Source of the DNA: Thermoanaerobaculia bacterium
Lineage (GTDB): Bacteria; Acidobacteriota; Thermoanaerobaculia; UBA5066
Direction of reading: 5' to 3'
DNA length: 64,000 nucleotides
Assembly: GCA_963816185.1 (NCBI GenBank)
Contig: CAWFJJ010000028.1
Location: forward strand, 1-64,000
Numbering within the stretch: position 1 is the stretch's first letter; every line of letters starts with the position of its first letter. Positions 1 to 64,000 of the stretch are shown one piece after another. The notes below the pieces were generated by a model. That model saw nothing but the letters and a program-made list of their open reading frames with translations, was not told where the DNA came from and made no database searches. The translations under genes and the position numbers were made by a program.

Positions 1-66
1 CCTATCGCGATTGGATCCGCTCCATCTAAGAAAATTAGGCATTTTAGCTAAGAGGCCTTAATTTTT

Positions 67-675
67 ATGGCGCTGACGCTTACCCCCAAACAAAAAGACA
101 TCCTTGACTTCATCCGAGCATACAGGCAGAAGAGGGGCCTTTCGCCCACGCAGAGAGAGATTTGCAAGGAGTTCGGGTACTCCTCGTTCGGCACTCTTCA
201 GAAGCACATCAAGCTGCTCCTCGAGAAAGGCGTTCTGGTGCGCGATTGGAACAAGCGCCGTTCCCTCGTACTGGCCGAGGAGGAGAAGCCCGCGGGCGCG
301 GTCGAGATCCCTCTCGCCGGGCGCATCGCGGCCGGGCAGCCCATCGAGCCCGAGCCAGAAGGTGAGACGGTCGCCGTTCCCGATGTGCTCACGCGGAAGG
401 GACAGAACTACGTCCTCCGCGTGAACGGCAGCTCGATGATCGACGACGGCATCCATGATGGCGACTTCGTCGTCGTGAACAAGCGGGAAAAGGCCTCGAA
501 CGGTGAAATGGTCGCCGCCCTCTTGAACGGGGAGGCCACGCTCAAGCGCTTTTATCGTGAGCCGGACGGCCGCATACGGTTGCAGCCCGCGAACGAGCGC
601 ATGTCGCCGATCTGGGTCTCGGAGGGGGATCTGAAAGTACAGGGCGTCGTCGTCGGTTTGATGAGGAAGTATTAG
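67..675 (+). CDS. lexA: SOS repressor LexA
   Basis: N-terminal wHTH (LTPKQKDIL...SPTQREI), IAAG cleavage site, S24 catalytic Ser (GSSM) and Lys (TLKRF). Confidence 0.97.
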   Translation: MALTLTPKQKDILDFIRAYRQKRGLSPTQREICKEFGYSSFGTLQKHIKLLLEKGVLVRDWNKRRSLVLAEEEKPAGAVEIPLAGRIAAGQPIEPEPEGETVAVPDVLTRKGQNYVLRVNGSSMIDDGIHDGDFVVVNKREKASNGEMVAALLNGEATLKRFYREPDGRIRLQPANERMSPIWVSEGDLKVQGVVVGLMRKY

Positions 676-699
676 GAAGGCTCGGCGTTTTCTTAGATG

Positions 700-723
700 C
701 GGCGGCTGCTGATGCAGCCGCCG
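700..723 (+). terminator. GC hairpin after lexA, possible terminator
   Basis: 10-bp stem CGGCGGCTGC-tgat-GCAGCCGCCG; no good U-tract. Confidence 0.4.
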
Positions 724-737
724 ATAGTTGAAATCTC

Positions 738-818
738 TTCCCCGGATGTCCGGTGTCAAGGGTCTTAGACCGCCACGCGGCGCGCGCAGCGCGCCCTTGA
801 CTCCGGACATCCGGGGAA
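738..818. repeat. Long inverted repeat (REP/MITE-like)
   Basis: Arms 738-762 and 794-818 match at 24/25 nt around a 31-nt loop. Confidence 0.85.
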
Positions 819-856
819 TATCCGACGCTCTTTCCTTCTCTTCCTAAGATGCATTC

Positions 857-1681
857 GTGAAATTCCGCCGTCTGGCGCTTCCGACGGGCCTCCATGTGAG
901 CTGTCTCGACGCGGGTGCGTCGCGTCCCTCCGGTTCGCCGCCGCTCGTCCTCCTGCACGGCATCGGGGCCGACCATGGCGAGTGGGCGCTCACGCTTCCG
1001 CTCTTCGCACGGCAGCGGCGCGTCGTCGCAATGGACCTCCTCGGCCACGGCAGAAGCGCCAAGCCGGCCGGCGCGGGCGTCGAATACCGGATTCGCCTGC
1101 TCGCGGACGCTGTCGTCGACGCGATAGAAGAGTTGCCGGACCAACCCGGGCGCGTGGATCTCCTCGGCCATTCCCTCGGCGGCGCCGTGGCGCTCGACGT
1201 GGTGCGGCGCTACCCGCGTCTCGTCCGGAGGCTCGTTCTCGTGGACGCGGCGGGACAGCCGGTCGGAGAGACCATCGACGTCCTCGCGGCTTCGCTGCCT
1301 TTCGTTCCGGGCAGTTACGCCGACGCGCGGCGCCTCCTGTCGACGAGCGTGAATTCGCGTTTTCTCGGGCATCCGCTCGTCGCCCTCGCGGCGACCCTCT
1401 ACAAGGGACGGCGGAAGAACCGGCCGCAGCTCATGAAGCTCGTGGCGTCGATGGCCGCGGGGGAGGACGCGGTGAGGCCGCGTGACCTCGCGAGAATCCC
1501 GCACCAGACGCTCGTCGTCTGGGGAGACCGCGACCGGATTTTTCCGCTCGCCGCGGGACAGCGCCTCGTGCGCGGCCTGCGGAACGCCCGCCTCGAGGTC
1601 CTGCCGCGCTGCGGGCACGTGCCGCCCACCGAGCGCCCGGTGGCGTTCGCGCGGCGCGTCATCGCGTTTCTCGACGCGTAG
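857..1681 (+). CDS. Alpha/beta fold hydrolase
   Basis: LLHG, GHSLGG nucleophile elbow, WGDRD acid, GH catalytic His. Confidence 0.93.
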   Translation: MKFRRLALPTGLHVSCLDAGASRPSGSPPLVLLHGIGADHGEWALTLPLFARQRRVVAMDLLGHGRSAKPAGAGVEYRIRLLADAVVDAIEELPDQPGRVDLLGHSLGGAVALDVVRRYPRLVRRLVLVDAAGQPVGETIDVLAASLPFVPGSYADARRLLSTSVNSRFLGHPLVALAATLYKGRRKNRPQLMKLVASMAAGEDAVRPRDLARIPHQTLVVWGDRDRIFPLAAGQRLVRGLRNARLEVLPRCGHVPPTERPVAFARRVIAFLDA

Positions 1682-1715
1682 CTCATCGCTCTTCGTGACT
1701 TATCCTCCCCTCAAC

Positions 1716-3491
1716 ATGCGCACGACACGCTTCACGGTCGCGATGCCGCGGCCCGAGACGCATCTTTACGAGATCACGATGGAGGTCGACCCGAAAGGAG
1801 CGACGACGCTCGACCTTGTCCTTCCCGTTTGGACTCCCGGTTCGTACCTCGTCCGCGAGTTCGCGCGACACGTGAGAGATTTTTCTGCGAGAGAGAAGGG
1901 CACCCGCGGGACCATTCCCGCCGAGAAGGTCGCAAAGAACATCTGGCGTCTCTCTTTACCTTCTAAGAAATCTCTCGGTCTCGTCTCCGTCTCCTATCGC
2001 GTCTACGCCCACGAGCTGAGCGTTCGCACGTCGCATCTCGACTCCTCGCACGGTTACGGCAACGGCGCGAACCTTTTCTTCTACGTGGACGGGAGGAAGG
2101 AGGAGCCGCACGAGCTGCTCTTCGCGCTCCCGCGCGGCTGGAAAGCTTCGATCGCCCTCCCGGCGCGCGGCCGTGTCTTTCGCGCCGCCGACTACGACGA
2201 GCTCGTGGATTCGCCCTTCGAGTGCGGAACGCACCGGACGTTCGAGTTCGCCGTGCACGGCGTGCCGCACACGCTCGCGATCTGGGGCGGCGGCAATGAA
2301 GACCCGGCGCGCCTCGCCAGGGATCTCAAGCGGCTCGTGCTCGAAGCGGCGGCCCTCTTCGGTGGCCTGCCGTACGAGCGATACCTGTTTCTCGTTCACC
2401 TGTCGGCCGGGGCCCGCGGGGGGCTCGAGCATCTCTCCTCCCAGTCGGTGGCGTTCGATCCTCACGCGTTTCGGCCCGAAAAGGCGTATCGGGACGCCCT
2501 TCTCGTCTTCTCGCACGAGCTGTTCCACGCCTGGAACGTCAAGCGCATCCGGCCCGAATCGTTCGGCCCCTTCGACTACGAAGGCGAGGTCTACACGAAG
2601 GACCTCTGGGCTCTCGAGGGTTTTACCTCCTACTACGAGGCGCTTCTCCTCGTGCGCGCCGGCCTCCTGACCGAGGCGCAGGCTTTCGAGGAGTGGATGA
2701 GACACTGGAAGGCGCACCTCGAGACACCGGGTCGATTCGTTCAGAGCGCCGAGTCGGCCTCCTTCGACGCGTGGATCCGCTTCTACCGTCCCGACGAGAA
2801 TTCGGTGAACGTGTCGGAAAGCTATTACCGCCGCGGCGCGATTCTCGGCCTCGCGCTCGACCTGACGCTCCGCCGCGCCACGGGCGGCCGGCGCGGCCTC
2901 GACGAGGTCTTCCGGCGCCTGTTCCGCACGTACGCCGCGAAGGGCCTGGGATATCCGCCGCGGGCCTTCGAAGACGCGGCGGCAAGGGTCGCCCCGTCGG
3001 GCGCCATGGTGCGGCGCTTTTTCGAACGCGCCGTGCGCGGGACCGGAACGCCGGATCTCGGGCGGCTCCTCGGGGCTGTGGGCCTGAGACTTCGCGAGGT
3101 GCCCGAGACCGAGGAGGGCGTGACGGAGGGGATGGCTCCGCGCCTCAGGGCCGATTTCGGATGGAAGACGAAAGTCGAGGACGGGCGGCTCGTCCTTGCG
3201 GAGGTCCACGACGAAGGGCCGGCCCTGCGCGCAGGCCTGAACGCGGGAGACGCGCTCGTCGCCTTCGACGCGCGCCGCGCCGGCGAGGAGCTGATCGCCC
3301 GGCTCGAGAAGGAGCGCAAGCCGGGAAGCGCCGTGAAGGTCACCGTGTTCCGGCGGGACATCCTGGAGACCCACCGCGTGCGTCTCGGCGGGAGGCGGGC
3401 GTCCGTCTGGAGGATCGAGGCCCTGCCCGACGCGTCGTCTGGCGCGAAGCGCCTGAAGAAGCGCTGGTTGAAGACGCGTGTCAGCGCTTGA
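1716..3491 (+). CDS. M61 glycyl aminopeptidase family with C-terminal PDZ
   Basis: PVWTPGSY, GGLEH, HELFHAWN zinc motif, EGFTSYY; start taken at ATG 1716. Confidence 0.93.
   Translation: MRTTRFTVAMPRPETHLYEITMEVDPKGATTLDLVLPVWTPGSYLVREFARHVRDFSAREKGTRGTIPAEKVAKNIWRLSLPSKKSLGLVSVSYRVYAHELSVRTSHLDSSHGYGNGANLFFYVDGRKEEPHELLFALPRGWKASIALPARGRVFRAADYDELVDSPFECGTHRTFEFAVHGVPHTLAIWGGGNEDPARLARDLKRLVLEAAALFGGLPYERYLFLVHLSAGARGGLEHLSSQSVAFDPHAFRPEKAYRDALLVFSHELFHAWNVKRIRPESFGPFDYEGEVYTKDLWALEGFTSYYEALLLVRAGLLTEAQAFEEWMRHWKAHLETPGRFVQSAESASFDAWIRFYRPDENSVNVSESYYRRGAILGLALDLTLRRATGGRRGLDEVFRRLFRTYAAKGLGYPPRAFEDAAARVAPSGAMVRRFFERAVRGTGTPDLGRLLGAVGLRLREVPETEEGVTEGMAPRLRADFGWKTKVEDGRLVLAEVHDEGPALRAGLNAGDALVAFDARRAGEELIARLEKERKPGSAVKVTVFRRDILETHRVRLGGRRASVWRIEALPDASSGAKRLKKRWLKTRVSA
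1952..1975 (-). repeat. Dispersed 23-bp motif copy within M61 peptidase
   Basis: Reverse complement reads AGAGATTTCTTAGAAGGTAAAGAG. Confidence 0.85.
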
Positions 3492-4938
3492 AGAAGCCGG
3501 CCTGGGGTGTTCCGGCCGGAACGGCGTTCATCCCGCTCGTTCCAAGGAGCTTCTGGTTCAGGTCCCGGATCCGCTCGTTGAGCTGGGCGACCTTCGCTGC
3601 CATCTCCTGGCGCTGCCGCTCGGCGTCACCCTTGACTTTCTGGATCTCGTTTTCAGCCTCCGCCCCCTGCTGGGCCTTGGCCTGGATCATCCGATCCCTC
3701 TCCGAGAGGTCGGCCTCGAGCGACGAGATGAGCTCGTCTTTCTCGGTCAGGCGCAGCCGCCACTTCTCTTCCTGCTCTTCGTAAAGGCGCTTCACATCCA
3801 TGAGCTCGGTGATGGCGGAGAAGTCGTTCGCGGATGGGGACATGATTCCTCCTCGGCCGCGCTCCTCGATTTTCGGGAAGAGCTTCCGGAGCTTGAGTGA
3901 GAGGTCTTCGGGATCGGACGACAGCTTCATCGCGACGTTCACGTCGATCGCGCCGTTCACGAGGAGCGCGATGAGCGACTGGTTCATCGACTGCATCTTG
4001 AAATAGGCGACCGAGGTCTCGATCTCTTCGGGGATGTCCTTCGTCTCGCCGGTCTCGATCTGCTTGGCGATCTTCGGCGAGTTGATGAGGATCTCGACGA
4101 CGGGTATGAGGCCCTTGCCGTCTACGCGGTCGATGAGCTGCATGGAGATGATCGCCCGGAGCACGAGCGCGAGCTGGCGGCGCACCTGGTTCTGCTGCGC
4201 CGGCGGGCACGAGTCCATGATGCGGTCGATCGTCTGGGACGCGCTGTTCGTGTGGAGCGTTGAGTAAACGAGATGTCCCGTCTCGGCCGCCGTGATCGCG
4301 GTCGACATCGTCTCCCAGTCGCGCATCTCGCCGACCATGATGACGTCGGGGTCCTGCCGCATCACGTTGCGAAGGGCTTCGGGAAAAGAAACCGTGTCGG
4401 TCCCCATCTCGCGCTGCGAGACGGAGGCCATGTTGTCCTGGAAGAGGTATTCGATCGGGTCCTCGATCGTGACGATGTGGACGGGATGACGCTCGGTGAT
4501 GAGCTTGACCATCGCCGCGAGCGTCGTCGACTTGCCGGATCCGGTCGGGCCCGTCACGAGGACGAGGCCGGCGGGCAGGTCGGCGAACGTCTCGATGACC
4601 TCGGGCAGGTTCAGGGCGGCGACCTGCGGGATCTGATAGGGAATGCGGCGAAAGACGGCGGTCCATGTGCCGCGCTGCAGGTAGATGTTGCCGCGGAAGC
4701 GCGCGACGCCGGTGATGCCGTAGCCGATGTCGACGGCGTAGTTCTGCTGGAGCTTGTCCCGCTGGTACGGCGTCAGGATGGGGAGGACCATGTCCTCGAT
4801 CTCCTTCGGCGAGAGCGGGTCGGTCTTGAGGGGCACGAGCCTGCCATTGACGCGAAGGAGGGGCGGACGGCCGGGCTTCAGATGGAGATCCGACGCCTCC
4901 TTCTTCGTGACGAACTTCAGAAGCTCGGTAAGGTCCAT
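3481..4938 (-). CDS. pilT: PilT/PilU family type IV pilus ATPase with C-terminal coiled-coil extension
   Basis: ASDLH, GPTGSGKST Walker A, TIEDPIE, RQDPDVIMVGEMRD, ETGHLV.STLH. Confidence 0.9.
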   Translation of the reverse strand: MDLTELLKFVTKKEASDLHLKPGRPPLLRVNGRLVPLKTDPLSPKEIEDMVLPILTPYQRDKLQQNYAVDIGYGITGVARFRGNIYLQRGTWTAVFRRIPYQIPQVAALNLPEVIETFADLPAGLVLVTGPTGSGKSTTLAAMVKLITERHPVHIVTIEDPIEYLFQDNMASVSQREMGTDTVSFPEALRNVMRQDPDVIMVGEMRDWETMSTAITAAETGHLVYSTLHTNSASQTIDRIMDSCPPAQQNQVRRQLALVLRAIISMQLIDRVDGKGLIPVVEILINSPKIAKQIETGETKDIPEEIETSVAYFKMQSMNQSLIALLVNGAIDVNVAMKLSSDPEDLSLKLRKLFPKIEERGRGGIMSPSANDFSAITELMDVKRLYEEQEEKWRLRLTEKDELISSLEADLSERDRMIQAKAQQGAEAENEIQKVKGDAERQRQEMAAKVAQLNERIRDLNQKLLGTSGMNAVPAGTPQAGFFKR

Positions 4939-4967
4939 CTCGATGTCGGCTCTGAGTTCATTTTACT

Positions 4968-6293
4968 TCAACAGGGCCGCTGCGCGCGCGGAATCTCACG
5001 CAGCCGGCGGAGCCAGGCCCGGGCCGCGTGCGGCCCGTGAATTTCCGAAGATGCGAGAGCGAGGTCGAAGGCGGCGAGGGCTCGCCCGAGCTCTGGCCCT
5101 TCCTCGAGGCCGAGGAGAGAAGAGATTTCTTTGAAAGGAAGAGGGCGGGTCGGCTTCAGAATCCGGCGGAGCGATGCAGGGCGCCGGAGGATCTCTTGGG
5201 CCGCGCGGGCCAGCTCTCTGGCCCGCGAGTCGCCGGCTGCCAGGAGGAAAGCGATGGATTCTGCTTCGAAAGGGGAAGAGAGGCGAAGGAGCGCGGCCAC
5301 GTCATGTCGCGAGGGAGGGCGGCGGGCGGCGCGTGGCCCCGAGAGCGGGAGAGCGTAGAGCCTGCCCGCTAGCCGCAGCTCCTCCCGGCTGGTCTTCCAC
5401 CTTCTAAGAGAATTTTCGGCTCTCTTCGGACCCATCGGGAGAAGTAGGAGCGCCCGCGCGACACGGGGGTCGCGGGAGTCGAGGCGGGAGACGAGGGAGA
5501 GACCGCGGCGCCGCTGGCGCGCCGCCGTGCCGGGAAAGAGATTGCCGCGCCGCCCACGCGGCGCGCTGCTTAGAAGGAGGGATTCGAGAGCGCCGACGCG
5601 CTCGAGAAACCGCAGGCCCTGCACCCTTCCGGCGGCGGGCGCGCCGAGGAGCTTGTCGAGCTCGACGAGGCGTCTTTCGGCAGCGACCATTCGAAGCATC
5701 TTCGCGGCCTTACGAAGTTCCGGGATGGCCGCTCGAGCGATATGGAACCGGGGCAGCTCCGCGAGAAACCGCGCGGCCCTGAGGACCCTCAGAGGATCTT
5801 CCAGGAAGACCCCGGGCCGCGGCGGAGCAAGCCGTCTTCCTTTCAGATCGTCGAGCGCGCCAGGCGCGCTCGAGAACGCGCCTCCCGGGAGAGAGAAGGA
5901 GAGCGTGTTCACGGTGAAGTCGCGCCGAAGGAGGTCTTGAGCGGCGTCCTCCGCCTCTTCCCAGACGTCGATCTCGTGCGCGCCAAATGGCACCTTGAGG
6001 ATGCGCTTCGGCGGGGCGCCGATCCGCACGACGCGTGATCCGGCCCGCGTCGCGAGCTCCGTCGCGAGCCTTTCGGCGCTCAGCGGCGGCGCGACGAGGT
6101 CGAGATCTCCGCCCCTCCTTCCGAGGAACGCGTCGCGCACCGCTCCTCCGACGGCCCGGACACCGTCCTCCGGGCGCGCGAGGGACGCCGCGGCTGCAGC
6201 GTCGGCACGCCGGAGCAGAGAACGGAAGCCGCGCCGGATCGCGGGGTCGCTCGTCAGCGGGAGGCCTCGTCGCGCCCCGTCGGGGCGGGCCAT
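4968..6293 (-). CDS. CCA-adding enzyme / poly(A) polymerase family nucleotidyltransferase
   Basis: VGGAVRD...DLD, DLLRRDFTVN, EDPLRVLRAARF; start uncertain. Confidence 0.88.
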   Translation of the reverse strand: MARPDGARRGLPLTSDPAIRRGFRSLLRRADAAAAASLARPEDGVRAVGGAVRDAFLGRRGGDLDLVAPPLSAERLATELATRAGSRVVRIGAPPKRILKVPFGAHEIDVWEEAEDAAQDLLRRDFTVNTLSFSLPGGAFSSAPGALDDLKGRRLAPPRPGVFLEDPLRVLRAARFLAELPRFHIARAAIPELRKAAKMLRMVAAERRLVELDKLLGAPAAGRVQGLRFLERVGALESLLLSSAPRGRRGNLFPGTAARQRRRGLSLVSRLDSRDPRVARALLLLPMGPKRAENSLRRWKTSREELRLAGRLYALPLSGPRAARRPPSRHDVAALLRLSSPFEAESIAFLLAAGDSRARELARAAQEILRRPASLRRILKPTRPLPFKEISSLLGLEEGPELGRALAAFDLALASSEIHGPHAARAWLRRLREIPRAQRPC

Positions 6294-8287
6294 ACGATGC
6301 TCTTCACGTTCGAGCCGTCCGCTTCGGGATACGCCGTGAGCTCGACTCGCATCGCGTCGGCGAGCCGCCGCGCGACGGAAAGCCCGAATTCGCCGCCGCT
6401 GCGCGCCGACCCGACATCGTCGAAAAGGTGAGCCGTCCTTTCGGAGGAGAGCGTGGGGCCGCGATCCACGATCCGAATCACCGTGCAGTCGCCCTCGCGC
6501 GACGCAGAGAGAAGAACGGTCTCGGCCGACCGCGGTGTGGTCCTCAAAGAGTGGTCCACGAGGTTCGTGACGAGCCGTTCGATCTTTTCGCGGTCGCCGC
6601 TGACGCGGGGGAGCCCTTTCGGCACGTCCACCCGGAGCCTCAAGCCGCGCTTGAACGCCGACGCCGAGAGAGTGCCCGAGAGGCCGCGCACGACCTCGCC
6701 CAGATCCACTTCGGAGAGATGGACGGTGGCGCGCGCGCGCCCCGTGACCGCGGCGTCCAGGACGTCCGCGATGAGCCTCTCGAGACGGGAGAGCCCGTCC
6801 GCGGCGGTCTTCAGAAGCTGCGTCGGGCGCTCGGGGACCTCGGCAGCGAGATCGGTCAGGACGACCTCCAGGTAGCTCTGCACGATCGCGAGAGGAGTTC
6901 TCAGCTCGTGTGCGGCCGCCGTCCAGAAGCGCCCGCGCACGGCCTCGGCCTCGCGCACGCTCGCCTGCAGGCTTTCGAGCTGCCGCGACGTCTCCGCCAG
7001 TTCCTTCGCGAGCACCTTCTCCCGCGCGTCGCGCGTGCTCTCCTTCCGCCGGTCGCGCAGGGTGAGCGTCGACCAGCCCGCCTGGCCGGCCGTCTCGTCC
7101 GGCGTCGGCATCGAGATGACCTCGACGGGAATCGTCTCGCCTGAGGCCGTGAGAAGACGCAGCCGCTCCCGCGTGAGAAGGGAGCCGTCCGGGCGCGGCG
7201 CCTCGTCGAACGTCTCCTCCGGGCCGAGCGGCCGGAGCAGCACGTGATAGTCGAGTCCGACGAGCTCGGGCTCGACGCGGCCCGTCATCGCGCAGAACGG
7301 CGGGTTCACGATCAGGATCTCCCCGGTCGGCCCCACCATCGCGGTCGCGTCGGGGATTCCCATGAGGATGCGCTGCACGGTGCGCAGGCGCTTGCGGTCG
7401 GGGTTCTTCTCCAGAGCCTCGCGGGGCTGGCCCGCCTCGTGTGCGGCCCGGAAAAGGCGGGCGGCGGCCCCGAGCAGCGCCACGTCCACGAGGCCGAACG
7501 GCACGCGCTCGCGGACGGCGTGAAGGTAGAGGTCGCTTCCCTCGCCGGGGAGCTGCCGGCAGAGCAGGGACCGGATCGGCGCGCCCTCGAGGTAGCCCTT
7601 GGCGTCTCCCATGAGGGGATCACGGTCGATCTCTTCCACGAGGACCGGGCCCGATCGCGTCGCGGCGGCGCGCAGCTCCGGATAGCGCGCGATCTCCACC
7701 TCACGGCCGACGACACCCGTCCCGAGGCTCGAGCCCTGGAGCGTCGCGACGGCCGAGCCCGCCTTCCACCTGAAGAGGCTCACCCGCGAGGCATCGAGGG
7801 AGAGCGAAAGCGCACGGAGGGCGTGCTCCGTGAAATCGCGGCCCTCCGCCGCGAACTGCTCCCACAGCTCCAGGAGGGCGGTGAGCTGGACGCGGGAAAG
7901 GAGAATCGCCGGGGCCGGGTCGTCCGAGTCCTCCCCGAGCGCCGCGGTCGCGCGATTCCACGGGCTTCGCGCGATCGTCTCGAGGGCCAGGGGCCGGCGG
8001 GGGGCGCCGTCGTCCGCGAGGACGAACACCGAGGGGGGAGCGATCGCGTGTGGCAGGAGGGAAAGCAGGGTTGCGGCGTCTGCCGCGGTGCCGGGCGGGA
8101 CCACGAGAAGGACGTCCGGCATCGAAGAGTAGAGCAGCGTGCCGGCCTCCTCGAGCGTACCTGCCACGAGAACTTCGGTGCCTGCCTTCTCGAGCGGGCC
8201 CCGAATGGCCTCCGGCACGTCGCCGCCCGGGCGAAAGAGAAGAAAGGGCCTCATGCCTCGGATCTCTGTCGACGACGGTACGGGCAT
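6254..8287 (-). CDS. Sensor histidine kinase-like protein (receiver-like, GAF, PAS, HisKA, degenerate HATPase)
   Basis: AAHELRTPL H-box, PAS (GIPDA..VGPTGEIL.VN), weak N/G boxes. Confidence 0.8.
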   Translation of the reverse strand: MPVPSSTEIRGMRPFLLFRPGGDVPEAIRGPLEKAGTEVLVAGTLEEAGTLLYSSMPDVLLVVPPGTAADAATLLSLLPHAIAPPSVFVLADDGAPRRPLALETIARSPWNRATAALGEDSDDPAPAILLSRVQLTALLELWEQFAAEGRDFTEHALRALSLSLDASRVSLFRWKAGSAVATLQGSSLGTGVVGREVEIARYPELRAAATRSGPVLVEEIDRDPLMGDAKGYLEGAPIRSLLCRQLPGEGSDLYLHAVRERVPFGLVDVALLGAAARLFRAAHEAGQPREALEKNPDRKRLRTVQRILMGIPDATAMVGPTGEILIVNPPFCAMTGRVEPELVGLDYHVLLRPLGPEETFDEAPRPDGSLLTRERLRLLTASGETIPVEVISMPTPDETAGQAGWSTLTLRDRRKESTRDAREKVLAKELAETSRQLESLQASVREAEAVRGRFWTAAAHELRTPLAIVQSYLEVVLTDLAAEVPERPTQLLKTAADGLSRLERLIADVLDAAVTGRARATVHLSEVDLGEVVRGLSGTLSASAFKRGLRLRVDVPKGLPRVSGDREKIERLVTNLVDHSLRTTPRSAETVLLSASREGDCTVIRIVDRGPTLSSERTAHLFDDVGSARSGGEFGLSVARRLADAMRVELTAYPEADGSNVKSIVWPAPTGRDEASR

Positions 8288-8324
8288 GCCTTTCGGGCGT
8301 CAAGCAGGCCGCTATACTTTCGCG

Positions 8325-8612
8325 ATGAGGATCGATCCCGCGCTCGTCTCGAGGGTGGCTTCGCTCGCAGCCCTCGAGCTCTCCGACGCGGAGCGCGAGG
8401 AGATGTCGGTGCAGCTCACGCGGATCGTCGAGCATTTCGAAGCACTGAGAGATCTGCCGGAGTCTCTGCTGGAAGGCGCCGCGCCCGCGCGCGCGACGCC
8501 GCTGAGGGAAGACGCCGCCCGCGACTGCTCGCCCGGCCCCCTGATCGAAGCGAACGCGCCCGCCTTCCAACACGGGCACTTCGTGGTGCCGCGCGTCGTG
8601 ACGAGGGACTGA
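8325..8612 (+). CDS. gatC: Asp/Glu-tRNA amidotransferase subunit C
   Basis: VASLAALEL, TPLRED, NAP...GHFVVPRV; directly precedes gatA. Confidence 0.92.
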   Translation: MRIDPALVSRVASLAALELSDAEREEMSVQLTRIVEHFEALRDLPESLLEGAAPARATPLREDAARDCSPGPLIEANAPAFQHGHFVVPRVVTRD

Positions 8613-8616
8613 CCGT

Positions 8617-10104
8617 TTGACCGAGCCGTCGCCGGCCGAGCTTCTCGAAGGATCGTTCGTCGCGCTCGCCGATGCCGTCGGCACCGGACGGATCGCCGCA
8701 GGCGCCGTGGCCGAGGAGGCGCTTCAACGCACCCGAAAGGCGCAGGAGGCGCTCGGCGCCTTCCTGTCGGTGGATGCTGCGAGAACTCTGGCCGAAGCGG
8801 AAGAGGTCGACCGCCGCGTCCACGCGGGCGAGCGGCTGCCGCTTGCGGGCGTCCCGTTCGCCGTGAAGGACAACATCAACGTCGCGGGCCGCCCCTCCAC
8901 GGCCGGCTCGAAGATCCTCGCGGGCTTCGTCGCGCCGGATCACGCGACGTGCGTCGCGCGGCTCGTTCAGGCGGGAGGGGTCGTCGTCGGCAAGACGAAC
9001 TGCGACGAGTTCGGGATGGGCTCGTCGAACGAGAACTCGGCGTACGGCCGGGTCCGGAATCCGTGGGATCTATCGCGCGTGCCGGGCGGGTCGTCGGGGG
9101 GGTCAGCGGCGTCCGTCGCCTCGCGCGCAGTCCCGCTCGCGATCGGAACCGATACGGGCGGCTCCGTGCGGCAGCCGGCCGCCCTCTGCGGCCTCGTGGG
9201 CTGGAAGCCGACGTACGGCCGCGTCTCGCGGTACGGCCTCATCGCCTTCGCGTCGTCCTTCGATCAGGCGGGCGCCCTGACGCGGTCGGTGGACGAGGCG
9301 GCACGCGCATTTGCCGTCATGGCGGGCGCCGACCCAAGGGACTCGACTGCGCTCGCGACGCCCGTGCCGGACGTCCTCGCGGCGCGGGGTCGAGGCGCCC
9401 GCGGAACGCGGATCGGACTTCTCGCGGAGGCTTCGTCGGCCGAAGGAGGCCTTCATGCGGACGTGAAGGCCTCTTTCGAGTCGGCCGCGGCGGCGCTCGG
9501 CGCCGCAGGCGCCGTCGTGACGACCGTGTCCGTGCCGCGCGTGACGCTCGCCGTGCCGATCTACTACCTCACGGCCACGGCCGAGGCCTCCTCGAATCTT
9601 TCCCGGTTCGACGGCGTGCGCTATGGAGTGAGAGCGGACGAGGCCTCGCTCGCGGACCTCTATCGGAAGACGCGATCTCAGGGCTTCGGGCCCGAGGTGA
9701 AGCGTCGAATCCTGCTCGGCACGTTCGCGCTCTCCGCCGGCTATCACGACGCGTACTACGTAAGGGCCCAGAGGGTCCGCGCCCTTCTCGCGCGGGACTT
9801 CGCCGCGGCCTTCCGCGTCGTGGACGCGATCCTGTGCCCGACCTCGCCCGAGCCGGCTTTTCCGCTCGGCGCGAAGGCGGACGACCCGCTCGCGATGTAC
9901 CTGGCGGACGTCTTCACGGTTCCCGCGAGCCTGGCGGGCCTGCCCGCGGTCTCGGTTCCGTCGGGCTTTTCCCGCGACACTCTTCCGATCGGGATGCAGC
10001 TCATCGGGCCGGGTGACTCGGAGCCGCTTCTCTTCGCGCTCGCACGCGTCCTCGAGGACGCATCCGGCGCCCTTGCAAGGCGTCCACCGGGCGCGGTGAG
10101 TTGA
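8617..10104 (+). CDS. gatA: Asp/Glu-tRNA amidotransferase subunit A
   Basis: Amidase signature PGGSSGGSA, GTDTGGSVRQPA, SSNLSRFDGVRYG, EVKRRILLGTF. Confidence 0.97.
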   Translation: MTEPSPAELLEGSFVALADAVGTGRIAAGAVAEEALQRTRKAQEALGAFLSVDAARTLAEAEEVDRRVHAGERLPLAGVPFAVKDNINVAGRPSTAGSKILAGFVAPDHATCVARLVQAGGVVVGKTNCDEFGMGSSNENSAYGRVRNPWDLSRVPGGSSGGSAASVASRAVPLAIGTDTGGSVRQPAALCGLVGWKPTYGRVSRYGLIAFASSFDQAGALTRSVDEAARAFAVMAGADPRDSTALATPVPDVLAARGRGARGTRIGLLAEASSAEGGLHADVKASFESAAAALGAAGAVVTTVSVPRVTLAVPIYYLTATAEASSNLSRFDGVRYGVRADEASLADLYRKTRSQGFGPEVKRRILLGTFALSAGYHDAYYVRAQRVRALLARDFAAAFRVVDAILCPTSPEPAFPLGAKADDPLAMYLADVFTVPASLAGLPAVSVPSGFSRDTLPIGMQLIGPGDSEPLLFALARVLEDASGALARRPPGAVS

Positions 10105-11873
10105 GCGGCCGGCAGCTTCTCGTCGCCGCGGCCTGCGCCGCGCTCCTCGTGCCGGCCGCCTCGTCGTCTCCATCCTCCGCCGTCCGCCGCGTCGAGGTGT
10201 CGCGGGACTTCGCTGTCCAGCGCTCGGACGGCGCGATCACCGTCGAAGCGCGGGCTCTGGAAGGCGAGGCGCCGGTCGAATTCGCCCGCCGCGTTTCGAA
10301 GGACGACGCGACGGTGCAACGACTGCTCGCCTTGCCGGGCGTCGCGGCCGGGACCCAGAGCGCCGTCCTCTCCTACGCGGCTCTCTCCGACGAGTCGAAG
10401 CGCGCCGCGATCGCGGCGCTCTTCCCGTCAGACGTGCGCGCGACGGCGGGTTGGCTGCACATCGCCGTGGAGGAGGAGCGCCTCGCCGAGATCGCCGAAT
10501 GGTTCACGGGCGCGGCCGGGAACGCGCCGGCTCTCGCGAGGGAGAACGGGCTCACCCTCGACGTGGTGCCGCCCGGCGCCACGGTCCGGATTCCCGTGGA
10601 GCTCCTCCTTCCGCCGTTCCGCGACGCCGAGAGCGTGCCCGACACGGAGCCGCCGAACCTCGTTTACGACCAGGACGACAAGGGCCGGTACGCCGTGTAT
10701 CGCCTGCGCAAGGGCGAGGCGCTCTACTCGGCCGTCGTCGTGCGCTTCACGGGCCGCCTCGACGCCGTCGACGTGAACGACCTCGCGATGAAGATCGCCG
10801 CGCGCTCTGCGATCGAGAACGTCCACGCAATCCCGGTCGGCTTCCCCGTGAAGATCCCGATGGAGTATCTGACCGCGGAATTCCTCCCGAAGGACGACCC
10901 GCGCTCTTTGGAGCGAACGCGGGAGCGAGCCGAGTCCGCGCAGTTCGCGCGTCCCGAGATCGCCCGGGGGCTCGCCGGCGTGCGCGTGATCCTCGATGCG
11001 GGCCACGGCGGCCGCGACACGGGAACGCTTCACGGGGGCATGTGGGAGTCGACGTACGTCTACGACGTCGCCTGCCGGCTGCGGACGATCCTTGCCGAAA
11101 GGACGCGCGCCCAGGTCCTCATGACGACGAAGGACTCGGTGCTCGGGTGGAGGGTGCCCGACCGCGACGGTCTCCGCGGCAGCCGGTCTCAGGTCCTGCT
11201 CACCAGCCCGGCCTATTCCCTCGCGGATCCCACGGTCGGCGTGAACCTCAGGTGGTACCTCGCGAACAGCCTCATTCGCCGGCCCGGACCGGACGGGACG
11301 AAAGTGCCGCCGGAAAGGACGATCTTCGTCTCGCTGCACGCCGACTCGCTGCACCCCTCCGTGCGCGGCGCGATGGTCTACGTCCCCGGCGAGCGCTACC
11401 TGCGCGAGCGTTACGGCAAGACAGGACTGGCGTATGCGGCGTACCGCGAGGTGAAGGAGCAGCCGGTCGTCTCGTTCAACCGCAAGGAGCGCGTCGCATC
11501 CGAGGGCGCGTCCACCGCCCTCGCGAACGGAATCATCGCCGCTCTGCGCGAGGCGGGGCTGCCGGTGCACAGCTTTTCGCCGGTGCGCACACACGTGATC
11601 CGATCCGGCCGCGAATGGGTACCTGCGGTGCTCCGGTACAACCGGGTCCCGAACCGGGTTCTCGTCGAGCTCGCGAACCTCGGCAACGAGGAGGACCGCG
11701 CGCTCATGAAGACACGCAGCTTCCGCGAGTCCCTCGCCGAGTCGCTCGCGTCCGCGGTCGTCGGCTTCTTCGGCGGGCCGCCCCCGGAGCTCTACGGGCC
11801 GGTACCGCCGCCCCCATCCACGGCCGCGCCGCATCCGGTCAGGCCGGCGCCGAGAAGACGCAAGAAGCGCTGA
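10101..11873 (+). CDS. N-acetylmuramoyl-L-alanine amidase (Amidase_3) with LysM-like N-terminal region
   Basis: Signal peptide, ILDAGHGGRD, E, FVSLHAD, VLVELANL. Confidence 0.88.
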   Translation: MSGRQLLVAAACAALLVPAASSSPSSAVRRVEVSRDFAVQRSDGAITVEARALEGEAPVEFARRVSKDDATVQRLLALPGVAAGTQSAVLSYAALSDESKRAAIAALFPSDVRATAGWLHIAVEEERLAEIAEWFTGAAGNAPALARENGLTLDVVPPGATVRIPVELLLPPFRDAESVPDTEPPNLVYDQDDKGRYAVYRLRKGEALYSAVVVRFTGRLDAVDVNDLAMKIAARSAIENVHAIPVGFPVKIPMEYLTAEFLPKDDPRSLERTRERAESAQFARPEIARGLAGVRVILDAGHGGRDTGTLHGGMWESTYVYDVACRLRTILAERTRAQVLMTTKDSVLGWRVPDRDGLRGSRSQVLLTSPAYSLADPTVGVNLRWYLANSLIRRPGPDGTKVPPERTIFVSLHADSLHPSVRGAMVYVPGERYLRERYGKTGLAYAAYREVKEQPVVSFNRKERVASEGASTALANGIIAALREAGLPVHSFSPVRTHVIRSGREWVPAVLRYNRVPNRVLVELANLGNEEDRALMKTRSFRESLAESLASAVVGFFGGPPPELYGPVPPPPSTAAPHPVRPAPRRRKKR

Positions 11874-11937
11874 TCGGCGATCGCGATTTCGAACCCCTGA
11901 AGATTTCTTCGAAGGAGGTTCGTTTGGCGAAGTCTGT

Positions 11938-12960
11938 TCACGCGCGGGGGCGAAGGCACGAGGGACAAGGAGGAAGAGGGAGATTTCTTTGAAGAAGGTT
12001 GATGGAACGCAGCCGATCGATGCGGGCCGCGCCGCAGCACGAGGGGGGGCCGAGAGCGTCGGCGTTCCAGAGGTCTGCGAGAACGACGCCCGCCACGCGG
12101 AGGTGCCTGTCTTCACTTTCTAAGAAATCTCCCGGGGCGTTCCCCTCTTCCCTTTCTAAGAAATCTTCAATTGCCATCTCCAAATCCTCGAGCGTGGGAG
12201 ACTCGAACAGGCCTTGCCTCTGCACCTCTTCCATCGCGCCGTTCCCGAGGCGCGTCGGAATGAGCGAAACGACGTCCGCGCCCGCCCGGAAGGACGTCTC
12301 GACGCTCGCACGCGTGGCACGCGGCCATTCCTCCCTCCGGAGAAACGGAAGACCGACGAGGACGAAGACCCTGAGGGAGATTCGATTCCGGAGGAGGAAC
12401 GATGCAGCGGCGAGGAAGTCCGCGACGGTCATCCCCTTGTTCAACCTTCTGAGGATTTCCTCGTTGGAGGTCTCGAGCCCGAGCGCGACCTGCAGCTCCG
12501 CGCCGCCGAGGAGATCGCGAAACCTCAGGGTCGACTCGCCGACGAGTGCGGGATGGCTTTCCACGACCACCCGCCCGAAGCCGCGTGCAAGCGAGGCGAT
12601 CTCCACGTGGTCCCCTCTCGGGATCGCCGCGCGGTCGAAGAAGCTGCCCGCGTTGTAGAGCTTCAGAACGTTCACGGACGGCAGCCTCTCCAGGGCAAAT
12701 CGCATCTGCGCCGGGATCGCGCCTTTCGGCGTCGGCGCTTCGAGAGTGTTCTTCCAGAGATCGCACATGAGGCAGTGCCACGGGCACTCCCGGTTCGTCA
12801 GGAGGATCGTGGCGACGTGATCCGTGCCGCCGCCCGTGCGCGGCTCCTCCTCGACGTAGAAGCCGTACGGGCGGTAGGGATCCACCGGGTTTCGCGGGGG
12901 CCTCAGGCCGAGGATCGATTCCTCGCTGGCCTCGCGACTCGCCGCCAAGAAGTCGATCAA
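11938..12960 (-). CDS. Radical SAM domain/protein, TIGR01210 (RaSEA)-like; in frame with the upstream Asn-synthetase-like ORF
   Basis: CPWHCLMC CxxxCxxC, KLYNAGSFFD, VVESHP, GLETSN...LNKG; possible own TTG start at 12960. Confidence 0.85.
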   Translation of the reverse strand: MIDFLAASREASEESILGLRPPRNPVDPYRPYGFYVEEEPRTGGGTDHVATILLTNRECPWHCLMCDLWKNTLEAPTPKGAIPAQMRFALERLPSVNVLKLYNAGSFFDRAAIPRGDHVEIASLARGFGRVVVESHPALVGESTLRFRDLLGGAELQVALGLETSNEEILRRLNKGMTVADFLAAASFLLRNRISLRVFVLVGLPFLRREEWPRATRASVETSFRAGADVVSLIPTRLGNGAMEEVQRQGLFESPTLEDLEMAIEDFLEREEGNAPGDFLESEDRHLRVAGVVLADLWNADALGPPSCCGAARIDRLRSINLLQRNLPLPPCPSCLRPRA

Positions 12961-14301
12961 GCCGCGCCCCGGGGACCGCGAAAGGAACGCGGCGCGGTAC
13001 TGCGCCTCGGAGAAGGGAAAGCGGCGTGCGTAGACGTCCTGCCCGCCCGCTCCGTGCTGGAACCGGCGCTTCGGGTAGACGGGCATCTTCTGGCCGGTGA
13101 TCGCCTCGACCCCGCGCGAGACGATCTCACCCTTCAGCGCGTAGAGCTTCTCGACGCGGCCTTCCGTCAGGACGTCGAACGGGATGCCCTCGGCTACGGT
13201 GATGACGCGCGGCCGCGTGAAGGGGCTGAACCCGGAGAAGCCGCACGCGCGAAGCGGCGCGTACGTGCGTGCGTACGAACGGCTCTGGCCGCCGGAGTAC
13301 GTGTCCGAGTGCTTGAGAGAGCCGACGCCCCATCCCTCCTGATAGAGCATCAAGTTGTTGACGACGCTCCGGATCGTGAGCTCGGGATTCTCGTCGATGG
13401 GGTAATCCTTCAGGTTCTCGTCGCCGCCGTCGCCGTCGAGGAGGTATCGCCATTGGGGATGGCGTGCGCGGATGCCGCGGAGCAGCGCGAGCGCCATCGT
13501 CGCGGACTCGACGTCGCGCGGCTTGTAGTCCTCGATGACGCGTACCGCTTCCTTCGGGTCGAGAGAGGCCGGATCGACATCGACGCTCTCGAGGAAGAAA
13601 CCCATGTCGAACGCGTTCAGGAACGCCCGCGCCTGCGCGAGATCCGGGCCCTCGACGAGAGGGTCGCTCCCGACCGAAAGCGTGAAGGCCTTGAGGCGCG
13701 CCGGGCTCGTGCCGAGGCGGCGAAGGACGTGGTGCGTCACGAGGAACACGGCGCCGCTGTCGATCCCGCCCGAGAAGCAGACACCGACCGGTTCGTTCGC
13801 GGGAACCGTCTCGAGCGCCTTCGCGATCTCGTCCGCGAGCGCGCCGACGTAGAGGCGGCCGATCTCGTCGAGATCCGCGGGAAGGACGTTCCGGGCGGGC
13901 GTGAACGTCCGCACGTAGCTCGGGGAGGGATCCGGGCAGCCGACGAGGCGCAGAGTCACGACGTGGTGGGCGGGCACCATTCGCGTGTAGCTCGGGTGGA
14001 ACTGATCGGCGTGCCCGTTCGCCGAGAGCCATCCCTCGATCGTGTCGATCCGGTCCGCGACGACGAGAACGGGACCGTCCGCTTCCTTGGCGAGGAAGTA
14101 TCTCAGCGGGCGGTCGAGCGAGCGCGCGAGCCTCACCGTGATCCCGTCCACGCCGACGAGCGCGTACGAGCCGTCGAGAGCGGCGACCGCTTTCGCGTTT
14201 CCCGAGGCGACGTGCGCGCGGGCGTCGTCGAGGGAGTGGCCGCGGAGAGCGTTGAGAGCGGGATCGGTGAGGTCGACGACGCGGGCGACGGAACGGTACA
14301 T
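12961..14301 (-). CDS. Asparagine synthetase-like ATP-dependent ligase domain (PP-loop)
   Basis: FSGGIDSG PP-loop, DGDGGDE motif, LKGEIV..PKRRFQHG; ATG 14301 with GGAGG RBS; no N-terminal catalytic Cys. Confidence 0.85.
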
Positions 14302-14326
14302 GGGACCTCCAGCCTCCTTGGCGATC

Positions 14327-15235
14327 CTAACGCGCCGGGTCGGGGCTGTCCGAGCGGCGTCCGATGCGTGTGAGCGCGAGGCCGGCGAGCACGACGGCCG
14401 CCGAAAGGACTTTCTGCGCATTGAAGCGCTCGCCCGTGAGGATGGCCGACATGACGCCGGCGAGAACCGGGGTGAGGAAGGCGAGGCTTGTCGCCTGCGC
14501 GACGCCGAGCGCGCGCACGGCCCCGAGCCAGAGCCGGAAGGCGACGACGAGGGGAAGGAACGTCGACAAGACGACGATCACCCACGTCGACGGGCGGATG
14601 TGTGCGTAATCCTGCCGGAGCATGTCGGGCACGGTGTACGCGAGAACCAGGGGAGTCCCGCCGCCGAACGCGGCGAGCAGGGTGCCGAAAGGCGAAAGGA
14701 ACCGGGCGGCGCGGGCGGACGCGACGTTGTAGACGGCCCAGGACGCGGCCGCTCCGAGGCACATGAGGTTTCCCGCCGTGCTGCCGAAGTCCGGACCCCG
14801 GGCCGAGCCGACGAAGAGGGCGACCCCGCCCCAGGCGACGAGCGAGCCCGCGCCCGCGAGCGGCGACATGCGCTCCCAGCCGAAGAGGACGACGAGAAGC
14901 ATCGCGATGAGCGGCGAGACCGAGTTCAGGAGGGCCGCGGAAAAACCGCTCGTCGAGGCGAGTCCGAGCGCGTAGAGCCACTGGTACACGCCGACACCGG
15001 AGAGGGCGAGAACGACCGCGAGGCCGCGCGCGCCGGGCGGGGGCACGAGACGTTCCCGCCGGACGAGCGCCTCGGTGATGAGAAACGCCGTGGCGAAGAC
15101 GATCCGCCATCCGGTGAACGCCAGCGGGGAAAGCTCGCGATAGACGATTTTCGTGGCCGGGTAGTTCACCGCCCAGATGAGGACGGCCGCCAGCGCACCG
15201 AGGACGGCGAGGGTTCGTCGCAGGGCCGCCGTCAC
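14327..15235 (-). CDS. DMT/EamA family transporter
   Basis: ~10 TM segments, IWAVNYPATK, two EamA repeats. Confidence 0.9.
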   Translation of the reverse strand: MTAALRRTLAVLGALAAVLIWAVNYPATKIVYRELSPLAFTGWRIVFATAFLITEALVRRERLVPPPGARGLAVVLALSGVGVYQWLYALGLASTSGFSAALLNSVSPLIAMLLVVLFGWERMSPLAGAGSLVAWGGVALFVGSARGPDFGSTAGNLMCLGAAASWAVYNVASARAARFLSPFGTLLAAFGGGTPLVLAYTVPDMLRQDYAHIRPSTWVIVVLSTFLPLVVAFRLWLGAVRALGVAQATSLAFLTPVLAGVMSAILTGERFNAQKVLSAAVVLAGLALTRIGRRSDSPDPAR

Positions 15236-15332
15236 GATCTCACTCTGCCATGAGGCCTGCTATATTCCCACGGCTTCTGCGGCCCGCCGGCGGCGTCCGG
15301 TCGAGGCCAGGCGCGGAGGTCACCAAGAAGAG

Positions 15333-16340
15333 ATGCTCGAAGCACAGGGTCTTTCAAAGTCGTTTTACGGGATCCCGGCGGTCACGGACGTGAGCTTCCG
15401 GGTCGAGAGCGGCGAGATTCTCGGCTTTCTCGGCCCGAACGGAGCCGGCAAGACCACCACGATGCGGATGATCACGGGCTTTCTCGCGCCCACCGCCGGC
15501 CGCGTCACCCTCGCGGACGTGGACGTCGCGGAGAAGCCGCTGCTCGCCAGGCGCTCGCTCGGCTACCTGCCCGAAACGCTCGCGCTTTATCCGGAGATGC
15601 GGGTCCGGGAGTACGTCGCCTTCCGCGCCGAGCTTTGCGGGGTGCCGGGACGCGACGTGAAGGCGTTCGTCGACGAGGCTCTCGGGAAGTGCTTCGTGGA
15701 CGACGTCGCGTCGACTCCGATCGGCAACCTCTCGAAGGGATATCGCCAGCGCGTCGGCCTCGCGGGGGCGCTCGTCCACAAGCCGAAGGTGCTCGTCCTC
15801 GACGAGCCCACGGTCGGCCTGGACCCGCGCCAGATCGTGAAGGTACGCGAGCTGATCCGCGACCTGAGGAAGGACCACACGATCCTGCTCTCGACGCACA
15901 TCCTCCCCGAGGCCGAGCTCGTCTGCGACCGGATCCTCATCATCGACAAGGGACGCATCGTGGCGTCGGGGACGCCCGAGACGCTCCGCCACCAGATGTC
16001 GCAGATGCCCAGCGTGACGGTGGGCCTGAAAGGCGAGGTGCCCGAAGCCGACGCGGTGTTCCGCCAGCTGCCCGGGGTCACGGGCGCGTCGCGCATCGGC
16101 GCGGGCGGCGAGACGCGCGTCACGCTCGACGGCGAATCGGGCACCGACCTGCGCGAATCCGTCTTCAAGGAGGCCGTCACCCGCGGCTGGACCCTGCTGG
16201 AGCTCACACCGCGCCAAGCCTCGCTCGAGGACGTCTTCGTGCGCCTCGTCTCGCGCGACGCCGCGGTCGAGGTCGACACGCAGCCGGGCGTCAACCCGAA
16301 CGCCGCGGCTCCCGCCGCGGGCACGGAGGGGGCGCCGTGA
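15333..16340 (+). CDS. ABC transporter ATP-binding protein (GldA-like)
   Basis: GPNGAGKTT, LSKGYRQRVGLA, LDEPT. Confidence 0.93.
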   Translation: MLEAQGLSKSFYGIPAVTDVSFRVESGEILGFLGPNGAGKTTTMRMITGFLAPTAGRVTLADVDVAEKPLLARRSLGYLPETLALYPEMRVREYVAFRAELCGVPGRDVKAFVDEALGKCFVDDVASTPIGNLSKGYRQRVGLAGALVHKPKVLVLDEPTVGLDPRQIVKVRELIRDLRKDHTILLSTHILPEAELVCDRILIIDKGRIVASGTPETLRHQMSQMPSVTVGLKGEVPEADAVFRQLPGVTGASRIGAGGETRVTLDGESGTDLRESVFKEAVTRGWTLLELTPRQASLEDVFVRLVSRDAAVEVDTQPGVNPNAAAPAAGTEGAP

Positions 16341-17074
16341 GGGCCTTCGTCGCGATCGTCAAACGGGAGTTCTTCTCGTACTTCGTCTCGCCGCTCGGAT
16401 ACCTCGTGCTCACGTCGTTCCTGCTCGTGAGCGGGTGGGTGTTCATGGTGCTCGTCGGCGCCCTCAATTCCCCGGAGACGCCCCGGATGGCGCTCATGTC
16501 CACGTTCTTCACGAACGTGTTTCAGTGGATCTTCCTGATGCTCGTCTCGGCGATCATCGCGATGCGCCTCCTGACGGAGGAGCGCAAGTCGGGCTCCATC
16601 GAGACGCTTCTGACCGCCCCCGTGTCCGAGGGGACCGTCGTGAGCGCGAAGTTCGCGGGAGCCTGGTGCTTCTTCCTGTTCCTGTTCGTACCGACGGCGA
16701 TCTACCCGCTGCTGCTGTCGCGCTTCGGGGGGCTGGACGTGGGCCCCGTTCTCGCGGGCTATCTCGGAATCGCGCTCATCGGCGCGCTGTTCATCTCCGC
16801 CGGCACGTTCGCCTCGGCCCTGACGAAGAACCAGATCCTCGCCGCCATCATCGCGTTCGTCCTCATCCTCGGCACGTTCATCATCGGGGTCGCGCGCGAC
16901 TTCCTGCCCTTCCCCGAGGCGCGCGACGCGTTGAGCTACCTGAATATCCTCGAGCACATGGACGATTTCTCCCGGGGCATCGTGGACACGCGACGCATCC
17001 TTTACGTCGTCTCGACGGTCGTCTTCTTCCTCTTCCTCTCGACACGCGCCCTCGAGGCGAACAAGGCCCGCTGA
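16337..17074 (+). CDS. ABC-2 permease (GldF-like)
   Basis: REFFSYFVSP, MRLLTEERKSGSIETLLTAP, SALTKNQILA; GTG overlaps the upstream stop. Confidence 0.9.
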   Translation: MRAFVAIVKREFFSYFVSPLGYLVLTSFLLVSGWVFMVLVGALNSPETPRMALMSTFFTNVFQWIFLMLVSAIIAMRLLTEERKSGSIETLLTAPVSEGTVVSAKFAGAWCFFLFLFVPTAIYPLLLSRFGGLDVGPVLAGYLGIALIGALFISAGTFASALTKNQILAAIIAFVLILGTFIIGVARDFLPFPEARDALSYLNILEHMDDFSRGIVDTRRILYVVSTVVFFLFLSTRALEANKAR

Positions 17075-17075
17075 G

Positions 17076-18589
17076 ATGGCCAACGCCGTGAAAGACACCC
17101 CTTCGCGCTCCACGTACCGCGCCACTCTCGCGATCTCGATCGTCCTCGGCCTCGGGATCCTGATCCTCGTGAACTACATCGGCTCGCGGCGCTACGCCCG
17201 CTTCGACTGGACGACGACGGGGCGTTACTCGCTCTCGGAGAAGACCGTCAACGTCCTCAAGGGCCTGAAGTCTCCCGTCCAGGTCACCGTCTTCATGACC
17301 GCCGGGACGCCGCTCTATCCGGAGGTCGACGAGCTCCTCAAGCGCTACAAGGCGAAGAGCGCGATGCTCACGGTCGAGACGCTCGACCCGACGCGCAACC
17401 CGATCCGGGCGAAGACCTTCGTCGAAGAGACCGGGGTGAGGAATCTCGCCGTCGTCTTCCGCGCCGGCGACAAGAAGAAGATCGTCACCGAGGACCGGAT
17501 CGTCGAGTACGACTACTCGCGCGCCATGATGGGCGGGGAGCCCTCGGTGAAGAGCTTCCGCGGCGAGCAGGAGTTCACGTCCGCGATCCTCAGCGTCACG
17601 CAGGCCAAGGCCCCGAGAGTCCTCTTCACGTCCGGGCACGGGGAGCGCAAGTTCGACGCGGCCCGGACCCGCGAAGGCTTCTCGGAAGTCGCCGAGTCGC
17701 TCAAGGCCGACAACTGCACCGTCGAGGAATGGGCCACGCTCGGCGCGACGGCCGTGCCGGAAGGCGCCGATCTCGTGGTCGTCGCCGGACCGCGCACCCC
17801 CTTCACGGAGCCGGAGCGCGACGTTCTGAAGAAATATCTGGACGGCGGCGGCCGCGCTGTGTTCTTCCTCGACGTCGAGTTCCCGCCTGGAGCGGCGACA
17901 CTGTCCGACTTCGGGCTGGGCCCGCTGCTCACGTCGCTCGGCCTGACGCTGGACAGCGACGTCGTGGTCGACCCGAAGAACACCCTTCCCATGATGGGAG
18001 CCGAGACGGTTTTCGCGAAGAGCTTCCGGAGCCATCCCGTCACGAAGCTCCTCACCGGGATGCCCGTCGTCTTCCCGCTCGCGCGCTCGGTGAGCGTGGC
18101 CCAGCCGCGCCCGTTCCCGGCTGGAAGGCGACGCCGCTCGTCGAGACCTCGTCCGACGGGTGGGGCGAGACGAACTTGAAGGACCTCGAGAAGACGGGCC
18201 TGCCGAAGAAGGACGACAAGGACGTCAAGGGTCCCGTCTCCCTGGCGGCCGCCGTCGAGGCGGACGACGGCTCCAAGGCCGTGCCCGCCGAGGCGACGAA
18301 GCCCGCCGAAGCGCCGAAGAAGAAGGCTCGCGTCGTCGTCTTCGGCGACGCCGACTGGGCGTCCAACGCGGGCATCGCGAACGCCGCGAACCGGCTTCTC
18401 CTGTCGTCTGCCGTGAACTGGGCGCTCGAACGGGAGTCGCTCGTGGCAATCCCCCCGAAGAGCGCCGACCAGGTCGCCGTCACGCTCACGCGGCGCGACA
18501 TCGGCCAGGTCGCGTTCGTCGTGCTCCTTCTCCTGCCGCTCGCATCCGTCGCGATGGGCATCGCGATCTGGGTCCGCCGGCGCAAGTAG
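17076..18589 (+). CDS. GldG-like ABC auxiliary protein, frameshifted near 18105
   Basis: RFDWT..GRYSLS, FTSGHGE, RVVVFGDAD, C-terminal TM + WVRRRK; split across ORFs 17076..18179 and 17729..18589. Confidence 0.85.
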
Positions 18590-18596
18590 AAGAGCC

Positions 18597-20030
18597 ATGC
18601 CCACGAAGAAGCTCCTCATTCTGTCGGGCGTCTTCCTCGCGCTCCTCGCGTTCGTGATCCTCTTCGAGCGCAAGCAGCCGACGTCCGAGGAACGCGCGAA
18701 GTCGGCGAAGAGGCTCGCGGACGTGAACGTCGAGGAGGTCGCGTCGCTCCTTCTCGAGCGCCCCGACCTTCCGAAAGTGCAGCTCGTGCGCCGCGAGAAG
18801 AACCGGTGGGTGCTCGCGGGCGGGCCCGAGGGCCCGGCGGACGGGTTCGCGGCGGAGAACCTCGCGGGTGACCTCGGGCGGCTCGACGTCGTCGGCGAGG
18901 TGCGCACCGACGTCGACCCGAAGGAGTTCGGCCTCGACGCCCCGAAGGCGAAGGTCACCGTCACCTTCAAGGACAACTCCGTGAAGACGTTCGCGTTCGG
19001 GCAGGCGATTCCGGGAACGGATGCTACCGCGGCCTCCGAAGGGGCGCGCTTCGCCGCCGTCAAGGCGGCGCCGCTCGCGGCCCTCACGAAACCTCTGGAC
19101 GATTACCGAAGCCGCTCCCTCTTCGAGACGCCGACAACCGAGATCACGCGCGTCACCGTGACGAAGGGTCCGAACACGGTCGTCGTCGTGCGCGAACCCA
19201 AGCCGGACCGTGCCGCGGGCGGCTGGAGAATGGAAAAGCCCGTCCAGGACCTCGCCTCGGACGCGTTCGTCGATCGCCTGCTCGGCGACCTCGCGAGCGA
19301 GCGAATCTCCGAGTTTCCGGCCGTCCCCCCGGCCGAGCTCGCGCGCGTCGGCCTGTCCCCGTCCTGGGCGACGGTGAGCCTGGAGAAGGGCGCGGAGATC
19401 GTCGCCACGATCTCGTTCGGGGCCGCCAAGGCGGACGCCGCAGGCAAGCTCTACGCGAAGGTCGGGAGCGTCGTGTCCGTGGTGGACGACCGGGTGCGCG
19501 AAGGCCTCGACGCGGAAGTGTCGGCCTGGCGGGAGGGGCACGTCCTCCCCGTCGACCTGCCCGCTCTCAGGCGCGTCTCGTTCGTCGCGGACGAGCTCCG
19601 TGCGGGAGCAGAGAAGGTGGAAGGCTCCTGGCGTTCGACGGGACGCGAGATTCCCGCGGACGTCGCGGAAGCCCCGGCCGGCGGAATCGCGCGGGCCGAG
19701 GTGAAGTCGTTCCTTCCAAGGCGAGGCGGAAAATCGGCCAAGGACAAGCCGATCGCGACGCTCGAGCTGCTGCTCGAGGGGGACAAGCCGGAGCGGGTCG
19801 TTTCGTTCTTCGAAGCGCCTCCCGGCGCGACCGGGGCTCTCGTGGAGGTGACGGGGAGGCCCGAGCCGATGCTCGTCGACCAAGTCGTTCTCGACGACCT
19901 GCGCCGTGCGGCGGCCGCGCTGCGCGACGCGGCGGCCGGCAAGCCGAAGGAATCCGGCAAAGCCAAGGCGAGAACGACGACCGCTCCCGGGCCAGCACCC
20001 GTGACCGTCGCGCCCGAGAAGAAGAAGTAG
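18597..20030 (+). CDS. DUF4340-like membrane-anchored periplasmic protein
   Basis: N-terminal TM, repeated W-x-L...AD / FGLDAP units, typical position after GldG. Confidence 0.75.
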   Translation: MPTKKLLILSGVFLALLAFVILFERKQPTSEERAKSAKRLADVNVEEVASLLLERPDLPKVQLVRREKNRWVLAGGPEGPADGFAAENLAGDLGRLDVVGEVRTDVDPKEFGLDAPKAKVTVTFKDNSVKTFAFGQAIPGTDATAASEGARFAAVKAAPLAALTKPLDDYRSRSLFETPTTEITRVTVTKGPNTVVVVREPKPDRAAGGWRMEKPVQDLASDAFVDRLLGDLASERISEFPAVPPAELARVGLSPSWATVSLEKGAEIVATISFGAAKADAAGKLYAKVGSVVSVVDDRVREGLDAEVSAWREGHVLPVDLPALRRVSFVADELRAGAEKVEGSWRSTGREIPADVAEAPAGGIARAEVKSFLPRRGGKSAKDKPIATLELLLEGDKPERVVSFFEAPPGATGALVEVTGRPEPMLVDQVVLDDLRRAAAALRDAAAGKPKESGKAKARTTTAPGPAPVTVAPEKKK

Positions 20031-20034
20031 AGCC

Positions 20035-21531
20035 TCAGCTCCTTTTCGGCGTCTCGGGAGACGACCGGGTCGGCTCCCCGGGCGCGTCGGCATCGCGCCG
20101 AACGCCCATTGCGCGCGCGCGTTCGTCCGCGCTCCGCTCGAGCGCGGCAAGGCGGGAGAGTCGCTCGGCTTCCTTGTCGCGCTCGATCTGCTCGCTCTTT
20201 TTCTTGGCCGAGCCGAGGAACGAGCTCGCCGCCAGGACGAGCTTCAGGTGAAGCTGGCCGGTGAACTTCGCGTTCTCGCCGAAGGCGCCCACGAACGAAG
20301 CACCGCTCAGGCGGGCTTCGGAGAAATCCGCGCCTCCGATGTTCGCCTGCCGGAACGAGGCTCCTTCGAGCTTCGCGCCGACGAGCTGGGAGAAGCGCAC
20401 GTCGCTCGCCGAGAAATCCGCGTCGTCCGCCTCGATCCCGAAGAGGTTCGCGCCGGACAGGTTCGCCCCAACCGCGATCGCGCCCGAAAGGCGCGAGCGT
20501 TTCAGGTTCGCTCGCCTGAGGTTCGCCCGAGCGAGCTTGACCTTGGTCATGATGCAGCCTTCGAGGTTCGCCTCGGAGAGATCGGCCCCGGAGAGGTCGG
20601 CTTCCGTGAAATTCGAGCCGCGCAGGTTCGCGCGCATGCCGTTCGCTTCGAGAAGGCGCGCGGCCGTGAAGTTCGGAAGCCTCATGCGGGGCGTCCTCAG
20701 GTCCACCTTGTCGAGCGAGGCCCCCATGAAGTCGGTTTCCTCGAGCTGCGCCCCGGTAAAGACGGCGCCCCGGAGGTCTGCTCGATGCGCGCTCGTCTTG
20801 CGCATGATTGCGTCCGAGAAGTTCGCGGCCTGGGCCACGACGCGCTCGAGATCGGCCTCCGAGAGATCGGCCCCCGTGAAGTCGGCGCCGCTCACTTCGG
20901 CGCCGCGAAAAACCGCGCGTTGGAGCTTCGCGCCCTTGAAGGACGTCCCCGTGAGCTTGGCGTCGCGGAAGAAGGAGAGAGTCAGGTTCGCCTTGTCGAA
21001 GCGGCCCTTCCGGTAGGTCACGCCGTCGAACATCGCCTGCGTGAGGTCGGCGCCTTCGAAGACGCAGCGGTCGAGCTGTGCGCCGCGAAAGTTCGCGTAG
21101 AGGACGCGCCCGAAGGAGAAGTCGGTCGCGGTGAAGTCGGTCCCGTCGAGCTTCGCACCCGTCATGTCGACAGCGGTCATGATGCTCTCGCGCACCGTGG
21201 CGCTGCGCAGGGTCGAGTTCCGGAAGATCGCGCCGACGAAAGAAACCCGGTCCAGAACGAGATAGTCGAGGTCCGTGTCGGAGAGATCGACCCGGTCGAG
21301 CGTCGAGCCGTTGAACGAGGCTCCCGTGACGTGGGACCGCGCCAAGGATGCCCCCGAGAGGTTGCAGCCCTCGACCTTCGCCCGGGAGAAGTCCGCGCCG
21401 GAGAGGTTCTTTCCCGAAAGGTCGAGCGCGTTAAGACGCGCGTCCGTGAAGTCTGGAGTCAGGGAAGGTCGCTCGGCGCGCCACTCGTTCCAATCGGGGG
21501 CCTGCACGTGTTCGAGGTGTTCGGGGTTCAC
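20035..21531 (-). CDS. Pentapeptide repeat protein
   Basis: WNEWR then ~400 aa of A(D/N)L/FxxA repeats. Confidence 0.95.
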   Translation of the reverse strand: MNPEHLEHVQAPDWNEWRAERPSLTPDFTDARLNALDLSGKNLSGADFSRAKVEGCNLSGASLARSHVTGASFNGSTLDRVDLSDTDLDYLVLDRVSFVGAIFRNSTLRSATVRESIMTAVDMTGAKLDGTDFTATDFSFGRVLYANFRGAQLDRCVFEGADLTQAMFDGVTYRKGRFDKANLTLSFFRDAKLTGTSFKGAKLQRAVFRGAEVSGADFTGADLSEADLERVVAQAANFSDAIMRKTSAHRADLRGAVFTGAQLEETDFMGASLDKVDLRTPRMRLPNFTAARLLEANGMRANLRGSNFTEADLSGADLSEANLEGCIMTKVKLARANLRRANLKRSRLSGAIAVGANLSGANLFGIEADDADFSASDVRFSQLVGAKLEGASFRQANIGGADFSEARLSGASFVGAFGENAKFTGQLHLKLVLAASSFLGSAKKKSEQIERDKEAERLSRLAALERSADERARAMGVRRDADAPGEPTRSSPETPKRS

Positions 21532-21563
21532 GATCGTCTAGTGTATCGAAGCCTGTAACATTC

Positions 21564-23054
21564 GTGGGAATGAGCGACGTCGTCCGGGGACCCGAACGGA
21601 TCCGCCGAGCCCTCCTCGGCGGCTACCCTCTTCTTTACGTCGTGTCATGGGAGGAAGGGCGCGTGGAGCGGGCGCTCGCCACGCTCGCCCAGAAGTTCTA
21701 CGAAAAGCCCGTGCCCTTCTCGATGTGGAGCTGCGTGGACGGCATCGTCACCGGGACGGAGCGGCTGCCCGACACGGCCGATCCTCTGAAGGCGCTGGAT
21801 GCGATCCTCCAGGCGACCGGCCCCGGGTTCTTCCTCATGAAAGACCTCACGGCCTTCCTCGGCAAGCCCGAGGTCGTGAGGCGCCTGAGGGACGCCTATC
21901 GGGCTCTCAAGGGCAAGGGTCGATTCCTCGTCCTCATGTCCCCACGTCTCGTCGTCCCCGACGATCTCAAGAAGGAGATCTACGTCCTCGACTACGACCT
22001 TCCGGACGAGAGCGAGATCCTGTTCCTCCTCGGCCACCTCGGGAAGCGCTACTTCGGCGAAAAAGGCCTCTCCGAAGCGGACGCGAAGAAGCTTGCCATC
22101 GCGCTCAAGGGCCTCACGCAGGACGAGACGGAGCACGTCGTCTCCCGGGTCTTCTCGCGCCGGCCCATTTTCGACGAGGAGTCTTATTACGAGGTCCTCG
22201 CCGAGAAGCAGCAGGCCACGCGCAAGGACGGCGTCCTCGAGTTCGTGCCGCCGCGGTTCTCGCTCGCGGACATCGGGGGCCTCGAGAACCTCAAGGAATG
22301 GCTCGTGAAGCGCCAGAACCTCTTCACGAAGGAAGCGTTGGATGCCGGCGTGTCCGTGCCGAAGGGCATCCTGCTCATGGGCGTCTCGGGCTGCGGAAAG
22401 TCGCTCTCCGTGAAAGCCATCTCCGCGCTCTGGAACCTCCCTCTCTTCCGCCTGGACATGAACCTCGTCTTCGGGACGGACAACCCGGAGCAGACGTTCC
22501 ACCGCGCGCTCCAGAGCGTGGAGTCGCTCTCGCCCGCGCTGTTGTGGATCGACGAGATCGAGATGGCGATCACCGGCGGGCGCGAGGCCGGCGGTGGCGA
22601 CGCGTCGCTCGGCCGAATCTTCTCGGCGTTTCTGACCTGGATGCAGGAGAAGCAGGGGCTCGTCTTCGTGGCGGCCACGGCGAACCGCATCCACCTCCTG
22701 CCCGCCGAGGTCATCCGCAAGGGCCGCTTCGACCAGGTGTTCTTCCTCGACCTGCCGAACGAGAACGAGCGCAAGGCCATCTTCAACGTCCATCTCAAGA
22801 AGGTCGGGTCGGACGTGAGCCTCTTCGACGTCGTCTTCCTGTCGAAGGCCACGAGGGGCTTCGTCGGCTCGGAGATCGAGGCGGCCGTTCAGGCCGCGGC
22901 CGTCGAGGCCTTCAACCAGGGACGCAAGCTCACCGAGGACGACATGTCGAAGATGCTGACCGCCACCGTGCCGCTGTCGCGCACGATGGACGAGCAGATC
23001 AAGGCCATCAAGAGCTGGGCGCACGACCGCGCGATGCCGGCCTCGAAGGCCTGA
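21564..23054 (+). CDS. AAA+ ATPase, Ycf46-like
   Basis: YPLLYVVSWEEGR, IGGLENLKEW, GVSGCGKS, WIDEIE, RKGRFD. Confidence 0.9.
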   Translation: MGMSDVVRGPERIRRALLGGYPLLYVVSWEEGRVERALATLAQKFYEKPVPFSMWSCVDGIVTGTERLPDTADPLKALDAILQATGPGFFLMKDLTAFLGKPEVVRRLRDAYRALKGKGRFLVLMSPRLVVPDDLKKEIYVLDYDLPDESEILFLLGHLGKRYFGEKGLSEADAKKLAIALKGLTQDETEHVVSRVFSRRPIFDEESYYEVLAEKQQATRKDGVLEFVPPRFSLADIGGLENLKEWLVKRQNLFTKEALDAGVSVPKGILLMGVSGCGKSLSVKAISALWNLPLFRLDMNLVFGTDNPEQTFHRALQSVESLSPALLWIDEIEMAITGGREAGGGDASLGRIFSAFLTWMQEKQGLVFVAATANRIHLLPAEVIRKGRFDQVFFLDLPNENERKAIFNVHLKKVGSDVSLFDVVFLSKATRGFVGSEIEAAVQAAAVEAFNQGRKLTEDDMSKMLTATVPLSRTMDEQIKAIKSWAHDRAMPASKA

Positions 23055-23076
23055 GCCCGGGCGAAATCCGACCGGA

Positions 23077-23436
23077 TCACCGCAGCGGCGGGGGAGGCGG
23101 GGCCGCGCCCTCGGAGGCCACGATCACGGCCGTGCCGTAGCAGAGCACCTCGGTGACGCCCTGCATCACCTCCGTCGCGTCGTAGCGGACGCCGACGACG
23201 GCGTTCGCGCCGATGTCGCGCGCATGAGTGAGCATCATGTCGAAGGCTTCGTTCCGCGTCTTCTCGCAAAGCTCGGTGAAGAGAGTGATGTTCCCGCCGA
23301 CGAGCGTCTGAAGCGACCCGCCGATCGTTCCGAAAATCGAGCGTGAGCGGACGGTGATGCCGCGCACGACGCCGAGGTTCCGGGTCACGCGGTAGCCGTC
23401 GAGCGCGAACGTGGTCGTCGTCATGGGATGCGTCAT
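23077..23436 (-). CDS. YbjQ/UPF0145 family protein
   Basis: LGVVRG.TVRSR, GANAVVGVRYD, CYGTAV. Confidence 0.9.
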   Translation of the reverse strand: MTHPMTTTTFALDGYRVTRNLGVVRGITVRSRSIFGTIGGSLQTLVGGNITLFTELCEKTRNEAFDMMLTHARDIGANAVVGVRYDATEVMQGVTEVLCYGTAVIVASEGAAPPPPPLR

Positions 23437-23450
23437 GGCCGCAACCTCCT

Positions 23451-24134
23451 TCAGTTGCTGCGCGGGTCGAATCCCGTTCGCCGGTACGGCCCGAGGAAAT
23501 CGAGCCGCTTCTGCACGTGGGCGATGTGCTCGATCGCCCAGGCGTAGCGCTCTTCGAGGCGGTCCATGACGAGCAGGCGGTAGCCGTCCTCGGCGTCCAG
23601 GCCGAGCCGCGCGAGCGCCTCGTTCACGTACCCTTCGTCCGAGAGCTGCGACGGCAGCGACCGCGCCTGCGAGCGGCCGACGGAGTCGGCGAGACGTTCC
23701 ACGCTCTTCGCGAGGAGACGACGGAGGTCCCGCCGGGTCCGGCCGCCCGGCGACGTCGCCGGAAGAGGATGAACGGCGAGGGGAGCAACCTCGGCCACGC
23801 GATAAGGCGCCGGCGTCTCGCGCTCGCCCGCGATCCGGTATCGGAAGGTCCCCCGCAGCAGGATATTCGAGCGCCCGTCCTCGAGGGGCTCGTGCCGCAC
23901 GATCTCGCCGGCGCAGCCGATCTCGAACACGGCAGGCCGGCCCGCGCCGTCGGGCGGCGCAGCCGGGTTCAGGAGCTGGACGCCGATGAGCCGGTCGCCG
24001 GCGAGCGCGTCGGAGAGCATGGTCCGGTATCGAGGCTCGAAGACGTGAAGAGGGAGAGTCGTCTCCGGCAGAAGCAGGACGTTCGGGAGCGGGAAGAGTC
24101 GGAGAAGGATGGGTGCGGTCATGGTCGCGCCCAT
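23451..24134 (-). CDS. Lon N-terminal substrate-binding domain protein
   Basis: LFPLPNVLLLP...LPLHVFEPRYRTM, DGRSNILLRG..RYRI. Confidence 0.9.
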   Translation of the reverse strand: MGATMTAPILLRLFPLPNVLLLPETTLPLHVFEPRYRTMLSDALAGDRLIGVQLLNPAAPPDGAGRPAVFEIGCAGEIVRHEPLEDGRSNILLRGTFRYRIAGERETPAPYRVAEVAPLAVHPLPATSPGGRTRRDLRRLLAKSVERLADSVGRSQARSLPSQLSDEGYVNEALARLGLDAEDGYRLLVMDRLEERYAWAIEHIAHVQKRLDFLGPYRRTGFDPRSN

Positions 24135-24185
24135 GATGCAGACTGATGAGTGCCTTCCGAATCCGACATGTTATCTTTCCGTGGG

Positions 24186-24419
24186 ATGGCGAACAAAGAC
24201 GACCGTTACGCGGAGAACGTTCCCGGGAAATTCTACGTCGACACGCAGTGCATCGACTGCGACGTCTGCCGCGTCACCGCGCCGGCGAATTTCACCCGGC
24301 AGGAAGACAAGGGCTTCTCGTACGTGATGAAGCAGGCGGAGACTCCCGAGGAAGAAGCCCAGTGCCAGGAGGCGATGGACTCCTGCCCCGTCGAGGCGAT
24401 CGGAAATGACGGGGCCTAA
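24186..24419 (+). CDS. Ferredoxin (single 4Fe-4S/3Fe-4S)
   Basis: ENVPGKFYVDTQCIDCDVC...CPVEAIG. Confidence 0.92.
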   Translation: MANKDDRYAENVPGKFYVDTQCIDCDVCRVTAPANFTRQEDKGFSYVMKQAETPEEEAQCQEAMDSCPVEAIGNDGA

Positions 24420-24434
24420 CGGACGGTCCGAAGA

Positions 24435-24504
24435 GAGATTTTCTTAGAGGGTAAGAGGAGGAAGAGAGGGCTCTTTTCTGGCCCATTCACCTTCTAAGAA
24501 ATTT
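24435..24504. repeat. Forward/reverse pair of the dispersed motif between convergent ferredoxin and lipA
   Basis: GAGATTTTCTTAGAGGGTAAGAG (24435) and TTCACCTTCTAAGAAATTT (24486). Confidence 0.8.
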
Positions 24505-25414
24505 GCAGACCGACTCCCGGTGTGAGAGCGCGTCTCGCGTGATAGCTGGAGCGGACGAGCGGCCCTGACTCCACTCTCGCGAATCCCATCTCTTCGCCTT
24601 CCAGCCTGATCTCTTCGAACTCCTGCGGCGTGTAGTACCTCTCGATCGGGAGCCGCCGCGCGTGCGGCTGGAGGTACTGGCCGACCGTGACGACCTCGAC
24701 GCCGTTCGCGCGCAGATCCCGCAGGGTCTTCGACAGCTCCTCACGTGTCTCGCCGAGCCCCACCATGACCCCGCTCTTCACCTTCATCGAGATCTTCTCT
24801 TCGTCTTTTCTCTTTGCGGCGCGGCGGAGGAGCTCCAGCGACCGCGCGTAGACCGCGTCGGGCCGCACGCGCCGGTAGAGGCGCGCGACGGTCTCCGTGT
24901 TGTGGTTGAGGACTTCCGGCCGCGCGGAAAGGACGGTTTCGAGCGCGGCGTCGCTGCCGAGGAAGTCGGGGATGAGCACTTCGACCGTGACCCCGGGGGC
25001 GAGAGCGCGAATCTCCCGGATCGTGGCCGCGAAGTGCGCGGCCCCGCCGTCCGGCAGCTCGTCGCGGTTCACGGACGTCACGACGGCGTGCGCGACGCCC
25101 ATCGCCTTCACGGCTTCGGCGACGTGGCGCGGCTCCTCGGGATCGAGCGGCCTCCCGACGCCCTGCGCGACCGCGCAGAAGCCGCAGTGCCGCGTGCAGA
25201 CGTCGCCCATGAGCATGAATGTCGCCGTTCTCTCGACGCCCCAGCACTCGAAGATGTTCGGACAGCGCGCCTCCTGGCACACGGTGTTGAGGTGCTTGTC
25301 CTCGATGAGAGACGCGATGCCGCGCGAGGCCTCGTTGTCGTAGAGACGCACCTTCAGCCAGTCGGGCCGGGGGGTGATTCGGGAGAGGGGCCGGGGGGAG
25401 GGGGTCGCGCTCAC
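24494..25414 (-). CDS. lipA: Lipoyl synthase
   Basis: [24 protein letters not shown]; start at GTG 25414 inferred. Confidence 0.96.
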
Positions 25415-25578
25415 GGCCCCGAGTCTAGCGTGGTGCCGCGGCTCGCGAACCGGCCTGCGAAGTTGCTTCGAATGGTGAATGTGCCCTCGCGTCACTCTCA
25501 CTTTCGAAGAAATGCTGCCTTGCGGCTGTCGGGGCGTCGTTCGATAGGATCCGCGGCAACAAACCGCAGGAGGAAAGC

Positions 25579-26140
25579 ATGGTTTCGATTTTTTCCCTCT
25601 GGCTGCCCATCCTTTTTTCGGCCGTCGCCGTGTTCGTCGTGAGCTCGATCATCCACATGGTCCTCGGTTATCACGCGGCCGATTACAGGAAGCTCCCCGC
25701 TGAGGACGACGTCATGGCCGCCCTTCGGAAGTTCGACATCCCACCCGGCGACTACATGATCCCGTGCCCGGGCGGCCCGAAGGCGTTGAAAGACCCGGCT
25801 TTCCTCGAGAAGTTCAAGGCCGGGCCGAGGGCCATGATGACCGTCATGGCCGGCGGCGAGATGAACATGGGGCCGCAGCTCATCCAATGGTTCCTGTACA
25901 GCATCCTCATCGGCATCACGGCCGCGTACATCGCCGGCCGCGCGCTCGGTCCCGGGGCGCCCGTACCTCCAGGTCTTCCGCTTCGCGGGCGCGACGGCGT
26001 TCTTCGGCTACAGCCTCGCGCTCTGGCAGACGTCGATCTGGTACAAGAGGTCCTGGGCGACGACGTTCCGGAGCACGATCGACGGCCTGATCTTCGGGCT
26101 CCTGACGGGAGGCTTCTTCGGCTGGCTGTGGCCGAGATAG
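25579..26140 (+). CDS. Hypothetical membrane protein, frameshifted near 25960
   Basis: Hydrophobic N-terminus; an alternative frame continues ...[38 protein letters not shown]. Confidence 0.7.
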
Positions 26141-26152
26141 CCGCGAAAAAAT

Positions 26153-26815
26153 TCAGCCTCGTCCGCGGATTCCTTCGCGCGCCGCCCACTGCCAGACGGG
26201 GTCCCACGCGTGGTACACGCAGCGGACTCCCTCCACGTCCTCTTCCTCGAGCGGCGCGGGGAACCGCAGGTCTGCCGCATGCTCGACCGCTACGCGCGCG
26301 GCCTCGCGCACGACGAGCCACTCACGCGCGTCCTCCTCGCGCCCTTCGTGGTACGGGTCCACCCCGAGCGTCAGCAGCGTGGGAAGGTTCTTCGGGCTCC
26401 GTTCGACGTCGAGGATGCGAACGGCCTGCAGGCGGTTCCGTCCGTTCGGGTCCGTCAGGAATTCCCGCACCGCCACGTCGAGGTCGTCCGGGTCGAAGTA
26501 GGCGAAGGCCATGAGCGCGTCGCAGCGCACGGCCGGTTCGGCATCGAGGAGGAGCTCGCGCACCTTGCCGGCGAGAGGCCGGAAGGGCTCAAGACGTTCT
26601 TTGGAATCGTCCTGGAGGCCCGCGAAAATGAAAAGGCCGGCCCGCCGGGTGTCGGCGTCGGAGTCGACGAGCGCCTGCGCGACGAGGCCTACGGTCTCGT
26701 CGTCCACGGGAGCGCGGACGATCCGGTCGAACCGCAGCGTCTCCCCTTCGCTGGCGTAGGGCGCGATCCGTCCGGTGAGGAGCTCGTAGATTTCCCGATG
26801 ACCGTGCTCCGTCAT
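26153..26815 (-). CDS. HEAT-repeat protein
   Basis: L.DSDADTRRAG, LLDAEPAVRCDA, LTDPNGRNRLQA; ATG overlaps the lipB stop. Confidence 0.75.
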   Translation of the reverse strand: MTEHGHREIYELLTGRIAPYASEGETLRFDRIVRAPVDDETVGLVAQALVDSDADTRRAGLFIFAGLQDDSKERLEPFRPLAGKVRELLLDAEPAVRCDALMAFAYFDPDDLDVAVREFLTDPNGRNRLQAVRILDVERSPKNLPTLLTLGVDPYHEGREEDAREWLVVREAARVAVEHAADLRFPAPLEEEDVEGVRCVYHAWDPVWQWAAREGIRGRG

Positions 26816-27489
26816 GGCGTTTTTCCCTTCTCCCTGTCGAAGACCTTCAGGAAGTGACTCAAGAAGCGTTCCGCGACCTCCGGCAGCGCCGGCGGCGGCT
26901 TGTCCGGGGTCTCCCTCGAAAGGGACGTCACGCCGCCGTCGGCGATCCCGCACGGAATGAAGAGCGAAAACCTTGCCAGGTCCGTCGAGACGTTCAAGGC
27001 GGCGCCGTGCGTCGTGACCCAGCGCGAAAGATGGACGCCGATCGCGGCCAGCTTGTCGTTTCCGACCCAGATCGAGGCTTTTCTCTCCGGAACGGAGCTG
27101 CGAGCCGCCGTCACTCCGAAGTCGCGGGCGGTACGAATAAGTGTCTCCTCGAGGTCGCACACGTAACGGCGCACGTCGCGCCGCCCGCGGGAAAGATCGA
27201 GAACCGGGTACGCGACGAGCTGCCCGGGCCCGTGGAACGTGAGCCTGCCGCCCCGATCGGCGACCCGAAGCGCGACGCCTCGCTGGAGGAGGAACTCTTC
27301 CGAGACGAGCAGCTCCCCGAGCCCCGCATTTCGGCCCACGGTGATGACGTCCGCGTGCTCGAGGAGGAACAGTGTTTCATGCCCGCCCGCCTTCACGCGC
27401 GCCTCGGCCTCCTGCTGAAGCGCGAAGGCCGCGTCCCAGGAGACGCGGCCTTCAGGGAGGAGGTTGACGACTTCGAGCGACCGGGGCAT
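26812..27489 (-). CDS. lipB: Octanoyltransferase LipB
   Basis: LLEH, DRGGRLTFHGPGQLVAYP, KLAAIG, THGAALN, IPCG. Confidence 0.95.
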   Translation of the reverse strand: MPRSLEVVNLLPEGRVSWDAAFALQQEAEARVKAGGHETLFLLEHADVITVGRNAGLGELLVSEEFLLQRGVALRVADRGGRLTFHGPGQLVAYPVLDLSRGRRDVRRYVCDLEETLIRTARDFGVTAARSSVPERKASIWVGNDKLAAIGVHLSRWVTTHGAALNVSTDLARFSLFIPCGIADGGVTSLSRETPDKPPPALPEVAERFLSHFLKVFDREKGKTP

Positions 27490-27497
27490 GAAGGATT

Positions 27498-29117
27498 CTA
27501 CTCGATGGCCTCCAGCTCGCTCCACGTACCCTTTTCGAGCGTCGCCTTGACGACGTTCACGAACGCGTCGCCCTCGGCTCCGTCGATGAGCCGATGGTCG
27601 AACGTGAGCGCGACGTAGCCCATCGTCTTGATGGCGAGCGAGTCGGAGCCGTCCGGCATCTCGACGACCTTCGCGCGCTTCTCGATCGCGCCGACGCCCA
27701 TGATGGCAACCTGCGGCTGGTTGATGACGGGCGTCGCGAAGAGAGACCCGAACGACCCGTGATTCGTCACGGTGAACGTGCCGCCCGCCACCTCGTCGGG
27801 GACGAGCTTCTTCGCGCGAGCCCGTGCGGCCAGGTCGTTCGCCGCGCGCGCGAGGCCGACCAGCGACAGGTCGTCCGCGCGGCGGATGACGGGCACGATG
27901 AGGCCCCAGTCGAGCGCGACGGCGATCCCGAGATTTACCTCGCGGTGGTAAACGACGTCTTCCCCGACGATGGAGGCGTTCACGAGCGGCCGCGCTTTGA
28001 GCGCCGCGACCGCCGCGCGAAGCAGGAACGGCAGGTAAGACAGCTTCGTGCCGTACTGCTGCTCGAAGCGGGCTTTCACCCGGTTCCGGAGCTTCGCGAT
28101 GCCCGAGTAGTCGACCTCGAACACCGTCGTCACGTGCGCCGAGGTCTGCTTCGACTCGACCATCCTCTGCGCGATCTTTCGGCGCATCGCGCTCATCGGC
28201 TCGACGGTGACGGCGCTCCCGGACGGGAAGGAGAGCGCGGTGGGAGACGGCGTCGGAGCGCGCGACGGAACGGGAGCGTCTGCCGGTCGCGCCGCGAGAA
28301 CGGAGGGTGCCGGCCGCGGAGGAGCTTCGGCGGATTGCTGAGAAGGTGCGGGAGAAGGAACGGGAGATTTCTCAGAAGGCGCGGGGGCGGGCGCGGCAGC
28401 CTGCGGGGCCGGCGCCGCGGTGGGTGCCGGCTGCACACCCTTCGAAGAATCTTCTCTTCCGGTCCCCGGCGCCGCCGCAGTCGGCGCTCGCGGGCTGGCC
28501 AGGTAAGCCTCGATGTCCTGCTTCGTCACGCGGCCCGAGATGCCCGTTCCCGGGATTTGAGAGATGTCGACGCCCTTCTCCTCCGCGATCGCACGGACGA
28601 CGGGCGACGAGCGGCGCCGAAGAAGCTCCTCCTGCGACTCCCCGGGCTGTGGGGGAGCGGAAGAGGAAGAGGGAATTGGAGATTGCTTAGAAGGCGCGGG
28701 GGAGGGCGCCGCAGCTTGGGCGGCCGGTGCCGCGGGGGCAGCGGGTGCCGGGGATTTCTGAGAAGGCGCGGGAACGGCTACCGCAGATGGTGCAGCCGAA
28801 GCCGCGGCGGTGGCCGGCTGCTCGTCTTTCGAAGAATCTTCCGCAGCCGGCGTAGCCGGCGGCGCAGAAACTTGTTCTCCCGCCTCCCCGAGGTGCGCGA
28901 CGACGGTGTTGATGGGCACCGTCTGGCCTTCCGGCACCAGGATCTCGAGCAGCGTTCCCGAAGCAGGCGCGGGGATCTCGGCGTCGACCTTGTCGGTGGA
29001 GATCTCGAAGAGGGGCTCGTCGCGCTTGACCGCGTCGCCGGGCTTCTTGAGCCACTTCGTGAGCGTTCCTTCGGCGATCGACTCGCCCATCTGCGGCATG
29101 ATGACGTTCGTCGGCAT
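27498..29117 (-). CDS. 2-oxoacid dehydrogenase E2 dihydrolipoamide acyltransferase
   Basis: Lipoyl domain ISTDKVDAE, E3-binding GTGISGRVTKQD, catalytic FDHRLIDG. Confidence 0.95.
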   Translation of the reverse strand: MPTNVIMPQMGESIAEGTLTKWLKKPGDAVKRDEPLFEISTDKVDAEIPAPASGTLLEILVPEGQTVPINTVVAHLGEAGEQVSAPPATPAAEDSSKDEQPATAAASAAPSAVAVPAPSQKSPAPAAPAAPAAQAAAPSPAPSKQSPIPSSSSAPPQPGESQEELLRRRSSPVVRAIAEEKGVDISQIPGTGISGRVTKQDIEAYLASPRAPTAAAPGTGREDSSKGVQPAPTAAPAPQAAAPAPAPSEKSPVPSPAPSQQSAEAPPRPAPSVLAARPADAPVPSRAPTPSPTALSFPSGSAVTVEPMSAMRRKIAQRMVESKQTSAHVTTVFEVDYSGIAKLRNRVKARFEQQYGTKLSYLPFLLRAAVAALKARPLVNASIVGEDVVYHREVNLGIAVALDWGLIVPVIRRADDLSLVGLARAANDLAARARAKKLVPDEVAGGTFTVTNHGSFGSLFATPVINQPQVAIMGVGAIEKRAKVVEMPDGSDSLAIKTMGYVALTFDHRLIDGAEGDAFVNVVKATLEKGTWSELEAIE

Positions 29118-29134
29118 GGTCTCTTCTCCGGTGG

Positions 29135-30172
29135 CTAGTACCGCACGAGCTTTCGCGCGGCGGCCAGCAGGGTGTTCACGTTCGGGAGGAACGCCTCCTC
29201 CAGAGGCGGAGAGTACGGCACCGGGGTGTCGGGTGCCGTGACGCGCAGGATGGGGCCGTCCAGCCACTCGAACGCCTTCTCGGAGATCGTGGCGGCGATC
29301 TCGGCCCCGAGCCCGCCGGTACGCGTGTCCTCGTGGAGGATCAGGCACTTTGCCGTGCGCTTAACGGACGCGAGGATCGCCTCCTCGTCGAGCGGCAGGA
29401 GCGTCCTGAGGTCGAGAATTTCCGCCGAGACGCCGTCCTTCGCGAGAATCTCGGCCGTCTCGAGAGCCGTCCAGAGCATCGCGCCGTAGGTCACGATCGT
29501 GAGGTCGCGGCCTTCCCGGCGAACCGCGGCCTTTCCGATCGGCACGACGTAGTCCTCCCCGGGGACACGGTCCTTCACCCTTCGGTAAAGGAACTTGTGC
29601 TCGAGGAAGATCACCGGGTCGTCGTCACGGATCGCAGCTTTCAGGAGGCCCTTTGCGTCGTAGGCGGTCGCAGGAGCCACGACCTTGAGGCCCGGCGTCT
29701 TGACGAAATACATCTCGGGGCTCTGCGAGTGATAGGGACCTCCGTGGACTCCGGCTCCCGACGGGCCGCGCACGACCATCGGCACGCCGACGCCCGTGCG
29801 GTACCGGTTCTTCGCCGCGAAATTCGTGAGGAGGTCGAAGGCCCGCGAGATGAAGTCCATGAACTGCATCTCCGCGACGGGGCGCATCCCGCGCATCGCC
29901 GCGCCGATGGCGGCGCCGACGATGCCCTCCTCCGCGAGCGGGGTATCGAGGACGCGGTCCTTGCCGAACCTCTCCTGCAGCCCCTCGGTCGCCTTGAAGG
30001 CGCCGCCGTAAACACCCACGTCCTGGCCGAGGACGAACACGCGCTCGTCACGCTCCATCTCCTCGAAGAGGGCCTGGCGAATCGCCTCGAGGTAGAAGAT
30101 CTCGACGCCGGCGGTCGCGTCCGCCGTGAGCGTGAGCGTGGCGCCGCTTCGGGCGACGCGCGGATCGGCCAT
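29135..30172 (-). CDS. 2-oxoacid dehydrogenase E1 beta subunit (branched-chain/pyruvate type)
   Basis: GQDVGVYGGAF, DTPLAE, EMQFMDF, HSQSPE. Confidence 0.95.
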   Translation of the reverse strand: MADPRVARSGATLTLTADATAGVEIFYLEAIRQALFEEMERDERVFVLGQDVGVYGGAFKATEGLQERFGKDRVLDTPLAEEGIVGAAIGAAMRGMRPVAEMQFMDFISRAFDLLTNFAAKNRYRTGVGVPMVVRGPSGAGVHGGPYHSQSPEMYFVKTPGLKVVAPATAYDAKGLLKAAIRDDDPVIFLEHKFLYRRVKDRVPGEDYVVPIGKAAVRREGRDLTIVTYGAMLWTALETAEILAKDGVSAEILDLRTLLPLDEEAILASVKRTAKCLILHEDTRTGGLGAEIAATISEKAFEWLDGPILRVTAPDTPVPYSPPLEEAFLPNVNTLLAAARKLVRY

Positions 30173-31188
30173 CAGAGGCCTCCCGTGAAGACGCCGGCGC
30201 GGCCGCGCTCGAGGATGCTCTCGTCGGCGTAGACGCCGCGAAAGGCGAGAGCCGGGTCGGGAAACGGCGACGCCTCGGCGAAGGCCACGTCCGCGTCGAG
30301 CTGCCTCTCCACCTCTTCGTGGATGCGGTGCCTCTCGGATGCCGGCATCGCGCCCGAGGATTCGAGGGCGGATTCGAAGCGGGCGAGCGGGTCACGGGCG
30401 CGCCAGTCGGCCAGCTCCTTCGGATCCACGTACACCTGCGCGTCGTGCTCCGCGTGGCCCTTCATGCGATACGTCTTGCACTCGAGCAGCGTGGGTCCGC
30501 CGCCCTGACGCGCCCGATCCACAGCCGTGCGGGCGGCCTCGTATACCGCGAGCGCGTCGTTGCCGTCCACGATCTCGCCGGGGATCCCGTAGCCGATCGC
30601 CTTGTCGGCGAGGGTCCGCGCCGCGCACTGCTTCTCGTACGGCGTCGAGTACGCCCATCCGTTGAACTCGATGACGAGGACGAGCGGCAGCCTCTGCACC
30701 GCGGCGAAGTTCAAGCCCTCGTGAAACGCCCCGACAGACGTCCCGCCGTCTCCGAGGTACGTCATGCCGACGGTGCACTTCCCCTGCATGCGGTCGGCGA
30801 GGAGCATCCCCGCGACCACGGGCACGAGCGTTCCGAGCATCGCGATGGGGGAATAGACGCCTTTTTCGGGGACGGAGAAGTGGAGATTCGCGTCCTTGCC
30901 GCCCGAGGGCGCGGTCGCGCGTGCCATGTATTGCGTGAGGATGTCTCGAGGCGGAATGCCACGCGCGAGCACGGAGCCGAGATTCCGGATGAGCGGCGCG
31001 AGGAGATCGCCCTCGTCGAGAGCGAACGCGCTCGCAACGGACGTCGCCTCCTGCCCCAGCGATCGATACAGGCCGCCCACGACCTTTCCCTGCCGGTACA
31101 GCTTGACGAGCCGTTCTTCGAGCAGGCGGTTCAGCAGCATGCAGCGATAGAGATCGGCGAGGCGTTGCGGCGGCAGAGGCGTCGTCAT
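30172..31188 (-). CDS. 2-oxoacid dehydrogenase E1 alpha subunit
   Basis: TPP motif GDGGTS...N.WAYS, YRMKGHAEHD. Confidence 0.94.
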   Translation of the reverse strand: MTTPLPPQRLADLYRCMLLNRLLEERLVKLYRQGKVVGGLYRSLGQEATSVASAFALDEGDLLAPLIRNLGSVLARGIPPRDILTQYMARATAPSGGKDANLHFSVPEKGVYSPIAMLGTLVPVVAGMLLADRMQGKCTVGMTYLGDGGTSVGAFHEGLNFAAVQRLPLVLVIEFNGWAYSTPYEKQCAARTLADKAIGYGIPGEIVDGNDALAVYEAARTAVDRARQGGGPTLLECKTYRMKGHAEHDAQVYVDPKELADWRARDPLARFESALESSGAMPASERHRIHEEVERQLDADVAFAEASPFPDPALAFRGVYADESILERGRAGVFTGGL

Positions 31189-31302
31189 CTTCGGGGGCTC
31201 GTCCGGATTTCGGAGCGAGGGGCGATTATCAAGGGCCGCTCCTCCGAGGGTCAAACGACCCGGCGAAGGGGGCGCGCGCCGCGCATGCCGCCCTCCGGGC
31301 TC

Positions 31303-31331
31303 TTGACACGCTTTCTCCCCGCGCCTAGGCT
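31303..31331 (+). promoter_or_regulatory. Sigma70-type promoter of the lysine operon leader
   Basis: TTGACA (31303-31308), 17-nt spacer, TAGGCT (31326-31331). Confidence 0.75.
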
Positions 31332-31341
31332 GCACGCCACG

Positions 31342-31419
31342 ATGAACACCCCCTGCGCCCGAAAGCGCAAGACCGCGAAGATGACGACGCCGCGAGGCGG
31401 GCGATGGGGCGTTCTCTAG
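31342..31419 (+). CDS. Putative attenuator leader peptide [25 protein letters not shown]
   Basis: 25-aa ORF with 3 Lys, 4 Thr and an internal Met, between promoter and terminator hairpin. Confidence 0.65.
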
Positions 31420-31455
31420 ATCGACGCGTTTCGACGATCACCACAGAGACACACC

Positions 31456-31490
31456 AAGGGCCCGCCGGAAAACGGCGGGCCCTTCGCTTT
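31456..31490 (+). terminator. Attenuator terminator hairpin before asd
   Basis: 12-bp stem AAGGGCCCGCCG-gaaaa-CGGCGGGCCCTT followed by CGCTTT, just ahead of the asd RBS. Confidence 0.75.
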
Positions 31491-31502
31491 GAAGGAGCAC
31501 CC

Positions 31503-32583
31503 ATGGCGACCCCGAACGATCTCCGGATTCCGGTGGCGATCCTCGGCGCGACGGGCGCCGTGGGACAGCGCCTCGTGTCGCTGCTCGAGGGCCACCCGCG
31601 GTTCGTTCTGACGGAGGTCGCCGCGTCGGAGAGATCCGCGGGGAAGCGTTACGCGGATGCGACGCGCTGGATCCTTCCAGGCGACATCCCGGCCGCCGCG
31701 CACGATCTCGTCGTGACGTCCGTCGAGGACGAGCTTTCCTCGCCGCTGTGCCTCTCCGCGCTCGATGCCGGCGTCGCCGACACCGTGGAGCCGCTCCAGG
31801 CTTCGCGCGGAAAGCTCGTCGTCTCGAATACGAAGTCGTTCCGGATGAAACCGGACGTGCCTCTCGTGATCCCCGAGGTGAACCCGGATCACCTCGACCT
31901 CCTCGACGTGCAGTCCTGGCGCGCGGCGGGCGGCGGCATCGTGACGAACCCGAACTGCTCCGTCGTCGGCCTTGCCATGGCGCTCGCGCCGCTCGAGCGC
32001 GCTTTCGGCGTGGAGCGCGTTCTCGTCACGACGATGCAGGCGCTGTCGGGCGCGGGCTATCCCGGCGTGCCGTCTCTGGATGCGCAGGGCAACGTCATCC
32101 CCTTCATCGACGGCGAGGAGGAAAAGATCGAACGCGAGCCACGAAAGATCCTGGGTCGCCTCGTGAACGGCCGCGTCCTGGACGCGGAGTTCCCGATCTC
32201 GGTTTCCGTCAATCGCGTTCCGGTGCGCGACGGCCACATGGAGTCCGTCTTCGTCGATCTGAAGAAGAAGGCGTCCCTCGACGACGTGCATGCCGTGTTC
32301 GAGGCCTTCACGGGCGAGCCGCAGCGGCTGAAGCTGCCCTCGGCTCCGGCGCGGCCGATTGCGGTCCGCGACGAGCGCGACCGGCCGCAGCCCGTCGCGC
32401 GACGTCGAGGCGGGAAACGGCATGACGGTGACGGTCGGCCGCCTGCGGCCCGATCCCGTCTTCGATCTGAAGTTCACGGTTCTCGTCCACAACACGGTGC
32501 GCGGGGCGGCGGGAGCGGCGCTCCTGAACGCCGAGCTGCTTCTCGCGCAGGGGCGCGTCGCGACGCGAGCTCCCGTGCGATGA
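31503..32583 (+). CDS. asd: Aspartate-semialdehyde dehydrogenase, frameshifted near 32395
   Basis: [21 protein letters not shown]; C-terminal [16 protein letters not shown] lies in another frame. Confidence 0.93.
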
Positions 32584-33945
32584 CGGACGTTCTCAAGTTC
32601 GGCGGCACCTCGGTCGGATCGGCCGAGCGGATCCGCGACGTCGCGCGCCTCGTGAAGACGCGCGGGGGAGACTCGAGCCTCGTCGTCGTCTCGGCGATGG
32701 CCGGTGTGACGGATCTTCTGGTCGGATTGAAGAATTCTTCGAAGGGTAAAGAGCGGGGCGCCGCCGAGGCCACACTCGACGAGTTGGAAGGTCGCCACCG
32801 CGCCGCGCTCGATGGGCTTGCCCTCCCGGAAAGCGAAAGGCGGACCTGCGCCCTCGCGATCGAAGAGGAGATGCGGCGATGCCGTGAGCTTTCTCTCGGA
32901 ATCTCTCTACTCGAAGAAATCTCTCCTCGAACCTCGGACGCGCTCCTCGCGATCGGAGAATTGATCTGCTCGCGCTTCGTGGCCGCCGCGCTTCGCGCGG
33001 GCGGGGCGGAGGCCGTGTGGATCGACCCGCGCGAGATCCTCGCGACGAACGCCGCGCACGGCGCGGCCCTTGCGGACGAGAAGGAAACGGCCGCCCGCGT
33101 CTCCAGGCACGTGGCGCCTCACCTCGCGGCGGGGCGGGTCGTCGTGACGGGAGGCTTCGTCGGTGCCGCTCCGGACGGCTCGACGACGACGCTCGGCCGT
33201 GGCGGATCGGACTACTCGGCCGCGCTCTTCGGCGCCGCGCTCCATGACATGGGCCGCGCCGTGGGCCGCATCGAGATCTGGACCGACGTGGACGGAATCC
33301 TGACGGCCGACCCGCGCATCGTGCCCGCGGCGCGCCTCGTTCCCGAGGTGAGCTATCCCGAGGCGGCCGAGCTCGCGTTCTTCGGAGCGAAGGTGCTCCA
33401 TCCGGCGACGATCCGCCCTGCCGTGGCGCGAGGGATCCCGGTCGCCGTGAAGAACTCGTTCAGGCCCGATTGTCCCGGCACGATCGTGCGGCAGGACGTC
33501 GCCCGGAAACGGCGTGAGAGCCGTCGCGATGCGCACGGGGGTGACGGCGCTCTTCGTGGGCAGTCCGCGCATGCTGCTCGCCCATGGCTATGCCGCCAGG
33601 GTCTTCTCCGTCTTCGAAAAGCACGGCGTGCCGGTGGACGTCATCGCCACGAGCGAGGTGTCGATTTCGATCACCGTGGACGCGAAAGCCTTGCTCGAGG
33701 GCGTCGTGCGCGACCTTTCCGAGTTCGCCGAGGTCTCGGTTCTCCGGAACCTCGCGGTCGTGTCCGTCGTCGGAAAGGCTCTGCGCTCGACGGCGGGCGT
33801 CGCCGTGCGCATCTTCGGCGCCGTCGGCGACGTGAACGTCGTCCTCATCTCCCAGGGCGCCTCCGACACGAACGTGACGTTCGTGGTCGACGGGAACGAC
33901 GCGCCGGAGGCGCTGCGCAGGCTTCACCGGGAGTTCTTCGAATGA
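32580..33945 (+). CDS. lysC: Aspartate kinase, frameshifted near 33505
   Basis: [31 protein letters not shown]; ACT domains in ORF 33514..33945. Confidence 0.93.
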
Positions 33946-34766
33946 AAGCGCTCCTCGTCGGATACGGGAAGATGGGGAAGACGATCGAGATCGCGCTCGT
34001 CCACAGGGGGCACGAAGTCGCTGGACGGTTGGGGCGCAAAGAGATTTGCTTAGAAGGGGAAGAGGGGAAGGGTGACCTATGGAGCGCGTCGAGCAATGCC
34101 GCGGATCCGGCTTCGCCGCAGCAGGCCAGCGAGAAGTCCTATTCACTTTCTGAGAAGTCTTTATCCTCGTCTCTCTCTTCGGACCTCCCGGTTTGCGACA
34201 TCGCGTTCGAGTTCACGACACCGGCGTCCGCGCCGATCGTCGTCCCCCTCCTTCTTTCGCGGAAGATCCCCGTCGTCTCCGGCACCACTGGCTGGGACGT
34301 GACTTCGGCCGTGCACATCGCACGGGAGCAGAAGGTTCCTTTTCTTCATTCCTCGAATTTCTCCCTCGGCGTCGCGGCGCTGCGGCGCGCCGTCGCCGCC
34401 GCGGCCGCCGCGCTCGCGCCGTTTCCCGAGTTCGAGCCGGGAGTCATGGAGCGGCATCACGCGGCGAAGAAAGACTCTCCTTCGGGGACGGCTCGCGTTC
34501 TCGCGCTCGACATCTCGCGCGAGCCCCTTTCGAAGAGATCCGTGCCGATCGTCTCTCTCAGGCAGGGCGGCCAGCCGGGAGAGCATTCGGTCTACTTCGA
34601 GGGCGCGGACGAGACGGTGGAGCTCGTGCACCGCGCCCGGTCGCGTTCGATCTTTGCCCAGGGCGCCGTGCGCGCCGCGGAATGGATGCTCGTATCGGGC
34701 CGAGCGGGCCCGGTGACCTTCGACGAATTCTTCGACGACCTGTCGCTCAAGGGGGGCGCCTCATGA
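33942..34766 (+). CDS. dapB: 4-hydroxy-tetrahydrodipicolinate reductase with ~40-aa internal insertion
   Basis: GYGKMG, SGTTGW, NFSLG, ERHHAAKKDSPSGTA, FAQGA. Confidence 0.92.
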   Translation: MKALLVGYGKMGKTIEIALVHRGHEVAGRLGRKEICLEGEEGKGDLWSASSNAADPASPQQASEKSYSLSEKSLSSSLSSDLPVCDIAFEFTTPASAPIVVPLLLSRKIPVVSGTTGWDVTSAVHIAREQKVPFLHSSNFSLGVAALRRAVAAAAAALAPFPEFEPGVMERHHAAKKDSPSGTARVLALDISREPLSKRSVPIVSLRQGGQPGEHSVYFEGADETVELVHRARSRSIFAQGAVRAAEWMLVSGRAGPVTFDEFFDDLSLKGGAS

Positions 34767-35731
34767 CGGCTTCCGCACACCCGCCGGACTCTTCGTCTTC
34801 AAGGAATCTCCGTCTTTCCGGGGTCTTCACCGCGCTCGTCACGCCGTTTCGCGACGACGGGGCCGTCGACGAGGCGGGCCTCCGCCGTCTCGCGAAGCGG
34901 CAGATCGCGGGCGGCGTCGCGGGTCTCGTCCCGTGCGGGACGACGGGCGAAGCCGTCACGCTGGACGCGGACGAGCACGAGCGTGTGGTCGCCGTCGTCG
35001 CCGAAGAGGCGCGCGCGTCCTCGCGGCGCGTGACCGTGATCGCCGGCTGCGGCTCGAACGACACCCGAAAATCCCAGGCCCTCGCCGAACGATGCCGCCG
35101 GGCCGGGGCCGACGCGCTCCTCGTCGTCACGCCTTACTACAACAAGCCGACGCCGAAAGGCCTCGTCGCGCATTTCCTCGCTGTCGCGGATGCGGGCCGG
35201 CTGCCGCTCGTCCTCTACAACGTGCCCGGCCGGACGGGCCTCAACATGCAGCCCGACACAGTGCTCGAGCTCGCGAAGGACCCCCGCATCGTGGCCGTCA
35301 AGGAGGCATCGGGCAGCCTCGATCAGGCATGCGAGATCCTCCGCGCCCGCCCGGCCGGATTCGCCGTCCTCTCGGGCGAGGACTCGCTCGCGATTCCGAT
35401 GATCGCCTGCGGCGCCGAGGGCGTCATCGCGGTGGTCTCGAACGAGGCTCCGGGCCTGTACGTGGACGCGATCGCCGCGGCCCTCGCCGGGAATCGCGCT
35501 CGTGCCTCGGAGCTCCAGGCGAGAATGTTCCCGCTCATGAAGGCGAATTTCCGCGAATCGAACCCGATTCCGGTGAAATGGGCGCTGGCGCGTCTCGGCC
35601 TCGTCGGCGGCGCTGTTCGCCTGCCGCTCGTGCCGCTTTCGCCGCAGCACCACGCCCCGCTCGAGGACGCGCTCCGGGCCGCGGGTCTCCTCGATGCCGC
35701 CGGGAAACCAGTCGAGAAGGCCGCGGCGTGA
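34763..35731 (+). CDS. dapA: 4-hydroxy-tetrahydrodipicolinate synthase
   Basis: GTTGE, PYYNKP, YNVPGRTG, VKEASG, SNPIPVK. Confidence 0.96.
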   Translation: MTASAHPPDSSSSRNLRLSGVFTALVTPFRDDGAVDEAGLRRLAKRQIAGGVAGLVPCGTTGEAVTLDADEHERVVAVVAEEARASSRRVTVIAGCGSNDTRKSQALAERCRRAGADALLVVTPYYNKPTPKGLVAHFLAVADAGRLPLVLYNVPGRTGLNMQPDTVLELAKDPRIVAVKEASGSLDQACEILRARPAGFAVLSGEDSLAIPMIACGAEGVIAVVSNEAPGLYVDAIAAALAGNRARASELQARMFPLMKANFRESNPIPVKWALARLGLVGGAVRLPLVPLSPQHHAPLEDALRAAGLLDAAGKPVEKAAA

Positions 35732-36495
35732 CGCGCGAGGAAGTCGTCGCGCTTCTCGGCGCGCTCGAGCGCGGCGAGATGCGCGCGGCGGCCCCCGACG
35801 GGGACGGGAACTGGGTGGCGAACGCGGCCGTCAAGGAAGGCATCCTCGCGGCCTTCCGGCTCGGTGTCGAGGAGGCGAGCGAGGCCGGCCCGCTCCTTTT
35901 CCGCGACCGAGACACTCTCCCGCCGCGCCGTCCGCTTCCCGAAGGCGTGCGCGTCGTCCCGGGCGGGACGGCTCTCCGCCGCGGCGCCTTTCTCGCGAAG
36001 GGCGTCGTCGTGATGCCGCCCGCCTACGTGAACGTGGGCGCGTACGTCGACGAGGGCTCGATGATCGACAGCCATGCGCTCGTCGGCTCGTGCGCGCAGA
36101 TCGGGAAGAAAGTCCACCTTTCGGCCGCGGCGCAGGTGGGCGGCGTCCTCGAGCCCGTGGGCGCAGTTCCGGTCGTCATCGAGGACGAGGTCTTCGTGGG
36201 CGGGGGAGCCGGGATCTACGAGGGCGTCCGCGTGAGAAAGCGCGCCGTTCTCGCGGCGGGCGTCATCCTGACGGCTTCGAGCGTCGTCTTCGATCTCGTG
36301 AACGAGCGCGAGCTCCGCTCGGCGCCGGGGCGTCCGCTCGTCGTTCCCGAGGGCGCCGTCCTCGTCCCGGGCTCGCGGCGAGTCACCGGCGCCTGGGCCG
36401 AGGCCCGAGGGATCTCGCTTTCCGCTGCCGTGATCGTGAAGTATCGGGATGCGAAGACGGACGCGCGGACGGTTCTCGAAAGCGCGCTGCGGTGA
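35728..36495 (+). CDS. dapD: Tetrahydrodipicolinate N-succinyltransferase
   Basis: KEGIL..FR, RVVPGG, YVNVGAYVD, VGSCAQIG, GGVLEP. Confidence 0.93.
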   Translation: MTREEVVALLGALERGEMRAAAPDGDGNWVANAAVKEGILAAFRLGVEEASEAGPLLFRDRDTLPPRRPLPEGVRVVPGGTALRRGAFLAKGVVVMPPAYVNVGAYVDEGSMIDSHALVGSCAQIGKKVHLSAAAQVGGVLEPVGAVPVVIEDEVFVGGGAGIYEGVRVRKRAVLAAGVILTASSVVFDLVNERELRSAPGRPLVVPEGAVLVPGSRRVTGAWAEARGISLSAAVIVKYRDAKTDARTVLESALR

Positions 36496-36553
36496 CGGGA
36501 AAAGAAGAAAGAGTTGCACGCGGCCTGCGGCCGCGTGATTCTTAGAAAGGTAA

Positions 36554-37843
36554 TTGGTCTTGGCGGACTCGCTGATCCGTCGCGCCGCGGCTCGGTTCGG
36601 GACTCCGCTGTATCTGTACGACTTCGAGGTCATCGCGGCGCGAGTCCGCGCGCTGCGCGCGGCGCTCGGCCCTCGATTCACGCTGGCCTACGCCGTAAAG
36701 GCAAACCCATCGCTAGCCGTGCTGTCGCTTTTCTTCGAAAGGGGGTTGGGGGCGGACGTCGCATCCCGAGGCGAGCTGCTCGCGGTGCGCCGCGCAGGAT
36801 GTCCTGCTTCGAAGATCCTCTCGACCGGTCCTGCGAAAACTGATGCGGACCTCGAAGCGCTCGTGCGAGCCGGCGTGTCGATCATCCATGCGGAAGGCGA
36901 ATGGGAGCTCGCCAGACTCGAAGAGATCGCGAAGCGCGCGCGACGCACCGTTCGCGTCGGCCTCCGGCTCAACCCGCCCTGGGGGATCGCCGAGAAGCGC
37001 GTCATAATCGGCGGCCCCGGCGCGAAGAAGTTCGGGTTCGACCTCCGGACCGCCGAGAGAGTTCTTAGAAAGTGGAAGAGCGGAGCGGGAGGGCCGGACG
37101 CCTACCCCCATCTGGATCTCTGCGGCTTTCAGGTGTTCAACGCCTCGAACGTCCTCGACGCGCGGCTCCTCGTCGAGAACACGCGCCACGTGCTCTCCCT
37201 CGCCCTTTCCCTTTCGAGGAAATACGACGTTTCTCTTCTCTCCGTGGATTTCGGCGGGGGCTTCGGCGTGCCCTATGCGGCGTCCGAAGAGCACCTCGAT
37301 CTAAGAGTTCTTAGAAGGGGTCTGGAGGAGATCGCGAGGCGCGTCGAGTTGGAGCCTCGGCTTCGGCGGGCTCGGCTGGTGTTCGAACCAGGCCGGTTCC
37401 TCGTTGCGGAGGCGGGGATGTACGTGACCCGCGTCCTCGGCACCAAGAGAAGCCGCGGCGTCGACTACGTCCTCATAGACGGTGGCGTCCACCACTTCCT
37501 CCGGCCGGTCCTCCTCGGAACGCCTCACCGCGTGAGGCTCGTCAGGAGAAAGGCAGGCGCTCGCGGCGGTCGATCTTCACCTTCTAGGAAATCTCTAGTT
37601 CTTTCGGGCCCCCTCTGCACGTCCCTCGACGTCCTCCACCCGTCCGCTGACCTGCCACTCCCGGTGCGGGGAGACCTCCTTGCCTTCGAGAACGCCGGCG
37701 CATACGGGTTCACCGAGTCGATGCCTCTCTTTCTCTCGCACGGGTGGCCGGCCGAGGTCGGCGTGTCGAAGGGCCGGCTGGCGCTCCTGAGGCGGCCTCC
37801 GACGGTGGAATCGCTTCTTCGCGCGCAAAGGCGGCGGCTTTGA
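36554..37843 (+). CDS. lysA: Diaminopimelate decarboxylase (group IV PLP decarboxylase)
   Basis: GTPLYLYD, YAVKAN PLP Lys, DFGGGFG, EPGRF, GPLC, GAYG; last gene of the dap operon. Confidence 0.8.
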   Translation: MVLADSLIRRAAARFGTPLYLYDFEVIAARVRALRAALGPRFTLAYAVKANPSLAVLSLFFERGLGADVASRGELLAVRRAGCPASKILSTGPAKTDADLEALVRAGVSIIHAEGEWELARLEEIAKRARRTVRVGLRLNPPWGIAEKRVIIGGPGAKKFGFDLRTAERVLRKWKSGAGGPDAYPHLDLCGFQVFNASNVLDARLLVENTRHVLSLALSLSRKYDVSLLSVDFGGGFGVPYAASEEHLDLRVLRRGLEEIARRVELEPRLRRARLVFEPGRFLVAEAGMYVTRVLGTKRSRGVDYVLIDGGVHHFLRPVLLGTPHRVRLVRRKAGARGGRSSPSRKSLVLSGPLCTSLDVLHPSADLPLPVRGDLLAFENAGAYGFTESMPLFLSHGWPAEVGVSKGRLALLRRPPTVESLLRAQRRRL

Positions 37844-39381
37844 AGATTCAGCGCGCTTCCGTTCGATATGGCGTGGCGCTCTGTGCGACGGCGGTAGCGT
37901 GCGGGCTCCGGCTCGCGCTCGCGCCGGTCCTGGGCTCGCAGCTCGCATTCGTAACGTTCATCGCGGCGAGCATCTTCGCCGCGTGGTACGGCGGCGGCGG
38001 CCCCGGCATCCTGGCGGCGGCTCTGGGCGGCGCGCTCGGCGTCGTGCTCTTCCAGCATCGGACCCACCCCAATCCGGCCCTCGCCTTGACTCTCGGCGGC
38101 TACGCGTTCGTCTGTCTCGTCTGCATCGGCTTCGTCGAGTGGAGTCGCCGCAACCACGAGAGGTTCGCGCGAAGCGAAGCGCTCGGCCGGCTGTCGCTGG
38201 AGGCATCCCTGGCGCAGCGCAAGGAGCTCGAGGAGGCGCTTCGCGCCCGTCTTGACGAGCTCGGGATCGTGAATCGCCGGAAGAGCGAGTTCCTCGCGGC
38301 GCTCGCGCACGAGCTTCGTAACCCGCTCGCTCCGGTGAGCAACGCGATCGAGGTTCTCGAGCGCGACCCGGACGAGCCGACGCGCGCACGGATGCTCGCG
38401 GTTCTCCGGCACCAGGCGGCGCGCCTCGCGCACGTCGTGGACGACCTCATCGACGTCTCGCGGATCGAGCAGGGAAGAGTCGATCTCAGGATGGAGATCG
38501 TGGATTTCGCCGAGCCCGTCCGCCATGCCATCGCGGCCTGCGAGAACGCGCTCGGCGTTTCGCGCCCCACGCTCTCGGCGAATCTCCCGGTCACTCCCAC
38601 GTGGGTCAGGGGAGATGCGGACCGGCTCGAGCAGATCGTGCTGAATCTGCTCCAGAACGCGCTGAAGTACACGCCGTCCGACGGTCACGTGTGGGTGAGC
38701 CTCGTCGAGGAGAGCGGGGACGCGGTTCTCCGCATGCGGGACGACGGTTACGGAATCCCGACGGACCTCCTCGAGAAGATCTTCGACCTGTTTGCGCAGG
38801 CGCCACAGCCCCTGGCCCGAACGCAGGGCGGGCTCGGCATCGGACTCAGCCTCGTCAAGACCCTCGTCGAGCGCCACGGGGGGAAGGTGAGCGCGGCGAG
38901 CCCGGGTCCCGGACTCGGAAGCGAGTTCGTCGTGCGGCTCCCGCGGTCGGAGCCGCCCGAGCGGAAAGAGGCTCCAGTCCCTCAGCCCGCGTGCCCGGCG
39001 GCTTGCAGCCTTCGCGTTCTCGTCATCGAAGACAACGCTGACATGCGCGAGTCGATGCGCGACCTCCTCCACCTTTGGGGTCACGCCTCCGAAGGCGCGG
39101 CGGATGGCCTCGAGGGTCTCGCTCAGGTTCTCCTTTTCAAGCCGGACGTCGCGCTCGTCGACCTCGGGCTTCCGCGGATGGACGGCTACGAGGTCGCGCG
39201 CCAGATCAGGGGTCAGGAAGGCGGCCGCGATGTGCTCCTCATCGCTCTGAGCGGCTACGGGCAACCGGCGGACCGCGAGGCCGCGCAGGCCGCGGGCTTC
39301 GACAAACACATCGTCAAGCCGCCCGACCTCGTCGAGCTCGAGAATCTGCTGGCTCGAGAAGCGAAGAGGCGCTCGACCTGA
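37840..39381 (+). CDS. Hybrid sensor histidine kinase (DUF4118-like TM, HisKA, HATPase, receiver)
   Basis: [41 protein letters not shown]. Confidence 0.93.
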
Positions 39382-39395
39382 AATACAATGTGCGA

Positions 39396-41120
39396 ATGAG
39401 CGATCAGTTCACCCGCGAAGCGACGGACGTTCCGGCGACGCTTCCCCTGACTGCCGAGCAGGAGCGCATCCGGAAGGCGAAGGAGGCGTGGCGCGCGAAA
39501 GCCGCGGCCGCGTTCGCGAAGACACCCCGCTGGAAGAAGGACTTCACGACGATCTCGTCCGCCGCCGTGAACGCGCTTGCGACGCCGGACGACCTTCCCG
39601 GCTTCGACTTCGACCGCGACCTCGGCTGGCCGGGCGAGTTCCCGTACACGCGCGGCGTGCAGGCCACGATGTACCGCGGGCGGCCGTGGACCATCCGGCA
39701 GTTCGCAGGCTTCGGCAACGCGAAACAGACGAACGAGCGGTTCAAGGCCCTGCTCGCGCACGGGCAGACGGGCCTCTCCACGGCCTTTCACCTGCCGACT
39801 CTCTACGGCTACGACTCCGACCATCCCATGTCGGCCGGCGAAGTGGGGAAGTGCGGCGTCGCGATCGACACGCTGCGCGACTTCGAGGCGCTTTTCGACG
39901 GCATCGATCTCGGCGCGGTGACGACGTCCATGACGATCAACTCGACCGCCCCCATCGCGCTCGCGATGTATCTCGCGGTCGCCGAGCAGCACGGCACGCC
40001 GTGGTCGAGGGTCGGCGGCACGCTCCAGAACGACATCCTCAAGGAATACATCGCCCAGAAGGAGTACATCTTTCCGCCCCGTCCCTCGATGCGGCTCGTG
40101 ACGGACCAGTTCGCGTTCTGCGCGAAGCACGTTCCGAAGTGGAATACCGTGTCGATCTCCGGGTACCACATTCGCGAGGCCGGGGCGACCGCGCTCCAGG
40201 AGCTCGCGTTCACCCTCCGCGACGGGATGGAGTACGTTCGGTACGGCATCGACGCGGGCCTCGACGTCGACGCCTTTGCGCCCCGCCTCTCATTCTTCTT
40301 CAACGCCCACAACGACTTTTTCGAGGAGATTGCGAAATACCGCGCGGCGCGACGCGTCTGGGCGAAGGTCATGCGGGATCGCTACGGCGCGAAGAAGACC
40401 GAGAGCTGGAAGATGCGCTTCCATTCGCAGACTGCGGGGGTTTCGCTCACGGCACAGCAGCCGTACAACAACGTGGCGCGCGTCGCAATCCAGTCCCTCG
40501 CGGCCGTGCTCGGAGGTACGAACTCGCTTCACGCGAACGCGCTCGACGAGACGCTCGCCCTGCCGACGGAGTTCGCCGCGAAGATCGCCGTCAGGACGCA
40601 GCAGATCATCCTGCACGAGACGGGAGTCGTCAACACGGTCGACCCGCTCGGCGGCTCGTACTTCGTTGAAGAGCTGACGAACCGGATGGAGGCAGGCACG
40701 TTCGACTACTTCCGACGGATCGACGCTTTCGGCGGGATGGTGGAAGCCATCGAGGCGGGTTTCCCGCAGAGGGAGATCATGGACGCCGCGTACCGCTACC
40801 AGCGAGCCGTCGACGCGAAAGAGAAGATCATGGTCGGCGTCAACGCATTCACGGACTCGGTTCCGGAGGACGAGGTTTCGATCCTGACGATCTCCGAGCA
40901 GATGGCCGCCGAGCAGGTGAAGTCGCTCGCGGAAGTCCGAAGGACGCGCGACTCGCGCGCGGCGATGCAGAAGCTCACGGACCTCAAGGCCGCTTGCGCT
41001 GGCGGGGCGAACGTGATGCCGCCTCTCGTCGAGGCCGTGAAGGCTTACGCCACGGTCGGCGAGATCTCCGACGTCATGCGCGAGGTCTTCGCGACGTACG
41101 AGGAACCGGCAATTTTTTGA
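39396..41120 (+). CDS. Acyl-CoA mutase large subunit (MCM family, isobutyryl-CoA mutase-like)
   Basis: [38 protein letters not shown]; no B12-binding domain. Confidence 0.92.
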
Positions 41121-41138
41121 GAAGAGAGACCGAAGAAA

Positions 41139-41238
41139 AGACTTCTTAGAAAGGTGGAGCGGACGGCCCGGCGGTCCGAACTGGCGCTGCAGCATCCGAC
41201 GGCCGCGCTCTCGAGGTCCATTCACTTCTAAGAAGATC
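41139..41238. repeat. Forward/reverse pair of the dispersed motif, intergenic
   Basis: AGACTTCTTAGAAAGGTGGAG (41139) and CATTCACTTCTAAGAAGATC (41219). Confidence 0.75.
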
Positions 41239-41310
41239 CTCTTCGAACCTTCCGCTGAGCGTCGCCATTCCGAAGGGGTGTCCCGGCCCGGATCTTGCGA
41301 GGTAGACTGC

Positions 41311-43296
41311 ATGTCGATGCCCAAGAGACGCTTTTTCTTCGCGTTGGCCGCCTCGATCGCAGTTCTTGCCGCGCCTTTGGCCGGCCAGACCGGCAGCGGA
41401 GACGTCGGGAAGACCTCGGCGAAGGACGCCCTGACCCCGCAAGAGAGCCGCCGGCGCGAGGCGATCGAGCACTATTTGCGCGCAAAGATGTACGCGCAGG
41501 ACAGCGAGTTCGAGGCGTCTGTTCGGGAGTTCAATAAGGCCGTCGAGCTGGATCCGACGGACGGCGCGCTCCATCGAGAGTACGGGGAGCTGCTGCGGGA
41601 TCTGCCCGTCTATCCGGAGGCCGAGAAGGAGGCCCGCAAGGCCGTCCAGCTCGAGCCCAAGAGCGCCGGCTCACATCGGCTCCTCGGGCAAGTGCTTCTC
41701 GCGACCGCAAAGGACACGCCACGCCTGGAAGAGGCCGCCGCCGAGCTCAAGATGGCCAACGATCTCGCCCCCGGCGACCCGCAGGGAGCGGTCGCATACG
41801 CGCAGGTTCTCCTGCGGCTCGACAAACCGAAGGAGGCGTCGAGCGTTCTCGAAGGAGTCCTGGATCGGGCGAACGGACCCGCCGTCCTGCTCCTTTACGG
41901 CGAAACGCTCGAGCGCAGCGGCCAGCTGCAGCAGGCCGAGGACGTCTACAAAGGGCTCGCGAAGCTCGATCCGGACAACCGGGCGGCCGTCCTCGGGCTG
42001 TTGCGCGTGTATGACCGAGGCCGTCAGTTCGACAAAGCGGCGCCCATTCTTCAGGAGTTCCTCAAGCAGCAGCCGGGTAACCTTGGGCTCAAGACGCAGT
42101 ATGGCGGGCTCCTGCTGCGGGGTCGCCGCTTTGCCGAAGCGCGCAAAGTCTTCGAGGAAGTGCTTGCCGGCGATCCCGGGAACCGCGATGCGCTGCGGCT
42201 CTATGCGGCCCTGCTTTCCGAAACGCGCGAGCCGGACAAGGCCGATGAGGTGCTGCGCAAGCTCCAGTCTCTCGACCCGGATGATCTGGAGATTCCTTAT
42301 CGACGCGCCGTGAACTTTCTCGAAGCACGAAGGCTCCCCGAGGCCGAAGCCGTGCTCCGCGACTTGCGCGCAGCAATTGTCGCGAAGAAGCCGGACGCCC
42401 CGGAGGTCGCGCAAGTCGACGGCCAGCTGGCCTACGCCGCGTATCTGCGCAAGGACTACGCGGCGGCCACGGCCCGGCTCGAGCCGCACCTGATCGGCGA
42501 AGACGGCCTCAACCTGCAGGCCTACAACCTCCTGCTGCAGATCGCGCGTGACCGCGAGGACTGGGCGGGCGGCCTCAAGCTCGCGAAGGACGCGTACGAC
42601 AAGGCGCCCAAGAAGACGGCTCTGCTGAGGGCAAACTATGCCGAATTCCTGTTCCGTTCGGGGTCGGGGACCGGCGAGGCGGAGGGCACGAAGATGCTCG
42701 ACGCGCTCGCGACCGAGGACAGGACGGGAACGCTCGCGGCCGCCGACGCCTGGCAGCGCCTCGAGAAGTACGGCCGCGCGGCGGCAGCGGCTCGGGCAGG
42801 TCTCGAGCGCGACAAGGAGGACCCGGACCTGCTTTTCCGGCTGGCCGCCTCGCTGGAGCGGGAGAAGAAGCTCACCGAATCCGTCGACGCGTTCGAAAAG
42901 CTCCTGAAAGTGAGAGGCGACCACGCACCGGGCCTCAACTACCTCGGCTACATGTGGGCGGACCGCGGCGAGAACCTGCCGCGCGCGCTCGAGCTCATCC
43001 GTAAGGCCGTCGAGCTGGAACCCGGCAACGGCGCCTACCTCGATTCGCTCGGCTGGGTTTATTACCGGCTCAACAAACTCGACAAGGCCGAGGAGAATCT
43101 CCGCGCCGCGGCGGTCCTGAACCCCGACGACGCCACCGTCGAAGAGCACCTCGGCGACCTCTTCGAGAAGAAGGGCGATCTCGCGCTCGCGCGGACGACC
43201 TGGAAGCGCGCGCTCACGCTCAAGCCCGACGAGGACGTGAAGCGCCGCCTCGACGAGAAGCTCCAGAAGACCGAAGGCCGCGCCGCGCAGAAGTGA
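41311..43296 (+). CDS. Exported tetratricopeptide repeat protein
   Basis: Signal peptide, many TPRs, LNYLGYMWADRGENL...YLDSLGWVYY. Confidence 0.92.
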   Translation: MSMPKRRFFFALAASIAVLAAPLAGQTGSGDVGKTSAKDALTPQESRRREAIEHYLRAKMYAQDSEFEASVREFNKAVELDPTDGALHREYGELLRDLPVYPEAEKEARKAVQLEPKSAGSHRLLGQVLLATAKDTPRLEEAAAELKMANDLAPGDPQGAVAYAQVLLRLDKPKEASSVLEGVLDRANGPAVLLLYGETLERSGQLQQAEDVYKGLAKLDPDNRAAVLGLLRVYDRGRQFDKAAPILQEFLKQQPGNLGLKTQYGGLLLRGRRFAEARKVFEEVLAGDPGNRDALRLYAALLSETREPDKADEVLRKLQSLDPDDLEIPYRRAVNFLEARRLPEAEAVLRDLRAAIVAKKPDAPEVAQVDGQLAYAAYLRKDYAAATARLEPHLIGEDGLNLQAYNLLLQIARDREDWAGGLKLAKDAYDKAPKKTALLRANYAEFLFRSGSGTGEAEGTKMLDALATEDRTGTLAAADAWQRLEKYGRAAAAARAGLERDKEDPDLLFRLAASLEREKKLTESVDAFEKLLKVRGDHAPGLNYLGYMWADRGENLPRALELIRKAVELEPGNGAYLDSLGWVYYRLNKLDKAEENLRAAAVLNPDDATVEEHLGDLFEKKGDLALARTTWKRALTLKPDEDVKRRLDEKLQKTEGRAAQK

Positions 43297-43997
43297 GGAG
43301 AACCCGTCCAATTCGGGTTGGCGGGTCGGCCCTCGTCTCAGTTTTTTTTTGCTTAGGAGGTGGATGCGGCAGCGGGCGGCCCGCGAAATCCGAAGCGCCA
43401 TCTCCCGGTGCGTCGGTGGTGGAGGCATATGAGAGGGCGCGTGCAACGGCGTGGGATCCCGCGCGCCGCTTCAAAGCGCTCTTCAAGGCTGAGGTCTCGC
43501 GGAACGTCGGCGCGATTTTGCGAGGCTACCTCTCCGTCTGGTGGAACGGCGCAGCCAGCACGCTCACCTGGCGGTCTTCGGCACCTCTTGCCGGGAGAGG
43601 GAGAGGGGGACTTCTTAGAAAAGGGACGAGGGGCGAGGAGGAAAGCGATGGCGGAGCGCCTGGATCGCGCCAGTCGTTGCTCCCCGGTCGGTTTGTTTCG
43701 GACGACATCCTCATGTGCATTCTCGGCGTTCCCGAGGCCGCGCTCTCTTCCTCTTCACCATTCGAAGAAACTCCGAGAGGCTTTCGGCTGCGCATCGGGG
43801 GCTCGAAGCGCTTCGTCCTCGTGAACCGTGAGGGAAAGCCGATCGAGTTCTCTTTCCCGAACGGCGAGACGGTGAAGGTTCAGCCGGGGGAAGGCGTGCC
43901 GCGCCGAATCGAGGCGAACGGCCCGGAAGGCCGTGCCGTCCTCACGCTCGAAACCTATTCGTCCTGGCCCGAGGGCGAGCGGGTTCCCCCGGCATGA
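43293..43997 (+). CDS. Hypothetical putative lipoprotein at the lolB position
   Basis: Overlaps both neighbours by 4 nt; hydrophobic N-terminus with GGGC lipobox-like motif. Confidence 0.6.
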   Translation: MRRTRPIRVGGSALVSVFFCLGGGCGSGRPAKSEAPSPGASVVEAYERARATAWDPARRFKALFKAEVSRNVGAILRGYLSVWWNGAASTLTWRSSAPLAGRGRGGLLRKGTRGEEESDGGAPGSRQSLLPGRFVSDDILMCILGVPEAALSSSSPFEETPRGFRLRIGGSKRFVLVNREGKPIEFSFPNGETVKVQPGEGVPRRIEANGPEGRAVLTLETYSSWPEGERVPPA

Positions 43998-44924
43998 GCG
44001 AGACCGGAAGGGCGCTGACCGTCGAGGCGTTCGCGAAGGTGAACCGCTCGCTGCGCAGTGCTGGGTAAGCGTCCAGACGGCTTTCACGAGCTCGACACGA
44101 TCTTTCAGACGGTGGATCTCACCGACAGGTTGTATTTCTTAGAAGGTGAAGAGAGCGGAAGAGCGACGGGCCACGTCTCGCTGACGGTGGAGGGCGTCGA
44201 TCTTCCCGCAGACTCCAGCAATCTCATTCTCCGCGCCGCTGACGCGCTGCGCGTGCGCTTCTCGGTGCGCCTCGGCGCCCGTATTCACCTTTCTAAGAAG
44301 ATCCCCTTGGGCGGTGGCCTTGGCGGAGGCAGTTCGAACGCGGCTGCGGCGCTGAGGGGCCTGGTCGCGCTCTGGAAGCTGCCCGCGACCGAAGCCGATC
44401 TGCACGCCGTGGCAGCCTCCCTCGGGTCCGACGTGCCTTTCTTTCTGATCGGCGGCCGAGCGCGAGGCACGGGGCGCGGCGAAATTCTGGAGCCTCTTCC
44501 GGACGGCCCCGAGGAGTGGCTCATCCTCGCCTTTCCATCGTTTTCTCTTTCCACGGCAGCGGTTTACGGGGCAGTTTCCGTCCCTGCGTTGACAGATTCC
44601 GTCGCCCAAACTAACCTTGGCGGTTCCGGATCCGGTGGCGGGCCGGATCGGAACGACCTGGAGCCGGCGGCGGAATCCCTCCGTGGAGAGCTGCGCAGGC
44701 TTCGTCTGGCCCTGTCGGACTTCGGCGCGACGAGCGCACGCCTGTCCGGGAGCGGCTCGACGGTGTTCGGGGTATTCGGCGACGAAAGAAACGCCCGGCG
44801 CGCCTTCGAAGGGCTCGCTGGGGTTCGGAAAGAAGTGATGGCGACGATGACGATCGTGAAGACCGTGTCGAAGGCGGCGTTCGTGCGCCGGGCGATGCCC
44901 TCGGACAGGGTGCAACGCGGATGA
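43994..44924 (+). CDS. ispE: 4-diphosphocytidyl-2-C-methyl-D-erythritol kinase, frameshifted near 44057
   Basis: FAKVN (from ATG 43994), then KRPDGFHEL, KIPLGGGLGGGSSNAA, GSDVPFF, LSGSGS. Confidence 0.93.
44133..44303. repeat. Forward/reverse pair of the dispersed motif inside ispE
   Basis: TATTTCTTAGAAGGTGAAGAG (44133) and TTCACCTTTCTAAGAAGATC (44284). Confidence 0.85.
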
Positions 44925-44961
44925 TCTCCGCCTGCGCGAGAATCCACGCGGGACTTCCGGA

Positions 44962-45036
44962 TGGGGAGTCGACAAGTGGTAAGTCAGCGGTCTTTGGAAC
45001 CGCCATTCGGAGGTTCGAATCCTCCCTCCCCAGCCA
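44962..45036 (+). tRNA. tRNA-Gln(TTG)
   Basis: TGGGGAG/CTCCCCA acceptor stem, GCGGT-CTTTGGA-ACCGC anticodon arm, GGTTCGAATCC T-arm, encoded CCA; canonical ispE-prs position. Confidence 0.97.
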
Positions 45037-45057
45037 GTTTCCTCATGTCAGGGCGTC

Positions 45058-46011
45058 ATGGAACGATTTCCGTACGGCGATCTGAAGGTCTTCGGGGGGC
45101 GATCCCATCCACCCCTCACGGGCGAGATCTGCCGGAACCTCGGCCGCGAGGCCGGTCGCGTCACGCTCTACAATTTCTCTGACGGCGAGAACTACTGCCA
45201 GATCGAGGAGAACGTCCGCGGCGCGGATGTGTTCATCGTGCAGCCAACGGGCCCGCCGGCGAACCACAACATCATGGAGCTCCTCATCATGCTCGACGCG
45301 TTCAAGCGCTCCTCGGCGTCGCGCGTGACCGCCGTGCTTCCGTACTACGGCTATGGGCGGCAGGACCGGAAGGACAAGCCCCGCGTTCCGATCACCGCGA
45401 AGCTCATCGCGGATCTCATCACGGCGGCGGGCGCCGACCGGGTGCTCTGCGTGGACTTGCACGCGGCGCAGATTCAGGGCTTCTTCAACATCCCCGTGGA
45501 CCACCTCTTCGCGGCGCCCGTTCTTCTCGACGCGATCCGCGACGCGAACCTCGACCCGCTCACGGTCGTGTCGCCGGACGCGGGCGGCGTCGAGCGCGCA
45601 CGCGCGTTCGCGAAGCGTCTCGCCGCAGGCCTCGCGATCATGGACAAGCGTCGGAAGGGGAAGAACGAGGTCGAGGTCCTGCACGTCATCGGCGACGTGA
45701 GGGACCGCAACGTCGTCGTCGTCGACGACATCATCGACACGGCCGGCACGCTGATCAATACGGTCATCGCGCTCCGCGACGCGGGTGCGCGGCGAATCTT
45801 CGCAGGGTGCGTGCATCCCGTGCTGTCCGGACCCGCCATCGACCGTGTCAACGCGAGCCCCATCGAGCGCGTGTTCTGCACGAACACGCTCCCGCTCGAC
45901 GAGAAGCTCGCACGCTGCCCGCTCGTCGTACCGCTCTCCATCGCCCCGCTCCTTGCGGAGGCGATCCAGAGGATCCATCAGGGGGCGTCCGTTTCATCGC
46001 TGTTCGTGTAG
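45058..46011 (+). CDS. prs: Ribose-phosphate pyrophosphokinase
   Basis: FSDGE, PYYGYGRQDRK, DLHAAQIQGFF, DDIIDTAGT. Confidence 0.97.
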   Translation: MERFPYGDLKVFGGRSHPPLTGEICRNLGREAGRVTLYNFSDGENYCQIEENVRGADVFIVQPTGPPANHNIMELLIMLDAFKRSSASRVTAVLPYYGYGRQDRKDKPRVPITAKLIADLITAAGADRVLCVDLHAAQIQGFFNIPVDHLFAAPVLLDAIRDANLDPLTVVSPDAGGVERARAFAKRLAAGLAIMDKRRKGKNEVEVLHVIGDVRDRNVVVVDDIIDTAGTLINTVIALRDAGARRIFAGCVHPVLSGPAIDRVNASPIERVFCTNTLPLDEKLARCPLVVPLSIAPLLAEAIQRIHQGASVSSLFV

Positions 46012-46141
46012 ACAAGCGCCAAAACGCAGGCAGCCTCGGCGCGATCATTCGTCCGAGGAAGTCTGATATTCTTCCCCGTTCTCTAACCGGACCGTCCGCC
46101 CCGAGAATCCTCTCGGGACCGGGCGCCCTCGAAAGGAACCC

Positions 46142-46906
46142 ATGCTCCAGGAACACATCGTCGTCGAAGTCGAGAAGCGGCTCACGACCGGGAAGAACGC
46201 CGCGAACCGCCTGCGCGCGCAGGATCAGATCCCGGCCGTCCTCTACGGAGGCGGCAAAGAGATGGAAACCTGGTCGCTGCAGGTGCCGCGTAAGACCCTC
46301 GCGACCCTTCTCAACAAAGGCCTGCACTCCAACGCCATCTTCAAGCTCAATCTGAAGGGCACGACCCAGACGCGCCACGTGATGATCCGCGACCTCACGC
46401 TGGACCCCGTCTCTCGGAAGATGCTGCACGTCGACTTCGTGCGGGTGCTTCTCGACCGAAAGCTCCGCGTCAAGAGCGAGGTCGCGATCGAGGGCGTGCC
46501 GAACGGCGTCAAGAACGCGGGCGGCATTCTGAACATCGTCACCCACGAGATCCTCATCGAGTGCCTTCCGGCGGACATTCCGGAGTCCGTGAAAGTGGAC
46601 GTCTCCGCGATGGAGATGCACGACTCGATTCGCGTGGCGGACCTCAAGCTCGGCGACAAGATCAAGGTTCTCGAGAACGGGGACCGCGTCATCGCGCACG
46701 TGGGCGTGCCGAAGGCCGAGGAAGTCGCCGCTCCGGCCGCCGCCGAAGCCGTCGTCGGCATCGAGGGCGCCGCGGTGCCGCCCGCCGAGCCCGAGGTGAT
46801 CAAGAAGGGCAAGAAGGAAGAGGAAGGCGCCGAGCCTGCCCCCGCCGGGAAAGCCGCGGTGCCGCCGAAAACCGAGGGCAAGGCGGAGAAGAAGGAAAAG
46901 AAATAG
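46142..46906 (+). CDS. rplY: 50S ribosomal protein L25/Ctc
   Basis: GKNAANRLR..IPAVLYG, HVDF, CLPADIPE, EPEVIKKGK. Confidence 0.95.
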   Translation: MLQEHIVVEVEKRLTTGKNAANRLRAQDQIPAVLYGGGKEMETWSLQVPRKTLATLLNKGLHSNAIFKLNLKGTTQTRHVMIRDLTLDPVSRKMLHVDFVRVLLDRKLRVKSEVAIEGVPNGVKNAGGILNIVTHEILIECLPADIPESVKVDVSAMEMHDSIRVADLKLGDKIKVLENGDRVIAHVGVPKAEEVAAPAAAEAVVGIEGAAVPPAEPEVIKKGKKEEEGAEPAPAGKAAVPPKTEGKAEKKEKK

Positions 46907-47517
46907 GCACGGACGGCCTCTTCCTCGTGGTAGGACTCGGCAACCCCGGCGACCGGTATACCGGAACGCGCCACAACGTCGGCTTCGACGTCGTGCAGAC
47001 GTTCGCCTGGAGAGCCGCCGGCCGTCCGCCGCGTCTCGACCGGCTCGACTGCCGCGCGCTCACGGGACGCGTCAAAGTCGGGGATCGCGCGGTCATCGTG
47101 GCCCGGCCCCAGACCTACATGAACGCGTCGGGCGAGTCCGTGAAGGGCCTCGCGCTCAAGTACGACGTCCCCCTCGAGCGAATCATCGTCGTCTCCGACG
47201 ACACGGCACTGCCCGTCGGCGCGCTCCGAATTCGCCGATCCGGCTCTTCCGGCGGCCAGAAGGGGCTTCAATCCGTGATCGACTGCTTCGGCACGAACGC
47301 GGTCCCGCGCCTGCGCCTGGGCGTGCGCGGAGAGAACTTCCAGGCGGGAGAGGCGCTCGATACGTACGTTCTCTCGCGGTTTTCGAAGAAGGAGCGCCCC
47401 GTCGTGGACGAGACCATCGCTTCGGCGTGCGAGGCCCTTGCCGTGTTCGTCACCGACGGAATCGACGCCGCCATGAACCGTTTCAACCGTTCGCCCGAGG
47501 AAGATCCGGCGAGCTGA
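46903..47517 (+). CDS. pth: Peptidyl-tRNA hydrolase
   Basis: VVGLGNPG, TRHNVGF, PQTYMNASG, RLRLG; start ATA 46903 or GTG 46927. Confidence 0.93.
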   Translation: MGTDGLFLVVGLGNPGDRYTGTRHNVGFDVVQTFAWRAAGRPPRLDRLDCRALTGRVKVGDRAVIVARPQTYMNASGESVKGLALKYDVPLERIIVVSDDTALPVGALRIRRSGSSGGQKGLQSVIDCFGTNAVPRLRLGVRGENFQAGEALDTYVLSRFSKKERPVVDETIASACEALAVFVTDGIDAAMNRFNRSPEEDPAS

Positions 47518-47607
47518 ACATCAACCTTGGCTCGGCACCGGACCAGAGGTCCAAAGCCGCGCCTCGCGACCGGCGAATACCGGCGCGATCCAGAAGGAGG
47601 AGACCGC

Positions 47608-48057
47608 GTGACCACCCAGAGCCCTCAACGCCAGTACGACATGGTCTTTCTCGTCGTCCCCGAGAAGGACGAGGCGGCAGCCCTCGCCGTCGTCGAAGAG
47701 TTCCGAAAGCTCCTCGTCGACAACGGCGCCACGATCGAGAAGGACGAGTCGATGGGACGGCGCCGCCTCGCCTACACCATCAAGAAAAGGACCGAGGCGA
47801 CGTACCACAACTTCCTGTTTCGGGCGCCCACGGCGTGCGTCACCGAGGTGCAGCGCAAGATGCGACTCTCGGAAGACGTCCTGCGGTTCCTCTCCGTTCG
47901 GATCGACGAGGAGGTCAAGCACGGCCTGAAGGTGGCGCGAAATACGAAGCCGCGCCGCCCGCGCCCCGAAGCGTCCGAAGCGCCGCATGCCGGTCCGTCC
48001 GCTGCTCCCTCCACCACGCCTCCGGCCGAGCCGGCCGGCGACTCCCGTCCCGAGTGA
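47608..48057 (+). CDS. rpsF: 30S ribosomal protein S6
   Basis: GRRRLAYTIKK, EDVLRFL; GTG with AAGGAGG RBS. Confidence 0.93.
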   Translation: MTTQSPQRQYDMVFLVVPEKDEAAALAVVEEFRKLLVDNGATIEKDESMGRRRLAYTIKKRTEATYHNFLFRAPTACVTEVQRKMRLSEDVLRFLSVRIDEEVKHGLKVARNTKPRRPRPEASEAPHAGPSAAPSTTPPAEPAGDSRPE

Positions 48058-48081
48058 CCCGAAAAGGTTCAGGAGAACACA

Positions 48082-48333
48082 ATGGCCGCTCCCGTTCGCA
48101 AGCCCGTCAAGAAGAAGTTCTTCGTGCGCCGCAAGCGCGTCTGCAAGTTCACCGTCGAGAAGATCGGCTACATCGACTTCAAGGACGTGAAGCTGCTCGC
48201 GGGATTCGTTCCCGAGCGCGCGAAAATCCTCCCACGCCGCATCAGCGGGACATCCGCTTTCTATCAGCGCAAGCTGGCGACCGCCATCAAGCGCGCGCGC
48301 TACCTCGCGCTGCTGCCCTACGTCTCCGATTAA
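48082..48333 (+). CDS. rpsR: 30S ribosomal protein S18
   Basis: [33 protein letters not shown]. Confidence 0.96.
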
Positions 48334-49306
48334 ACGAGCCCTCGCCGTTCTCGGGGCGGCGCTCGCGGCGGCTTTGACCGCAGCGGCGCCGCCCTTCGGC
48401 TTCGTTCTGATGCCGCATGCGGCCGCACGTCTGGGCCGCGCGGCGCTCGGGTCGCGGCGCCTCGCCGCCGGTTTTGCGCTGCCGCCTCTCGCGGTCCCGG
48501 TCGCGCTCCTCCTGGGCGCGCTGATCGCGCCGGAAGGCGCGGTCGTCGCCGCGGTTCTTGCCATCGCCCTCGTCGCTCTTCCCGCCGTGGCGCTCTTTGC
48601 GGCGGCTCGAGACGGCCGCCGGCGGGACGACGTCCTTCTCGTCGTATTCGCCCTGACCGGGATCGGCGGTCTCGCGGCCCTCCTCGGGTTTTCGGTCGCG
48701 ACGGGTCGGGACCCCGGCGTCGTTCTTGCGAGCCGCTGGGCTGCGCTCATCCCCGAAATCCTCGCGGGCTACCGGTCGAGCGGCTGGAGCGAGTCCTCGC
48801 TCGCAACCGTCGCGCGCCTTTTCGAGTTCGGCCGCGTCCTCGTCGAAGAGCAGCTCGCGGGCCTCGTCCTCGCGGCCGCCGTGCTGCACGCGGCCCTGGT
48901 GGTCTACGGGTTCGCGCGCGGCGCGGGCCTTGCCGAAGCGGACTGGTCCGAGGCGTCCTTCAGCCGTTTCCGGACTCCTCTTGCCGCAGCCGCGGCGTTC
49001 GTACCCGCGGGTCTCCTGGCGGCCGTGGGGGGCGCGGAGCTTCGCCGGCCGGCCGTCGATCTTCTGCTGCCGCTCGGCGTCTTGTTTTTCCTGAGGGGTC
49101 TCGCCATAATCCGCGCTCTTCTCGACCGCGGAAGAGCCGGCCTCGTCGGCCGGGCGCTCGTCTACGTGCTGGTCTTTCAGATGCCGTTTCCCCTTCTTCT
49201 CGCGCTCTCCGGCCTTTTCGACGAGTTCGTCGACGTGAGGACGCGGCTCGAAAAGAGAGGATCCGGCGGCGGGTCCGCGAGTCCACCCGGCCCCGACGGG
49301 TTCTGA
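48329..49306 (+). CDS. DUF2232/YybS-like membrane protein
   Basis: Multi-[23 protein letters not shown]; located between rpsR and rplI; start ATT 48329 or TTG 48374. Confidence 0.75.
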
Positions 49307-49341
49307 TCGGTGACATACCCTGTAAACCTGAGGAGCTCGAA

Positions 49342-49791
49342 ATGAAATTGGTCCTGACCGACGACGTGAAAGGGCTGGGGCACCGGGGCGATGTGGTGAA
49401 CGTCGCCGAGGGCTACGGTCGGAACTTCCTGCTCCCGAAAGCGCTCGCGTACCCCGCCACGGACGGCAACGTGAAGCGGCTCGAGCAGGAAAAGAAGCGC
49501 TACGACGCGCGCATCGAGCACGAGAAGGACCAGGCCGCAGGTGTGGCGAAGTCCATCGAGGGCACGAAGATCGTCCTCCACAAGAAGGCGGGCGAAAACG
49601 ACGCGCTCTACGGCTCCGTGACCCCGTCGGAGGTGGCCGACGCGCTCGAGGCCAAAGGGATCACCGTCGACAAACGGAAGATCGATCTCGAGGAGCCCAT
49701 CAAGCGCCTCGGCACGCACACGGTCCACGTGAAGCTGCATCGCGACGTGATCGTGGGCCTGACCGTCGAGGTCCTGCCGGTCGTCGCCTGA
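49342..49791 (+). CDS. rplI: 50S ribosomal protein L9
   Basis: LG..GDVVNVAEGYGRNFLLP, LYGSVT, PIKRLG. Confidence 0.97.
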   Translation: MKLVLTDDVKGLGHRGDVVNVAEGYGRNFLLPKALAYPATDGNVKRLEQEKKRYDARIEHEKDQAAGVAKSIEGTKIVLHKKAGENDALYGSVTPSEVADALEAKGITVDKRKIDLEEPIKRLGTHTVHVKLHRDVIVGLTVEVLPVVA

Positions 49792-49816
49792 GCCGGGCGC
49801 CAACGGCGTTTCGTCT

Positions 49817-51541
49817 GTGAGGCCACGCCGCGCCGGGGTCTTCAGGTGGGTATTCGGGGTCGCCGCTTTCCTCGGCGCTTCGGCGGCGTGGACTGTGCCG
49901 GTTTCGGCGGACGGCCTCGAGGTTCTGCGGACGTCCTTCTCGCTCCTTTTCACGGGTTCGTTCCGGCTCCCTCCTCCGCCGCCCGGCGTGCGGGTCGACC
50001 CGTATCAGCACCGAAAGCTGCCTGGAGGAGAGCCGGGTTACGACGTTTCGTATCAGCCGCTTGGCTCCTTCGCGCGAACAGCGCTCCTCGCTCCCGTCGG
50101 CTTTGTGCCGGCGGGGGCCGTCCGCGGGCGCGTCGCCGACGCCGTTCTTCAGCTTCTGCCCATTTTGCTCACCGCGTTCGCGGTCGTGCCGCTCACACGT
50201 CTCGCCCGCTTAGCAGGGTGCTCTCGTCGCGCGGCGCCGGCGCTCGCGTCGATGCTTCTCGTCGCGACGTTTCTCGGCCCGCTCGGGCGGCTCGACTTTC
50301 CGGAGCCATCCCTCGTCCTCCTTTCCGTCTGGTCTCTCGAGCGGATCCTCGTGGCGCGCAGGCGGGAGGGTGCGCCCCGGCTGAAGGCCCTGGCGGCGGG
50401 CGGGGGCCTGGCCGGGCTCGCGCTGCTCGCGAAGCCCACGGCCTTCGTCCTCGTCCCGGCTCTCCTTCTTGCCGTCGCTCGGCCGCTTCGGAGGCCTGTC
50501 AGGGGTAGGGACTTAGCGACTTTCGCGGCCGGAATGTTCCCCGGTCTCGTCGCCTTCTTCACTTTGAACTGCGTGCGCTTCGGGAGCGCGCTGGACTTCG
50601 GGTATCGGTGGGGCGATTTGCCTTCCGGGGGCGAGCGCCTTCCGCTGCTGTGGACCGCTCTGCGCCTCACCCTGCTTCCGAACCGCGGCGTCTTCTGGTT
50701 CGCGCCGCTTCTCCTGCTCGCCCTGTTCATCCCGATGAGAAGTCGGCTCGCCGAGCCCCTGCGGACGGATTGCGGAGCCGCACTCATGGCTTCGGGCGGC
50801 TTCTTTGCAGCGAATCTCTGGTGGTGGGTTTGGGAAGGCGGATTCGGCTGGGGCCCGCGTCTCCTCGCTCCTGCCGTCGCGCTCTCGATCCCATGGCTCG
50901 CCGGGCGCGGGCGGGCTTGGCGTCGGGCCGCCTTCGGCCTGGCGCTTTTCGGATTCGTTCTCAATTTGCCGGCCTATTTGTTCGCCGAGCGCCGGCTCTA
51001 TTCGTTCGTCGAGCTGGGGCCGTCCCCCGGTGCTCCCGTGGGCCCCGTGATGCCGCGCCACCGGGCCCCCGACCATCCCGGAGACGTTCATCCGGCTCAG
51101 CGCCTTCATTACATTCCAGCGGCCGCGTCGTGGATCGAGGGCCCCCGGCTTCTTTTCGCGCTCGTCACGCAGGGCAACGGAAGAGAAACCGGGGACGTCG
51201 CGGGCGATGCGAGATCGGATTCCCTCGTGATCCGCCTCCTCCTCGGGAAGCCGGCCCTGCCCGCGATCTCCGGTGTGGGGCGGCTCCTCTTCGACGACGC
51301 CGAAATGGCGGCCGACGTTGAGCCGCAGCGCGCGCTGACGTTCGCGAGGGCGGCGATCGATTTCGGCGGTCCGCCGGTGGACACCAGAGCCTTTATTTCG
51401 ATGCTGCTTCTCCGACGTGGACGAGCCCTGGAGGCCGCGCGCGTCTGCCGTGAAGCTCTCGCGCTGGATCCCGGCCGTGCCGACCTCCGCTCGAACCTCG
51501 CGCTCGCGCAGAGAATGCTGGATAGTTCTCCCAAGAGGTGA
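49817..51541 (+). CDS. Multi-TM membrane protein (GT-C/ArnT-like) with C-terminal TPR
   Basis: Many TM helices, LAKP, N..RFG, WGPRLL, terminal TPR (ALALDPG). Confidence 0.6.
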   Translation: MRPRRAGVFRWVFGVAAFLGASAAWTVPVSADGLEVLRTSFSLLFTGSFRLPPPPPGVRVDPYQHRKLPGGEPGYDVSYQPLGSFARTALLAPVGFVPAGAVRGRVADAVLQLLPILLTAFAVVPLTRLARLAGCSRRAAPALASMLLVATFLGPLGRLDFPEPSLVLLSVWSLERILVARRREGAPRLKALAAGGGLAGLALLAKPTAFVLVPALLLAVARPLRRPVRGRDLATFAAGMFPGLVAFFTLNCVRFGSALDFGYRWGDLPSGGERLPLLWTALRLTLLPNRGVFWFAPLLLLALFIPMRSRLAEPLRTDCGAALMASGGFFAANLWWWVWEGGFGWGPRLLAPAVALSIPWLAGRGRAWRRAAFGLALFGFVLNLPAYLFAERRLYSFVELGPSPGAPVGPVMPRHRAPDHPGDVHPAQRLHYIPAAASWIEGPRLLFALVTQGNGRETGDVAGDARSDSLVIRLLLGKPALPAISGVGRLLFDDAEMAADVEPQRALTFARAAIDFGGPPVDTRAFISMLLLRRGRALEAARVCREALALDPGRADLRSNLALAQRMLDSSPKR

Positions 51542-51562
51542 CACCTGAGCCTGGCGAGTGGA

Positions 51563-54124
51563 ATGAAGTTGGGCCCCTACGAGATTCTCGCGCCTCTCGG
51601 GTCTGGCGGGATGGGAGAGGTCTACCGGGCGAAAGACCCGAGGCTCGCGAGAGATGTCGCGGTAAAGGTACTGCCGAGAGATTTCTTAGAAGGTGAAGAG
51701 AGGAAAGAACGCTTCGAGAGGGAAGCGAGGCTGCTTGCGGCGCTGAATCACCCGGGCATCGCTGCCATCTATTCATTCGAAGAAATCCCCGGTTCTCCCG
51801 GCTCCTCGGCAGTTCACGTTCTTACGATGGAGCTTCTCGAGGGGGAAACGCTCCGTGCGCGCCTCGCGTCCGGGCCGCTCCCCTTACGCAAGGCAGTGGA
51901 CTTCGCTGTCCAGATCGCCCGGGCTCTAGCTGCCGCGCACGAGAAGGGCGTTGTCCACCGGGACCTCAAGCCCGAGAACCTCTTCGTGACGAGGGACGGC
52001 CGGATCAAGATCCTCGACTTCGGCCTCGCGAAGTCCGTCGAAAAAGGTGCCGGATCCGGCGGCACGAACCTGCCGACTATGTCGAAAGGCACAGAGCCGG
52101 GCGCGGTCCTCGGGACGCTCGGCTACATGTCGCCCGAGCAGCTCCGCGGTCTGCCGACGGACCACCGGACCGACCTCTTCAGTTTCGGCGCCGTCCTGTA
52201 CGAGATGCTCTCCGGGCGCAAGGCGTTCCGGGGCGACACGGCGGCCGACACGGTCTCGGCGATCCTGCGCGAGGAGCCGCAGGACCTCTCAGCGACGAAT
52301 CGGACGATCCCGCCGGCCCTCGAGCGCATCGTGCGTCACTGCCTCGAGAAGAGCCCGGACGAGAGGGCACATTCCGCGCACGATCTCGCGTTCGACCTCG
52401 AGTCCCTTTCGACGGCGTCCTCGGGCGCCGTGCCGGCCTCCGTTCCCCGGATTGCGGTCCGCCGGCCGCGGGCGGGCCAGATCCTCGCGGCCGCGGCGTG
52501 CGTCGCCGCGGGCGTCGTCGCCGGCCGGCTTCTCTGGAAAACAGCCGCGCCGGCCCCACCGACGTTTCACCGGCTCACGTTCCGGCGCGGGAACGTCCTC
52601 TCGGCGCGCTTCGCTCCGGACGGGCGGACGATCGTTTACGGTGCGGCCTGGGGAGGCAATCCGTCCGAGATCTACACGGTTCGGACGGAGGGACCCGAGT
52701 CGCGGCCGCTCGGCCTTCCGAACGCGACGGTCGCTTCAGTGTCGTCGACGGGCGAGCTCGCAATGTTCTCGCGCGAGGGGATGACGACGATGGGGGCTTG
52801 GGCCACGCTCTCTCGCGTGCCACTCGCGGGCGGCGCTCCGAGGCCGCTCCTCGAGGAGGTCGGCGCGGCCGACTGGACGCCCGACGGCAAGGAGCTCGCC
52901 GTCATGCGGGTCCGCGAGGGGGGAGGGCGCCGCCTCGAGCTCCCAGCGGGCAAGACGCTCTTCGAGACGAAAAAGAGAACGGAGGGGCTGCGCGTCTCGC
53001 CGGACGGCAAGCACGTCGCAATCGCGGAAGTGGACGGCGAGAAGACTTCGCTCGTCGTCGTGGACCTCGCCGGCAAGGCCCGCACGGTCGTCGGACCCTT
53101 GCAGGTCCTCGTGGGGACGTTCGCGTGGCTTCCGTCGGGGCGCGAGATCCTGTTCTACGGCGGCGCCTCCCGCGACGACACCGCCCTGCGCGCCGTCGAC
53201 CTTTCCGGACGCGTGCGCACGCTCTATCGGTCCACCGGGGTCCTCTTCGTGCACGACGTGTTCCCGGACGGGCGGGTGCTCGTCGAGCACGCGATGAGCC
53301 TCCGGGGCCTCATGTTCGCGCGCGCCTCGGACGGGCAGGAGACGGACCTCTCGTGGTTCGACTCCTCGAATGTCGCGGACGTCTCCATCGGGGGGAAGGC
53401 CCTCCTTTTCAACGAAGAGGGCGAGGCGACGGGCGGGACGCCGCGCGCGTTCTTCCGGAGGACGGACGGCTCGCCGGCCGTGCGGATCGGCGACGGCGCC
53501 GGGCTCGCTCTCTCACCGGACGCGAGCCGCGCGCTCGTGCGGGAAGGCGACGGCGTCGCGGTCGTCCCCGTGGGAGCCGGCACGCCGCAGCGTCTCGCGC
53601 TCGGGCCCGTCGCGGACGTGACGGGCGCGACGTTCTTCGCCGACGGAAAGAGGATCCTTCTCTACGGTTCCGAGAAGGGGAAGGGCCCTCGGTTCTGGAT
53701 CGTCGAGCCGCCTGCCGAACCGCGCGCGGTCACGCCCGAGAACACGCTGGGCGCCGCGGGTCTCCTGTCACCCGACGGCCTGAGGGTCGTCGTGTGGTCC
53801 GCGGACACGTCCATCCTCTCGATCCTTCCGCTCGGCGGCGGGCCAGCGGTCGCGCTCGCGGGCACCGAGCACGACGACCCGATCGCTTGGACGCCGGACG
53901 GACGGGGGCTGTACGTGAGGCCAGGAGGCGGAGAGTCCGGCCGGATCGAGATCCTCGACGTGACCACGCGGACCCGCAAGCCCTGGAAAATTCTCGCCCC
54001 GCCGGACCCGGCGAGCGTCTCGGAGATCTCATCGGGCGCGTTCGCCCGCGACGGCTCGGCGTACGCATACACGTATCGGCGCGTCCTGACGTCGGACCTC
54101 TACGTCGTCGAGGGCCTGAAGTGA
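51563..54124 (+). CDS. Ser/Thr protein kinase with TM and PD40/beta-propeller domain
   Basis: GSGGMGEVY, VAVK, HRDLKPEN, DFG, YMSPEQ; repeated SPDG/WTPDG. Confidence 0.95.
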   Translation: MKLGPYEILAPLGSGGMGEVYRAKDPRLARDVAVKVLPRDFLEGEERKERFEREARLLAALNHPGIAAIYSFEEIPGSPGSSAVHVLTMELLEGETLRARLASGPLPLRKAVDFAVQIARALAAAHEKGVVHRDLKPENLFVTRDGRIKILDFGLAKSVEKGAGSGGTNLPTMSKGTEPGAVLGTLGYMSPEQLRGLPTDHRTDLFSFGAVLYEMLSGRKAFRGDTAADTVSAILREEPQDLSATNRTIPPALERIVRHCLEKSPDERAHSAHDLAFDLESLSTASSGAVPASVPRIAVRRPRAGQILAAAACVAAGVVAGRLLWKTAAPAPPTFHRLTFRRGNVLSARFAPDGRTIVYGAAWGGNPSEIYTVRTEGPESRPLGLPNATVASVSSTGELAMFSREGMTTMGAWATLSRVPLAGGAPRPLLEEVGAADWTPDGKELAVMRVREGGGRRLELPAGKTLFETKKRTEGLRVSPDGKHVAIAEVDGEKTSLVVVDLAGKARTVVGPLQVLVGTFAWLPSGREILFYGGASRDDTALRAVDLSGRVRTLYRSTGVLFVHDVFPDGRVLVEHAMSLRGLMFARASDGQETDLSWFDSSNVADVSIGGKALLFNEEGEATGGTPRAFFRRTDGSPAVRIGDGAGLALSPDASRALVREGDGVAVVPVGAGTPQRLALGPVADVTGATFFADGKRILLYGSEKGKGPRFWIVEPPAEPRAVTPENTLGAAGLLSPDGLRVVVWSADTSILSILPLGGGPAVALAGTEHDDPIAWTPDGRGLYVRPGGGESGRIEILDVTTRTRKPWKILAPPDPASVSEISSGAFARDGSAYAYTYRRVLTSDLYVVEGLK
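51677..51787. repeat. Forward/reverse pair of the dispersed motif inside the kinase gene
   Basis: AGAGATTTCTTAGAAGGTGAAGAG (51677) and CTATTCATTCGAAGAAATC (51769). Confidence 0.85.
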
Positions 54125-54127
54125 CGG

Positions 54128-56527
54128 TCAGCCCGGTGGCCCGGGGCCGGGCTTCGGCGGCGGCGCTGCGAGCTTCGGGGCGTCCGTCACGGTGACCTCG
54201 TCGCCTTTCGTCTCGCCGCGCTTCGGCGAGTACATCGCGCGCTGGAGGTACTGAGGGAGGTTCGCCACCGCGTGCGGCTGGTCGCCGCAGAGCTCCGTGG
54301 GCTGCGTGCCGTTGATGAACGCCATGAGCACGACCTTCGCGCAGGAAGGCGTCGCCCGGTATCCGGTCGATTCGTCCACCGGGACGAGGACCACGCCTTG
54401 CGGCATCTCGAAATCCTCGCCTTGGGTCACGAGGCCGGCGTCCCTCATCTTCTCGACGATCCGGATGAAGACCGGCAGGGCCACGTCGGCGCCCGCGGAC
54501 CTGGGTCCGAGAGTCTTCTTCGTGTCATGCCCGATCCACACGGCGATCGTGTGGCGCGGCGTCATCCCGATGAACCAGGCGTCCGTGAAGTCGTTCGTCG
54601 TGCCCGTCTTGCCGGCGAGCGGAAGCTTGAGCCGTGCCGCGGACGCCGCGGTTCCGCGCGCCACGACTCCCCTCATCATGTTCAGGAGGACGTAGGCCGC
54701 GGCGGGCGACGTGGCCTCCTTCGGCTCGGGCGTGTTCTGCTCGAGGACGATCCCGTCCGCATTTCGGATTCGCTCGACGAGGTAGGGCTTGTACGACACG
54801 CCGCCGCTCGCGATCGCGGAGTAGGCCGCGGCCATCTCCAGCGGCGTCACCTCGAAAGAGCCGAGGGCGAGCGAGGGATAGGCGAGGAGGGTCTGCCGGA
54901 CTCCGAGCCGGCGCGCCGCCTCGATGACTTTTCTCGTGTTGACGAGGAGGTCCACGCGCACGGTCGCGACGTTCAAAGAATGCTCGAGCGCGTACTGGTA
55001 CGTCACGATACCGTTGTACCTGCGCTCGTAATTCTGCGGCTGCCAGGGCGGCTGCTTCGGGTCGATGACGATCGAGAGCGGTGCGTCGAGCACCGTGTCC
55101 GCGGGCGTGAAGCCCTGCTCGATGGCCGCCAGGTACACCGCCGGCTTGAATGCGGAGCCGACCTGCCGGAGCGCCTGCACGGCCCGGTCGAACTTCGAGC
55201 GGTTGAAGTCGTATCCCCCGGTGAGCGCACGCACCGCGCCGGTGCCGTTCTCGAGGATGACGACCGCTCCTTCGACACGCGGGTCCTGCGCGACGAGCGT
55301 CTCTTCCTTGCCCGCTTCGTTGACGGACTTCTCGATCTGGATCACGTCTCCCCGCTTGACGGCCTTCGCGGGGCTCTCGGCGCGCGTCCACCGGAAAGCG
55401 GCCGCGGGGACGGTGAACCTCTTCGTGTCGACGCGCACCTCGGCTCCGGCCTTCGTGGCCGAGAGGACGACGGCGGTGAGCGTGTCGGAGGGGGGGACGC
55501 CCTCGGCCCAGGACGGATCGCGGTACTTCTCGGGGTCGATCCCTTCGGCCACGAGGTTGCGTGGCTTGCGGAAGCCCGACCGCCGGTCGACGCGCCGCAG
55601 ACCCTGGCGCAGGGCCTCCTCCGCCCAGGTCTCGAGCCGCGGGTCGAGCGTCGTGTCGACGCGCAGACCCTCGCGGTAAAGGTCTCCTTCCCCGTACTCC
55701 TTCTCGAGGTACTGGCGGACCTCCTCGCAGAAGTAGAGGCCGAGCGTCGTCTCGCGCGACGAGCGGATGACCTCCACGGGAGCTCCCTGAGCGGCGGCGC
55801 GCTGCGCGTCCGAGATAAAGCTCTCCTCGGCCATGCGGCGGAGGACGAAGTCGCGCCGGTTCTTCGCGGCGGTCGCGTTGTTGAACGGCGAATAGTACGC
55901 GGGGCGCTGAATGAGGCCTGCGAGCAGCGCCGCCTCGGGCAGCGAGAGGGTCTTCGCGCCGTGTCCGAAGTACCAACGCGAGGCCGCTTCGACTCCGTAG
56001 GTTCCATGTCCGAACGGAATCTGGTTCAGGTACATCGTCAGGATCTGGTCCTTCGAGAACTCTTTCTCGATCTCGACGGTGAGAAAGACCTCGTTGATCT
56101 TCCGGGCCCACGTCTTCTCGGGCGTCAGAAACACGGCACGCGCGAGCTGCTGCGTCAGGGTGGACGCGCCCTGCGACATCCTGCGCGTCGCGAGGTCCCG
56201 GATCGCCGCGCCGCCGATGCGGATGAGGTCGATGCCGCTGTGATCGTAAAAGCGCGCGTCCTCGGCGGCGAGGAGCGCCTTGACCATCACGTCCGGGATC
56301 TCGGGCCGTTCGATGAGCATGCGGCGCTCGATTGCGAAGCGCGCGATGACGGAGCCGTCCGAGCCGCGCAGCTCGGTGATGATGTCGGGACGGTACGTCG
56401 CGAGCTCGGACACCTTCGGGACGCGGATCACGCGCGACAGGGCGTATCCGGCGCCCGCGCCGAGGCCGGCCGTCAGAAGGACCGGCAGGAAAAGGACGGC
56501 CAATGCCGCCGCGCGGCGCGCGCTCAC
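54128..56527 (-). CDS. mrcA: Penicillin-binding protein 1A family
   Basis: EDARFY.H.G, GASTLTQQL, SAFK (SxxK), SLN (SxN), KTG. Confidence 0.9.
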   Translation of the reverse strand: MSARRAAALAVLFLPVLLTAGLGAGAGYALSRVIRVPKVSELATYRPDIITELRGSDGSVIARFAIERRMLIERPEIPDVMVKALLAAEDARFYDHSGIDLIRIGGAAIRDLATRRMSQGASTLTQQLARAVFLTPEKTWARKINEVFLTVEIEKEFSKDQILTMYLNQIPFGHGTYGVEAASRWYFGHGAKTLSLPEAALLAGLIQRPAYYSPFNNATAAKNRRDFVLRRMAEESFISDAQRAAAQGAPVEVIRSSRETTLGLYFCEEVRQYLEKEYGEGDLYREGLRVDTTLDPRLETWAEEALRQGLRRVDRRSGFRKPRNLVAEGIDPEKYRDPSWAEGVPPSDTLTAVVLSATKAGAEVRVDTKRFTVPAAAFRWTRAESPAKAVKRGDVIQIEKSVNEAGKEETLVAQDPRVEGAVVILENGTGAVRALTGGYDFNRSKFDRAVQALRQVGSAFKPAVYLAAIEQGFTPADTVLDAPLSIVIDPKQPPWQPQNYERRYNGIVTYQYALEHSLNVATVRVDLLVNTRKVIEAARRLGVRQTLLAYPSLALGSFEVTPLEMAAAYSAIASGGVSYKPYLVERIRNADGIVLEQNTPEPKEATSPAAAYVLLNMMRGVVARGTAASAARLKLPLAGKTGTTNDFTDAWFIGMTPRHTIAVWIGHDTKKTLGPRSAGADVALPVFIRIVEKMRDAGLVTQGEDFEMPQGVVLVPVDESTGYRATPSCAKVVLMAFINGTQPTELCGDQPHAVANLPQYLQRAMYSPKRGETKGDEVTVTDAPKLAAPPPKPGPGPPG

Positions 56528-56559
56528 GTCTCATTCTCGCACGTGGTAATTTCGCGCCG

Positions 56560-57003
56560 ATGGCCGAGACGCCTCCTCCGATTTCCCCCGCGGCCGGGCC
56601 GCCCCCGCAGGCTCCCGTGGTGCTGCCCCCTCTCGAGGACGCAGCGATTCGGGCGCGCCGGCAGGGCTGCCTGAAGTGGGGCCTCGTCGGGTGCGCCGGC
56701 GCCTCGGTGGCCGTGATCATCGGCCTCCTTTTCCTCATGAACAACGCGAAGAAGCTGATGGACTTCGCGTTCGACCAGATGGGCGACCAGATCGTCGCCG
56801 CCTGCGCTCCGGACGTGACGCCCGCCGAGAAGGAAGAGTTCCGGGCGGCGATGAAGTCTTTCGCGGCGAAGGCGAAGGACCGCAAGGTGACGGCGCAGCA
56901 GGTCGCCGCGTTCCAGGGCCGTGTGAAGGCGGCCGTCGCCGACAACCGGGTCACGGCGGAGGAGCTGCGCGCCCTCACGGCCTTCTTGAAGGACCCGACC
57001 TGA
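56560..57003 (+). CDS. Hypothetical single-TM protein
   Basis: Pro-rich start, [12 protein letters not shown], good codon usage. Confidence 0.65.
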
Positions 57004-57025
57004 GGAAATCGCCGCGCCAGAGTCC

Positions 57026-59008
<1,983 letters not shown>

Positions 59009-59040
59009 CGTGTTTGACCGCTGACCGTCTCGGCGACAGA

Positions 59041-62000
59041 ATGACAAGAGCGCGCGAGACTCAATTGAGACGCAATTTGGCTTTTGTCCTATTGCTGGTC
59101 GCTCTGCCGGTGCGCGCGGGGGAGCTAACAGGGCGGCTGACGTTGAACGACCGGCCCGCAGCCGGGATCACCGTTTTCGCCGTGCCGCACGAAACGTCCC
59201 TCGAAGAGGACCGCCGCGAGGCGCGGCGCGAGCTGCGGCCGAAGGCGATCGCAAAGACCGTCACGAATGCGAAAGGCGAGTGGCGGTTCGTTTTCGAAGT
59301 CCCACTTGGCCAGCCCGGGAAGATCGTGGAGCTCCGTTACTCTGGTCCGGGCGTCGCGCGCGGCGCGATCTCCGGGATCTGGGACACGGCCGATTCCGAC
59401 GACGGCGGGGAGACGGTGCTCCGGAAGGGTGCGACTCTCTCCGGCCGCGTCGTGGACGCCGGCGGGCACCCGGTCGCCGAGGCGGAAGTCCTTCATCCGG
59501 GCGGCGGAGATTCCGTTCATACGGACGCCGAAGGAAGATTCGTGCTCGAAGGAGTCGCCGAGTCCGGGAGCGACGTCACGGTGCGAAAACTGGGGTATGC
59601 GACCGCGAAGGCGGCGGGCCTCCGGAGCGGCGTCCGCGGCGGCCGTCGTTCTGCGTCCTGGTCTGCCGCTCGCGGGCGTCGTTCTCGCAATGGACGGAAA
59701 GACTCCGGTGAAAGGCGCCATCGTGCGCGTCGAGCTCAAGGACGCTGCAACATTCGCCGAATCGGACGCGGAGGGCCGGTTCGCGGTCCACGAGCTTTCG
59801 CCCGGTCGCGTTCTCGTGGCGGTCGACGGCGGCGAGCGCGGAATCCGGGAGGTCACGGGCATCGCGATCCCGCGGCCTCCGGACACGCTCGTCAAAGTTG
59901 TCCTTGCGCCAGCGCCCAGCCTGCGCGGGCGGGCGCTCGATGCCACGACGCGCAAGGCCATCGCGGGCGCGTACGTCGACGCGGCCTCGGGCCGGCGGCA
60001 CCTCTGGACGCGCTCCGGAGCCGACGGGTCGTTCGTCGTCCGCCCGGCTCCGGCTGGCGACTGGGTCCTCGGAGCGGTCGCCCCGGGCTACGTCCAGACG
60101 ACGCGGCGGTTCGCGCGCGCGCAGCTCACGGACAAACCCGTGGAGATATTTCTCCGGCAGGGCGTGACCCTCTCCGGGCGCGTCACGGACGAGCAGCGCC
60201 GGCCCGTTGCCGCGGCGAAGGTCAGGACCGTGGAGTCCTCGGTCCGGGGCTTCGCCCCGACCCCGGCTCGTGTCATGGCGATCACTGCGACGGACGGGAC
60301 CTTCACGCTGCGGCGTGTCTCGGCCGTCGAAACCATGCGTCTCGTCGCCACGCATCCCGACTTCGAGCCGGCGTCGATCGGCAATCTCGGGCTCAAACCG
60401 GGCGAGACGCGGGCCGGCGTTGCCATTGCGCTGCGCCGCGGGGTGGTCCTGACGGGGGTTGCGAAATCCGGGGACGCGCCGCTCCCGGGTGTGCGGGTGA
60501 TCGTGACGCCCGGCCGCGGAGGGTCGGGCGCTCCGCCACGCTCTCTCGCCGGGCCGCAGTGGAGCTGGCCGCGCGCGATCACCGGCGCCGACGGACACTT
60601 TCGAATCGGGGGCCTCGCGCCCGGGGATTACACGGTGACGGCCTCGAAGACCGGATACGCCAGTGACAGCCGTCCCGGCATCGTCATCGCCGAAGGCCGT
60701 GGCGCCGCAGCCCCTGTCATTCCTCCTCGGGCCGGAGGCGATCATCGCAGGGAGCGTTCGGGGCAAGCGCGGCACGGGCGTCGCGGAGCAGTACGTCAGG
60801 GCGCAGGCCGCTGATGCAGCCATCGCCAGCAGTGGCTCCGCGCGGACGCTCGCCGATGGAAGCTTCCGGATCGAGGGCCTCAAGCCGGGCGTGACGTACA
60901 CACTCGCCCTTTCTTCAGGGTCGCCCGGCGGACAGCAGAAATCCATCGTGGCGCCCGGCAGAGGGCGTCGAAATAACAGCGGCAGGAACGGGACGCATCG
61001 AGGGCCGGGTCGTGGACGCGGAGGGAAGGCCGGTGCCGGAGTTCCAGGCCACCGCACAGAACGACTAGAGCAGCAGCGGCTACAGCTATGTGAGCCCCGT
61101 GAAGCAGGACGTGTCCTCCGAGGCCGGGGAGTTCGTCTTCGAGAACGCCCCTGCGGCCGTCCTCGAGATGCGCATCATCGCGAAGGGATATCAGCCTGCG
61201 CGCGTGGGTGGAATCGCCGTGGAGGAGGGCGAGACGCGCTCCGGCGTCGAAGTCAGGCTGTCGCGAGGCGCGACACTTCGCGGGCGCGTCCTCGAGGCGA
61301 AAAGCGGAGGCCCGTGCCCGACGTCGAAGTCGTCGCGGAGTCCGCGCCGTCAGGCGCCGCGACGGATGCGGACGGCGCGTTCTCGATCGAGGGCCTCCCG
61401 CCAGGGAAGGTCCGCGTCACGGCGAACAGCCCGGAATACGCGTCGGCGAGCGAGGTCGCCGAGGTGGGAGAAAACGGAGGCACGGTGGAGCTGAAGCTCT
61501 CGACGGGCGCATCCGTCTCAGCCGCCGTCGTGTCGTCCGGAGGCGAGCCGCAGGCGGGCGCGGAGGCGACTCTGGCGCAGGCGGGCCAGAATTCCTACGG
61601 CGGAACGAGGGCCATCGCGGGGCCGGACGGCCGCGTGCTCTTCTCGCACCTCGCGCCGGGGCGCTACACGCTGACGGCAGGAACCGGCGGCCGGCGCGCG
61701 AAGCCGGTGGACGTCACGCTCGTGGCTGACCAGGTTCGCGACGACATCCGCGCCGTCATCGGCGGCGGCGCGACGGTTCTCGTGACGGTCACCGGGCTTT
61801 CGCCGGACGAGCAGAGGCAGGTCTCGGTTGATCTATCAGCCTCCAGCAGCTACCTCAGCGCGAACGACCTGTCCGACGGCCGCTTCGAGGTGCGGGACGT
61901 CCCGGCCGGCCCGGCGATGGCGATCGCACGGGTCGGCGCGCCCACGGATGCGGGAGGCCGCTACGTGACTCGGCCGGTGACGGTACCGGAGGACGGCACC

Positions 62001-63040
62001 GCCGAGGTGGAGGTGCCGTTCGAGGCCGGCTACACGCTGACCGTCCGGGTCCTGCGCGACGAGCAGCCCGTCGAGGGCGCGCAGGTCTACGCGAATCCGA
62101 CGGTACGGGAGTCCGCGACGCCGGGGAGCGGCACGACCGACGCGTCGGGCTCCTGCCTTCTGACGGGCCTCAAGGCCGGGACGTACAGTGTCGTGGCGTT
62201 CTCGATGGCGGCATCGAGCGCGGCGCCGGAGCAGAAGATCGACGTGAGCGGCGATCAGTCGCTGGACTTCTTTCTCCCGGCGGGGCGCCTGGCCGGGACA
62301 GTCGTCGGTTCTGGGTCGGGCCAGCCGCTCGCGGACGTCGAGATCGAGACCCGCACGACCGACACGAGCGGGGCGTTCAGCATGACGCACGATGCGAAGA
62401 GCGACAGCGCGGGTCGGTTTCAGCTGACCGGGCTCGAAGCGGGGCCGCTCTCACTCACGGCCCAGAAGAAGGGCTATCTCGTCGAGACGAGGACGGTCTC
62501 GGCGGACACCGGGCAGGATCTCGTGATCGAAATGGTCCGCGGCGACGGACTTGACGTGACCGGGCGCGACGGGCTGCTCGGGACGCCGCTCGGTCCTTCT
62601 ATGCGCGGATCTTCGACGGCGCGGGGTCCGAGCTGTTGGACTCTTACGTGCCGACTCGACAGCGCGGGCGTCGGAGAGATCCCATCACTCAATCCGGGCG
62701 CGTATTCGATCATCGCGAGCTCGAACAGATTCGCGCCCGCGACGTATGACGGCGTGACCGTTCCGGGGCCCGCCCTCGCCGTGACGCTCACGCCCGGTGG
62801 GACGCTGGACATCGATGTCCCGGCCGAACGCCTGAAGGGCGGCCCCATCGCGTGCCGCGTGACGAGTGCGAGCGGTCTGCCGCTCGCGTTCCGCCAGTGG
62901 GGCAGGCGCGGCGACCTGTCGCTCGCCAGCGCGTCGACGCACCTCACGAACTTTCCTTCGGTCTCCGGCACGTCGCGTGTCCTGGCTTCGCGCCGACAGT
63001 GTTTGCGGTCTCGGAAGGCGGCACGGCCCACGTCTTTTGA
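59041..63040 (+). CDS. Large exported protein with repeated carboxypeptidase-regulatory-like domains, multiple frameshifts
   Basis: Signal peptide; repeated G.V.D..G.PV..A.V...TD.DG.F...L.PG.Y units spread over ORFs 57451, 59267, 60663, 61090 and 62852. Confidence 0.75.
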
Positions 63041-63165
63041 GATAGAGATTCTTTCCGCCGCGCGATACGATTCCCGGCAGGGGACCTCCTCGTTCCTATC
63101 GGGGGGATCGTGGGTGGTCGCCATAATTTTCGGACGCGCGTCGTCCAGCGACCGCGGAGGGACTA

Positions 63166-63798
63166 ATCGGGACTCGAATCCTCCTTGCCGACGACCATGA
63201 AGTCGTTCGTCAGGGTGTCCGGGCGCTCCTCGAGAAGGAGGGATACGACGTCGTCGCCGAGGCCGGCGATGGGCGTGACGCGATCCGCCTGGCGCAGGAG
63301 CATCGGCCCGACGTCGCGCTGCTCGACCTGACGATGCCGGTTCTGAACGGGATCGAAGCCGGCCGGGCAATCCACGATGCGTGCCCGGACGTGAGGCTCG
63401 TCGCCCTCACCGAGCACACGGAGGACAGCTTCGTGCTCGACGCGCTCGAGGCCGGGTTTCGCGGCTACGTCTCCAAGCTGCAGGCGGTTACGGAGCTCGT
63501 CCGGGCGCTCGAGGAGGTGAATCGGGGCTCCGTCTTCCTGAGCCCCGGCCTCTCCGACGTCATCGTCGAGAGCTATCTCGGAAAGGTCCAGCCCCCGAAG
63601 GATTCCCTCACGCCGCGCGAAAGGGAAGTGCTGCAGCTCGTCGCGGAAAGCAAGACGACGAAGGACATCGCTCGCGTCCTCGGAATCGGGGTCAAAACGG
63701 TCGAATCGCACCGGACGAGGATCATGGCGAAGCTCGGGATCCACGAGACCGCCGGCCTCGTGAGATACGCGATTCGGCGCGGATTGATCAAAGCCTGA
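63166..63798 (+). CDS. NarL/FixJ family response regulator
   Basis: RILLADDHEVVRQG...LLDLTMP receiver, LTPREREVL...KTVESHR LuxR HTH; apparent ATC start. Confidence 0.9.
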   Translation: MGTRILLADDHEVVRQGVRALLEKEGYDVVAEAGDGRDAIRLAQEHRPDVALLDLTMPVLNGIEAGRAIHDACPDVRLVALTEHTEDSFVLDALEAGFRGYVSKLQAVTELVRALEEVNRGSVFLSPGLSDVIVESYLGKVQPPKDSLTPREREVLQLVAESKTTKDIARVLGIGVKTVESHRTRIMAKLGIHETAGLVRYAIRRGLIKA

Positions 63799-63929
63799 GC
63801 GGACCCTAAGGGATTCTTCGTCTCTAAAGACGGGATTCGCCCCATGTTCGCGCGGCGTTCGAAGGCCTAGGTTTCCTTCGGCACCGGGTGACCCGGATCC
63901 AGCCACTGCCGAACGAAAAGGAGAACCTC

Positions 63930-64000
63930 ATGGAAACTGCGAAAGTCGACATCAGGAAACTTCAGCTTCTCAACGACCGCATCAATCAGTGCATCGATGC
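63930..64000 (+). CDS. Hypothetical protein, truncated by window end (METAKVDIRKLQLLNDRINQCID...)
   Basis: ATG with AAGGAG RBS, open to the window edge. Confidence 0.6.
   Translation, partial: METAKVDIRKLQLLNDRINQCID

What the first reader, a model, noticed from the sequence alone, without database searches (positions are those of the whole stretch)
688..51787. Dispersed asymmetric 23-bp motif (AGAGATTTCTTAGAAGGTGAAGAG) written into coding and intergenic DNA
Seen: an AT/purine-rich motif with a quasi-palindromic core TTC-TTA/TTC-GAA and fixed asymmetric flanks recurs about 40 times, counting degenerate copies, in a very GC-rich window. Forward copies start near 688, 5121, 5257, 5568, 11901, 11980, 24435, 25462, 28333, 28364, 28679, 28752, 32731, 34040, 36537, 36729, 37057, 37304, 41139, 43347, 43608, 44133 and 51677. 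Reverse copies start near 838, 1952, 5393, 12111, 12145, 24486, 25495, 28436, 28825, 32903, 34142, 37205, 37574, 41219, 43751, 44284 and 51769. Most sit inside unrelated genes in different frames and strands and force peptides such as DFLEGEE (kinase), YFLEGEE (IspE), PSKKSL (M61), VLRRG (LysA) and HLSKKI (IspE), using TTA/AGA codons otherwise rare here. Selection therefore appears to act on the DNA, not the protein. Known analogies: Neisseria/Pasteurellaceae DNA uptake sequences, and matS/parS-type chromosome-organising sites. Inference: an undescribed genome-wide recognition code for uptake, nucleoid organisation or another DNA-binding protein.
Basis: partly seen in the sequence, partly recalled or inferred. 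Interest (0 to 1): 0.9.

Follow-up and report, generated by a model that had tools for sequence, protein, structure and literature searches.

The report
Genus-wide paired DNA recognition word
An uncultured genus of Acidobacteria carries about a thousand copies per genome of one 30-letter DNA word, mostly in facing pairs and written even into ordinary genes in every reading frame, which points to an unidentified protein that reads the DNA itself.

Summary
The window belongs to an uncultured Thermoanaerobaculia (Acidobacteriota) genome.

The genome holds about 980 copies ("arms") of a polar ~31-nt word, a purine-rich tract around ATTTCTTAGAA. A Markov simulation gives 56. Confident genes hold 322 copies against 59 in synonymous-codon shuffles, in all six frames.

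Arms sit in convergent pairs 40-260 bp apart, 310 pairs, while divergent pairs are nearly absent. Interiors are unique, and the two arms of a pair are independent draws from the consensus.

The word fills all 27 genus genomes searched, is sparse in a sister genus and is near-absent elsewhere. In genes it arose by point substitution, with intermediates in the sister genus. In spacers whole units come and go.

I found no RAYT, no transposon with matching ends and no Rfam family.

Best reading (0.35): paired duplex-DNA sites for an unknown protein, spread by an uptake-sequence-like drive. Function is not shown.

The parts
1873..1979 (.). Convergent pair inside the M61 peptidase N-terminal domain. 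Arms centred at 1887 (+, score 21.2) and 1965 (-, 36.8).
   Evidence: Both arms are present in G011 and G003.
5117..5420 (.). Arm at 5131 (+, 32.9) and convergent pair 5266 (+, 22.9) / 5406 (-, 26.8), in the C-terminal half of a CCA/poly(A) polymerase-family ORF.
   Evidence: All three arms are present in G011 and G003.
11895..12172 (.). Cluster between and into two convergent gene ends: 11909 (+, 18.5), 11989 (+, 26.1), 12122 (-, 32.0), 12158 (-, 39.3).
   Evidence: Arm 12158 is conserved in both relatives; 12122 is lost by a gap in G003.
24431..24510 (.). Short convergent pair 24445 (+, 33.1) / 24496 (-, 30.5), part of an insert of about 105 nt between two convergent genes.
   Evidence: The insert is absent from G011 and G003, where the two genes abut. 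No full-length donor exists in the genome.
25454..25521 (.). Short convergent pair 25468 (+, 16.8) / 25507 (-, 28.6) in an intergenic spacer.
   Evidence: It falls in gaps in both relatives.
28326..28846 (.). Two sets of arms (28340 +, 28373 +, 28445 -; 28688 +, 28760 +, 28832 -) in the two Ala/Pro-rich linkers of a 2-oxoacid dehydrogenase E2 gene on the minus strand. They encode PSxKSP and EDSSK.
32725..32928 (.). Convergent pair 32739 (+, 32.4) / 32914 (-, 21.8) inside the aspartate kinase gene, encoding LKNSSKGKE and LLEEISP.
   Evidence: the arms lie at the same aligned positions in the 15 same-genus rows read in frame (L006 is frameshifted there), with no indel against other families; intermediate forms in sister genus g17.
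34037..34274 (.). Convergent pair 34051 (+, 34.0) / 34152 (-, 29.3) as an in-frame stretch in DapB, plus a further '-' arm at 34260 (LLSRKIP).
   Evidence: The stretch is present in G000 and G012 and absent from G003, G011 and G017. More distant genus members keep the + arm only.
36529..37600 (.). Six arms in and before a BtrK/LysA-family decarboxylase gene: 36543 (+), 36735 (+), 37066 (+), 37217 (-), 37312 (+), 37586 (-).
   Evidence: At 36735 the three relatives carry the core in the opposite orientation, with a 6-nt indel.
41133..41244 (.). Convergent pair 41147 (+, 30.4) / 41230 (-, 23.1), filling a spacer between two same-direction genes.
   Evidence: The unit is present in 3 of 27 genus genomes (G000, G011, G074), and 23 have a short empty spacer. 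A contig of run X4 joins 41168 to 41281.
43602..43779 (.). Convergent pair 43616 (+, 27.1) / 43765 (-, 23.8), upstream of IspE.
44126..44309 (.). Convergent pair 44140 (+, 31.2) / 44295 (-, 28.4) inside IspE, encoding YFLEGEE and HLSKKIP.
   Evidence: no insertion against solved IspE structures; conserved in G011 and G003.
51673..51794 (.). Convergent pair 51687 (+, 35.4) / 51780 (-, 30.5), 93 nt apart, inside a Ser/Thr kinase domain.
   Evidence: 16 further pairs share this 93-nt spacing, and their interiors cross-match each other or this kinase.

Best explanation
The repeat is a lineage-specific, polar DNA word of about 31 nt: a purine-rich tract interrupted by ATTTCTTAGAA, then GGTGAAGAGGG. 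I read it as duplex DNA recognised by an unidentified sequence-specific protein that engages two copies facing each other across 40-260 bp.

The copies are not transposed units. In genes they are made in place by point substitution wherever the protein tolerates it. In spacers they arise and vanish together with 100-150 bp of otherwise unique DNA.

I commit to this as the most likely cause of their spread. DNA carrying the word is favoured in a genome-wide, repeated process, most probably uptake or recombination of DNA between cells of the clade. That would be a molecular drive of the kind proposed for Haemophilus and Neisseria uptake sequences, here with a paired site as the preferred substrate.

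Shown:
- The over-representation and the pairing rule.
- The use of all six frames.
- The origin in place, and the phyletic gradient.

Inferred:
- Recognition as duplex DNA (my odds 0.55).
- The uptake or recombination drive (my odds 0.3).
For: Over-representation:
- 983 arms >=16 against 56 in a 3rd-order Markov simulation.
- The 13-mer with <=1 mismatch occurs 270 times in G000, against 3 for the reversed control.
- 322 arms against a mean of 58.9 (max 67) under synonymous-codon shuffling of 3394 genes.

DNA-level pressure: all six frames are used inside confident genes, with counts 38, 50, 33 (sense) and 48, 52, 20 (antisense), giving six different peptides.

Pairing:
- 620 of 1060 arms form 310 convergent pairs 30-260 bp apart, against 16 divergent neighbours within 260 bp.
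- 104 of 260 'unpaired' strong arms have a weak partner on the inner side, against 9 of 260 on the outer side.

Arms of a pair are independent:
- Position-wise complementarity equals the swapped-partner control.
- Arm subtypes are not associated within pairs.

Not a transposed unit:
- 249 of 299 interiors have no second copy in the genome.
- Lineage-specific inserts have no full-length donor.
- No Y1 transposase was found.
- None of 35 multi-copy repeat regions is bounded by convergent arms, and only one of them (3 copies of one locus) holds an arm inside.

Made in place:
- Both aspartate kinase arms lie at the same aligned positions in the 15 same-genus rows read in frame.
- The four outgroup rows from other families are GC-rich there. 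The two closer ones have no length change; the two distant ones have one 2-residue gap between the arms, not at them.
- The sister genus shows graded intermediates.
- IspE and the decarboxylase show no insertion at their arms against solved structures.

Phyletic gradient (13-mer hits per genome):
- 89-368 in 26 other genus genomes.
- 1-35 in 8 of 8 genomes of sister genus g17.
- 0-2 in 26 genomes of 8 other genera of the family.
- 0-4 in 12 genomes of two other families. Two of these, G019 and G024, are flagged unpublished.

Uptake-sequence parallels in print: uptake sequences lie at poorly conserved residues of coding DNA (abstract of PMC2817400). DUS are enriched in the core genome, absent from recently acquired genes and often sit in inverted pairs (passages of PMC2397512).

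ComEC, DprA and two secretin genes are present. These are common genes, so this is weak support.
Against: - No binding protein was identified and no uptake was tested.
- Known uptake sequences work singly, and their inverted pairs are at most 21 nt apart in terminators. Nothing in that model predicts convergent pairs with a median spacing of 97 bp.
- Density is about 1 per 5 kb, several times lower than USS or DUS. Table headings in the outline of PMC2817400 give 1,471 and 1,892 per genome.
- Copies are clustered: variance 18.0 against mean 4.2 per 20 kb.
- Copies are 5.7 times denser outside ORF calls than in confident genes.
- Arms are hardly better conserved than their flanks between species: 0.870 against 0.845 identity, arm higher in 13 of 23 comparisons.
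- Any two arms would form a strong duplex. True partners are slightly better than swapped ones, -41.6 against -39.6 kcal/mol, p = 0.005. A hairpin role in RNA or single-stranded DNA is therefore not excluded.
- Gain and loss of whole units in spacers resembles mobile DNA.
Confidence: 0.35

Rival explanations
1. The pairs are binding sites of a chromosome-organising or two-site DNA enzyme, such as a nucleoid protein, a topoisomerase or a looping factor. Ordinary selection at each locus keeps them, not a drive.
For: - The pairing rule and the lower limit on spacing (5th percentile 65 bp, median 97) fit two bound proteins meeting across a loop.
- There are about 310 pairs, or one per 16 kb.
- Density along contigs is uneven.
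- Arms are independent in sequence.
Against: - Arms are only slightly more conserved than their flanks.
- Units are freely lost between close species: only 28 of 45 window arms are kept in G011 and 21 of 45 in G003.
- The copy number grades from 1 to 368 per genome across the clade. That is odd for an essential architecture.
- No candidate protein is known.
Confidence: 0.2
2. The unit is a hairpin-forming element acting in RNA or single-stranded DNA, with a REP/REPIN-like host function such as transcript stabilisation, processing or coupling of neighbouring cistrons. The arms form the stem.
For: - Intergenic units fold into long hairpins.
- Arm-to-arm duplex energy averages -41.6 kcal/mol and is slightly better for true partners.
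- Arms peak 20-60 nt after stop codons (82 arms) and 20-60 nt before start codons (60 arms).
- 136 of 195 between-gene pairs lie between same-direction genes.
- Density is highest outside ORF calls.
- From memory, not from any call: REP doublets with poorly conserved spacers are described as REPINs.
Against: - There is no covariation between partner arms.
- Inner flanks are no more complementary than swapped controls, p = 0.18.
- Interiors are barely more structured than random DNA, median z -0.68 against -0.11.
- 113 of 310 pairs lie wholly inside confident genes, where they arose by substitution.
- No RAYT was found.
- Stem pairing alone would not demand one fixed sequence, nor forbid the divergent arrangement.
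- No Rfam family matches.
Confidence: 0.2
3. The pairs are decayed miniature inverted-repeat transposable elements, and the arms are their terminal inverted repeats.
For: - The arms are arranged like terminal inverted repeats, with element-like sizes.
- Whole units show presence/absence polymorphism in spacers: 3 of 27 genomes at 41120, and G000-only inserts at 24420 and 25440.
- Indels at these places are also seen in metagenome contigs.
Against: - Interiors are unique in 249 of 299 pairs.
- Recent inserts have no donor copy.
- The two arms are of independent subtypes.
- No multi-copy element carries these ends.
- Genic copies arose without any insertion.
- I saw no clear target-site duplication by eye.
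Confidence: 0.1
4. The word is the operator of an ordinary transcription factor regulon, or it is a by-product of composition and codon use.
For: - The core TTCTnAGAA is a near-palindrome of the kind dimeric regulators bind, as the sequence itself shows.
- 84 pairs lie upstream of a gene.
Against: - About 1000 sites per genome is far beyond a regulon, and a third lie inside genes.
- Composition is excluded by the Markov, reversed-pattern and codon-shuffle controls.
Confidence: 0.03

Closest known systems
DNA uptake sequences (USS of Pasteurellaceae, DUS of Neisseriaceae)
   Same: - A lineage-specific word over-represented hundreds to thousands of times, in both orientations equally.
- It is embedded in coding DNA in several frames at tolerant residues and made largely in place.
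- It is kept at orthologous positions and is rare in recently mobile DNA.
- Inverted pairs are common.
Sources: and for the literature.
   Different: - The word is about 31 nt and purine-rich, not a 9-12-nt core.
- Density is about 1 per 5 kb.
- The unit is a convergent pair 40-260 bp apart, and divergent pairs are nearly excluded.
- It is strongly enriched outside genes.
- The host is an Acidobacterium, and uptake bias is untested.
REP/REPIN elements with RAYT transposases (recalled from memory, not from a call)
   Same: - Hundreds of short repeats per genome.
- They are arranged as inverted doublets with a poorly conserved spacer and can fold as hairpins.
- They are lineage-specific.
   Different: - 36% of arms lie in confident genes.
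- No Y1 transposase was found.
- A single arm has no hairpin of its own, only a 4+4 near-palindrome.
- Genic copies arose by substitution.
Rickettsia palindromic elements and bacterial MITEs (RPE recalled from memory; MITE review seen only in the listing)
   Same: - Palindromic units of 100-150 bp that can sit in frame inside genes (DapB).
- They are polymorphic between relatives.
   Different: - Interiors are not conserved.
- Most genic copies involve no insertion at all.
- No autonomous partner was found.
Integron attC sites (recalled from memory)
   Same: Conserved inverse end motifs surround a variable interior of comparable length.
   Different: - The units are dispersed through the core genome and inside genes, not in one-way cassette arrays.
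- The end motifs are unrelated.
- An integron integrase was not searched for.

Membership tests
DNA uptake sequences (USS/DUS) | A lineage-specific short word, strongly over-represented, in both orientations | tested here: met
   136 forward and 134 reverse copies in G000 against 3 and 0 for the reversed control. The word is restricted to genus g1 and, at lower density, g17.
DNA uptake sequences (USS/DUS) | Copies inside coding DNA in several frames, made in place at tolerant residues | tested here: met
DNA uptake sequences (USS/DUS) | Competent cells preferentially take up DNA that carries the word | not testable with these tools
   The clade is uncultured. Only the presence of ComEC, DprA and secretin genes was checked.
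DNA uptake sequences (USS/DUS) | A single copy is the functional unit; pairs occur only as close terminator hairpins | tested here: not met
   58% of arms lie in convergent pairs with median spacing 97 bp; pairs are not concentrated between convergent genes (20 of 195).
REP/REPIN | A RAYT (Y1 transposase) gene in the genome | tested here: not met
   no PF01797 match in G000, which is 94.9% complete. The control genomes gave matches in 6 of 14.
REP/REPIN | Extragenic location | tested here: not met
   347 of 966 arms lie in confident genes; 113 of 310 pairs lie wholly inside confident genes.
REP/REPIN | Inverted doublets with a less conserved spacer | tested here: met
MITE | Copies share a conserved interior, or at least families of interiors | tested here: not met
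   249 of 299 interiors have no non-self match. Most of the 50 that match lie in paralogous kinases or duplicated contigs.
MITE | An autonomous element with the same terminal inverted repeats | tested here: not met
   none of 35 multi-copy regions (>=500 bp) is bounded by convergent arms. Single-copy elements were not examined.
MITE | Target-site duplication at filled sites | tested here: inconclusive
   three filled-versus-empty comparisons were read by eye and showed no clear duplication.
Intrinsic terminator | A compact GC-rich stem followed by a U tract, at gene ends | tested here: not met
   Loops are 40-200 nt. Pairs occur in divergent spacers (39) more often than in convergent ones (20).
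Described RNA family (Rfam 15) | A match at the gathering score | tested here: not met
   the only match in the window is a tRNA at 44962-45033.
Invertible segments (invertons) | The interior is found in both orientations among strains or species | tested here: not met
   window arms that align without gaps to G011 and G003 lie in colinear 301-nt alignments of 0.7-0.9 identity; no strand-change joints were listed in contigs of 4 runs, and contigs hide rare variants.

The most novel reading that the evidence does not exclude
A previously unknown two-site DNA-reading machine exists in this acidobacterial clade. It could be an uptake receptor, a recombination factor or a chromosome-folding protein. 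Its 31-nt polar code, read as facing pairs, has been written by a genome-wide drive into about a thousand places, including housekeeping genes in all six frames. If the process is DNA uptake, this would be the first uptake-sequence system I know of outside the Proteobacteria (from memory) and the first with a paired signal.
Probability: 0.3. Interest if true: 0.9.

Novelty: new variant of a known kind. Interest (0 to 1): 0.78.

Why it matters
As far as I recall, genome-wide words that overwrite coding sequence are well established only for the uptake sequences of two proteobacterial families. Those cases shaped the debate on whether transformation evolves by selection or by molecular drive.

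This clade offers a second, independent case in an abundant but uncultured group. It has a graded series of genomes, from 1 to 368 strict copies, in which the build-up can be followed site by site. It also has a pairing rule that constrains how the reader protein must work.

The finding gives a concrete bait, the 31-mer and a paired fragment, for identifying that protein. It also warns annotators of these GC-rich genomes: AT-rich arms depress coding scores and coincide with most breaks in synteny alignments.

Tried and rejected
- **REPIN/RAYT:** no PF01797 match in G000.
- **MITE:** interiors are unique, recent inserts have no donor, and no multi-copy element carries these ends.
- **Terminator:** the distribution among spacer types does not fit.
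- **Conserved interior hairpin:** median z is only -0.68 against -0.11 for random DNA.
- **Pair-specific base pairing:** none position by position; a 2 kcal/mol excess in duplex energy.
- **Distinct left and right ends:** rejected, because subtypes are independent.
- **Invertons:** no inverted interior appears in the colinear alignments, and no strand-change joints.
- **Rfam:** only a tRNA.
- **Viral contigs:** the exact 21-mer gave 0 matches.
- **Expression:** no RNA holder was listed, so nothing can be said about transcripts.
- **Laid contigs:** the four DNA runs (shares 0.32-0.38) are contigs only. They show a joint skipping 41168-41281, and 147 other letters replacing 43307-43395, in one run.
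- **Reversed-matrix control:** the control was useless because the word is nearly mirror-like. It was replaced by a Markov simulation.
- **Gene calls:** they come from my own codon-likelihood caller, not from an annotation. 'Confident gene' means score density >=22, and >=18.
  - Density along a closed relative against GC skew.
  - Covariation across orthologues of intergenic units.
  - A core-versus-accessory test.
- **Literature:** five full-text searches found no description of this word or of repeats in this clade.
  - The motif string occurs only in two unrelated papers (listing only).
  - Supplements were not consulted.


Full report
**Where the window lies.** The window is contig C28:1-64000 of a 5.09-Mb, 30-contig genome of about 67% G+C. 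Its UvrB is 89-95% identical to proteins of metagenome-assembled genomes titled Thermoanaerobaculia or Acidobacteriota. I therefore treat it as an uncultured Thermoanaerobaculia genome.

- The exact 24-mer is present once, and 4 times with up to 3 mismatches, against none in 100 shuffles.
- The 14-mer core with up to 3 mismatches occurs 33 times against 1.93 expected.
- Genome-wide, the 11-mer core with at most 1 mismatch occurs 540 times. Aligning these copies gives a polar word: about ten purine-rich positions, ATTTCTTAGAA, then GG(T/G)GAAGAGGG.
- A 31-nt matrix built from the copies finds 983 arms at score >=16, against 56 in a 3rd-order Markov simulation of the genome.
- The quoted peptides are there, and the host genes are as named. 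The exception is 'LysA', which is nearest to BtrK-type decarboxylases.

**The pressure is on DNA.**
- In 3394 confident genes (my own codon-likelihood calls) there are 322 arms >=16. Ten shuffles that permute synonymous codons within each gene give a mean of 58.9 and a maximum of 67. At >=20 the figures are 258 against 23.8.
- This null is conservative, because it keeps amino-acid sequences that the word has already shaped.
- Inside confident genes all six frames are used: 38, 50 and 33 in sense, and 48, 52 and 20 in antisense. They encode ISSK, FLEGEE, FLRR, SPSKKS, FEE(I/S)P and LLRN. Where the consensus would give a stop codon, the variant TTCTTCGAA is used instead.

- Of 1060 arms >=14, 620 form 310 pairs in which a forward arm is followed by a reverse arm 30-260 bp later. 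Spacing has 5th percentile 65, median 97 and 95th percentile 209.
- Only 16 divergent neighbours lie within 260 bp (first seen).
- Among 260 strong arms without a called partner, 104 have a weak partner (>=10) on the inner side, against 9 on the outer side.
- The interior is GC-rich and unrelated between units. 249 of 299 interiors have no other match in the genome. Most of the 50 that match lie in paralogous kinases or duplicated contigs.
- Sixteen of the 17 pairs spaced exactly 93 nt have interiors that cross-match each other or the window's kinase.

**The two arms of a pair are independent copies of the consensus.**
- Complementarity at each aligned position equals that of swapped partners.
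- Two inner-flank subtypes combine at random: AB pairs are 27 observed against 25.0 expected.
- Duplex energy is -41.6 kcal/mol for true partners against -39.6 for swapped ones (p = 0.005). The inner flanks show no excess (p = 0.18).
- Interiors are only slightly more structured than random DNA.
- So any arm can pair with any other, but I see no sign of selection for pair-specific base pairing. This is why I favour recognition of duplex sites over a hairpin.

**Where the units sit.**
- Density is 0.094 per kb in confident genes, 0.357 in low-scoring ORF calls and 0.535 outside calls.
- 113 of 310 pairs lie wholly inside confident genes.
- Of 195 pairs between confident genes, 136 lie between same-direction genes, 39 between divergent genes and 20 between convergent genes. 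They are therefore not terminators.
- Arms peak 20-60 nt after stop codons and 20-60 nt before start codons. A 100-150-bp unit filling an otherwise short spacer would give that pattern.
- Copies are clustered: variance 18.0 against mean 4.2 per 20 kb. The window's second 20-kb bin, with 24 arms, is the richest in the genome.

**How the copies arise in genes.**
- In aspartate kinase both arms lie at the same aligned positions in the 15 same-genus rows read in frame (L006 is frameshifted there).
- The four rows from other families have GC-rich codons and other residues there. The two closer ones, G020 and G022, show no length change. The two more distant ones have one 2-residue gap between the arms, not at them.
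- Five genomes of sister genus g17 show graded intermediates. For the second arm the series runs CTCCTCGGGGAG in the outgroup and in one g17 genome, CTTCTCGAAGAAG in other g17 genomes, and CTACTCGAAGAAAT in the window.
- IspE and the decarboxylase show no insertion at their arms against solved homologues.
- In genes, then, the word is written by point substitution.

**How the copies arise in spacers.**
- In DapB an in-frame stretch carrying a second arm is present in G000 and G012. It is absent from three close relatives. More distant members keep one arm only.
- The unit after the gene ending at 41120 is present in 3 of 27 genus genomes. G007 has a different palindromic insert there, and 23 genomes have a short empty spacer.
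- The units at 24420 and 25440 are absent from both close relatives. At 24420 the two flanking genes abut in those relatives.
- These inserts have no full-length donor in the genome. Only their arms match elsewhere.
- Overall, 28 of 45 window arms are kept in G011 and 21 of 45 in G003.
- Arms are barely better conserved than their flanks: 0.870 against 0.845 identity over 23 gap-free comparisons.

**Phyletic spread.** The 13-mer with at most 1 mismatch occurs:
- 270 times in G000 and 89-368 times in the 26 other genus genomes;
- 1-35 times in 8 of 8 genomes of sister genus g17, where convergent pairs 77, 93 and 176 nt apart are also visible in the listing;
- 0-2 times in 26 genomes of eight other genera of the family;
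- 0-4 times in 12 genomes of two other families of the order. Two of these, G019 and G024, are flagged unpublished.

The reversed control pattern gives 0-4 per strand in every genome listed.

**What it is not.**
- No Y1 (RAYT) transposase was found.
- None of the 35 multi-copy regions, 57 kb in all, is bounded by convergent arms. They hold an arm at only one locus, present in three copies, where genome density would predict about 12 (my arithmetic).
- No Rfam family matches.
- The exact 21-mer is absent from viral contigs.
- No inverted interiors appeared between species or in laid contigs.
- ComEC, DprA and two secretins are present. This leaves DNA uptake possible but is weak evidence, since most control genomes have them too.

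**Interpretation.**
- Shown:
  - A clade-specific polar word under DNA-level pressure.
  - A convergent-pair rule.
  - Independence of the two arms, and unique interiors.
  - Origin in place inside genes.
  - Turnover of whole units in spacers.
- Inferred: the arms are duplex sites for a protein that works on two facing copies. Their multiplication is driven by a genome-wide process. The uptake-sequence model is the closest precedent for that process.
- The precedent in print:
  - Uptake sequences lie at poorly conserved residues of coding DNA (abstract of PMC2817400).
  - DUS are enriched in the core genome, absent from recently acquired genes and often found in inverted pairs (passages of PMC2397512).
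- That model does not explain the pairing rule, the low density or the intergenic enrichment. I therefore hold it at 0.35 overall.
- The rivals are ordinary selection for a chromosome-organising or two-site enzyme (0.2), a REP-like hairpin role in RNA or single-stranded DNA (0.2) and decayed MITEs (0.1).
- Comparisons with REPINs, Rickettsia palindromic elements and attC sites are from memory, not from calls.

**Novelty.**
- Five full-text searches gave no description of this word or of repeats in this clade.
- The library does not hold most subscription journals, and supplements were closed.
- I rate the finding a new variant of a known kind, namely genome-wide recognition words of the uptake-sequence type.
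- There is a substantial chance that it is something without precedent.

Noticed in passing
window 31503-34766: One stop-free frame of 1087 codons runs across three genes (Asd, aspartate kinase, DapB). The C-terminal parts of Asd and of aspartate kinase (the expected ACT region, after about 33470) read as out-of-frame GC-rich translation. This points to overlapping frames, a frameshift or an assembly error.
   Followed up: partly
L131 (G007), spacer orthologous to window 41120-41310: G007 carries a different, unrelated long palindromic insert at the same spacer where G000 has the motif pair. This spacer seems to attract hairpin-like DNA.
   Followed up: no
G000 contigs, e.g. C28:269659-270977 and C24:740735-743418: IS-like repeats of 1.3-2.7 kb occur in 7-10 copies. 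None is bounded by the motif.
   Followed up: partly
window 36480-36592, 39371-39380 and 31268-31298: Close relatives have gene-sized differences at or next to arms. G003 has about 3.4 kb extra at 36480-36592. G011 has about 2.4 kb holding a kinase-TPR gene at 39375. Both relatives have about 3.1 kb extra at 31268-31298. Most breaks in the synteny alignments coincide with arms.
   Followed up: partly
whole contigs C29 and C28 of G000: Arm density differs about five-fold between large contigs. C29 has 29 arms in 467 kb and C28 has 222 in 644 kb. The cause could be chromosome position, an accessory replicon or binning, and is not resolved.
   Followed up: no
window 27498-29138 (minus strand): The E2 acyltransferase has two similar Ala/Pro-rich linkers. 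Each carries the same set of three arms, 348 nt apart, which suggests a linker duplication that copied the arms.
   Followed up: partly
window 44962-45033: A tRNA gene lies directly after IspE.
   Followed up: no
window 41989, run X3: One metagenome contig ends in a tail that looks like a sequencing adapter (from memory). This would be an artefact of that public assembly.
   Followed up: no

Follow-up and report, generated by a model that had tools for sequence, protein, structure and literature searches.

About 1000 facing copies of a short motif in one genus of soil bacteria point to a DNA-recognition system, and not to a jumping element, a promoter or a terminator. The motif is best explained as a genus-specific recognition signal that acts at the nucleotide level and evolves in place. 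As the best, still tentative, reading we propose a two-part double-stranded DNA (dsDNA) site for a putative lineage-specific protein. A search of the literature found no description of the motif.

Results

The forward form of the motif is ~GAGATTTCTTAGAAGGTGAAGAG, with the core TTCTT[A/C]GAA. Each site is asymmetric and spans about 25 bp; its core, TTCT-N-AGAA, is a near-palindrome with a degenerate center, flanked by GAGAT on the outer side and GGTGAAGAG on the inner side, and both flanks belong to some 55 nt of purine-rich sequence. A weight matrix of 30 columns, derived from this genome's own copies and scanned at a threshold of ≥16 bits, detected 964 copies in the 5.09-Mb genome versus about 47 expected, the latter scaled from 23 sites in 2.5 Mb of third-order Markov simulation. 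At ≥25 bits there were 560 sites versus about 2 expected from the Markov control. The reversed matrix gave 323 sites, 288 of them no farther than 40 nt from a true site, in its purine-rich flanks.

An earlier note on the window, the 64-kb stretch of DNA analyzed here, claimed that motif copies form forward-then-reverse (F>R) pairs. The pairs are real, and their frequency is far beyond chance. Both partners reached ≥16 bits in 14 of the 15 pairs it named, with matrix centers at 5266/5406, 11989/12122, 24445/24496, 25468/25507, 28373/28445, 28760/28832, 32739/32914, 34051/34152, 37066/37217, 37312/37586, 41147/41230, 43616/43765, 44140/44295 and 51687/51780 (coordinates in the note were motif starts, about 8–12 nt left of these centers). 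For the remaining pair, 688/838, the reverse copy passed (center 846, 17.2 bits) and the forward copy fell below threshold (TTCTTAGAT, 690–698). The note overlooked one pair, 1887/1965, and ten more copies, at 5131, 11909, 12158, 12451, 28340, 28688, 34260, 36543, 36735 and 51714. Three stretches it called empty indeed hold no copy of ≥16 bits (12452–24444, 44296–51686 and 51781–64000).

The orientation bias extended genome-wide, as the note would predict. Among neighbors within 300 bp (≥16 bits), 303 were F>R, 12 R>F, 67 F>F and 67 R>R, an F>R excess with a binomial p of 1e-79 against a 25% expectation. For sites of ≥25 bits with neighbors 30–300 bp apart, the respective counts were 145, 1, 21 and 16. 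A correctly oriented partner at 30–400 bp was present for 736 of 964 sites (76%), whereas 200 strand-label shuffles gave a mean of 265 partnered sites (sd 16.5, maximum 316). The working unit is two facing sites with their GGTGAAGAG sides inward, most often 65–100 bp apart (~80), and a preferred spacing of 70–90 bp was common to coding and non-coding pairs. Periodicity of ~10.5 bp, which the note had raised, was not found among the spacings (vector strength 0.077 for 255 pairs, versus ~0.056 for random). Because a rigid loop of 70–100 bp would need phasing, this result argues against a rigid small loop. Units were clustered and not evenly spread (gap CV 1.38).

Facing copies could also form the stem of a hairpin that works as single-stranded DNA or RNA, akin to a REPIN/BIME doublet. 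Such a hairpin might be a site for RNase III or a stabilizer, resemble a terminator, or be the target of an enzyme that acts on single-strand DNA. We consider this quite unlikely. The consensus cores of the two orientations are complementary, and most of 40 folded units with 66–82 bp spacing had their cores paired. One strand of each site is purine-rich, intergenic interiors are GC-rich and hairpin-prone, and the spacing distribution has a lower limit followed by a decaying tail, all as a hairpin would have it. However, complementarity was limited to the consensus: arms of coding pairs were complementary at only 2824 of 5511 positions, and the center base was concordant between partners in only 50%. 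Partner covariation was not found, partners being no more alike than random copies (309 pairs, all |z| ≤2.7). Coding pairs showed no sense-strand G:U excess (596 versus 574, p 0.54), and unpaired copies in ORFs had no strand polarity (68 versus 63 relative to the coding strand). Very short loops were rare, with 12 pairs at 40–60 bp versus 71 at 60–80 bp, and a Y1/RAYT transposase gene was not found in the genome. Neither T-run terminators at sites nor enrichment between convergent genes was seen. The lack of covariation, G:U excess and polarity, together with the 50% center concordance, favors recognition of sequence over that of a fold. Recognition as dsDNA by a protein is favored by the missing extra likeness between partners, the lack of G:U excess and polarity, the degenerate center and the common 70–90 bp spacing.

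The earlier note also described the DNA between partners as unrelated from pair to pair and often ordinary coding sequence. Both points held: 264 of 301 inner sequences matched no other inner sequence, and at least 176 of 309 pairs (at least 57%) were inside ORFs. Sites fell in coding-like ORFs in 66% of cases versus 81% of random positions, fractions that are approximate because our home-made gene map (ORFs with a coding-like GC phase, 82% of the genome covered) misses some real genes. All three reading frames were used among 167 pairs (forward copies 71/48/48, reverse copies 69/27/71). The center base was A in 43% and C in 44% of copies in ORF pairs, versus 67% and 28% outside ORFs; since C at the center removes a TAG/TAA stop, the variant commoner in ORFs is a stop-avoiding one. 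Site density was lowest in the highest-GC3 ORFs (0.041 versus 0.23–0.26 sites per kb, a five- to six-fold drop). By eye, the loop of an MFS-type transporter was seen to carry a low-complexity unit.

Depletion in the highest-GC3 ORFs fits a tolerated cost and hence molecular drive, in which a biased process would spread and preserve an uptake-sequence-like motif wherever the encoded protein tolerates it. Candidate processes are preferential DNA uptake in transformation and biased repair or gene conversion, with the facing pair, not the single copy, as the signal. This explanation is unlikely but deserves real weight. It accommodates about 1000 copies in one lineage with a faint trace in a sister genus, the use of three frames with stop-avoiding variants, conserved orthologous positions and freely lost intergenic copies. 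Genes for ComEC and DprA are present, though these are nearly universal. The coding share also resembles that of Pasteurellaceae, where, in the available text of one study, 47–70% of uptake sequences lie in coding regions versus a coding fraction of 84–89% (PMC2346458). The same text reports no general orientation bias of uptake sequences, a substantial fraction of which lies outside an inverted-repeat form (PMC2346458), and the lack of such a bias there counts against an uptake-like drive here. So do the 76% of copies in oriented pairs with preferred spacing and the clustering of units. The note's doubt that the copies are simple uptake sequences is reasonable, although a drive that recognizes pairs may still apply.

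Coding pairs retained position and sequence in related species. Core columns were invariant at 152 of 224 versus 1000 of 1783 in the coding DNA around them (odds ratio 1.65, p 7e-4), suggesting core conservation that is significantly, if modestly, above that of neighboring coding DNA. The ispE gene (44058–44924) carries F 44140 / R 44295 (unit 44128..44307; 31.8 / 28.6 bits), the forward copy encoding ..YFLEGEE.. and the reverse ..IHLSKKIP.., with no net insertion at the pair relative to PDB 1oj4. In this pair, 23 of 28 core columns were invariant across 6 genomes. Loci from two genomes of sister genus g17 could be aligned in register, and both lack the forward copy at this position; TTA GAA of the genus corresponds to CTG GAG in a sister-genus genome, a synonymous difference opposing the genome's GC3 bias. 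A BtrK/LysA-like decarboxylase gene (36554–37843) holds two pairs. At F 37066 / R 37217 (37054..37229), the protein is colinear with PDB 2j66 with only a 7-residue length difference, and relatives have F,R in 3 of 5 cases and R only in 2. The second pair, F 37312 / R 37586 (37300..37598), is gapless in the 2j66 alignment and kept as F,R in 5 of 5 relatives, its reverse copy conserved beside a fully diverged loop. Two unpaired forward copies, 36543 and 36735 (36531..36752, plus strand; 20.3 and 20.5 bits), lie at the start of the same gene. In the aspartokinase gene lysC (AA_kinase), F 32739 / R 32914 (32727..32926) is kept as F,R in 5 of 5 relatives although the inner sequence diverges.

Further units follow. 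The N-terminal domain of an M61 peptidase (ORF 1482–3491; Peptidase_M61_N, residues 84–249) contains F 1887 / R 1965 (1875..1977; 21.6 / 36.2 bits), kept as F,R in the relatives G011, G003 and G007. Copies F 5131, F 5266 / R 5406 (5119..5418) lie in a minus-strand poly(A)-polymerase/CCA-adding-family gene (ORF 4968–6293; PolyA_pol), where 3 of 3 relatives retain F,R. ORF 43293–43997, which has no Pfam match, includes F 43616 / R 43765 (43604..43777), found as F,R in 3 of 5 relatives and F only in 2. In a Ser/Thr kinase gene (51563–54124), the kinase domain carries F 51687, F 51714 / R 51780 (51675..51792; 37.3 / 28.5 bits). Its copy at 51687 has the top score in the window, and the gene is one of a 14-member paralogue group with the pair at the same place. 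Two weak units occupy linkers of a minus-strand 2-oxoacid dehydrogenase E2 gene (27498–29117; lipoyl 4–75, E3-binding 170–203, catalytic 303–529): F 28688, F 28760 / R 28832 in the first (28676..28844; 18.1–20.6 bits) and F 28340, F 28373 / R 28445 in the second inter-domain linker (28328..28457; 16.7–22.9 bits). The pair F 25468 / R 25507 (25456..25519; 18.7 / 26.4 bits), with centers only 39 bp apart, is present in this genome alone of six compared.

In dapB, F 34051 / R 34152 (34039..34164) makes up most of a 132-bp (44-codon) in-frame segment, 34047–34178, that two close relatives, G003 and G011, lack. Across the genus, 17 of 19 genomes place the forward copy at an identical codon position, and in most species it is partnered with a reverse copy within '..LLSKKIP..'. 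In this genome (G000), the 132 bp supplies a new, nearer reverse copy and the old one, at 34260, is degenerate; three other species have unrelated interiors at this site. In dapB, then, it is the pair that behaves as the unit, in line with a two-part site. The same data would suit an old MITE-like family able to insert in frame as Rickettsia palindromic elements do, with ends kept and interiors decayed, as would intergenic units present or absent between species and the low-complexity unit of the transporter loop. Such an origin is nonetheless improbable as the general explanation. In ispE, lysC, the kinases and the BtrK-like decarboxylase, the copies enclose conserved native coding DNA that shows no insertion; the 264 unrelated interiors, and conserved ends around unconserved interiors, also speak against it. 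No target duplication was definable, and no transposase lay between far-apart pairs in the three of eight examined. In most cases, the motif is not a mobile element.

Intergenic units come and go: of 4 clearly intergenic window units, 3 were lacking from half or more of the relatives examined. A weak unit, 678..858, lies between lexA (67–675) and an alpha/beta-hydrolase gene (857–1681; Pfam LexA and Abhydrolase). It comprises the sub-threshold forward core and the reverse copy at 846, encloses a different hairpin repeat, and is absent from G003 and partial in G011, with another repeat in G007. The intergenic unit F 24445 / R 24496 (24433..24508; 31.3 / 32.1 bits) has a homologue in G031, is absent from G011, G003 and G014, and is replaced by another repeat in G007. 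Between the methylmalonyl-CoA mutase (39390–41120) and TPR protein (41278–43296) genes, F 41147 / R 41230 (41135..41242) is present in G011 and absent from G003, with another repeat in G007. A nested cluster, F 11909, F 11989 / R 12122, R 12158 (11897..12170), sits at the junction of two convergent ORFs, with an additional reverse copy beyond it at 12451; the locus measures 311 nt in G000 versus 1715–1829 nt in four relatives (~1.7 kb more).

Several intergenic forward copies closely follow a stop codon (41147 is 23 nt past one), reverse copy 24496 contains the stop of a minus-strand radical-SAM gene (24494–25501), and in several cases a reverse copy is followed by the next gene. This placement would fit transcription punctuation, with copies as promoters, bidirectional terminators or both at transcription-unit ends, which is very improbable given the majority of pairs inside ORFs. 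The 78 non-coding pairs were at about baseline across gap types (++ 23, -- 23, +- 19, -+ 13). Between 31000 and 46000, none of 2 promoter-like or 6 terminator-like consensus matches overlapped a motif core, and the TTCACC-to-TAAGAA spacing, read from the sequence, is 3 nt, unfit for a sigma-70 promoter. Inverted repeats around short segments with a minimum spacing also recall invertons, in which a recombinase would flip the DNA between facing sites. This idea is scarcely credible: only 51 of 167 coding pairs would keep an open frame after a flip, versus 1014 of 1670 control segments, and the segments include essential-enzyme cores. All 15 joints listed for contigs of four soil runs were of the 'skips' kind, although contigs cannot show rare variants.

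The exact 12-mer was present in 26 of 26 genus genomes at 21–210 copies each and faint in sister genus g17 (7 of 8 genomes, 1–16 copies). It was absent from all 26 genomes that represented eight other genera in the family and from all 12 genomes of two other families.

Discussion

In the most likely mechanism under the two-part dsDNA site, a putative lineage-specific protein would read each core as dsDNA and would probably sit on this near-palindrome as a dimer. Once bound, two sites would cooperate head-to-head over the intervening DNA via flexible bridging or wrapping, and the outcome may be an architectural or boundary-type complex. The earlier note's suggestion of a protein that bridges two sites is partly supported: the results favor protein recognition of dsDNA, and unphased spacing speaks against a rigid small loop. 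Several observations count against the two-part site. No candidate binding protein was found, and each site has a strong purine/pyrimidine asymmetry between its strands, as is more usual where a single strand is recognized. Frequent interspecies loss of intergenic units is odd if every unit is locally needed. The fall in density in the highest-GC3 ORFs, the clustering and the modest core conservation also weigh against it.

Rickettsia palindromic elements are short palindromic units within protein-coding genes that are translated as surface-loop insertions. The dapB case looks like these and in-frame MITEs, but most coding cases examined lack an insertion, with copies over conserved native residues, and the interiors are not a repeat family. 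Convergent or divergent pairs of vertebrate CTCF sites mark loop anchors and domain boundaries, where the relative orientation of an asymmetric site is informative and exact spacing is not. They may serve as an analogy only, for an asymmetric protein site whose orientation carries information; they belong to another domain of life and are separated by 100 kb and more, versus ~80 bp here.

REPINs and BIMEs of enterobacteria are, like the units here, inverted doublets of a short repeat with a spacer. REPIN doublets are, in the available text, over-represented relative to singlets and reach hundreds of copies (PMC3116915). REPINs lie outside genes, are replicated as units and have a RAYT gene nearby, whereas most pairs here are intragenic on native sequence, their spacers are unrelated and a Y1 transposase gene was not found. 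Nematomorph mitochondrial genes contain inverted repeats inside functional coding sequence, both arms encoding conserved protein, according to the portion available (PMC6649704); as described there, these palindromes are long, perfect and gene-specific, whereas the present motif is a shared consensus with ~1000 copies. The USS and DUS of Pasteurellaceae and Neisseriaceae are, as far as the accessible text goes, likewise lineage-specific short signals in hundreds to thousands of copies, with coding and non-coding placement and some under-representation in coding sequence (PMC2346458). In contrast to these, the motif described here is ~25 bp and asymmetric, with three quarters of copies obligatorily paired in a single relative orientation at a preferred spacing of ~80 bp, within genes as well.

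Copy number and distribution of the motif

The window has a G+C content of 67.8%, makes up the first 64 kb of contig C28 and belongs to an assembly (G000) of 5,088,052 bp in 30 contigs that is 94.9% complete and whose best-matching DNA runs are soil metagenomes. The motif is an asymmetric signal of about 25 bp with a forward (F) form of approximately GAGATTTCTTAGAAGGTGAAGAG and a reverse (R) form that, read off at the positions of the copies, is its complement. The exact core TTCTT[A/C]GAA occurs 624 times, counting both genome strands. A weight matrix refined from the genome's own core copies, with information concentrated in T-TTCTT-[A/C]-GAA-G-G, was scanned at a cut-off of at least 16 bits and a stricter one of at least 25 bits. 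These scans found 964 genomic sites versus ~47 expected by third-order Markov simulation (23 in 2.5 Mb), and 560 versus ~2, respectively. On its outer side the motif has a purine-rich flank of ~30 nt and on its inner side one of ~20 nt, and a backwards matrix used as a control returned 323 sites, 288 of them within purine flanks of real sites. The R form is also similar to the 16S 3' end and spacer start (..TCACCTCCTTTCTAAGGGATCTC.., L001 3040-3075), with TCACCT, TTCTAAG and ATCTC in common and three bases skipped, so the F form resembles an extended Shine-Dalgarno sequence; chance similarity between purine-rich sequences may account for this likeness.

Sites form 491 units that are moderately clustered along the genome (CV of the gaps 1.38, with a mean of 9.4 kb and a median of 5.0 kb). 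The matrix scan bore out three copy-free stretches of the window recorded in an earlier note, and the largest motif-free gaps genome-wide, up to 131 kb, are unremarkable in GC and GC3. The idea of a special locus at the densest clusters was rejected, as the one read through (contig C1, 688.7-692.8 kb) is normal coding DNA containing a transporter loop and an acyltransferase identified by eye. Contig C18 (57,122 bp) carries zero motif copies and has a G+C of 64.6% and GC3 of 0.78, both below those of the genome; possible explanations are a plasmid, foreign DNA and mis-binning.

Facing pairs and their spacing

The F-then-R arrangement claimed for the window extends genome-wide. Within 300 bp there are 303 F>R versus 12 R>F neighbors; orientation is not random. 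F>R neighbors total 331 (median distance 105 bp) and R>F neighbors 323 (median 4.1 kb), while 139 are F>F and 148 R>R, with 67 of each within 300 bp. At the stricter cut-off, neighbors at 30-300 bp comprise 145 F>R, 1 R>F, 21 F>F and 16 R>R. An oriented partner at 30-400 bp was found for 736 of 964 sites (76%) versus 265 (sd 16.5) with strand labels shuffled. Syntenic DNA of five other species gave 53 F>R and 12 R>F neighbors, counts based on largely orthologous and therefore not independent sites. Both partners were recovered for 14 of the 15 pairs originally listed in the window, and only the R partner for the fifteenth.

Center-to-center spacings of 312 pairs, in 20-bp bins, numbered 2, 1, 12, 71, 67, 34, 31, 30, 16, 13 and 10, with a sparse tail reaching 400 bp. 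A mode of 70-90 bp is common to coding and non-coding pairs. A ~10.5-bp periodicity, which the earlier note suggested checking, was looked for in these spacings with nothing convincing found; a period of 11 in non-coding pairs (0.22, n=64, versus ~0.11 at random) fails when the number of periods tried is allowed for. The same note described the DNA between partners as unrelated from pair to pair, and indeed 264 of 301 inner sequences are singletons. The largest inner-sequence cluster (n=14) is the alphaC-beta4 segment of a Ser/Thr kinase paralogue family, in which the F copy encodes ..EEFFEGEE.. and the R copy ..SFEEI... At least four Ser/Thr kinase paralogues occur within ~18 kb of contig C24 (~602.9-621.0 kb), each with two pairs at the same two kinase-domain positions and with spacings of 93 and 113-119 bp.

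Overlay on coding sequence

Pairs were compared with an approximate, home-made gene map that accounts for 82% of the genome and admits stop-to-stop ORFs when they reach 120 codons and have a coding-like GC phase. By this map, 176 of 309 pairs lie within one ORF, 54 partly and 79 outside, and 641 of 964 sites are in ORFs versus 81% of random positions, an undercount of the coding fraction because one dense 'ORF-free' cluster reads plainly as coding. Pfam and PDB searches placed pairs in nine window genes, in agreement with the earlier view that pairs often lie in ordinary coding DNA. Pair-bearing genes encode an M61 peptidase, a poly(A)-polymerase-family protein, 2-oxoacid dehydrogenase E2 (in two linkers), aspartokinase (lysC), DapB, a BtrK/LysA-like decarboxylase (two pairs), IspE and a Ser/Thr kinase. 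Across both of its pairs the decarboxylase is colinear with PDB 2j66, and IspE likewise aligns to PDB 1oj4, each with no net insertion; therefore, these copies overlie native coding sequence.

Assembly frameshifts are present in at least two window genes. At 31404-34766, asd, the aspartokinase gene and dapB appear as a single 1120-codon ORF through a frame accident, with the frame shifting in asd near 32380 and near 33500 in the aspartokinase gene. One base is missing at 33499 in a contig from a related strain; at least the latter shift is therefore probably an assembly error or strain-specific lesion.

Among 167 coding pairs, the three reading frames are used 71/48/48 times by F and 69/27/71 times by R. 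Use of all three frames, together with non-coding copies, rules out an artifact of protein motifs (FLEGEE / SKKI). The center base is C where A would create TAG or TAA, and is A in 43% and C in 44% of ORF pairs versus 67% and 28%, respectively, outside ORFs. Unit density falls five- to six-fold from ORFs at a GC3 of 0.75-0.85 to those above 0.9. When a gene caller based on codon usage was trained on G000, it missed precisely the motif-bearing window genes (asd-lysC-dapB, the decarboxylase gene, ispE and the poly(A)-polymerase-family gene), which have a GC3 of 0.74-0.77 versus 0.85-0.95 in motif-free stretches. The motif lowers standard gene-calling scores in its surroundings.

Conservation and turnover between species

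The exact 12-mer TTTCTTAGAAGG is present at 21-210 copies per genome in all 26 genomes of the genus; of 8 genomes from a sister genus, 7 have 1-16 copies. Eight other genera of the family (26 genomes) lacked it, as did 12 genomes of two other families; a backwards 12-mer control gave 0-3 copies. We compared 40-100 kb of syntenic DNA from five species that share 84-90% or ~76-78% DNA identity with the window and are not independent. Both F and R are retained in 5/5 relatives for lysC, ispE and the second decarboxylase pair, in 3/3 for the M61, poly(A)-polymerase and kinase pairs, and in 3/5 for the first decarboxylase pair and the pair of ORF 43293. In coding-pair alignments both cores are almost invariant and the DNA between partners diverges; in the pooled alignments, invariant columns make up 152 of 224 in the cores versus 1000 of 1783 in inner and flanking coding DNA (p = 7e-4). 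The ispE F site reads TTA GAA in the genus versus CTG GAG in one sister-genus genome, a synonymous difference running against GC3 bias.

Intergenic units turn over between species. The unit with F/R centers at 24445/24496 is common to one distant species, with identical consensus deviations, and missing from four others; 25468/25507 is found only in G000 among the genomes compared, and 41147/41230 also in one of three relatives. One relative carries a different hairpin repeat at two of the intergenic unit sites. A second, true repeat family with a conserved interior occupies window 700-830 and 9 further loci, for example C14 41643-41886 and C24 143242-143485. It consists of a GTCAAGGG...CCCTTGAC hairpin and a GCGGCGGCTGC...GCAGCCGCCG hairpin, and its ends (..TTCTTATATGCGGCGGC..) are similar to the motif core. 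In the relative G007, the positions orthologous to two intergenic units (24.4 kb and 41.2 kb) are taken up by this family, which may therefore insert into the motif core. Window 11880-12190 is 311 bp in G000, with a nested F,F,R,R cluster, and 1.7-1.8 kb in four relatives; loss of a segment about as long as a gene appears to have occurred between two units.

The dapB F copy is at an identical codon position in 17 of 19 genus orthologues and in most species is paired with an R copy encoding ..LLSKKIP... Four species, including G000, have a nearer R copy on additional in-frame DNA with an interior that varies from species to species. In G000 this DNA spans 132 bp (34047-34178) and the old R copy has degenerated. 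Two close relatives have neither the F copy nor the additional DNA. These alignments suggest that the maintained feature is a partner at ~100 bp.

Insertion, inversion, punctuation and hairpin models

If the units were a decayed in-frame family of MITEs, they would have arrived as insertions. Rickettsia palindromic elements resemble the motif in their in-frame presence, dapB is the sole clear insertion-like case, and insertion is plausible for intergenic units. An insertion is not seen in ispE or the BtrK-like decarboxylase, and the MITE type fails on a common interior and on target-site duplication, as interiors are unrelated and no duplication is definable at the dapB junctions. Facing pairs 400-4000 bp apart number 8, and the three looked at contained no transposase, holding instead a tRNA-synthetase fragment, an ABC ATPase and ORFs without a Pfam match. 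We regard a MITE origin as improbable.

Facing repeats might also act as invertons, with the inner DNA flipping. A readable flipped form was rejected, as the frame is open in 51 of 167 pairs (31%) versus 1014 of 1670 controls (61%). In contigs from 4 soil DNA runs, which drop rare variants, all 15 listed joints are 'skips'. Related strains among these contigs differ in length at 28452-28876, 32771-32973, 41227-41285 and 44055-44265. One such contig skips 423 bp between the E2 linker regions (window 28452-28876), which suggests a variant without the E3-binding segment or repeat-mediated length variation. Invertons are poorly supported and the least probable reading we considered.

A role as promoter or terminator punctuation is likewise poorly supported and very improbable. 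Non-coding pairs do occur in gaps of every type (++ 23, -- 23, +- 19 and -+ 13 of 78), at frequencies near baseline. Intrinsic bidirectional terminators were rejected because no terminator-like match falls on any core within 31000-46000, convergent gaps are not enriched (19 of 78 non-coding pairs versus a 22% baseline) and most pairs are intragenic. Rho is present in the genome, which excludes its loss as the cause of an alternative termination system. Sigma-70 promoters fail on the lack of a promoter-like consensus match at copies in 31000-46000 and on the intragenic location of copies without strand polarity; unpaired ORF copies are F on the sense strand in 68 cases and R in 63. Divergent promoters fail as flanking genes are in every orientation and the majority of pairs are intragenic.

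As a hairpin element, the unit would act through pairing of its complementary arms, which in coding pairs match at 2824 of 5511 positions. No alignment column showed partner covariation above random-copy similarity (all |z| <=2.7), and wobble-compatible mismatches in coding pairs had no sense-strand bias (sense 596 versus antisense 574). Arm-arm pairing is not specifically maintained, and we consider a hairpin element distinctly unlikely.

A candidate two-part binding site

Our data are consistent with a signal at the nucleotide level, one that originates in situ and is retained through selection or drive. They also fit a system in which each copy is read by sequence, with a tolerated center in a near-palindromic core, and the facing pair is the functional unit. 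Sequence recognition and a facing pair as functional unit therefore lead us to favor, tentatively, a two-part binding site for a putative genus-specific DNA-binding protein. Uptake-like drive, hairpin and MITE models retain some probability because four points weigh against the binding-site reading: helical phasing is lacking, the sites are strand-asymmetric, intergenic units are freely lost and the genes with the strongest codon bias are avoided.

A doubtful elaboration of the binding-site reading is a sequence-addressed, chromatin-like system in the genus, combining clamped pairs, polar boundaries and recoded genes. Here, a putative lineage-specific protein would clamp facing pairs and wrap or bridge the ~80 bp between them, and every unit would double as back-to-back polar boundary sites. 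The 491 units would divide the chromosome into segments (median 5 kb, mean 9.4 kb), and hundreds of housekeeping genes would have been recoded, at synonymous and loop positions, under a strong need for these sites. If a protein reads the motif, bacteria would have a novel type of architectural or boundary complex positioned by sequence, and the motif would exemplify a second code limiting codon choice.

Comparison with known systems

Few features of bacterial genomes are as poorly understood as lineage-specific, highly repeated DNA signals, of which uptake sequences, REPs and HIP1 are examples. To our knowledge, transformation has been little studied in this phylum. The motif was not described among the literature matches listed, in which hits to the 9-mer core were eukaryotic STAT-type sites or unrelated. 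As a sharp genus marker, it could aid binning of soil metagenome contigs and flag foreign ones, with motif density acting as a binning check for the genus.

The motif misses at least one defining feature of every known family tested. Inverted repeats within working genes recall nematomorph mitochondria (PMC6649704). An inverted-doublet grammar is shared with REPINs (PMC3116915), and doublets are over-represented relative to singlets (736 of 964 sites versus 265 expected). REPIN / REP-RAYT membership was rejected on extragenic location, with 176 of 309 pairs inside one coding-like ORF, and on shared spacers, which are expected when doublet and spacer are copied together, with 264 of 301 singletons. 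RAYT/Y1 (PF01797) had 0 matches in the 94.9% complete G000 genome, and the control matched 6 of 14 reference genomes.

Uptake sequences (USS/DUS; PMC2346458) are similar in copy number, lineage restriction and coding overlay; like them, the motif is lineage-specific and over-represented in coding and non-coding DNA. Whereas the USS/DUS unit is a single copy with no obligatory partner or orientation, 76% of sites here are paired and F>R exceeds R>F by 303 to 12. Uptake-like drive, for which the presence of ComEC and DprA genes is uninformative, is a minority possibility in our judgment; if correct, it would make the motif the first signal of the uptake type to follow a two-part grammar. What known classes lack is the rule seen here, an obligatory facing arrangement in which partners are preferentially ~80 bp apart. 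Even the coding DNA of enzymes such as IspE, DapB and aspartokinase is subject to this rule, and the 26 genus genomes searched all keep it.
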